DNA of 24,000 nt from Chamaesiphon sp. VAR_4_metabat_408. Lineage in GTDB: Bacteria; Cyanobacteriota; Cyanobacteriia; Cyanobacteriales; Chamaesiphonaceae. The position numbers and the translations under genes were made by a program. Within the stretch, counting starts at the first letter, position 1. The number at the start of each line of letters is the position of its first letter. This document shows positions 1 through 24,000 of the stretch, one piece after another. The notes beneath the pieces were generated by a model. The model did not search any database. It worked only from the letters and a program-made list of their open reading frames with translations, and was not told where the DNA came from. Location of the stretch: positions 53,222-77,221 of the forward strand of contig JANOPX010000103.1 of assembly GCA_031422115.1 (NCBI GenBank). Reading direction: 5' to 3'.

Positions 1-970
1 CCGTAGTTTCACCGCCATATATTAAGAGAGTATTGGGCGGGTGAGTAATAATTTCTCGCGCAATTTCAGCACCTCTCACCCGCGCTTCTCCATCTAGTTC
101 GGTAGTAATAATTCGGGCATCATAACCCATCTCTCTCGCAACTTTCGCCACGGCTTCACAAGCTTGACGATTGTTGCCGACTAATATATTCTCGGCAGCA
201 GGATGATTAGTTAATCCTGAGGCGATCGCCCAAATTGGATCGCCAATGACATCTGATAAAATCAATCCAACTACTTTGCCTTTCCCCACCCGTTCGACAA
301 AACCACCTCCTTTCAACCCGTCGATCTTCGATCGCACCGCATTAATTTTTCCGATCGACAATCCACTGCCTAATAGTGCCGTACCGATCGCTTGCAGTGC
401 TGTCAAAGAAATATTATCATCAGGATCCAGGGTGGTAAGATCGATCGAGTGGCTCCAGAGAGTATCCCGAATTAATGCCTGGGTTGCTTGAGTAATTTCT
501 ACAGTCGGTAGATTGGTTAATAATTCAGTCAAGGCACGCCAAGAACGGGGCGCAATCGCTAAAGCAGAAGCACCACCAGAAATACAAGCTAGCACCAAAG
601 TTCGATCGGTACAGTCTCCCAAAAATTGCCAGATCCGATCGCCAGCAGCTAAACTAAGTTCGTCGGGAACTGGATGTGCTGACTCGACAAGCTTCCAATT
701 AGTTGGAAAGTTGGCATCGCCTAAATGGGCGTATTTAGTAATGACTAATCCTTGAGAAATCCGACTACCAAGCAGTGTCTCGATCGATCGAGCCATCGGT
801 ACCGCACCTTTCCCTACAGCGACACAACGAATATCTCCATCGGTCAAATCGACGAGTCGATCGCCGATCGCTAGATTGTTGCCATTGAGTCGTAAGTGAT
901 GCTGAATCGCATCGTATGGATCCACTGCGGCGAGTACAGTCTTAATTAGTCGGTCGATTTTGGCATTCAT
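1..970 (-). CDS. glycerate 2-kinase / hydroxypyruvate reductase family protein (DUF4147-MOFRL type); N-terminal part only, gene runs off the left edge
   Basis: Absent from the ORF track because it is open at the window edge. My translation of the reverse strand from ATG 970-968 reads MNAKIDRLIKTVLAAVDPYDAIQHHLRLNGNNLAIGDRLVDLTDGDIRCVAVGKGAVPMARSIETLLGSRISQGLVITKYAH...ESAHPVPDE...LACISGGASAL... with no stop down to position 1. The AVDP, VGKGAxPMA, HPxPDE and SGGxSAL blocks fit the TtuD/GckA-type glycerate kinase N-terminus. The + strand ORFs 246-491 and 513-755 are its antisense shadows. Confidence 0.75.
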   Translation of the reverse strand, partial: MNAKIDRLIKTVLAAVDPYDAIQHHLRLNGNNLAIGDRLVDLTDGDIRCVAVGKGAVPMARSIETLLGSRISQGLVITKYAHLGDANFPTNWKLVESAHPVPDELSLAAGDRIWQFLGDCTDRTLVLACISGGASALAIAPRSWRALTELLTNLPTVEITQATQALIRDTLWSHSIDLTTLDPDDNISLTALQAIGTALLGSGLSIGKINAVRSKIDGLKGGGFVERVGKGKVVGLILSDVIGDPIWAIASGLTNHPAAENILVGNNRQACEAVAKVAREMGYDARIITTELDGEARVRGAEIAREIITHPPNTLLIYGGETT

Positions 971-1125
971 TTTGCCCCAGCTACTCCCCATTAGCTTAAA
1001 TTAATGTTACCAACAACTTTAAATCGTTGCCTGATTTCCACAAATCCCAAACAGCCCTTACCAACCTCCCACTAGATAGAGCCAGCGCGTTATAATTCGT
1101 TACAGACGCACAAATAATCCTAGCT

Positions 1126-1446
1126 ATGACTAAACCCGTACTGAATAGTTTCTTTGTCGGTCGTGCCCTAGCTCAAGCTTTAAATGACAAGCTAGGTGAG
1201 ACTCTAACCTATAGTCTGAGCGAACTAGGTAAAATCAATGCCGAGCAGGGCGAGAAACTCAGACAATTTACCCAAGAAGTAATCGATCGCGCAGCAAGAG
1301 AGACTACCAATGCTGGTGGGAATACTACTACAGTCGCTGCTGATGGTGCACCTATCGACATCCAACAAACAGTTGACGAACTTCGCGCTGAAATCGCCAG
1401 ACTCAGAGCCGAAATCCAACAGCACCGCAACCAAACATCATCTTGA
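1126..1446 (+). CDS. small helical / coiled-coil hypothetical protein (looks like a conserved cyanobacterial family, function unknown)
   Basis: 106-aa ORF. N-terminus is FFVGRALAQALNDKLGETLTYSLSELGK and the C-terminus is heptad-like (VDELRAEIARLRAEIQQHR). A TATAAT hexamer lies at 1091-1096, 30 nt upstream. The overlapping antisense and alternate-frame ORFs are less protein-like. Confidence 0.6.
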   Translation: MTKPVLNSFFVGRALAQALNDKLGETLTYSLSELGKINAEQGEKLRQFTQEVIDRAARETTNAGGNTTTVAADGAPIDIQQTVDELRAEIARLRAEIQQHRNQTSS

Positions 1447-1498
1447 CCGAGCTGACAGTTGTAACCGCATAGAACCAAAGTCTACGGAGTCAGCTCAA

Positions 1499-1530
1499 CC
1501 CTCATACCCTCATACCCTCCCACCCTCCCA
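1499..1530. repeat. short tandem octamer repeat (CCCTCATA x2, CCCTCCCA x2), decaying into CCCCCTACCTCCTCACCC up to 1548
   Basis: Read directly: ccctcata ccctcata ccctccca ccctccca. Sits between the small ORF and the ABC1 kinase start. Confidence 0.8.
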
Positions 1531-1548
1531 CCCCCTACCTCCTCACCC

Positions 1549-3357
1549 GTGACTGCTATCTCCGACGCTTCCGCCCCGCCTAGTAGCGGTAGACTATCAT
1601 TACCACCTGCATCGGCTCTGACAGAATCGTCCGGGACTTCTATGCCCCAAACCCCGATCGATACTCTACCGAGTAATAGTAACCGCACCTATCGTTGGAA
1701 CCGAACTAACTATTCTCGGCGGCGGCGAAAATTGGATATTTGGTCTTTTTTCCTGACCTTTTTGAATAGCTCTTGGATCGATGGTAAGAAGTGGAGCTAT
1801 ATTAGCGGCTACACGGAAGCAAAACAGATCGCCAGACGGCGCAAACAAGCGATTTGGATCAGAGATACATTTTTGGAGTTGGGGCCGACTTTTATCAAGT
1901 TGGGGCAGCTATTTTCGACTCGTGCGGATCTATTTCCGGCGGAGTATGTTGAGGAATTGTCCAAGCTACAAGATCGGGTACCTGCGTTTGGGTACGATCG
2001 AGTGGAGGAGATTATCCAGCGCGATTTGGGCAAGACTATTCCCGAATTGTTTGCCAGTTTTGAACGGGTGCCTTTGGCTGCGGCGAGTTTGGGTCAGGTA
2101 CACCGAGCGACGCTGTATACTGGGGAAGAGGTCGTTGTGAAGGTACAGCGTCCGGGGTTACAGAAGTTATTTACGATCGATCTCGAAATCCTCCGAGGTA
2201 TTGCCAAGTACTTCCAAAATCATCCGAAATGGGGGGCACAAGGACGCGACTGGATCGGCATTTATGATGAGTGCTGTAAAATTCTGTGGGAAGAGACAGA
2301 CTATATTCTCGAAGGGCAAAACGCCGATACATTTCGCCGCAACTTTCGCTCGCAAAATTGGGTGATGGTACCCCGCGTCTATTGGCGATACTCATCCATC
2401 CGCACTTTGACGCTCCAATATCTTCCAGGCATTAAAATCAGTCACTACGAAGGATTAGAAGCGGCTGGACTCGATCGCCAAACCATCGCCCGTCAAAGTG
2501 CTACCGCCTACCTCCAACAATTACTCACCGATGGTTTCTTCCATGCCGATCCTCATCCAGGCAATGTCGCCATCGACCCCACCACTGGAGCCTTAATCTT
2601 CTATGACTTTGGGATGATGGGCACAATTGCACCAGGCACCAAAGAGAAATTGATGGACACACTCTTAGCAGTAGCTGGAAAAAATGCCGATCGAGTCGTC
2701 CGTGGCTTAGTCGCTCTCGGTGCAGTATCGGAAACCGCCGACCCCGATCCGATTCGCCGATCGATCCAGTACCTACTAGACAACTTCCTCGATCGACCCA
2801 TAGAAGCTCAATCGATCGCCCAAATCAGCGACGACCTCTACGACATCGCCTACGGTCAACCCTTCCGCTTTCCCGCTACCTTTACCTTCGTCATGCGGGC
2901 ATTTTCCACCATCGAAGGAGTCGGCAAAGGACTCGATCCTGATTTCAACTTCATGACAGCAGCCCAACCCTTCGCCCTCCAAATTATGACCAACGGCAAC
3001 ACGAACGACGCGAATGGCTTCCTCGCCGAAATGGGCAGACAAGCCGCACAGGTGGGTACTTCCGCCCTCGGATTACCCCGTCGAATTGAAGATACCATCG
3101 ACAAATTAGAGCGCGGTGACTTGCGCGTGCGCGTAAAATCGAGTGAAACCGATCGCTACTTGCGTAGACTCGGAGCCATGCAGCAGACCACAAATTACGC
3201 CATATTGGTTGCTACATTCACATTGTCTGCTACGATGCTATTTGTCAATGAATATGCGGTCGCGGCTGGAGTAATAGGTGTTTTTGCTCTTATTGCTTTG
3301 GTTATCTGGTTTCGGCTGATGCGGAAACTCGATCGTCAGGATCGGATGTCATCCTAA
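1549..3357 (+). CDS. ABC1/UbiB (AarF) atypical protein kinase family protein with C-terminal membrane helix
   Basis: Contains FIKLGQLFSTRADLFPAEYVEELSKLQDRVP, ASLGQVHRATL..GEEVVVKVQRPG and FFHADPHPGNV, followed by a C-terminal hydrophobic helix (ILVATFTLSATMLFV...VIGVFALIALVIWF). The GTG at 1549 is only the longest-ORF start. The ATG at codon 32 (SMPQTP) is an equally plausible start. Confidence 0.9.
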   Translation: MTAISDASAPPSSGRLSLPPASALTESSGTSMPQTPIDTLPSNSNRTYRWNRTNYSRRRRKLDIWSFFLTFLNSSWIDGKKWSYISGYTEAKQIARRRKQAIWIRDTFLELGPTFIKLGQLFSTRADLFPAEYVEELSKLQDRVPAFGYDRVEEIIQRDLGKTIPELFASFERVPLAAASLGQVHRATLYTGEEVVVKVQRPGLQKLFTIDLEILRGIAKYFQNHPKWGAQGRDWIGIYDECCKILWEETDYILEGQNADTFRRNFRSQNWVMVPRVYWRYSSIRTLTLQYLPGIKISHYEGLEAAGLDRQTIARQSATAYLQQLLTDGFFHADPHPGNVAIDPTTGALIFYDFGMMGTIAPGTKEKLMDTLLAVAGKNADRVVRGLVALGAVSETADPDPIRRSIQYLLDNFLDRPIEAQSIAQISDDLYDIAYGQPFRFPATFTFVMRAFSTIEGVGKGLDPDFNFMTAAQPFALQIMTNGNTNDANGFLAEMGRQAAQVGTSALGLPRRIEDTIDKLERGDLRVRVKSSETDRYLRRLGAMQQTTNYAILVATFTLSATMLFVNEYAVAAGVIGVFALIALVIWFRLMRKLDRQDRMSS

Positions 3358-3490
3358 CATCACGACTCGATCGTCCCGATTTGGGTTTGATCGGATAGTG
3401 AATCGGTATTCATTGTTGGCGTAACCTACCAGAGGTAATCGCTGACAACTATTAAAATTTTAGATCGTTAATCGGCACAGGCATTGGATT

Positions 3491-4213
3491 ATGAAATCTC
3501 TGTTCACTGGTCTTTCGGATAAGGGTATGGTACGGAGTGCCAACCAAGATGCGTATCATATCGATCCTGACGGACGATTTTTTATTGTAGCTGACGGTAT
3601 GGGCGGTCATGCAGGTGGCGAAGAAGCCAGCCGCATCGCCATCGAGACGACTCACACTTTTTTGTCCGAGCATTGGGAGACGGCAACCGATGTCGAAAAT
3701 TTGATGAAACAGGCTCTAATTGCCGCCAATGATGCAATCGTTGCCGACCAAGAACAAAACGCTGCTAGGGCTGATATGGGCACTACGGTGGTGATGATTT
3801 TATTCAAGGATGATGTGGCTTGGTCTGCTCATGTGGGTGACTCTAGGCTTTATCGGCTACGCGATAGCAAATTGGATCGCATCACCGAGGATGATACTTG
3901 GGTAGCTAGAGCGATGAAATTGGGTCAACTCACGGCCGAGGAAGCCAAGGTACATCCCCTCCGCCACGTACTATCCCACTGTTTGGGTCGTCGCGATCTA
4001 CGTCAAATCAATACTCAAACTCAAGATATCAAAAGTGGCGATCGCATCCTCCTCTGTAGCGATGGTCTAACAGAAGAAGTCCCCCACGATGAAATTGCCA
4101 GTCATCTCGTCGAAGCTGCATCTAATGAAGCAGCCGCCCAAGCTCTAGTAGATGCTGCCAAACAGCATGGTGGTAGCGACAATATCACCGTTATTATTGC
4201 GGCGATGGTCTAG
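3491..4213 (+). CDS. PP2C-family Ser/Thr protein phosphatase (Stp1/PrpC-like)
   Basis: Contains [49 protein letters not shown] and GGSDNITVI, the canonical PPM metal-binding motifs. Confidence 0.9.
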
Positions 4214-4232
4214 ATATCGACGTTGATTAAAT

Positions 4233-4257
4233 AATAAGTAATAAGTAATAAGTAAGT
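4233..4257. repeat. tandem heptamer AATAAGT x3 plus a partial unit (STRR-like short tandem repeat)
   Basis: Read directly: aataagt aataagt aataagt aagt, immediately after the PP2C stop codon. Confidence 0.8.
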
Positions 4258-4264
4258 TTTTGAA

Positions 4265-4283
4265 ACAGGGATTCAATCCCTGT
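4265..4283 (+). terminator. stem-loop downstream of the PP2C gene (candidate terminator)
   Basis: ACAGGGA-ttcaa-TCCCTGT is a 7-bp perfect stem. A second small hairpin follows (TCTCC-ccat-GGAGA, about 4300-4315). There is no clear U-tract. Confidence 0.4.
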
Positions 4284-4973
4284 CTCAAAAGCGGACTCCT
4301 TTTCTCCCCATGGAGAGGCCATGCCAAAGATGGAGGTCTTTTTTACAATTATTAGTAGTATTTTCGCTAAGAATTCAAACTTACTGGCGATTCTCCCGGA
4401 GATCCGTCAAAGCCCAGCGAGATAAGCTGTCAAACATTTAAAACACTCTTTTTGCCCTCTACAACTCTTGTGGCAAGGGATTCAGTCAAAAGATTTAGAT
4501 GTAAAACAGCTTAATACCTCCATCATATTTATTTGTAACCGTTAGCTTGCCTGAATGAAGTGCCTCGATCGATTGAAACACATTTTTGCTACATTATTTC
4601 AGCCGAGCTATCCCACATCTAAATTGACGGCTGAAATGCTCTTTCCAAAGGGATCTCTATTTATAAAGAGTGCATTTTGCACATAGCACTCCGACGGAGT
4701 ATAACAACTAAGTTGAAAGTACGCTTTGTATAGAGTACCTCAAAGTCAGTGAATTCGTCAAGACTCTTGAGAATAGTCTCAGTTAGCGATCGCCGAAAAT
4801 CATGTAATTTTAACTTTTGTTAAAAAATGTAAAATTAGTTGTAGGCATGACGAGGGAATCTAGTCTGACAGATGTTCGGATTGAAGTTAGGGATGAGAGA
4901 ACGCACCGATCGCTACTCAGGAATATCTGTTAAAATTTGGGTTTGCCCTTGATGTGAACGATAGCTCGATCTT

Positions 4974-7820
4974 ATGACTTCAAATGACCGAGACACAATT
5001 AGGATTCGCGGTGCCAAACAACATAATCTCAAGAATATTAGTTTAGAGCTACCGCGCGATCGATTGATTGTATTTACGGGGGTGTCTGGTTCGGGGAAGT
5101 CTTCTCTAGCTTTTGATACGATTTTTGCGGAGGGTCAACGGCGATATGTGGAGTCGCTAAGTGCTTATGCGCGGCAATTCTTGGGACAGTTGGATAAGCC
5201 CGATGTGGATGCGATCGAAGGTCTGAGTCCAGCGATATCAATCGACCAAAAGTCTACTTCTAATAATCCTCGATCGACTGTGGGTACTGTTACGGAAATC
5301 TATGATTATTTTCGGTTATTATACGGTCGGGCGGGAGTGCCTCATTGTCCAGAGTGCGATCGATCGATCGCTCCACAAACGATCGATGAAATGAGCGATC
5401 GGATTCGCGCTTTGCCAGAGCGAACTAAGTTTCAAATTTTGGCACCGATCGTCAGGGGGAAAAAAGGTACTCACCAAAAAGCTTTATCTAGTCTTGCCTC
5501 GGAAGGGTTTGTCCGAGTGCGGGTGAATGGGGAAGTAAGAGAATTAGCCGATCGAATCGTGCTGGATAAGAATCAAACTCACACGATCGAAATTGTGGTC
5601 GATCGGTTGGTTAATAAGGAAGGGATTGAATCGCGGTTATCTGATTCTCTTACTACCTGTTTGCGTCATGCTGATGGGATTGCGACGATCGATATTTTGA
5701 CAGATGAAGGCGTAGAAGTTAATCCCGATTTACCGACAGAATTAGTATTTTCCGAAAAGTTTGCCTGTCCCGAACATGGCGCGGTGATGGAAGAACTGTC
5801 ACCCAGATTATTTTCCTTTAATTCGCCCTATGGAGCTTGTCCCACTTGTCATGGATTGGGAAGTGCGAAAACATTTGCGCCCGAATTAATCGTTCCCGAT
5901 CCAGATGCAGCAGTATATCACGCGATCGCACCTTGGTCTGACAAAGATAATTCCTATTATTTATCCCTCCTATATAGTTTAGGTCAATCGGCTGGATTTG
6001 CCTTAGATACACCTTGGAAAAAACTTACTCCCGAACAGGTAGCCCTAATTCTCTACGGTAGTGAAGAATTGATTTGGATGGAAGAATTGGACGACCATCG
6101 CCGCTTTAAAGGGGTGGTAAAAATTCTCGATCGGCAATATAGTGATGCCTCGGAAATTCAGAAGCAAAAACTCGAACAATATCTGATCGACCAACCCTGT
6201 AAAGTATGTTCCGGTTATCGACTCAAACCAGAAGCTCGATCGGTTAAATTGGGACAGTATCAGATCCTCGACTTTACCACCGTCGCGATCGATGAATGTC
6301 TCGATCGACTAGCCAAATTAACACTCACCGATAAACAAGCCAAAATCGGCGAATTAGTCCTCAAAGAAATCAAAGCGCGGCTCAAATTCTTACTCGACGT
6401 AGGCTTGGATTATCTCACCCTCGATCGCGCCGCCATGACCCTATCCGGCGGCGAAGCTCAACGAATTCGTCTCGCTACCCAAATCGGTTCCGGCTTAACC
6501 GGAGTACTATACGTCCTCGACGAACCCAGTATCGGACTCCATCAACGAGACAACGGGAGACTCCTCAAAACTCTCAACAAATTGCGCGACCTAGGAAATA
6601 CCCTAATAGTCGTCGAACATGATGAAGACACCATCCGCGCCGCCGACTATCTCGTCGATATCGGCCCAGGTGCGGGCGTACATGGCGGTGAAATTGTCGT
6701 CGAAGGAGATCTTGAAGCACTCCTCAACTCCGAAGCATCAATTACAGGCGCATACCTCTCAGGCAGAGTAGGCATCGAAACCCCAACCACCCGCCGCGAA
6801 GGAAACGGCAAAAATCTAACCCTCAAAAACGCCAGCCGTAATAACCTCAAAAATCTCGACGTAGAATTCCCCCTCGGTAAACTCGTCGCCATCACAGGCG
6901 TATCCGGCTCAGGGAAATCCACCCTAATTAACGAACTCCTTCACCCCGCCTTACAGCATCACCTCACCAAACGAGTACCATTCCCGAAAGACGTAGATGA
7001 ACTCAAAGGAATAAACGCGATCGATAAAGTCATTATCATCGATCAATCCCCCATCGGCCGCACCCCGCGATCGAACCCCGTCACCTACACAGGCGTATTC
7101 GACACCATCCGCGAAGTCTTCACCCAAACCATCGAAGCCAAAACACGCGGCTATAAAGCCGGACAATTTTCCTTCAACGTCAAAGGTGGACGTTGCGAAG
7201 CCTGTAGCGGACAAGGAGTCAACATCATCGAAATGAACTTCCTTCCCGATGTCTTCGTCCAATGCGATGTCTGTAAAGGCGAACGATACAACCGCGAAAC
7301 CCTCCAAGTCAAATATAAAGGCAAATCGATCGCCGATGTCCTCAATATGACCGTCGAAGAAGGCTTAGACTTCTTCCAAAACATCCCCCGCGCCGCCACC
7401 CGCCTCCAAACCCTCGTCGATGTCGGACTCGGCTACGTCAAACTCGGACAAACCGCACCCACCCTCTCCGGCGGTGAAGCCCAACGAGTCAAACTCGCCA
7501 CCGAACTCTCCAAACGCGCTACCGGAAAAACCCTCTATCTCATCGACGAACCCACCACCGGACTCTCATTCTACGATGTCCACAAGCTCCTAGACGTGCT
7601 CCAAAGACTAGTAGACAAGGGAAACTCCATTATCGTCATCGAACACAACCTAGACGTGATTCGCTGCTCCGACTGGACGATCGATCTCGGCCCAGAAGGT
7701 GGTAATAAGGGGGGAGAATTAGTAGCAATCGGGACACCAGAACAGGTGGCGAAGAATCCGGTTTCCCATACTGGGAAATATCTCAAACAGGTACTGAAAC
7801 AACATTCGCGACCAGACTAG
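4974..7820 (+). CDS. uvrA: excinuclease ABC subunit UvrA
   Basis: 948 aa. Starts IRIRGAKQHNLKNISLELPRDRLIVFTGVSGSGKSSLAFDTIFAEGQRRY. Has two ABC signatures ([24 protein letters not shown]), a second Walker A (GVSGSGKST) and zinc modules ([19 protein letters not shown]...CDVCKG). Confidence 0.98.
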   Translation: MTSNDRDTIRIRGAKQHNLKNISLELPRDRLIVFTGVSGSGKSSLAFDTIFAEGQRRYVESLSAYARQFLGQLDKPDVDAIEGLSPAISIDQKSTSNNPRSTVGTVTEIYDYFRLLYGRAGVPHCPECDRSIAPQTIDEMSDRIRALPERTKFQILAPIVRGKKGTHQKALSSLASEGFVRVRVNGEVRELADRIVLDKNQTHTIEIVVDRLVNKEGIESRLSDSLTTCLRHADGIATIDILTDEGVEVNPDLPTELVFSEKFACPEHGAVMEELSPRLFSFNSPYGACPTCHGLGSAKTFAPELIVPDPDAAVYHAIAPWSDKDNSYYLSLLYSLGQSAGFALDTPWKKLTPEQVALILYGSEELIWMEELDDHRRFKGVVKILDRQYSDASEIQKQKLEQYLIDQPCKVCSGYRLKPEARSVKLGQYQILDFTTVAIDECLDRLAKLTLTDKQAKIGELVLKEIKARLKFLLDVGLDYLTLDRAAMTLSGGEAQRIRLATQIGSGLTGVLYVLDEPSIGLHQRDNGRLLKTLNKLRDLGNTLIVVEHDEDTIRAADYLVDIGPGAGVHGGEIVVEGDLEALLNSEASITGAYLSGRVGIETPTTRREGNGKNLTLKNASRNNLKNLDVEFPLGKLVAITGVSGSGKSTLINELLHPALQHHLTKRVPFPKDVDELKGINAIDKVIIIDQSPIGRTPRSNPVTYTGVFDTIREVFTQTIEAKTRGYKAGQFSFNVKGGRCEACSGQGVNIIEMNFLPDVFVQCDVCKGERYNRETLQVKYKGKSIADVLNMTVEEGLDFFQNIPRAATRLQTLVDVGLGYVKLGQTAPTLSGGEAQRVKLATELSKRATGKTLYLIDEPTTGLSFYDVHKLLDVLQRLVDKGNSIIVIEHNLDVIRCSDWTIDLGPEGGNKGGELVAIGTPEQVAKNPVSHTGKYLKQVLKQHSRPD

Positions 7821-7844
7821 CAGTGTCAATTCACTGCTAGTCTG
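7813..7844 (+). terminator. 13-bp perfect hairpin overlapping the uvrA stop codon
   Basis: CAGACTAGCAGTG-tcaatt-CACTGCTAGTCTG (7813-7825 / 7832-7844). No U-tract. It lies just past the point (7807/7808) where homology to the uvrA pseudo-copy ends. Confidence 0.4.
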
Positions 7845-7927
7845 AATGGATAAAGTCGAGCAAAGAAGAGATATAGTTTACGTAGGGGGTATTTAAACAG
7901 CAGAAATCTCGGATTATTAACCTTTTA

Positions 7928-7943
7928 TAGTACTAATGATCTA
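7928..7943. promoter_or_regulatory. LexA-box-like imperfect palindrome TAGTACTAATGATCTA, 40 nt upstream of the AAA+ gene
   Basis: Matches the cyanobacterial LexA consensus as I recall it (RGTACNNNDGTWCB) at 13 of 14 positions. The half-sites are TAGTAC and TAGATC. Confidence 0.3.
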
Positions 7944-7983
7944 AAATAGAGATGTATTCTAAGATGTTGCTGTTTATCGAGCT

Positions 7984-9021
7984 ATGGCAAGGGGGGATAT
8001 ATTACGAAAATTGTTTACCAGCTTCTCTGCTGATGAGAGAGAAGCATTTGTTTCTGCGGCTACAGAACTAATCGAAGAAGAAAAGAGCAAGAATCATACT
8101 TTACTGGCACACGATCTGGAGCGAATACTTCGTAGTGGTAACGGACAATCAAAAACGCTTCGTTTCAATCCTCAGCCTTGGAATGATTTTCCAGAACCAC
8201 CCAAAGACAGGGAAACTGGACTAGCACTACTTTCCGTCAAAAGATTCGATCTTACATGGGAGGAGATCGTCTTGAGTGATTCAGTCAGAAGTATCCTCGA
8301 TCGAGTTGTATTAGAAAATCGGAAACAGGAAATACTTGCGGCTTATGGATTAAAGCCCAAAAATAAATTACTATTTTGTGGCCCACCTGGGTGTGGCAAA
8401 ACACAGACAGCTAAAACACTTGCAAGTGTGATGAGTTTGCCACTCGTCAGTGTTAGTCTTACTGCAATGTTTTCCTCTTATTTGGGAGAAACTGCAACAA
8501 ATCTTCAAAAAATATTCGACTACATCAACGCAGGTGAATGGGTTGTACTGTTTGACGAGTTTGATGCAATCGCCCGCGATCGAAATACACCAAATGAACA
8601 TGGCGAAATTAAGCGGTTAGTTAATAGCTTACTCCAGTTGATAGATCTGTCAGAAAGTAGTAATCTATTTATTGCGGCTACAAACCATGAGAACCTTTTA
8701 GACACTGCTGTTTGGCGAAGATTTGATGAAATTATTTTATTTGAGCGACCCTCCATCGAGATCAGACAAAAATTACTAGGACATTACCTATCTACTATTC
8801 GTTATCGGGAAATAGATCTATTGGCATGTGCTAAACAGATTGAAATGGCAACTGGTGCCGATATTCAGCGGATATGCACAGAGGCTGTGAAATCTGTGAT
8901 TCTCAGAGGTGACAAGGAATTATCCGCAGATGATTTAGATGTTGCTATTGGGAAGTATATTAAGAGAGAGAGCATAGTACATAATTCCACGAAATCCGGC
9001 ATGAGCATTCAGGATGAATAA
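7984..9021 (+). CDS. ietA: classic-clade AAA+ ATPase, IetA-like partner of the downstream S8 peptidase
   Basis: Walker A GPPGCGKT (aa 133-140, nt 8380-8403). Walker B VVLFDEFDA (D191/E192). Sensor-1 and Arg-finger region IAATNHENLLDTAVWRRFD. One AAA module follows a ~120-aa helical N-domain. Its stop overlaps the start of the next gene (ATGAATAA at 9014-9021). The symbol rests on gene architecture only. Confidence 0.6.
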   Translation: MARGDILRKLFTSFSADEREAFVSAATELIEEEKSKNHTLLAHDLERILRSGNGQSKTLRFNPQPWNDFPEPPKDRETGLALLSVKRFDLTWEEIVLSDSVRSILDRVVLENRKQEILAAYGLKPKNKLLFCGPPGCGKTQTAKTLASVMSLPLVSVSLTAMFSSYLGETATNLQKIFDYINAGEWVVLFDEFDAIARDRNTPNEHGEIKRLVNSLLQLIDLSESSNLFIAATNHENLLDTAVWRRFDEIILFERPSIEIRQKLLGHYLSTIRYREIDLLACAKQIEMATGADIQRICTEAVKSVILRGDKELSADDLDVAIGKYIKRESIVHNSTKSGMSIQDE

Positions 9022-11494
9022 TAAATTTGAACATCTGCCATTTAATCGAATCGAAGGCTCATTACCTCGAAGATCTCATGGTGGTGGCAGTGGTGGAGAG
9101 AAGAGAACAGACAGAAGAAGTCAAGGGATACAAATTATTTCACAAATTGGTGAAATCAAAAAAATTGTCCAAGAACAACATAGTAAATTTTCATTAGATC
9201 CAAAACTCATTTTCAAAATTAGGTTGTCTGACAAAAGAAACTTAACAGATGATGATTTAGGAAAATCAGGATTATCGGTTTTAGAAAAGCAGCCAAAAGC
9301 AAATCAAGCAATTGTTGTATTCTCTACAGATCTTGAACTCACTGAATTCACCAATAGGCTAGAGCAGTATAGTGGACTTAAACCTGGATCTGAATATGGT
9401 TATTTGGACGCGATCGAAAGTATTTGTCCACTTGAAGCTGAAGATCGTATAGGTAGATTATTAGAATTGCAACCTTTAGAATTAGAGGAAGTAGCTCTTC
9501 TGGATCTTGAACTGTGGCACACAGGAGATCGGAATGAGATGTCAAAATATCTCAGTGATATTGAGGAGGTATTAAAAAGTATCTCTAATAATCAATCCAC
9601 CTTTAAAATAACAGACAAGTACATTGGTAATTACCTTTGCTTGGCTAGAATTAAGATCGATCGAGAAGTTCTGGATCTATTATTAGAAGAATTTATTGTC
9701 AAAGAAATTAACCGTCGTCCTCATCCGGCTTTTGAGAGTAGATCTGAATATAATCCACCTTTATCTTCATTACCAGATCCAGTCCCTCCCGATCCTAATA
9801 GTTGTGGTATTGTCGTTGTTGATTCTGGTATTCAACCTGGACATCCTTTGCTATCCTCTACTATTGGTGAAGCGGAAGTCTTTTTAAGTAATAGTCAAAA
9901 AGCAACAGGTGGAGAAATCGATCGTTCTGGTCACGGTACTGGTGTTTCTGGCATTGCTGCTTATGGAGATATAGAGAAATGTATCCTTTCTAAGGAATTT
10001 AGATCTTCGGCTAGTATATTTTCTGCAAGAATTTTGGATGATAAAGATGAATATGATGAATATTTATTATTAGAGAATCAACTAGAAGAGGTCGTAAATT
10101 ATTTTACAAAAAATTACCCGAAAATATGCCATGTTTTTAATTTATCTATAGGCAATTGTGATTCAATTTACAATTCAGGCGATAAGCAATTTAGATTAGC
10201 AGCTAAACTCGATGAAATAGCTTATCGATATCAAGATTACGATCTTGTTTTTGTTGTATCAGCAGGAAATGCAAAACCATTCTCCTCAGAGGAAGGAGAG
10301 CGTTATCTTACAGATTATCCTAAATATATTCTCGATTCAAAGTCACGAATAATAGATCCAGCCACATCTGCAATTGCAATTACTGTAGGATCGTTATCTC
10401 TTGGTCGAGGTAGTATAAATAATCCCAATGATGCACAAGTCAATTCGGTTGCAAAAATCAGAGGATATCCATCTCCATTCACCAGAACTGGCTTTGGTGT
10501 CGATGGGATGATCAAACCAGATGTTGTTGCCTATGGTGGTGATTTTGTTATTGACGGAAATCGTATTATGGGTGATGTAAATGCAGCCGTTTCTGTTATT
10601 ACATTGAGTTTGTCTAATATAAGCGGAAAACTCTTTACGATATCTAGTGGTACAAGTCTTGCTGCTCCTTATATATCAAACTTAGCAGCACAATTATTTA
10701 ACAAATATCCTAAAGCATCATCGAATTTAATTCGAGCATTAATAGCCAATTCTGCAAGTTTACCATCACAAATACCAAATGAATTTCAGATAGGATCTGG
10801 ATTGTCTGAAAAAGACAAGACAGCGCAAATGGCTAAACGACTTTCTGTTTATGGATATGGGCAACCTAATCTAGAAAGAGCTATGTATTCAATGGAGAAT
10901 GACGTAGTGCTAGTATGCGATCGTGTGGAAATGGAAATTGGTAATTTTCATGTCTATGAAATACCTGCTTTACCTCCTGAGTTTTTAAAAAATAAGGGTG
11001 AAAGGACTTTATCAATCACTATGGCATTCGATCCACCAACTCGTCATACTCGTGGAGATTCTTATTTAGGTGTGACAATGGGATTTAGTCTTTTCAAAGG
11101 TGTTGATATTGAAGATGTATTGAACAGTTTTGTTGATGCAAAAAAAGCTAAAGAGAATGGGATAGAAGATGACTTTCAGGAGCTTTCAATAGATAATCTA
11201 AAGCAAAGGTGTGGCTCTACTTGCCAGCTAGATTTAAAGCCAGGATCTAGTATAAGAAAAAAAGGAACTCTTCAACGTGGTCAGCTCAAAATCTCAGATA
11301 AAGCAACTAAGTTCGATCTGCCTTTTTATTTAGTTGTAATTTCAAATCGAAAATGGGCAAGACAAGAAGAAATTAAGTTGCAACGATACTCTTTAGTCAT
11401 TTCACTTACACACACAAATGAAGAGGTGAAAGTCTATCATCAGATTCAAACAAAAATTCAGGAACGTTCCAGACAGAAACTTCGGATCAGATAA
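9014..11494 (+). CDS. ietS: S8 (subtilisin-like) serine peptidase, no signal peptide, with ~260-aa N-terminal and ~170-aa C-terminal extensions; IetS-like
   Basis: Catalytic triad in subtilase order: D270 (GIVVVDSGI), H307 (SGHGTGVSG), oxyanion N419 (VSAGN), S548 (SGTSLAAPY). The N-terminus MNNKFEHLPFNRIEGSLPRRSHGGGSGGEK is hydrophilic, so the protein is predicted cytoplasmic. An 8-nt overlap with the AAA+ gene suggests translational coupling. Confidence 0.65.
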   Translation: MNNKFEHLPFNRIEGSLPRRSHGGGSGGEKRTDRRSQGIQIISQIGEIKKIVQEQHSKFSLDPKLIFKIRLSDKRNLTDDDLGKSGLSVLEKQPKANQAIVVFSTDLELTEFTNRLEQYSGLKPGSEYGYLDAIESICPLEAEDRIGRLLELQPLELEEVALLDLELWHTGDRNEMSKYLSDIEEVLKSISNNQSTFKITDKYIGNYLCLARIKIDREVLDLLLEEFIVKEINRRPHPAFESRSEYNPPLSSLPDPVPPDPNSCGIVVVDSGIQPGHPLLSSTIGEAEVFLSNSQKATGGEIDRSGHGTGVSGIAAYGDIEKCILSKEFRSSASIFSARILDDKDEYDEYLLLENQLEEVVNYFTKNYPKICHVFNLSIGNCDSIYNSGDKQFRLAAKLDEIAYRYQDYDLVFVVSAGNAKPFSSEEGERYLTDYPKYILDSKSRIIDPATSAIAITVGSLSLGRGSINNPNDAQVNSVAKIRGYPSPFTRTGFGVDGMIKPDVVAYGGDFVIDGNRIMGDVNAAVSVITLSLSNISGKLFTISSGTSLAAPYISNLAAQLFNKYPKASSNLIRALIANSASLPSQIPNEFQIGSGLSEKDKTAQMAKRLSVYGYGQPNLERAMYSMENDVVLVCDRVEMEIGNFHVYEIPALPPEFLKNKGERTLSITMAFDPPTRHTRGDSYLGVTMGFSLFKGVDIEDVLNSFVDAKKAKENGIEDDFQELSIDNLKQRCGSTCQLDLKPGSSIRKKGTLQRGQLKISDKATKFDLPFYLVVISNRKWARQEEIKLQRYSLVISLTHTNEEVKVYHQIQTKIQERSRQKLRIR

Positions 11495-11542
11495 ATATAG
11501 AGACTCAATTATCCCCTCAACTAACGATCGTGCCGTTACCCC

Positions 11543-11776
11543 ATGCAAATAACTATTAACCTAGATGAATCCTTGCTAGCAGAAGCTCTGCAACTCACCA
11601 AATTCACCACCCATGAAGAACTAGTGAACTTAGCTCTGCAAGAACTCGTGCGTTCACGAAGTGGCTCCTTGGGAGCATCGCGTCGCAAGAAAAATCTCCT
11701 CGACCTTGCAGGACAGATTCAACTTACAGATGACTTCGACACAATCCCAAAACTCTCCAAGATTACAACTAATTAA
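11543..11776 (+). CDS. VapB-family (type II) antitoxin-like protein, no cognate toxin gene downstream
   Basis: MQITINLDESLLAEALQLTKFTTHEELVNLALQELVRSR...KKNLLDLAGQIQLTDDFD fits the small VapB_antitoxin pattern (xTxIxIDDxLLxEAxxL...ELVxxALRELV...LxxLxG). The next 370 nt contain no ORF. Confidence 0.6.
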   Translation: MQITINLDESLLAEALQLTKFTTHEELVNLALQELVRSRSGSLGASRRKKNLLDLAGQIQLTDDFDTIPKLSKITTN

Positions 11777-12149
11777 ACATAAGCATAAAATATAACCCAC
11801 ATTCCGCACTTCAATTTTTACAAAAAGCAATCCATAGCTAAAATCAACTGAGAAGTATATTGTTGATATTGTAAATATCAACAATAAGAGTAAAATGAGT
11901 ATGACAATTTTCTAGTCTTTGCCGAGCTTTAAGAACTAATTGGTCTGAGATATTTAATAATGGTTGTGAGAACAAAGCTTTTTAATACATTATAACTAAA
12001 TTTAAGTGGCTGAATAGTATTGCTGACAAGCTCCAGGTAAAAACTCCAGAAATGGCATCGATTTAGGAGTAGTCACAATCTGGCTACATGAATCAGTAGA
12101 CAAACAATTTAGATTCATCACACTAATTCCAGATTAAGAGGATAAACTC

Positions 12150-12365
12150 ATGAAGCCCAAGCTATTTGAAGAAGTTATTATAAATCGCGATTTCCCGGAA
12201 TATAATATCGACAAGGGAGATATTGCAGTATTAAATGACTTTGTTACCGATCCTTTGGGGGAACAAGGCTGTGTATTGGAAATTTATACGGCGATGGGTG
12301 CTTTTGTAACGGTAGTAAGTTTACCTGTGACAAGTATAGAGACTTTGCAACCAACAGATAGATGA
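12150..12365 (+). CDS. DUF4926 domain protein
   Basis: 71 aa. LFEEVIINRDFPEYNIDKGDIAVLNDFV...GCVLEIYTAMGAFVTVVSLPVTSIETL matches my recollection of the DUF4926 pattern (short SH3-like proteins). A good AAGAGG Shine-Dalgarno lies 8 nt upstream. Confidence 0.55.
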   Translation: MKPKLFEEVIINRDFPEYNIDKGDIAVLNDFVTDPLGEQGCVLEIYTAMGAFVTVVSLPVTSIETLQPTDR

Positions 12366-12446
12366 TCGGTGAGAAGTTGTGTGAATGTTTAGAGATTACG
12401 GATGAAGATTTTAAAATTGCTGAGTTTCAGGGAGATTTAAAGTAAG

Positions 12447-12725
12447 ATGGATATTCAAAAAACCTTGGGCGATTCTCTATCCGATACGCTGCTAGCTCGC
12501 CAGATTGTGCATAGCGATCCAGATATTATGTCAGGTATACCAGTATTTATAGGTACCCGTGTACCGCTTCAAACTCTGTTCGATTATCTTGAAAGTGAAG
12601 AGGGTTTGAACGAATTTTCAGAGGATTTTCCACATCTAAAAATATCTGCGATTCAAGTTTTGGAAGCTATCGCTCGAATCATGCTCTATCAAGGCGAAAT
12701 TCTTAATGCTCATTCTATTGGATGA
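12447..12725 (+). CDS. DUF433 domain protein (putative antitoxin-like partner)
   Basis: IVHSDPDIMSGIPVFIGTRVPLQTLFDYLESEEGLNEFSEDFPHL is the DUF433 core (P.I..G.PvI.GTRipv..i...l..G). It overlaps the next gene by 20 nt. Confidence 0.75.
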   Translation: MDIQKTLGDSLSDTLLARQIVHSDPDIMSGIPVFIGTRVPLQTLFDYLESEEGLNEFSEDFPHLKISAIQVLEAIARIMLYQGEILNAHSIG

Positions 12726-13065
12726 AAATCTTCTAAGTCGAAAACTTAAACAGCCGATTGTTGATGCTGGCTATACTGTTCATAATGTTGATAATATGGG
12801 ATGGCGTGGAACAAAGGATCGAGATCTATTAGCTTTAGCAGATGCTCATCCCTTTGATGTTTTTATCACTGCTGACAAAAATTTACCTTACCAACAAAGT
12901 ATTAGTACTTACCAACTGAGAATTGTTGTCCTAAACACTAAAACTACTAAACCTGACTATCTTGTACCTCTAATAGAGCAAGCTTGTTTGATAATTCCTA
13001 CGCTTGCGGCTGGATCGGTTACACTCATCAATGACGATCGACAAGTTATGTCATTTCAGCCATAG
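12706..13065 (+). CDS. DUF5615 family PIN-like (Mut7-C-like) protein, putative toxin partner of DUF433
   Basis: MLILLDENLLSRKLKQPIVDAGYTVHNV...DRDLLALADAHPFDVFITADKNL fits the typical DUF5615 N-terminus and acidic residues, and the gene shows the usual pairing with DUF433. Confidence 0.7.
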   Translation: MLILLDENLLSRKLKQPIVDAGYTVHNVDNMGWRGTKDRDLLALADAHPFDVFITADKNLPYQQSISTYQLRIVVLNTKTTKPDYLVPLIEQACLIIPTLAAGSVTLINDDRQVMSFQP

Positions 13066-13081
13066 AATTTAAGATAAATGA

Positions 13082-13115
13082 ACGGCTCTCCTTCGCCTAA
13101 GTGGAAGAGAGCCGT
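13082..13115. terminator. hairpin between convergent genes (DUF5615 gene and zorC-like)
   Basis: ACGGCTCTC (13082-13090) pairs with GAGAGCCGT (13107-13115) around a 16-nt loop. It lies in the 75-nt gap between two convergent stop codons. Confidence 0.45.
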
Positions 13116-13140
13116 ACTTAAACAACATACAACCTAAAGC

Positions 13141-14565
13141 TTAACAATCAGTATATGCTCTTGCCTCTACTTCTATTGCGATAATCTCGGATCGCCATCG
13201 AGCTAAACCTCTCTCTCGATCGAGTTCTTTATAAGATTCTGGTTTTCGAGCAGGTGGAATTCCTGGATTGAGAAAAATACCTTTGCTAAATAGCAACTGC
13301 TCGTAATAATATTGCCAAAGATACTTATGGTCGTGAACTTCACCTCCAAGACGGCGAAGACACTTAACAGATAGTTTGTGAGAACCAAAAAGTTGTTGCT
13401 CGATTTCATTATTACGGGCGAACAAACGTATTTCACTACCCTTGCCACGAAAAAACTCGACAACAAAATAACTCCCAAAATCAAAAATGCAAACTTCCGT
13501 AGCTTCGCTACCATCACGTTTGAGAATTTCTATATCGGCTATAAAACCATCACCGCATAAATCGATCGAGTCCTGCGGTACTAAAATCCGAATACGTTGA
13601 AATCTATTAGTGTACTTAGCCCAAAATTCCCGACGTTGTTTTAATCGGTTTTCATCCCAAGAATCAATCCGCAAAACTTCCAGTAGCGTGTCTATTAGAT
13701 TTGCAAAGTCATTATAGTTAACAGAACCAATCCAATCGCGCAAAGCTTGTTTTGCATTTTCAGAAAGCCGATGCCAGAGATCGCCTGTTGTCCTTGGTCC
13801 ATAGGATCTCTGTAACCATTCTACCAATGGAGTTAAAGTACCACCTAATGCTTTTGTTTTCTTCTCGGTGAGAATGTAATCCACCGCTTTTAGTTGTTGC
13901 TCCACCATCATTTTGTCTAAGCACTTTATTAGCCAGTCAACTTGCTCGATAGTTGGATTTTGGCAAAATATAGTAGCTACATATTCCAAAGCATCGATCG
14001 TAATCGCCATCTCAGATGGCAGTTGAGCCTTTTCGAGTAGCTGCTGTGGTGTTAATAAATGTGCATAAGCAATTTTTGCTAGCTTAGAAGCAGGTTGATT
14101 TCCACTTATTGCTTGAATAATAGATCCAAACAGGGGTTTTATTTTCTGAATTTGCTGCAAAAATTCGGCAAGGCACTCTACTAAACTAAGAGCTAAAACT
14201 TGCTGATAATTACCATAATGTAAAGCCAATTGCCAACACAGGATTTGGCGTAGCCATGAATCGGACATTGCTAGTTGCCAAATTGTTCTAGATGTAGACA
14301 CCGATTGATTTAGATGTTCTCGATCCCATTCTTCTTTCGTGTGAATCAGATAAACCCATTCTAATGCACTCACAGAGTCAGCTCGATCGCTTTCAATATC
14401 TATGATAATTTCATCAATACTTCGAGCTTGAAATGGCTCAATATTTAGCAACTTACTTAACTCTGTAAAATCATCACTACCAAGTTTTTCAGCTAATTCG
14501 AGCAGTTGACTCGACGGGTACTGTCTTTTCTTGGAGAAATCAAATAAAAAAGATGGGAATTTCAT
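13141..14565 (-). CDS. zorC: ZorC-like protein (probable EH-signature domain)
   Basis: 474 aa. Third gene of the MotA/MotB-like operon (ATG 2 nt after the zorB-like stop). The C-terminal third reads RREFWAKYTNRF...CIFDFGSYFVVEFFRGKGSEIRLF...GGEVHDHKYLWQ. A conserved-looking Glu (E370) and a His cluster (H411/H413) lie ~40 residues apart, as I expect for the EH_Signature family (PF15611). Not verified by search. Confidence 0.55.
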   Translation of the reverse strand: MKFPSFLFDFSKKRQYPSSQLLELAEKLGSDDFTELSKLLNIEPFQARSIDEIIIDIESDRADSVSALEWVYLIHTKEEWDREHLNQSVSTSRTIWQLAMSDSWLRQILCWQLALHYGNYQQVLALSLVECLAEFLQQIQKIKPLFGSIIQAISGNQPASKLAKIAYAHLLTPQQLLEKAQLPSEMAITIDALEYVATIFCQNPTIEQVDWLIKCLDKMMVEQQLKAVDYILTEKKTKALGGTLTPLVEWLQRSYGPRTTGDLWHRLSENAKQALRDWIGSVNYNDFANLIDTLLEVLRIDSWDENRLKQRREFWAKYTNRFQRIRILVPQDSIDLCGDGFIADIEILKRDGSEATEVCIFDFGSYFVVEFFRGKGSEIRLFARNNEIEQQLFGSHKLSVKCLRRLGGEVHDHKYLWQYYYEQLLFSKGIFLNPGIPPARKPESYKELDRERGLARWRSEIIAIEVEARAYTDC

Positions 14566-14567
14566 AC

Positions 14568-15245
14568 TTATTGCTTTAAATTACTCCCGTTATTTATAGC
14601 TAGATCGAGCTGTTCTCCTTTGAATTGAAAGCGGAACATTACTTTTCGATCCTTTTCATCTATTTTACTATTTGCCTCGATCGCACCTCTTCCTGCTGCT
14701 AAAATTTTAGTTTTCAGCAGTCTCTTTGTTGAAAATCTGATATCTTTAGATAGAATATACTTGGAAACTGAAAGAGATCGAAGCAAGCTTAATTCCAAGT
14801 TTTTATCTTCATCTCCTTCTGAGCTAGTGTGACCCTCAATTACTACTCGTGTGATTTGCTGGGCTATCTCTTTATTATTGGTGTCAAAAATTATTTCACT
14901 GTATTTAGGAATAAATTTATTAAGAAAAGTTTTACCCTCTGGCTTGAGAATGGAACTATTCTTATCAAATAAAATCCCATCTTTAATAGTGACATCTCCA
15001 TTCGCAGCATTAACCTCTGCTTTTATATCAGCAGCTTGTAACTCTTTTGTTAGTGTGTTGATGAAACTTTGCTTTTGCTTGCCAAGCTTTTCTTGAGACT
15101 CTTTGAGTTGAATTAAAGAAGTAACAAATAGCAGTAAAAATAGAAAAAACAAGCTTGACATCAAGTCACTGATGGACAAATAAATACTTGCAGTTTGTTC
15201 ATCATCACCTTCAGATTCTGGTTCGACAACATCATAATCTATCAT
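14568..15245 (-). CDS. zorB: ZorB-like MotB/OmpA-family stator protein (TM plug helix with Asp, plus OmpA-like peptidoglycan-binding domain)
   Basis: N-terminal TM helix with the stator Asp (IYLSISDLMSSLFFLFLLLFV). C-terminal OmpA-like block (FDKNSSILKPEGKTFLNKF...RVVIEGHTSSEGDEDKNLELSLLRSLSVSKYIL). Confidence 0.75.
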   Translation of the reverse strand: MIDYDVVEPESEGDDEQTASIYLSISDLMSSLFFLFLLLFVTSLIQLKESQEKLGKQKQSFINTLTKELQAADIKAEVNAANGDVTIKDGILFDKNSSILKPEGKTFLNKFIPKYSEIIFDTNNKEIAQQITRVVIEGHTSSEGDEDKNLELSLLRSLSVSKYILSKDIRFSTKRLLKTKILAAGRGAIEANSKIDEKDRKVMFRFQFKGEQLDLAINNGSNLKQ

Positions 15246-15454
15246 GTTTAGTTATCTCCCTGCTCTTGACGACGGATCTTTTCAGTCGCAACTAAATAAT
15301 CGGCTGCTTTCAATAGTGTGTTGCATAGCTTGGCTGTAGAACTGTCAGCTTCTTCAAAAAACTTTTGCTCATGTACGATTGCTCGCTGAAAATATTCTGA
15401 TAGCTGCTCATTACCTATTCTGAGAGAGTCTTCATATCGAGTATTTAGACTTCG

Positions 15455-17158
15455 CTAAGAACGCTCTAAATTATTGATTTGTACTCCCATATCCTGTGAA
15501 AGTTCTTGCATCTGAGCAATCCGTGCCCCATCATGCAACCCGACAGTGTTCACTAACTTGCTCACAACTCCGGCTGTACGTTGAATTTTTTCTAAATTAT
15601 CATCTAATTGTTGAGATAGTTGTTTTCGTCTGTCTGCTTCTTCTTGGAAAGCTATCTGGAGTTCAATCACAACATCGGATAAACCTTGACGCTGTGTACC
15701 TAGAGTAGATTCTAATAAATTATTCTGCTCTTTAAAGAATTTATCTAGAGACTCTTGATAAGTTTCACGAAAATTATTTAACTCATCTTGCACTGTTTGA
15801 CTAGTATCTTGCAACATTCCATCGATATTTCCGAGCGTACCTAATAAACTATCCCTTGCCGTATCCATCAGGGTAGATGCTGTATCGCCTACTAATTTAA
15901 GCGTGTTGCTCTGTTGTTGAAAAGCTCTATCTGTATTTGATAGGATTGTATTCATCCGATCTTCAACATTCTGAAGCATTTGCTCTTGACTCGCAGTTTG
16001 CTTAGTGAGTGCTAATTCTAATTCAGTCCGAATATCTCTAAAGGTGTCGGCAGCTTGAGTAGTACTGTCAGAAAAAGCCTCTTGTTGAGCCTTCATACTA
16101 ATGATACTTTCCTCAACTCCTCGTTTAATTTCTGCTCCAACATTTTGAAGCATTTTTTCTTGGCTTTCAGTTTGGGTGGTGAGTGCTGATTCTAATTTAG
16201 TCTGAATACCTATAAAGGTGTTAGCTGCTTGAGTGGTACTATTAGAGAAAGCTTGTTGTTGAGCCTTCATACTAATGATACTTTCCTCAACTCCTCGTTT
16301 AATTTCTACGCCAACATTTTGGAGCATTTGCTCTTGGCTGGCAGTTTGGGTTGTGAGTGCCGCTTCTAATTCAGTCCGAATACCTGTAAAGGTTGTAGCT
16401 GCTTGAGTAGCACTGTCAGAGAAAGCCTGTCGTTGAGATTTCATACCTACGATACTTTCATCCACCCCTCGTTTAATTTCTTCACCTACTTCTTTTAGGA
16501 CATCTTTCGTTCCAGTCTGAAAGTCAACTAATGTATTGCCTAAATTATCTGCAAATCCTTCTAGCTGAGATAATGTTTTTCCTTGAAAATCTTGGATAGT
16601 AATAATTGATAAAGCTAAATCCTTCGATACACTACCCAGTTCATTCTTGAGGCTGATAACTGCTTCTGAAGCTTCTTTTGTTGAACTTGCACTTTCTTTT
16701 AACTGGGAGGATATAGGTACAATAAATTCATCTCTTAGTTTTAAAAGTATATCTTGACCTTGATCTACTTTAAATCCACGTAAGCTTTCTAACTCTTCAC
16801 TGATTTTAATAAAGATTGGGGCAAGAGCTTTTCCAACTTCAACACCAATAGATTTAGAGTCTAGGCTCTGCATCTTTTCCGCAGCATTTATTAATTCTAT
16901 TGATACATTTTTCTCAAATTGAGGTTTGTAATTAAGAATAGATAGTCTTCTTCTTAAATATTTTCTATATATATTTTGAGCATAAGTACTAAAAGCCAAA
17001 AATACGATAAAAAAAGCAGCACATCCTAAACCAAATAGTGACGACATAAATGCTGTTTTCATGCCACCTAGCAGTGTATCAACTCCCGCCTGAAGATTTC
17101 TGGGATCCAGGTGAGAAAGCGCGATCTGAATACCCCAAAAAGTACCCAGCAAACCCAT
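15455..17158 (-). CDS. zorA: ZorA-like MotA/ExbB-family channel protein with ~500-aa helical tail; the tracked ORF is only the central part of a disrupted ~747-codon frame (15248-17490)
   Basis: The ORF begins inside the MotA/ExbB pore motif (MGLLGTFWGIQIAL). A further TM helix follows (AFMSSLFGLGCAAFFIVFLAF), then a long Q/E/T-rich helical tail. The same frame stays open 156 codons upstream and encodes another TM helix (YFSITTIAIFIFAIF), but with no in-frame ATG/GTG/TTG. After the TAG at 15455-15457 the frame continues for 68 sense codons to TAA 15248-15250. See findings. Confidence 0.7.
   Translation of the reverse strand: MGLLGTFWGIQIALSHLDPRNLQAGVDTLLGGMKTAFMSSLFGLGCAAFFIVFLAFSTYAQNIYRKYLRRRLSILNYKPQFEKNVSIELINAAEKMQSLDSKSIGVEVGKALAPIFIKISEELESLRGFKVDQGQDILLKLRDEFIVPISSQLKESASSTKEASEAVISLKNELGSVSKDLALSIITIQDFQGKTLSQLEGFADNLGNTLVDFQTGTKDVLKEVGEEIKRGVDESIVGMKSQRQAFSDSATQAATTFTGIRTELEAALTTQTASQEQMLQNVGVEIKRGVEESIISMKAQQQAFSNSTTQAANTFIGIQTKLESALTTQTESQEKMLQNVGAEIKRGVEESIISMKAQQEAFSDSTTQAADTFRDIRTELELALTKQTASQEQMLQNVEDRMNTILSNTDRAFQQQSNTLKLVGDTASTLMDTARDSLLGTLGNIDGMLQDTSQTVQDELNNFRETYQESLDKFFKEQNNLLESTLGTQRQGLSDVVIELQIAFQEEADRRKQLSQQLDDNLEKIQRTAGVVSKLVNTVGLHDGARIAQMQELSQDMGVQINNLERS
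15964..16485 (-). repeat. three tandem 174-bp (58-aa) repeats inside the ZorA-like tail
   Basis: Units start at 15964, 16138 and 16312 (caacatt[c/t]tg[a/g]agcatt...). Protein units: LKEVGEEIKRGVDESIVGMKSQRQAFSDSATQAATTFTGIRTELEAALTTQTASQEQM / LQNVGVEIKRGVEESIISMKAQQQAFSNSTTQAANTFIGIQTKLESALTTQTESQEKM / LQNVGAEIKRGVEESIISMKAQQEAFSDSTTQAADTFRDIRTELELALTKQTASQEQM, then a degenerate fourth start (LQNVEDRM...). Confidence 0.9.
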
Positions 17159-17511
17159 TGCTGTTAATACAGATGGAATGAAATGTACCTCGCTGCGAGG
17201 AATTGAGCAAGATAGAGATTTTGTACATCTGAGAAAAATGGCTTCTTTATCTCTTATATCTTCTATAAATTCACTCTTTTGACGATCGGAATAATCATCA
17301 ATGGATATCCATACTCTTTGTAAGAATATCTCTATTTGCTTGTTTGGATGCGTGAATTTATGACTACAATTTGGATCGAGGTACTTTATTAGTGAATTTT
17401 CATAAGCAATTCGTTCTCTGGCAACATAAAGTTCTCGAAAAATTGCAAAAATAAATATTGCTATAGTAGTGATTGAAAAATAAGATCCACTAGATATAGT
17501 CCTGATTTTGA

Positions 17512-17862
17512 TTAGTTGTTTTGAGTAAAGCGATCGAGTTCTGCTGATGATAGATGTTTTTGTGCAACTCTTACAGGTAAATGTTCTACATTCCAGCGAG
17601 TATCTATAGGTTCCCGCAGATGCAAACTATACAAAGGTTCATCCGATAATCGATCGTCAAGTGCTAAATAAACTTTTCCTAATGGTGCATAGTTGCGTAA
17701 TAGTCAAATCTGCTTGCAGGTTTTCAAATCGCGGAGGGATTGAGCTAATGGGGCGTTTTGTCGATCGTCGAATAGTTCGCACGCTTCCTTCCAAGCATGG
17801 TTGAGAGCGACGATTTCTGCCACTAGTTGCTCGATCGAGGGGTTAAGTAGATCTGTCATCAT
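17512..17862 (-). pseudogene. small ORF (116 codons) at the head of the Zorya-like operon, interrupted by an in-frame TGA at 17704-17706
   Basis: My translation: MMTDLLNPSIEQLVAEIVALNHAWKEACELFDDRQNAPLAQSLRDLKTCKQI-TGA-LLRNYAPLGKVYLALDDRLSDEPLYSLHLREPIDTRWNVEHLPVRVAQKHLSSAELDRFTQNN-TAA. Both halves look protein-like and are in the same frame. I do not recognise the family. Confidence 0.45.
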
Positions 17863-17979
17863 GTCTGTGATTCATGCAATCTTCAAAAATGTGAGCTATG
17901 TTGTTTTATAGTGCCCTCTGTTTAACAAAAATTACCTCCGATGTCGATCGAGATGTCAGTAGCAATGCACCCCGCGATC

Positions 17980-18102
17980 CATTCGTGTCAACTTAACGAT
18001 ATTGGCAACGAGATTACGTCATTACAGCCACTGTCACGATCGTCATTACTACGAGAGAATAAGGCTTTCAGCACTTATAATTTCCTTAAGTTGACACGAA
18101 TG
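17980..18102. mobile_element. 123-bp MITE-like insertion with 17-bp perfect terminal inverted repeats and a 9-bp target-site duplication
   Basis: TIRs: CATTCGTGTCAACTTAA (17980-17996) and TTAAGTTGACACGAATG (18086-18102). Flanking direct repeat CCCGCGATC at 17971-17979 and 18103-18111. The uninterrupted site is visible in intact uvrA (gcaCCCCGCGATCgaacccc, 7059-7078). Confidence 0.8.
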
Positions 18103-18368
18103 CCCGCGATCGAACCCCGTCACCTACACAGGCGTATTCGACACCATCCGCGAAGTCTTCACCCAAACCATCGAAGCCAAAACACGCGGCTATAAAGCCG
18201 GACAATTTTCCTTCAACGTTAAAGGTGGACGTTGCGAAGCCTGTAGCGGACAAGGAGTCAACATCACCTTTAATGAACTTCCTCCCCGATGTCTTCGTCC
18301 AATGCGATGTCTGCAAAGGCGAACGCTACAACCGCGAAACCCTCCAAGTTAAATATAAAGGTAAATCG

Positions 18369-18393
18369 TTGGCGTAGCCTCTCTGGAGGAGAC
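18369..18393. repeat. 24-25-nt mini-insertion (TTGGCGTAGCCTCTCTGGAGGAGAC) in the uvrA pseudo-copy
   Basis: Intact uvrA reads aaatcgAtcgccgatg (7324-7339). The copy reads aaatcg[ttggcgtagcctctctggaggagac]tcgccgatg. The insert introduces an in-frame TAG. Confidence 0.8.
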
Positions 18394-18746
18394 TCGCCGA
18401 TGTCCTCAATATGACCGTCGAAGAAGGCTTAGACTTCTTCTTTAAACATCCCCCGCGCCGCCACCCGCCTCCAAACCCTCGTCGATGTGGGACTCGGCTA
18501 CGTCAAACTCGGACAAACCGCACCCACCCTCTCCGGCGGCGAAGCCCAACGAGTTAAACTCGCCACCGAACTATCCAAACGTGCCACCGGGAAAACCTTA
18601 TACCCGATTGATGAACCCACCACCGGACTCTCATTCTACGATGTCCACAAGCTTCTAGACGTGCTCCAAAGACTAGTTGACAAAGGAAACTCCATTATCG
18701 TCATCGAACACAACCTAGCCGTGATTCGCTGCTCCGACTGGGCGAT

Positions 18747-18771
18747 TCTCTTGACAGAGAGGCTACGCCAA
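18747..18771. repeat. 25-nt mini-insertion (TCTCTTGACAGAGAGGCTACGCCAA), the inverted copy of the 18369-18393 element
   Basis: Intact uvrA reads gacgat|cgatctcgg (~7679-7693). The copy reads ggcgat[tctcttgacagagaggctacgccaa]cgatctcgg. A 17-nt core (CAGAGAGGCTACGCCAA) is the exact reverse complement of 18369-18385. Confidence 0.8.
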
Positions 18772-18995
18772 CGATCTCGGCCCAGAAGGTGGTAATAAGG
18801 GCGGAGAATTAGTAGCAGTAGGAACGCCAGAACAGGTGGCGAAAAATCCGAAGTCCCATACGGGGAAATATCTCAAGCAGGTGTTGAAACAACATTCAGC
18901 CATGAAAGCTTAACCACGGAGTTTAAGATCGTGCCAGAACTATTAAGTCCAGATTCCCAATATTTAAGCGAATTAATACTGGAGGATTATCTCTA

Positions 18996-19769
18996 TTACC
19001 TCAAGAGTTGCGTCATGCTCAACGGCTGATAATCATCCCCTGCAAATGGTTTGAAATTTCGTTCGTGGAGAGTCTCTGAGACTAAGTTACATTCGGCTGT
19101 CAGATTACACAACAATCGAAATTGCATTGGTGTTGGAGAGGGATTTACGCGATCGATTGTTACTTTTACTTGTTGAGGGTGTTCCTGAAGCATTCTGAAA
19201 ATGTCTTGAGACAAATATCGAGGGCAATATCCGAGATTATAACGATCCTCAGTGTGTAGCAATAAAGACTTTGAATCGTAGGAATTTTGCCAATCATGGC
19301 TGAGATATAAAATATCTCCCTGTTGTAATTGTAAGGCTTTGTCGATCGAGCATTTCGGCATATACCGTAAGCCACGTACAAAGAAATGAGTATAATAATT
19401 CCCCTTTTCATTAATTTCTGGACAGGGGAAAACTTCATAAGTATCTGTTGCTTTACCGCCACCACTTCTCGATAAAACTGTCATCGGATTGTCTTCACCT
19501 TCAGGAATATTTAGAGATTCAATATATTTTAGATAATCAGGACGAGAACGAGACATCAACCGATTAGAAAATAGTGGAAAAAGCTCTGTCGAACTATAAG
19601 TCTTGTCTAGCTCTGGCAAAGAATAAACCGAAGTAAAACCTTCGCGCCTAGCCTTTTCAACTCCTTGAATGTAGAAAAAATGATATTTGTTACCATCAAA
19701 TTCTAGACAGCCGATCGGAAACCAATGACGACTCTTAGGTTCTTTCCATGCTAAGAATAGCTTTTTCAT
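18996..19769 (-). CDS. HipS-like (HipA N-subdomain-like) + C-terminal HIRAN domain protein
   Basis: The N-terminal part (KLFLAWKEP..WFPIGCLEFDGNKYHFFYIQG...ELFPLFSNRLMSRSRPDYL) resembles the HipA N-terminal / Couple_hipA region. The C-terminal part (FFVRGLRYMP...LQQGDILYLSHDWQNSYDSKSLLLHTEDRYNLGYCPRYLSQDI) fits the HIRAN pattern (G.ry....l..Gd.l.L..e..N.yD..Ai.v.....lGY.Pr). Its start overlaps the kinase stop (ATGA, 19766-19769). Confidence 0.6.
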   Translation of the reverse strand: MKKLFLAWKEPKSRHWFPIGCLEFDGNKYHFFYIQGVEKARREGFTSVYSLPELDKTYSSTELFPLFSNRLMSRSRPDYLKYIESLNIPEGEDNPMTVLSRSGGGKATDTYEVFPCPEINEKGNYYTHFFVRGLRYMPKCSIDKALQLQQGDILYLSHDWQNSYDSKSLLLHTEDRYNLGYCPRYLSQDIFRMLQEHPQQVKVTIDRVNPSPTPMQFRLLCNLTAECNLVSETLHERNFKPFAGDDYQPLSMTQLLR

Positions 19770-20680
19770 AGTTGTTCTCGAAACTTTAATAATTTATCTC
19801 GATTGTGATTTAATATATTTTGAGCAAATTCAATAGCAGTGGCAGATATTCGATTTTCAGGAATACGCTGGAGCAATTGGAAAGTATCATTCTGCGATCC
19901 GGTTTCCAAAATATTTAGCCACACACAAGCAGCTTCGGGGCATAGTTTAGCAGCTTTGGCAAAGGATTCAAAAGCTTTAATTGGTTTCGATTGTCCAATA
20001 TTATAGAAGGATGAATCACACCGATCGGCATAAGCTCCTACGGAATAACCTGTGTCGCTAGTTTTGAGTCTTTTCAATCTCTTATCATCAGATTCATTTC
20101 TGCCTAAACTCGAAGCATGGTCATAAGTTGGTGCTAAATAAAGTTGTCGTTCGAGTTCTATAAATCCCCAATTTTCATGATGTCTATCGCTATTACCAAT
20201 CCAAGCATCTAAAAGTAAATAACCAACAAAAACATGATGGACTTTGATGATATTTTCCAGTGGTTCCCAACCTAAAGGCATTAATACTTCTGAAAGATCG
20301 TCGAAAGCACTAAAAATTCGTTCGATCGTATGCTGAGATAAATTTCTAGTATCTGTTGGGTAATCTGAGTATATTCTAGCTAAAATTTCGTTGCCAAGCA
20401 TAAGATTACCATTTTTAGGCAAAAACGATCGAGAGATAACTCCGTATTCACCATTACATGTTGCTAGTTCGTATTTAGCATGGGGAAGTTTTAGCAACTG
20501 ACACAATTCGGCTGCTATTTTTTCCGACCAATCTTCGCCTGCTGTTTTCGATCTAGACTTTTTGTACAAGCACCAGCCTAGTTGCTCGTGTCTGAACCAG
20601 AACTTTTCCTTTGTTCCTAGTGATTCCTGCTCTTCAGGAGCTTCTAGCGAAACTTCAAATATTTGGAATCTTTCAGTCAC
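19766..20680 (-). CDS. short HipA-homologous Ser/Thr kinase (core kinase domain only, HipT-like)
   Basis: 304 aa with a GTG start. Gly-rich-loop-like SLGTKEKFWF, catalytic motif IGNSDRHHENWGF, and a following APTYDHASSLG. It lacks the N-terminal subdomain of full-length HipA. Confidence 0.7.
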   Translation of the reverse strand: MTERFQIFEVSLEAPEEQESLGTKEKFWFRHEQLGWCLYKKSRSKTAGEDWSEKIAAELCQLLKLPHAKYELATCNGEYGVISRSFLPKNGNLMLGNEILARIYSDYPTDTRNLSQHTIERIFSAFDDLSEVLMPLGWEPLENIIKVHHVFVGYLLLDAWIGNSDRHHENWGFIELERQLYLAPTYDHASSLGRNESDDKRLKRLKTSDTGYSVGAYADRCDSSFYNIGQSKPIKAFESFAKAAKLCPEAACVWLNILETGSQNDTFQLLQRIPENRISATAIEFAQNILNHNRDKLLKFREQL

Positions 20681-20759
20681 GCTATTTTTAGGCGATCGAT
20701 AAATTTAATTGATGTTAGGCAAAATCCACTCAAGCTCACTCAGCAAGAAAGATGTATGT

Positions 20760-21563
20760 TCATTTACCCAGCAGTTTCACCACCCCAATCCCGCCGAAGT
20801 ACAGAGCTAGAACTGCTCCAGCGAGTAAACTTTGAGTGAGAGGATCTGTAGAGGGAGTGACGACAGCACCGACGACCATTGAGCCTACCACGACATTTTT
20901 CCAGCCAGCTAGCATCAACTTGGAAGAAAGAATACCGAGCAGGGATAATAGAATCTGAATGACAGGTAGTTCAAATAAGAGTCCAGTGGCAAATAATAAG
21001 ACAAGGATAAATTCAAAATAGCGATCGATCGACCAAGCTTGCTCGACGACATCCGCACCATAACCGATCAGAAAATTCAGCGCGGCGGGAATCAAGGCAT
21101 AGTAGGCAAACGCCACCCCAGCGACGAATAATACCGCCGAACCAGCCACCACAGGCAATACCAACTGTCGTTCGCGGCGAGTTAATCCAGGGATAACAAA
21201 TTGGACGATTTGATAGAGCACCACAGGAGTGGCGACTAATAACCCACAGTAGCCAGCTACTTTTACGGAGACGAAAAAGTACTCTCCTGGAGCCAGTTGG
21301 AGAAATTTTATCCCCGCTGCGGGGACTTCTAAAATTTGGACGATTTGTTTGGCATATACAAAACAGCCTGCTGCACCGATCGCCACTGCCGCGATCGCGT
21401 AAAATATCCTTTGACGCAACTCTTCCAAATGATCGGAAAAAGACATCTCCAAGGCGGGTAGTTCATCCGGCTCGACATCGGTAGTAAAGTCTATATCTGG
21501 TGCCCAGAGAGCGGTACTAAGTTCGGGTTCGGGTTGAAAGTCGGTGTCTACTTCTGGATTCAT
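20760..21563 (-). CDS. tatC: twin-arginine translocase subunit TatC
   Basis: MSFSDHLEELRQRIFYAI followed by six hydrophobic segments (IPGLTRRERQL, FEFILVLLFATGLLFELPV), typical of TatC. It has an acidic N-terminal extension of ~40 aa. Confidence 0.92.
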   Translation of the reverse strand: MNPEVDTDFQPEPELSTALWAPDIDFTTDVEPDELPALEMSFSDHLEELRQRIFYAIAAVAIGAAGCFVYAKQIVQILEVPAAGIKFLQLAPGEYFFVSVKVAGYCGLLVATPVVLYQIVQFVIPGLTRRERQLVLPVVAGSAVLFVAGVAFAYYALIPAALNFLIGYGADVVEQAWSIDRYFEFILVLLFATGLLFELPVIQILLSLLGILSSKLMLAGWKNVVVGSMVVGAVVTPSTDPLTQSLLAGAVLALYFGGIGVVKLLGK

Positions 21564-21705
21564 CGAAGAGCTTTGGGCAGATTTATCTTCTAATTATAGG
21601 GGGTAGTAGAATTAGTCGCTCAGGTGGCGATTTGGCGATCTTTGCTTAGGGCGCATCGATCGTGGATAATTAAGAATTGATAAGTAAATTAATTTTATAG
21701 TCTTC

Positions 21706-22443
21706 GTGAATAACCAGAGTACTGTCTCCGATACTAAGCGCACTTTTTACTCCAAGCATACCCGGCCGATTAATTCGATCTATCGGCGGATTGTAGAGGA
21801 ATTGATGGTGGAAATGCACCTGCTCTCTACCAACGTTGATTTTGTCTACGATCCGATTTATGCTTTGGGTGTGGTGAGTAGTTTCGATCGATTGATGACT
21901 AGCTATCGGCCTGAGACAGACAAGCAGTCTATTTTTTCGGCTCTATGTCAATCGATCGGTAGTAGTACCGAAAAGTATCGCGAAGATGCTGCTGGAATCC
22001 AAGAATTTGCGCGGAGTATGGCAGGACAAGATATCGTCGATTGGCTCGTCAAGCCAACTTCAGATGGGATGGGCGCGCAATTAGCCGGAATCGTGGGTTC
22101 GATCTCAGGTAATGCCAAATTCAAATACAGTCGTTTATTTGGGGTGGGTTTGTTTACCATCCTCGAACAAGCTGCACCTGATTTACTCAAAGATGAGAAA
22201 CTACGGACAGCAGCGGTGGTAAAAATTACCGAAGCTATGCACCTCACCACTGATAAAGTTCAAAAAGATCTTGATGCTTATCGCAGTAATCTTGATAAAC
22301 TAGTGCAGATGGAAGCTGTAATGGTAGATGTAATTGAAGCCGATCGCAAAAAACGCGAAAAACGTGCCGCTGAGAAGGCCGAAAAAGCCGCAGCTACTAC
22401 TCCAACTACTCCAGCCGAATCCGAAACTGGTGCAGGCAGTTAA
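21706..22443 (+). CDS. thf1: Thf1/Psb29 (thylakoid formation / photosystem II biogenesis protein)
   Basis: VSDTKRTFYSKHTRPINSIYRRIVEELMVEMHLLSTNVDFVYDPIYALGVVSSFDRLM is the conserved Thf1 N-terminal block. GTG start, charged K/E/A-rich tail. Confidence 0.9.
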   Translation: MNNQSTVSDTKRTFYSKHTRPINSIYRRIVEELMVEMHLLSTNVDFVYDPIYALGVVSSFDRLMTSYRPETDKQSIFSALCQSIGSSTEKYREDAAGIQEFARSMAGQDIVDWLVKPTSDGMGAQLAGIVGSISGNAKFKYSRLFGVGLFTILEQAAPDLLKDEKLRTAAVVKITEAMHLTTDKVQKDLDAYRSNLDKLVQMEAVMVDVIEADRKKREKRAAEKAEKAAATTPTTPAESETGAGS

Positions 22444-22553
22444 AACCACCGCCACAAGATCCGATTTCACCATCTAGCTTTCAGGACTAGCTGTAGGGTG
22501 GGCACTGCCCACCATCTATATTTCAGGTAATTTATCTCCAACTCCCCACTTGA

Positions 22554-23582
22554 ATGACTGCCGAACCGATAAATTGGTCGCAACTACTCCACCAACTGCT
22601 GGAAAAACAATCTCTGACTCAAACCCAATCTGCTGAACTGATGCAGGGATGGTTGCAAGGGGATATATCTCCTGTGATGTCTGGAGCGATTTTAGCAGCG
22701 CTGGAGGCGAAAAAAGTTAGTGCGATCGAACTCGCAGGCATGGCGCAAATATTACAATCCCCCGCCATCTGCCATCCCACTCCAGTCATCGATACGTGTG
22801 GGACTGGTGGGGACGGTGCCTCCACCTTCAATATCTCCACCGCAGTGGCGTTTGTTGCCGCAGCAGCAGGCTTAAAAGTCGCCAAACATGGAAGTCGATC
22901 GGCATCCAGCCTGGTGGGTTCTGCGGATGTATTGGAGGCTCTGGGGGTAAAATTGACCGCACCACCAGCACGAGTAACTCAAGCCCTCGATGCTGTGGGG
23001 ATTACCTTCCTATTTGCCCCTGGTTGGCATCCAGCGATGAAAGCTGTCGTACCCTTACGGCAAGAGCTAAAGATTAGAACAGTATTTAATCTCATCGGCC
23101 CATTAGTCAATCCCTTGCGTCCAACCGGGCAAATTATCGGTATCGGTACGCCCCATTTGCTCGAAACTATGGCAGAAGCTGCGGGAATTTTGGGCACGCA
23201 ACAAGCAATAGTGCTACATGGGCGAGAACGTCTGGATGAAGCAGGTTTGGGCGATTTAACAGACTTGGCAATTCTCACAAATGGGGTGGTAAAAGTTACC
23301 AGTATTAATCCCACCGAATTGGGGATTACTCCTGCACCAATTACTACGCTCAAAGGTGGTGATGTTGCCGAAAATGCGGCGATTTTGACAGCGGTACTCC
23401 AAGGCAAAGGGACTGCGGCTCAAAGAGATGTTGTGGCTCTTAATGCCAGTTTAGCTTTCCAAATTGGCGATTTGATTCCGATTGGAGAGCATCAACGGGG
23501 GGTGGAGCTGGCGCAAACTATTTTAGGTAGCGGTGTGGGTTGGGATAAGTTGGGGGAATTGGTCAAATTTCTTAATTGCTAG
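22554..23582 (+). CDS. trpD: anthranilate phosphoribosyltransferase
   Basis: [42 protein letters not shown] and [12 protein letters not shown] are canonical TrpD motifs. 342 aa. Confidence 0.95.
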
Positions 23583-23605
23583 TGTTGGGCTTGTGGTAGG
23601 CAAGT

Positions 23606-24000
23606 CGGCAAATGAGAATAACTTGTGGGTTGCGAGTTTTTCTGGTGTGGGCGAGAACCCGGAACTGGGGGTTCCGACCCCCAGACTACTTTGTTGAGAG
23701 GGGAGGACGCTCCCCCCTCAAACTCCCCTGCGTATGGATGGCTGGTGTGCTAGCGTAGGCTTCAAATGCACTCCACTTTGGATTTTAGTTGGGAGTTACT
23801 ATACTTTGCACCTCACATCCCTCATCCCTCATCCCATAACAAGCCGAGCGGCAAATGAGAATAACTTGTGGGGTGCGAGTTTTTTTGGTGTGGGCGAGAA
23901 CCCGGAACTGGGGGTTCCGACCCCCAGACCCCCCGCCGGGTGGGGGAAACGTCCCCCCCCCGAACCCCCCTGCGTATGGATGGCTGGTGTGCTAGCGTAG
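23606..24000. repeat. dispersed/tandem structured repeat with 243-bp period (two copies; the second is cut by the window edge)
   Basis: 81-nt block CGGCAAATGAGAATAACTTGTGGG.TGCGAGTTTTT.TGGTGTGGGCGAGAACCCGGAACTGGGGGTTCCGACCCCCAGAC at 23606-23686 and 23849-23929. Block CCTGCGTATGGATGGCTGGTGTGCTAGCGTAG at 23727-23758 and 23969-24000. A CATCCCT x3 heptamer run lies at ~23816-23836 between the copies. Confidence 0.85.

Follow-up and report, generated by a model that had tools for sequence, protein, structure and literature searches.

The 3' end of uvrA as a candidate landing site for anti-phage islands in Chamaesiphon

In Chamaesiphon the end of uvrA seems to act as a landing site at which anti-phage islands pile up, with integrase-free homologous recombination as the favoured route of arrival, a reading held with slightly better than even confidence. 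It is drawn from a stretch of 24,000 nucleotides of Chamaesiphon sp. VAR_4_metabat_408 (hereafter the window) and from related uvrA loci. The direct repeat of the uvrA 3' end and its intervening cargo are real, and the initial annotation, which attributed them to Campbell-type integration of a circular element carrying a uvrA 3' fragment, is partly supported.

The direct repeat of the uvrA 3' end

The target gene uvrA is intact (4974-7820, plus strand; 948 aa; Pfam UvrA_inter, UvrA_DNA-bind and ABC_tran) and its product shares 91-98% identity with Chamaesiphon UvrA proteins. The 3' 748 nt of the functional gene (7060-7807, plus strand) are found again in the same orientation at 17967-18897 with 94% identity, far beyond chance, which confirms the repeat initially placed at 7059-7807 and 17967-18897. 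Alignment of 7064-7807 with 18103-18897 yields five gapless blocks with about 700 of 744 positions identical (94%), the blocks showing, in order, 99% (164 nt, one mismatch), 93%, 100% (47 nt), 94% and 90% identity; the first of these is the near-identical opening of about 150 nt noticed earlier. The right copy begins with GCACCCCGCGATC (17967-17979), equal to 7060-7072 and separated from the remainder by a 123-nt insertion (17980-18102), so that its start had been correctly set at 17967. This boundary region lies within the codons for a conserved IGRTPRSNP motif containing a CGATCG palindrome. At the other end, homology stops at 7807, 13 nt short of the uvrA stop codon, and the C-terminal tails differ, with SRPD-stop in the intact gene and SAMKA-stop in the right copy (stop at 18911-18913). 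The uvrA stop is overlapped by a 13-bp palindrome (7813-7844), in agreement with the hairpin and distinct tails originally described. The SRPD tail, the palindrome and the leader upstream of ietA (7808-7983, plus strand) are island-specific, with DNA homologues (81-86%) only at the other IetAS-linked loci L082, L164 and L165, whose uvrA tails are SCSQ, SRLH and TR.

The right copy (17967-18913, plus strand) is a decaying pseudogene with its own tail and stop and, as had been claimed, carries two +1 frameshifts (opposite uvrA 7228-7231 and 7376-7378) and three insertions of 123, 24 and 25 nt. The largest (17980-18102, unstranded) is MITE-like: its 17-nt terminal inverted repeats match perfectly, and a 9-nt stretch of the target, CCCGCGATC, is duplicated around it (17971-17979 and 18103-18111). 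The two mini-insertions, recognised by alignment of the uvrA copies (18369-18392, plus strand, at a CGAT^CGAT site; 18747-18771, minus strand), share a 17-nt core in opposite orientations. Of the 46 columns at which remnant and intact copy differ, about 20 are private to the former, and the differences between the copies form a mosaic that would fit repeated exchange.

The SAMKA tail is the functional UvrA tail of L081 (P0004) and a remnant tail in L163. Together with the next ~120 nt, the remnant tail is 84-90% identical to the uvrA end and nsnA start of L081 and 90% identical to the L163 remnant. Because tail and downstream DNA match the functional end in L081, the right copy is the displaced original uvrA end, orthologous to a functional end found elsewhere, and not as a local duplicate. 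The earlier proposal that insertion restored uvrA and displaced its original 3' end is thereby borne out.

Composition and cargo of the island

The cargo between the copies spans 10.1 kb at 37% GC (7821-17966, 0.374), compared to 0.480 in the left core, 0.510 in the remnant and 0.490 in the right core, and the compositional breaks at its edges are real. The cargo had been called AT-richer than its flanks, which holds against these values (0.480-0.510); the block at 18.9-20.7 kb, right of the remnant, is also AT-rich (0.381). The octamer GCGATCGC occurs in the window at precisely the five sites previously listed (222, 4038, 4786, 5922 and 21391), none of them in the cargo, while the CGATCG core persists there as stated, with 19 occurrences against 1.2 expected (~16-fold over-represented).

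The first part of the cargo encodes the AAA+ ATPase IetA (7984-9021, plus strand; PADLOC IetA E = 9.7e-88; Pfam AAA), with 93-96% nucleotide identity to L164 and L165, and the S8 subtilase IetS (9014-11494, plus strand; PADLOC IetS E = 1.2e-118; Pfam Peptidase_S8). These are followed by a vapB-like antitoxin gene (11543-11776, plus strand; Pfam VapB_antitoxin E = 1.4e-15) with a replaced 3' end and no vapC partner; in L164 and L165 VapB precedes a PIN-domain VapC, and homology of the window to them stops at ~11740. Further on are a small ORF that is weakly DUF4926-like (12150-12365, plus strand; its Pfam match, E = 0.0036, misses the curated cut-off) and a DUF433/DUF5615 (PIN-like) pair, a putative toxin-antitoxin module (12447-13065, plus strand; Pfam E = 1.2e-11 and 2.4e-07).

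The remaining genes lie on the minus strand and comprise zorC (13141-14565; PADLOC ZorC1 E = 3.8e-160), 85% identical to P0127 on L197, zorB (14568-15245; ZorB1 E = 3.3e-66) and zorA (15455-17490; ZorA1 E = 5e-181). The 5' end of zorA is damaged: its N-terminal 120 codons are in frame without a start codon, and compared to L197 there is a 1-nt deletion 16 nt past the conserved GTG start at 17490. The gene also holds three 174-nt tandem repeats (15964-16494). Upstream is a pseudogene of a conserved 114-aa gene preceding zorA (17512-17862, homologous to L197 7043-7387), in which a TGA replaces the CGA of L197 and which has no match in Pfam or PADLOC. The Zorya-like operon recognised initially, with its ZorA1, ZorB1 and ZorC1 matches, contains inactivating lesions and has no ZorD.

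The cargo is composite and partly decayed, with IetAS intact, VapC lost and Zorya damaged and without ZorD. The IetAS-VapB part (7821 to ~11740) is common to L082, L164 and L165, whereas 11741-17950, with the toxin-antitoxin genes and ZorABC, is a separate acquisition. Its nearest relative, L197, occupies another place in its genome, beside a tyrosine recombinase gene. The cargo is therefore not the single element originally assumed.

To the right of the remnant, nsnA fragments of a Menshen system (18914-19020, plus strand) mark the leftover of an older island: window 18898-18957 corresponds to L081 8350-8409 and 18960-19020 to L081 8896-8956 (the latter 90%), the matched L081 gene being NsnA (PADLOC E = 1.7e-124). 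A candidate defence pair, PDC-M03B (HIRAN domain) and PDC-M03A (HipA-like kinase), follows (18996-20680, minus strand; PADLOC E = 9e-87 and 5.7e-114) and shows 88% nucleotide identity to L165 17608-19308. The region at 18.9-20.7 kb is a second, older island rather than core genome; the first core gene on the right is tatC (20760-21563, minus strand; Pfam TatC E = 5e-65), where GC is back to 0.49.

uvrA ends in related genomes

uvrA 3' remnants stand behind other cargo in five of nine related loci (L081, L163, L164, L165 and L083). The cargo ahead of the remnant consists of Menshen and ParDE in L081, Tiamat and ParDE in L163, IetAS and VapBC in L164, and IetAS, VapBC and PDC-M03 in L165. No remnant is present at L167 (PCC 6605), L195, L196 and L082. 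A duplicate common to all relatives, which would have spoken against insertion, is not seen, as remnants differ behind differing cargo or are missing. These comparisons show that insertion at the uvrA end has recurred across Chamaesiphon lineages.

The intact uvrA 3' end and IetAS form one horizontally exchanged block with a common history. Against L164 and L165, uvrA identity rises at about 6970 from 73-80% to 91-92%, continuing into IetA (93-96%), IetS (81-91%) and VapB (85%). The step lies at 7053-7089 against L081, L082 and L163 and at 7017 against L083. The left boundary of the mobile segment is set by these steps together with the only full-length remnant, that of this window.

C-terminal tails are uncoupled from the gene body: 54 different tails occur in 88 Chamaesiphon UvrA clusters, and bodies at least 97% identical carry six tails among seven members, 14 among 19 and six among seven, while an identical tail is also found on bodies only 86.5-88% identical. 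Remnant tails match functional tails elsewhere, as seen for SAMKA and for RTQVQINSKP compared to ARVQLNSKP of P0051. Furthermore, third-codon-position (synonymous-site) identity across Chamaesiphon lineages reaches 79-82% at 7074-7673 versus 53-62% mid-gene and elsewhere, a 3' jump not found in control sets from other cyanobacteria. Homogenisation of the uvrA 3' end is thus specific to Chamaesiphon.

Possible mechanisms of insertion

The favoured mechanism is host homologous recombination inside the shared uvrA segment, with no dedicated integrase involved. A candidate RecA substrate persists in the copies, which still agree over 164 nt save for one mismatch and over another 47 nt without any. 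A circularised island, which could arise by recombination between two direct uvrA copies, may have entered by a single Campbell-type crossover, although we only infer the circular intermediate and the single RecA crossover. Linear donor DNA might instead have entered by double crossover, with uvrA and the donor's remnant as arms overlapping on the recipient uvrA.

A less likely but serious contender is a site-specific tyrosine or serine recombinase, island-borne and later deleted or supplied in trans, acting on a short core at about 7060-7072. The island would restore the gene by holding the full 0.76-kb uvrA 3' end, and the present islands would be integrase-less derivatives with att sites, stacked by accretion like CIMEs. 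Such an event near 7060 would suit the geometry just as well as the favoured one. The geometry is that of islands targeting gene 3' ends (PMC5704250; 10.1101/2020.12.28.424599), the boundary falls in a highly conserved motif with a CGATCG palindrome, and the tight clustering of steps at 7017-7089 in four relatives, coinciding with the remnant start at 7060, would also be expected of a fixed crossover site. In addition, a large serine recombinase lies directly 3' of uvrA in gut-bacterial proviruses from IMG/VR, and L197 carries a Phage_integrase gene (268 aa) ~200 nt past the point matching the junction of Zorya block and remnant. As the tyrosine recombinase beside this nearest relative of the Zorya block stands at the flank where, in the window, the remnant takes over, an integrase may have been deleted here. 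Nevertheless, the L197 recombinase is not adjacent to any uvrA fragment, and against L164 and L165 the raised identity begins ~165 nt upstream of 7060. As initially reported, no integrase, transposase or recombinase domain is present in any tested ORF of the window, and the cargo leaves no unassigned stretch big enough for an integrase gene. Pfam and PADLOC scans and tblastn with the L197 recombinase revealed no integrase gene or fragment in the window or 11 uvrA loci, and all five remnant-bearing islands, merely 2-6.5 kb and differing in cargo, lack one. For the islands this covers precomputed Pfam hits of called genes, our own scans and the tblastn search; the relatives are all metagenome contigs whose flanks reach 10 kb at most, and integrases further away would escape. 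Against the favoured mechanism, no plasmid or phage record contains a Chamaesiphon-like uvrA fragment.

The sharing of remnants among relatives with unrelated cargo could also stem from a single duplication in the Chamaesiphon ancestor, after which only the DNA between the copies was swapped by double crossover following DNA uptake. Neisseria minimal mobile elements provide a precedent for DNA between conserved flanks being exchanged in the absence of mobility genes (PMC3787668). A single duplication is improbable: remnant tails differ and equal tails that are functional elsewhere, PDC-M03 and remnant are arranged differently in the window and L165, and four loci have no remnant. The window remnant is moreover not ancient, given its 94% identity to the gene and its 164-nt stretch with one mismatch. 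Least credible is an in-situ duplication or a chimeric assembly joining two strains at uvrA, even though the window derives from a 77-kb metagenome contig and L002 ends within the uvrA 3' region, a break of the kind that repeats often produce. The local-duplication reading is refuted by the orthology of the copy's tail and downstream DNA with L081 and L163; the copy has private insertions and frameshifts, the left junction (17950-17967) offers no uvrA-like sequence to mislead an assembler, and remnants occur on five independent contigs from different samples.

Comparison with known systems and proposed history

Campbell-type integration of suicide plasmids carrying a 3' gene fragment is used in laboratory gene targeting, and likewise leaves an intact hybrid gene, the insert and a truncated second copy starting where the cloned fragment began, but it is a laboratory artefact. 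We know of no natural, recurrent Campbell-like counterpart with defence cargo at uvrA. Homologous recombination also exchanges the minimal mobile elements of Neisseria (PMC3787668, PMC1797815), which resemble the uvrA site in having alternative cassettes at one chromosomal position, no mobility genes and exchange driven by homology in a conserved flanking gene. The same features are found in defence hotspots between core genes of Pseudomonas and E. coli. In those systems the flank is not known to be duplicated, whereas here every event duplicates and displaces its 3' end, and the flank has become homogenised throughout the genus.

Tandem accretion at gene 3' ends by the ICESt1/ICESt3 family of Streptococcus, with its integrase-less CIMEs (PMC5704250), resembles the present case in that element-borne sequence restores the target, each element lies between direct repeats of the gene end, newcomers insert beside the gene and older, decayed integrase-less elements stay in the array. 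Those arrays have site-specific integrases, short att sites and usually at least one functional integrase, while here the repeat is ~750 nt, no examined island has an integrase and the target is a cyanobacterial uvrA. Prochlorococcus tycheposons and tRNA-proximal genomic islands (10.1101/2020.12.28.424599) similarly have a cyanobacterial host, repeated same-site integration driving older elements deeper into the island, scattered partial target copies marking old events, and cargo including phage-interference genes. The defining features of tycheposons are a site-specific integrase, hallmark replication genes, tRNA/tmRNA targets and att sites of ~40 nt, none of which is present here.

In the history proposed for this window, the ancestral order may have been uvrA with the SAMKA tail, a Menshen island, PDC-M03 and tatC. 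An IetAS-VapBC island with an S-R-x-x tail would then have arrived, after which the block of toxin-antitoxin genes and ZorABC presumably took the place of vapC. Finally, the MITE and the two mini-elements would have entered the remnant, Menshen been deleted almost entirely, and zorA and its upstream gene been inactivated. In general, each incoming island would bring its own last ~0.75 kb of uvrA, including its own last 2-6 codons. The gene would run into this island-borne end and stay intact, and the resident end, shifted to the far side of the island and free of selection, would decay.

The direct repeat of the uvrA 3′ end

The intact uvrA gene (4974-7820) encodes a protein of 948 aa in which all UvrA domains are present, and which shares 91% identity with UvrA of C. 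minutus and C. polymorphus and 95-98% with several JGI metagenome proteins. On this basis, the source of the window, a 77-kb metagenome contig, is taken to be an uncultured Chamaesiphon-like cyanobacterium. As proposed in the initial annotation, the 3′ end of this gene recurs in direct orientation at 17967-18897, where the alignment with 7060-7807 gives 94% identity and the copy opens with GCACCCCGCGATC at 17967-17979, equal to 7060-7072. Between 7064-7807 and 18103-18897, five gapless blocks of 99, 93, 100, 94 and 90% identity are aligned, with about 700 of 744 aligned positions being identical. The island is therefore flanked by direct repeats of the 3′ end of its target gene (7060-7807 and 17967-18897), as expected for the attL and attR ends of an integrase-type island. 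The damage described for the copy was likewise recovered, namely two +1 frameshifts and three small insertions (123, 24 and 25 nt), as was the end of the homology, 13 nt short of the stop codon of uvrA. The tails, i.e., the last few residues after a conserved ...LKQH, are SRPD in the intact gene and SAMKA in the copy, which has its stop codon at 18911-18913.

The 123-nt insertion (17980-18102) splits the first 13 nt of the copy from the remainder and lies just 4 nt inside the left end of the remnant. Its terminal inverted repeats of 17 nt are perfect (CATTCGTGTCAACTTAA) and 9 nt of the target are duplicated (CCCGCGATC), so that it looks MITE-like. The two mini-insertions, at 18369-18392 (24 nt) and 18747-18771 (25 nt), share a 17-nt core (TTGGCGTAGCCTCTCTG) in opposite orientation, each contain a short internal hairpin and are both located at CGAT^CGAT sites (HIP1 core) of the remnant; they resemble the dispersed repeats of very small size known from cyanobacteria. 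Neither the MITE-like element, which is single-copy in the window, nor the mini-insertions had a match in any of the 196 loci examined. A 13-bp perfect palindrome (7813-7844) overlaps the stop codon of intact uvrA. It is missing from the otherwise homologous junctions of three related uvrA-bearing loci (L082, L164 and L165), and may be a further small insertion.

Sequence composition

The cargo had been described as AT-rich with a persisting CGATCG core of the HIP1 octamer, and both features are evident: GC is 0.374 over 7821-17966, compared with 0.48-0.49 for the flanking core and 0.51 for the copy, and CGATCG is about 16-fold enriched in the cargo. This enrichment fits a cyanobacterial donor or long residence in a cyanobacterium. 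The full octamer GCGATCGC occurs within the window only at the five positions reported initially (222, 4038, 4786, 5922 and 21391). A correction applies to the right of the copy, where the block at 18.9-20.7 kb is also AT-rich and not core genome. Foreign composition is accompanied by variable presence, with relatives carrying different or no cargo, which is the pattern of a genomic island.

In the left core (1-7820), CGATCG is observed 50 times versus 1.7 expected (6.4 per kb), with four occurrences of the full octamer; the over-represented word of this genome is the hexamer, not HIP1. The coding strand of the 3′ third of uvrA (6500-7500) is strongly enriched in C and A (GC skew about -0.25, AT skew about +0.25), and long antisense ORFs are consequently open at 6951-7307, 7151-7399 and 7571-7786 (minus strand). 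Downstream of trpD, a unit of about 243 nt with G/C-rich hairpin-like stretches inside is repeated in tandem (23606-24000; 98% and 86% identity) and is truncated where the window ends.

Cargo genes and older islands

IetA and IetS are encoded by adjacent, intact genes (PADLOC E = 9.7e-88 and 1.2e-118) with an ORF overlap of 8 nt, thus forming an IetAS system; no promoter-like or terminator-like site was detected at the uvrA-ietA junction. To the right of ietS lies a VapB-like antitoxin gene of which the 3′ end is replaced and the VapC partner is missing. The cargo further holds a DUF4926-like ORF, which is a weak match, and a DUF433/DUF5615 pair that is probably a toxin-antitoxin module. Upstream of the DUF433 gene, 43 nt (12397-12439) are 95% identical to 17364-17406 of the related locus L165, the match being located after vapC in intergenic DNA of L165 and L166 with unrelated surroundings.

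ZorC, ZorB and ZorA were recognized on the minus strand by PADLOC. No ZorD was found in the window, where toxin-antitoxin genes of the opposite strand come after ZorC. Since type I Zorya requires ZorA, ZorB, ZorC and ZorD (PMC11946911), the window does not contain a complete type I system. In addition, zorA carries a 1-nt deletion 16 nt past its conserved GTG start codon, resulting in a 5′ frameshift, and a 114-aa gene upstream of it contains a nonsense codon. The closest relative of the Zorya block (81-88% nucleotide identity) occurs in L197, a locus elsewhere in its genome, from which ZorD is likewise missing. ZorA, ZorB and ZorC without ZorD occur in two unrelated contexts (window 13141-17950, L197 6963-11425), both with the conserved 114-aa gene upstream of zorA; instead of simple decay, this combination may represent a variant of Zorya that does without ZorD. 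The zorA tail region (15964-16494) comprises three tandem 174-nt (58-aa) repeats, and BLAST against L197 suggests another copy number there, by which the ZorA tail, a part whose length matters for function (PMC11946911), would be altered in length.

To the right of the uvrA copy, Menshen nsnA is present as two short fragments, followed by an intact PDC-M03A/B pair and by tatC, thf1 and trpD, in that order. With IetAS, ZorABC, PDC-M03 and toxin-antitoxin modules clustered together, the region is a defence island.

Recurrence at uvrA across Chamaesiphon

The DNA directly after uvrA differs in defence content between relatives, so that this position is a defence hotspot. In L081 the gene is followed by Menshen, VapB and ParDE, in L163 by ParDE and Tiamat, in L082 and L164 by IetAS, in L165 by IetAS and PDC-M03 and in L196 by a DUF262-HNH gene, while L167 (C. 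minutus PCC 6605) and L195 have no recognised defence gene there. A uvrA 3′ remnant is found past the cargo in five of nine related loci, each truncated differently; none of those outside the window is full-length, and the left boundary is thus known from the window alone. The remnant tail of L165 (RTQVQINSKP) resembles the functional tail ARVQLNSKP of a UvrA from another genome (P0051). In 88 Chamaesiphon UvrA clusters, 54 different tails follow the conserved ...LKQH. Groups that are at least 97% identical over residues 1-690 contain 6 tails in 7 members, 14 in 19 and 6 in 7, and the same tail (DRSGKN, SAAVKT or SAMKA) can recur in UvrA bodies that are only 86.5-88% identical. Tail diversity and the remnants in relatives indicate that the uvrA end is a repeatedly used recombination junction.

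All relatives are metagenome contigs with flanks of at most 10 kb, and no strict empty site, i.e., a relative with matching flanks on both sides, was seen among them. Scans of genome and metagenome contigs each gave at least one Chamaesiphon locus among the matches listed (L002, cut inside uvrA, and L083), and the window UvrA, TatC and Thf1 ORFs had no exact-sequence match in the collection, called start codons probably being different. About 1 kb upstream of its intact uvrA, L083 contains a fragment (6897-6990) like the uvrA 5′ end (gene positions 26-142, 69%), and the 5′ side of the gene may also be a rearrangement site in this lineage.

Origin of the displaced copy and co-transfer of the uvrA 3′ end

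The copy tail and the DNA beyond it match the functional uvrA end and nsnA start of L081 (84-90%), and also a short uvrA remnant in L163 (90%). Because tail and downstream DNA match these loci and not the intact copy, the copy is a former functional uvrA end. Judged by these alignments, it derives from an L081-like arrangement, in which uvrA ended in SAMKA and was followed by Menshen, and was pushed 11 kb downstream. Local duplication is ruled out as its origin, as tail and downstream DNA are not derived from the intact copy. An assembly chimera could in principle yield such a repeat, but is unlikely: the left junction has no uvrA sequence in common that could mislead an assembler, the copy carries about 20 private substitutions as well as its own insertions, and similar remnants are present in five independent contigs.

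Comparison with L164 and L165, in which the genes upstream of uvrA differ from those of the window, shows what travelled with the cargo. Their uvrA is 73-80% identical to that of the window from the start to about 6970, and then 91-92% at the 3′ end. In the cargo, identity is 93-96% for IetA, 81-91% for IetS and 85% for VapB, and collapses at about 11740. The four IetAS-linked loci have the tails SRPD, SCSQ, SRLH and TR, which are variants of one DNA junction. Given the high identity throughout and the common junction, the uvrA 3′ end and IetAS-VapB constitute one horizontally exchanged block.

A homogenised 3′ segment

Among five distant Chamaesiphon lineages, third-codon-position identity is 79-82% at 7074-7673 versus 53-62% in most of uvrA. 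No such jump was seen in uvrA of two control sets, Nostoc/Fischerella and Oscillatoriales. Codon bias was rejected as the cause, as 6500-7000 has the same C/A strand skew and yet is not conserved. Across all 36 pairs, maximum-chi-square breakpoints range from 6606 to 7089. Those of the window lie at 7089 against L081, 7053 against L082, 7077 against L163 and 7017 against L083, with the remnant starting at 7060; against L164 and L165 the raised identity starts about 165 nt further upstream. Diagnostic sites between the two copies form a mosaic and do not mark a single crossover; in this mosaic, the NPV codon of the intact copy groups with L081 and L163 and positions 7677 and 7730 show the opposite grouping.

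The search for an integrase

In agreement with the initial annotation, no ORF in the window matches Phage_integrase, Resolvase or a transposase, and no unassigned stretch of the cargo exceeds about 370 nt, which is too short for an integrase. The island thus lacks the recombinase gene near an att site that characterizes integrase islands. Nor was a uvrA-specific integrase-bearing element found in the 11 uvrA loci, or a tRNA, tmRNA or Rfam family in the window. The sole recombinase seen adjoins the Zorya homologue in L197, at another locus than uvrA. At the 3′ end of this recombinase gene, three perfect 31-nt palindromes (GCATTTTCTAAAGTAATTACTTTAGAAAATG) lie 174-218 nt apart (L197 5538-5960); they may be recombination sites of the enzyme, and none is present in the window.

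Neither a Chamaesiphon-like uvrA fragment nor a relative of the cargo turned up in the plasmid and phage collections, a result that does not test the idea of a circular element, because such circles need not replicate. The IMG/VR matches next to uvrA are gut-bacterial proviruses only. Many IMG/VR proviruses start within or beside the uvrA 3′ end, and L170, a human gut provirus locus, encodes a 522-aa large serine recombinase on the opposite strand about 200 nt downstream of uvrA (95-3198). Phages of other phyla seem to make use of the neighbourhood of the uvrA end; these proviruses are a precedent for the locus and no relatives of the window islands.

Mechanism of island exchange

The geometry of the product is established, as are the displacement of the old end and the co-transfer of the 3′ end. 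For the recombination step, we infer host homologous recombination within the common uvrA segment, which could take the form of a Campbell-type crossover of a circularised island or of a double crossover of linear donor DNA with arms overlapping on uvrA. Homology-driven recombination at the uvrA 3′ end is favoured with modest confidence, because the uvrA-linked islands examined are small and contain no integrase, which is also true of the five that have remnants, because the two copies differ in a mosaic pattern and because at least some exchange tracts reach upstream of 7060. Moreover, a stretch of 164 nt with one mismatch and another of 47 identical nt are still available as a substrate in the copies. 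The main rival is site-specific recombination at about 7060, carried out by an integrase that has since disappeared or that acts in trans. It is considered less likely, even if it would account for the sharp clustering of breakpoints and for a boundary within the conserved IGRTPRSNP-coding motif. It also gains from the 268-aa tyrosine recombinase of L197, which is encoded about 200 nt past the position at which the window passes into the remnant; however, no uvrA fragment lies beside this gene, and tblastn with the recombinase gave no trace of it in the window or the 11 uvrA loci.

Taken together, homology-driven exchange leads to a wider and more tentative proposal. Chamaesiphon may possess a family of integrase-free defence islands for which about 0.75 kb of uvrA serves as a portable homology arm, and which depend on host RecA alone and possibly drive genus-wide concerted evolution of the 3′ end of uvrA, an essential repair gene. 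Recombination between the direct uvrA copies would free a circle, and a Campbell crossover would re-insert it.

Relation to known systems and implications

The stacking of islands resembles the way in which ICEs, IMEs and CIMEs accrete at the 3′ ends of genes, where integrase-less, repeat-flanked islands also occur (PMC5704250), and the stacking of tycheposons at Prochlorococcus tRNA genes (10.1101/2020.12.28.424599). [quoted passage not shown] CIMEs further descend from a related integrase-bearing element of the same site specificity, by which they are mobilised; the 11 uvrA loci yielded no such element specific to uvrA. Tycheposons are defined by a tycheposon-lineage site-specific integrase, hallmark replication genes and a tRNA or tmRNA target (10.1101/2020.12.28.424599), and the window, without integrase, tRNA or tmRNA, does not belong to them. 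The defining integrase is missing here, and the repeat measures about 750 nt instead of tens of nucleotides. Neisseria minimal mobile elements are cassettes between conserved genes that undergo homologous exchange (PMC3787668). They share with the window the exchange without mobility genes, but their flanks are not duplicated, whereas the uvrA flank is; conservation of the right flank across relatives was not seen. No description of the uvrA 3′ end as an island site was found in the literature.

For Chamaesiphon, and perhaps other cyanobacteria, the finding provides a rule for defence-gene searches, i.e., to look between uvrA and decayed copies of its 3′ end. It also means that a core gene is rewritten by the traffic of islands: lineages have become alike at synonymous sites in the 3′ 0.7 kb of uvrA, in contrast to the last 2-6 codons, which are hypervariable. 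If the integrase-free reading is true, host recombination and a fragment borrowed from a conserved gene would suffice to make natural islands mobile, which bears on how defence islands without mobility genes spread. The uvrA end would then also offer a possible neutral site, already in place, for genetic engineering of these organisms.

Follow-up and report, generated by a model that had tools for sequence, protein, structure and literature searches.

The stretch of Chamaesiphon DNA analysed here (the window, 24,000 nucleotides) probably harbours a recently broken copy of a distinct four-gene lineage of Zorya, mainly cyanobacterial, which is devoid of ZorD. The module, in which a small leading gene (the lead) precedes zorA, zorB and zorC, seems to represent a Zorya variant that has yet to be described. 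Types I to III are the only ones present in the searchable literature (PMC11946911, PMC11890865, PMC8565338), where a search for either a type IV or a cyanobacterial variant found none, and one survey explicitly dropped non-canonical gene sets (methods of PMC11946911).

The operon and its genomic setting

The Zorya-type genes sit on a low-GC island of about 10 kb, whose insertion site is the uvrA 3′ end, with the following features (window positions):

7821-13140, plus strand: remaining low-GC island, from the intact uvrA stop to zorC (GC 0.35-0.40 vs 0.47-0.52 in the flanks)
7984-9021, plus strand: IetA (PADLOC, E=1e-87)
9014-11494, plus strand: IetS (PADLOC, E=1e-118)
11543-11776, plus strand: VapB-like gene (island ORF, Pfam)
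12447-13065, plus strand: DUF433/DUF5615 pair, convergent to zorC (Pfam)
13082-13115, unstranded: perfect inverted repeat (9 bp, loop of 16 nt), placed where zorC and the DUF5615 gene converge, between their stops
13141-17862, minus strand: four-gene Zorya-type operon, order lead-zorA-zorB-zorC, co-oriented and tightly packed
13141-14565, minus strand: zorC, intact, 474 aa, EH-signature protein (PADLOC ZorC1 PDLC00618, E=3.8e-160, full length)
14568-15245, minus strand: zorB, intact, 225 aa, TM helix and OmpA-like peptidoglycan-binding domain (PADLOC ZorB1 PDLC00609, E=3.3e-66)
15248-17490, minus strand: zorA pseudogene (PADLOC ZorA1 PDLC00597, E=3.4e-212; Pfam MotA_ExbB, E=5.7e-8)
15964-16481, minus strand: 3 x 174-bp tandem repeat in the ZorA tail, 58-aa units (TRF: period 174, 3.0 copies, 84% matches)
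17512-17862, minus strand: lead gene ("zorX", provisional name), 116 codons, now a pseudogene, conserved directly upstream of zorA
18103-18897, plus strand: right island border, marked by a frameshifted uvrA 3′-end remnant (nt identity of 88% with uvrA 7064-7807)

An earlier note on this DNA had described four co-oriented minus-strand genes, namely an extra leading ORF followed by ZorA-, ZorB- and ZorC-like genes; all four are present, and the three Zorya identities were borne out by PADLOC (ZorA1, ZorB1 and ZorC1) as well as by Pfam. The 474-aa protein, already suspected to be a ZorC with an EH-signature, matches Pfam EH_Signature (PF15611) over residues 208-419 (E=1.2e-22; 81 bits vs a cut-off of 27.5), keeps all the family-invariant residues (E357, D362, E370, E378, K401, H411, D412, H413 and W417) and gives an AlphaFold2 model with a mean pLDDT of 82. 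Its scores against the other PADLOC ZorC1 models are weak (E=1e-5 to 4e-3), neither ZorC nor ZorA reached any NCBIfam cut-off, and no solved ZorC entry of the PDB was matched by phmmer, by a 23-sequence profile or by Foldseek of the AlphaFold2 model. In ZorB, where a stator Asp in the TM helix and an OmpA-like domain had been proposed, Asp27 is kept in 98% of 71 homologues and the Pfam OmpA match is clear (E=7e-11); the window protein keeps every residue conserved at 95% or more in the family. The zorA gene starts at a GTG (17488-17490), with AGGA at 17500-17503, and runs to its natural stop at 15248-15250. Its product shows the anticipated three hydrophobic helices and long tail, of about 575 aa, where the repeat units vary from 0 to 3 across the family (one in the ZorA of loci L001 and L002), with total lengths from 533 to 843 aa. 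The ZorA homologue of L002 also matches Pfam ZorA-like_t1.

Concerning the surroundings, the uvrA remnant gives tblastn matches split over three frames, only 76 bp separate zorC from the next gene, and there is no fragment of a ZorD. The hairpin and convergent TA genes that had been placed after zorC are there as the inverted repeat and the DUF433/DUF5615 pair; the terminator scan, however, made no call for the repeat, and its terminator role is a putative one. IetAS and PDC-M03 are the defence neighbours in the window, as are RloB/AAA_21 in L002 and BREX in L089, and across the loci the module occupies defence islands in some cases and sits immediately between housekeeping genes in others. 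The window also contains Thf1 and TatC genes, which mark it as cyanobacterial.

Coding lesions in the Chamaesiphon copy

The lesions suspected in the lead and zorA are real. The lead contains an in-frame TGA at 17704-17706 (codon 53), read in one assembly, at a position occupied by Arg in 92% of the homologues. Alignment of the zorA start region with those of L001 and L002 reveals a net 1-nt deletion after codon 5 that leads to a stop after 9 codons, and whose most parsimonious reading is a T6-to-T5 change at 17476-17480, a homopolymer where an assembly error is possible. Further downstream, an in-frame TAG (15455-15457) replaces a residue that is Tyr in 98% of the homologues. The same TAG is present in L006, a Logan assembly made independently and 100% identical over 3112 bp, and a near-identical metagenome contig (L005) carries the Tyr codon TAC, which indicates that the site is polymorphic. 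This contig differs from the window at 9 of 3565 nt, leaving ZorC unchanged and changing one ZorB residue. Because both the lead (TGA) and zorA (early frameshift and late TAG) are broken, the system of the window is most likely non-functional, a recently inactivated copy that would be dead or dying.

It seems to us unlikely that the copy still works, its lesions being either assembly errors or bypassed through slippage at the T run or stop-codon read-through. Such a reading would fit the position of the frameshift in a T5/T6 homopolymer, the intact zorB and zorC with all their conserved residues, and the differences with L005, which spare ZorC and alter one residue of ZorB. However, the TAG recurs in an independent assembly, two separate nonsense substitutions at residues conserved at 92-98% are untypical of assembly errors, and three independent hits in a single operon point to relaxed selection.

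Recurrence of the module and relation to known Zorya types

The absence of a ZorD or ZorE effector after zorC, as claimed from the letters, extends to the whole window, where no ZorD- or ZorE-like ORF was found among its 24,000 nt and no ORF scanned with PADLOC matched ZorE. Moreover, more than 80 homologous loci yielded no ZorD at distances of up to 10 kb from zorC. When all the neighbouring ORFs were clustered, only four families proved to be conserved, which are those of ZorC (86 loci), ZorB (78), ZorA (74) and the lead (67); the next family, with 27 loci, reflects a Nostoc synteny (TerC, arginine decarboxylase, NDK and ScpA). The 80 genome loci come from Nostoc, Calothrix, Rivularia, Phormidium, Kamptonema, Halothece, Pleurocapsales and others. 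Intact loci are carried, for example, by the complete genomes of Nostoc carneum NIES-2107 (AP018180), Chlorogloeopsis fritschii PCC 6912 (CP170746), Nostoc linckia NIES-25 (AP018222), Calothrix sp. NIES-4105 (AP018290) and Stanieria sp. NIES-3757. All four genes are intact in 52 of the 68 fully covered loci (24% are broken), and intact operons often lie directly between housekeeping genes, which in many cases abut zorC. Loci L001 to L003 carry the four intact genes without ZorD, the four genes recur in the most distant ZorC matches (33-35% identity), and every intact relative, over a range of 33-88% in ZorC identity, keeps the lead and is devoid of ZorD. In this line, ZorD was not among the best 25 of the 125 PADLOC families matched by 34 large neighbouring ORFs, a ranking that could miss a weak ZorD cross-match of one or two Snf2 proteins, and the Pfam annotation of the neighbours in L001, L002, L087-L089 and L094 showed neither SNF2 nor Mrr domains. 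Among the matches listed, other defence genes near the homologous loci (DrmD, DpdE, BrxH and Cas3) are scattered over 2-3 loci each.

Several candidates for a fifth component were examined and discarded: a gene of 240 aa located downstream in Nostoc, which is TerC; an upstream pair of 404 and 189 aa, the former PilC-like (T2SSF) and the latter without Pfam match; and the recurrent neighbours SpeA, NDK, ScpA and PGM. A search for a bridge from the high-GC ZorC of L089 to the canonical ZorC clades returned only the lead-ZorABC lineage again.

The lead is a genuine gene and evolves under purifying selection (median dN/dS of 0.235, vs 0.26 for zorA and 0.29 for zorC), as do all four genes of the operon. 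In 67 of the 86 loci, a homologue of about 110-115 aa and 45-87% identity directly precedes zorA; a word-seeded search recovered 111 homologues and an exhaustive HMMER search 150 representative clusters, nearly all stand-alone proteins of 100-140 aa. The protein is acidic (median pI of 5.4) and its AlphaFold2 model has a mean pLDDT of 91.5. No match was obtained in Pfam, PADLOC or NCBIfam (for Pfam and PADLOC at E<0.01, including the ZorG and DUF2894 models), and when Foldseek compared the model with the PDB and BFVD, no E value fell below 0.06. Distant homologues of the lead occur in high-GC contigs, beside BREX or on an integrase island, where they precede ZorB-ZorA-ZorC, so that this branch is ordered lead-B-A-C, in contrast to the lead-A-B-C of the window.

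Type I Zorya consists of ZorABCD (Doron et al. 2018; Hu et al. 2024, PMC11946911). The present lineage shares with it a ZorA of MotA type, combining three TM helices and a long helical tail; a ZorB that resembles MotB, equipped with the stator Asp and a peptidoglycan-binding domain of OmpA type; a ZorC bearing the EH-signature; co-oriented and packed genes in A-B-C order; and best PADLOC models that carry type I names. It differs in the lack of the Snf2-type helicase-nuclease ZorD, both in the operon and within 10 kb in more than 80 loci, in a further conserved gene before zorA, with a product of about 115 aa, in the weak scores of ZorC against the other ZorC1 models and the NCBIfam results given above, and in the lead-B-A-C order of its high-GC branch. 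Experimental work with the type I systems of E. coli and Shewanella, where the partial constructs included ZorABC without ZorD, indicated that every gene is required (PMC11946911, PMC11890865). Type III, or ZorGABF (Payne et al. 2021, PMC8565338), offers a formal parallel, since it also has four genes, with an accessory gene before zorA and another after zorB (G-A-B-F vs lead-A-B-C) and no helicase-nuclease. The analogy is limited to gene order: the downstream gene is here an EH-signature ZorC and not the DUF3348 protein ZorF, and neither the lead protein nor ZorC matched ZorG, ZorF, DUF2894 or DUF3348 at E<0.01 (PADLOC, Pfam). With type II (ZorABE) the lineage has in common the ZorAB core, including a ZorA motor region that matches ZorA2 models (E of about 1e-16), but zorC directly follows zorB and there is no ZorE/HNH protein. 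The MotA_ExbB channel domain, the conserved Asp of the B subunit and the OmpA-like domain also recall flagellar MotAB, ExbBD and TolQR. Unlike these stators, the present proteins combine a long coiled-coil tail in the A subunit with an EH-signature partner and a defence-island context, and the window ZorA matches the Zorya HMM at E=3e-212 vs 5.7e-8 for Pfam MotA_ExbB.

The earlier note had hesitated between a minimal or unrecognised Zorya variant and the remnant of a canonical type I ZorABCD that lost zorD, leaning to decay on account of the lesions. Decay did occur in the lead and zorA of the window, but no zorD was lost. Three coding lesions typical of a decaying copy, and best PADLOC HMMs filed as ZorA1, ZorB1 and ZorC1, are what a deletion of zorD with simple decay and no variant could account for; this explanation nevertheless fails, because the intact relatives carry lead-ZorA-ZorB-ZorC and never a ZorD neighbour, even at 33% ZorC identity and in the many loci where housekeeping genes abut zorC, and in the window the next gene begins shortly after zorC and there is no fragment of ZorD. 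We regard it as extremely improbable. A ZorD-like gene in every intact homologous locus, which had been put forward as the mark of simple decay, is the opposite of the outcome obtained, and the survey suggested for other cyanobacteria did find recurrent ZorABC loci accompanied by a homologue of the 116-codon ORF. For the lineage as a whole, the unrecognised-variant alternative is thus the one supported by the intact, mostly cyanobacterial loci without ZorD.

Two other readings concern the lineage as a whole. A type I-like system could rely on ZorD or another nuclease provided in trans, with the lead as a mere accessory; the ZorC proteins studied so far act together with ZorD (PMC11946911), and our search for ZorD covered the loci up to 10 kb from zorC. 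All the described Zorya types hold their effectors in the operon, however, and a lineage-specific fourth gene is conserved here instead. Moreover, the cassette travels as one block to different sites, namely the uvrA hotspot, integrase islands and intervals between housekeeping genes, and dependence on an unlinked gene is therefore hard to reconcile with it, which leaves the in-trans effector with a small probability. We give still less to a ZorAB-like envelope motor unrelated to immunity, with a housekeeping role such as a cell-wall or septal function in filamentous cyanobacteria. About 27 Nostoc loci in conserved synteny between housekeeping genes would suit it, and the lineage is known so far from sequence. 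On the other hand, the module is patchy across genera with differing insertion sites, it is linked to IetAS, PDC-M03, RloB/AAA_21, BREX, integrases and TA genes, about a quarter of the fully covered loci are broken and the length of the ZorA tail varies widely, all of which is typical of defence genes. The neighbours in the defence islands suggest that lead-ZorABC is a putative system of phage protection.

Possible mode of action and significance

How the ZorD-less lineage preferred here works is something we only infer, mostly from homology. As in type I, ZorA and ZorB would build a peptidoglycan-anchored and ion-driven 5:2 motor that senses how the envelope is perturbed when a phage enters (Hu et al. 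2024, PMC11946911; Mariano et al. 2025, PMC11890865). The long ZorA tail would relay the signal to the cytoplasm, with a length that in this family varies through repeat modules of 58-80 aa, and ZorC, the EH-signature protein, would engage DNA, again by homology to type I. The small lead protein, specific to the lineage, may be the fourth subunit in place of ZorD. Since it is acidic and nothing in it resembles a nuclease, it looks more likely to regulate ZorC or the ZorA tail, or to serve one of them as an adaptor, than to act as a nuclease, although this role is a guess because no relative of known function is detectable in the PDB or BFVD. If the lead is such a regulator or adaptor, the final antiviral act would fall to ZorC itself or to a recruited host factor. 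A bolder proposal, which we hold tentatively and with slightly more doubt than confidence, is that lead-ZorA-ZorB-ZorC constitutes an autonomous fourth Zorya type without helicase-nuclease. The lead would then be a new subunit controlling ZorC or the ZorA tail, and immunity would be achieved either by ZorC alone, which would bind DNA or sequester it where it enters, or by membrane effects driven by ZorAB.

In the Chamaesiphon window itself, what was found amounts only to a pseudogenised copy, carried by the defence island at the uvrA 3′ end. For the family, the implications are wider. Current Zorya models pair ZorC with ZorD, and a widespread lineage with ZorC and the lead but no ZorD would be scored as "incomplete" by rule-based tools; therefore, cyanobacterial defence censuses would miss it. 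The lineage offers a natural experiment on how ZorC acts without ZorD, as well as a new subunit whose place on the ZorA tail can be sought, and the range of lengths that repeat modules create in ZorA is a natural series in which the effect of tail length can be tested. If the autonomous type were true, ZorC would have an effector role independent of ZorD.

The operon and its protein families

Four tightly packed reading frames of the same orientation occupy the minus strand of the window at 13141-17862, just as the earlier note had described:

13141-14565, minus strand: zorC, 474 aa; PADLOC ZorC1 (PDLC00618) along its entire length, E=3.8e-160; Pfam EH_Signature at residues 208-419, E=1.2e-22
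14568-15245, minus strand: zorB, 225 aa; PADLOC ZorB1 (PDLC00609), E=3.3e-66; Pfam OmpA
15248-17490, minus strand: zorA frame; PADLOC ZorA1 (PDLC00597), E=3.4e-212; Pfam MotA_ExbB
17512-17862, minus strand: leading small ORF (lead), 116 codons

The feature is real and had been identified correctly, as these matches agree with the ZorA-, ZorB- and ZorC-like assignments made from sequence, including the EH-signature region of the 474-aa protein. A flagellar or Tol/Exb stator identity was set aside, since the A/B pair scores far higher with Zorya than with generic stator models. In ZorB, Asp27 (SISDLM), just ahead of the TM helix, is kept in 98% of 71 homologues, and the window protein retains all residues at least 95% conserved across the family. 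The lead ORF of the window matched no family in Pfam, PADLOC or NCBIfam.

Relatives without zorD and the leading gene

The coding lesions of this copy had been taken to favour the remnant of a type I system (ZorABCD) that lost zorD, its Snf2-type helicase-nuclease gene, over an unrecognised Zorya variant. The intact relatives point the other way. The loci with 82-85% ZorC identity (L001-L003) keep an intact lead (114-138 aa), ZorA (587-636 aa), ZorB (225 aa) and ZorC (474 aa), followed by unrelated genes such as SRAP in one, and RloB/AAA_21 and then uvrA in another. A ZorC-profile scan of one genome per species yielded 80 loci, nearly all from named cyanobacteria (Nostoc, Calothrix, Rivularia, Phormidium, Kamptonema, Halothece, Chlorogloeopsis, Pleurocapsales and others). 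When every ORF of 80 aa or longer from 86 loci was clustered, only four families were conserved, namely ZorC (86 loci), ZorB (78), ZorA (74) and lead (67), the fifth-ranked family reaching just 27. Intact ZorABC with a lead homologue does recur, all four genes being intact in 52 of the 68 loci that span the whole operon, and the remotest ZorC matches (33-35% identity) show the same four-gene set between housekeeping genes. No intact locus has an adjacent ZorD-like gene, the opposite of what a decayed type I system would leave among its relatives, so the absence of zorD is not due to decay and the reading as a variant stands. ZorD may be encoded in trans; it was absent from the best 25 of the 125 PADLOC families matched by 34 large neighbouring ORFs; among these ORFs, DISARM, Dpd, BREX and Cas3 proteins occurred sporadically (2-3 loci each). 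The fifth-ranked family and its companions (TerC, arginine decarboxylase, NDK and ScpA), like a PilC-like gene upstream, were rejected as an extra component, being ordinary Nostoc synteny; phosphoglucomutase adjoins the operon in a few other loci.

The lead is a genuine fourth component. Its median dN/dS of 0.235 is comparable with those of zorA (0.26) and zorC (0.29), and it conserves the motifs NHAWK, LRDLKxxLQVRLLRxYAP, EPLYxL and AEHLPVRVA. A word-seeded search found 111 homologues, every named one a cyanobacterial 'hypothetical protein', and exhaustive HMMER against 1.84 billion representatives gave 150 clusters, nearly all of stand-alone proteins of 100-140 aa. The confident AlphaFold2 model (mean pLDDT 91.5) predicts a helical hairpin followed by a three-stranded sheet and two short helices, for which PDB and BFVD returned no match. 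Moreover, distant members still adjoin Zorya genes: two loci (those of the lead protein P0320 and of contig L094; contig GC 0.61-0.68) have the permuted order lead-ZorB-ZorA-ZorC, at L089 579-5455 and L094 6510-11446, with PDLC00597 and PDLC00618 still the best models for their ZorA and ZorC. One of these operons adjoins BREX genes, and the other shares an integrase island with NERD-kinase and MmeI-like genes. The protein P0298, an N-terminal Zn_ribbon_4 joined by a linker to a lead, is encoded directly upstream of a ZorA gene. The lead thus tracks the ZorA/ZorC lineage beyond cyanobacteria, whereas ZorD does not. As to individual sequences, the gene caller overlooked the L094 lead and predicted an ORF on the opposite strand; in P0289, a deletion has fused lead residues 1-74 to the end of a ZorA tail; and P0128, which comes from a near relative of the window allele, retains Arg53 and diverges past residue 63.

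PADLOC HMMs already fit the ZorA, ZorB and ZorC of this lineage, filed under type I names, so the individual proteins are not unknown. The architecture and the fourth gene do appear undescribed, the searchable literature holding Zorya types I-III only and no ZorD-less ZorABC with a leading small gene. Judged from its sequence, the operon is a four-gene, ZorD-less Zorya variant, here as a freshly pseudogenised copy.

State and setting of the window copy

Comparison with the intact relatives L001 and L002 located three lesions, in agreement with the damage earlier claimed for zorA and the leading ORF. In the lead, positions 17704-17706 read TGA, at a codon that specifies Arg in 92% of homologues. 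The zorA gene starts with GTG at 17488-17490, nine bases after an AGGA, and loses one base soon afterwards (most parsimoniously T6 to T5 at 17476-17480), whereby the frame from the GTG ends after nine codons. Late in zorA, at 15455-15457, a TAG stands in place of a Tyr that 98% of homologues share, and it removes the final 68 tail residues. Of the three lesions, only this TAG falls in sequence covered by a second, independent assembly, L006, which reproduces it and matches the window at 100% identity over 3112 bp. The metagenome contig L005, nearly identical to the window, reads TAC at the site; it differs at 9 of 3565 nt, with ZorC unchanged and one ZorB residue altered. Such a pattern points to an inactivation that is very recent and still polymorphic. 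Operon decay is common rather than peculiar to the window: at least one gene is truncated or absent in 16 of 68 fully covered loci, assembly artefacts and real lesions counted together (L013, L029, L032, L034, L036, L037, L050, L056, L058-L060, L065, L070, L071, L075, L083; many are Nostoc MAGs).

The operon sits on an island of GC 0.35-0.40 (0.47-0.52 in the flanks), limited on one side by an intact uvrA gene (4974-7820), at its stop, and on the other by a frameshifted second copy of that gene's 3' end (18103-18897), which is 88% identical to the last ~750 bp of the gene, lies in three reading frames and follows it by ~10.3 kb. In L002, uvrA 3' fragments (55-388 and 5038-5333) likewise stand either side of the Zorya cassette, with other cargo (RloB/AAA_21). 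This suggests that the uvrA 3' end is a hotspot of serial island integrations, each restoring it. Other genes of the region are:

within 7984-11494, plus strand: IetA, AAA ATPase, 345 aa, intact, on the island directly after uvrA; PADLOC E=1e-87
within 7984-11494, plus strand: IetS, subtilase, 826 aa, intact, on the island, forming a defence pair with IetA; PADLOC E=1e-118
11543-13065, plus strand: string of small TA-like genes on the island, with a VapB-type antitoxin (77 aa; no obvious toxin ORF behind), a weak DUF4926 ORF and an overlapping DUF433/DUF5615 pair convergent on zorC
18996-20680, minus strand: PADLOC candidate system PDC-M03, in another low-GC patch flanked by the uvrA remnant and tatC; HipA-like kinase of 304 aa (E=6e-114) with a HIRAN-domain protein of 257 aa (E=9e-87)

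Upstream of uvrA, a PP2C-type phosphatase (240 aa, 3491-4213, plus strand; PADLOC candidate PDC-M21C, E=5e-13) adjoins an ABC1-family kinase gene (1549-3357) and is probably housekeeping.

Proposed mechanism and the ZorA tail

The module is observed in its composition, conservation and defence-island contexts. By analogy with type I studies (PMC11946911, PMC11890865), ZorA5B2 would be a peptidoglycan-anchored, ion-driven motor detecting envelope perturbation, the ZorA tail would pass the signal on, and ZorC would bind DNA through its EH-signature region. ZorC E370 and H413 are invariant in the lineage, and their separation of 43 residues equals that of E400/H443 in E. coli ZorC, a correspondence by spacing alone; comparison of ZorC with solved structures returned no ZorC match. 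Since ZorD is needed for defence in the studied type I system (Hu et al., PMC11946911), this lineage must either use ZorC differently or employ the small protein in the place of ZorD; ZorABC without ZorD was among the partial constructs tested by Mariano et al. (PMC11890865). The lead protein has no nuclease signature and its family is acidic (median pI 5.4, vs a mildly basic 8.1 for ZorC). The role we favour, only tentatively, is that of a regulator or adaptor, which might for instance restrain ZorC or the ZorA tail tip until activation.

Within the family, ZorA has lengths of 533-843 aa, with 0-3 tail modules of 58-80 aa (including L007-L086); the window gene has three 174-bp repeats (15964-16481), and L001 and L002, its closest intact relatives, have one. 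As Hu et al. (PMC11946911) report that defence requires an intact tail, and suggest that its length matters for function, this natural series of ZorA tail lengths is a useful handle.
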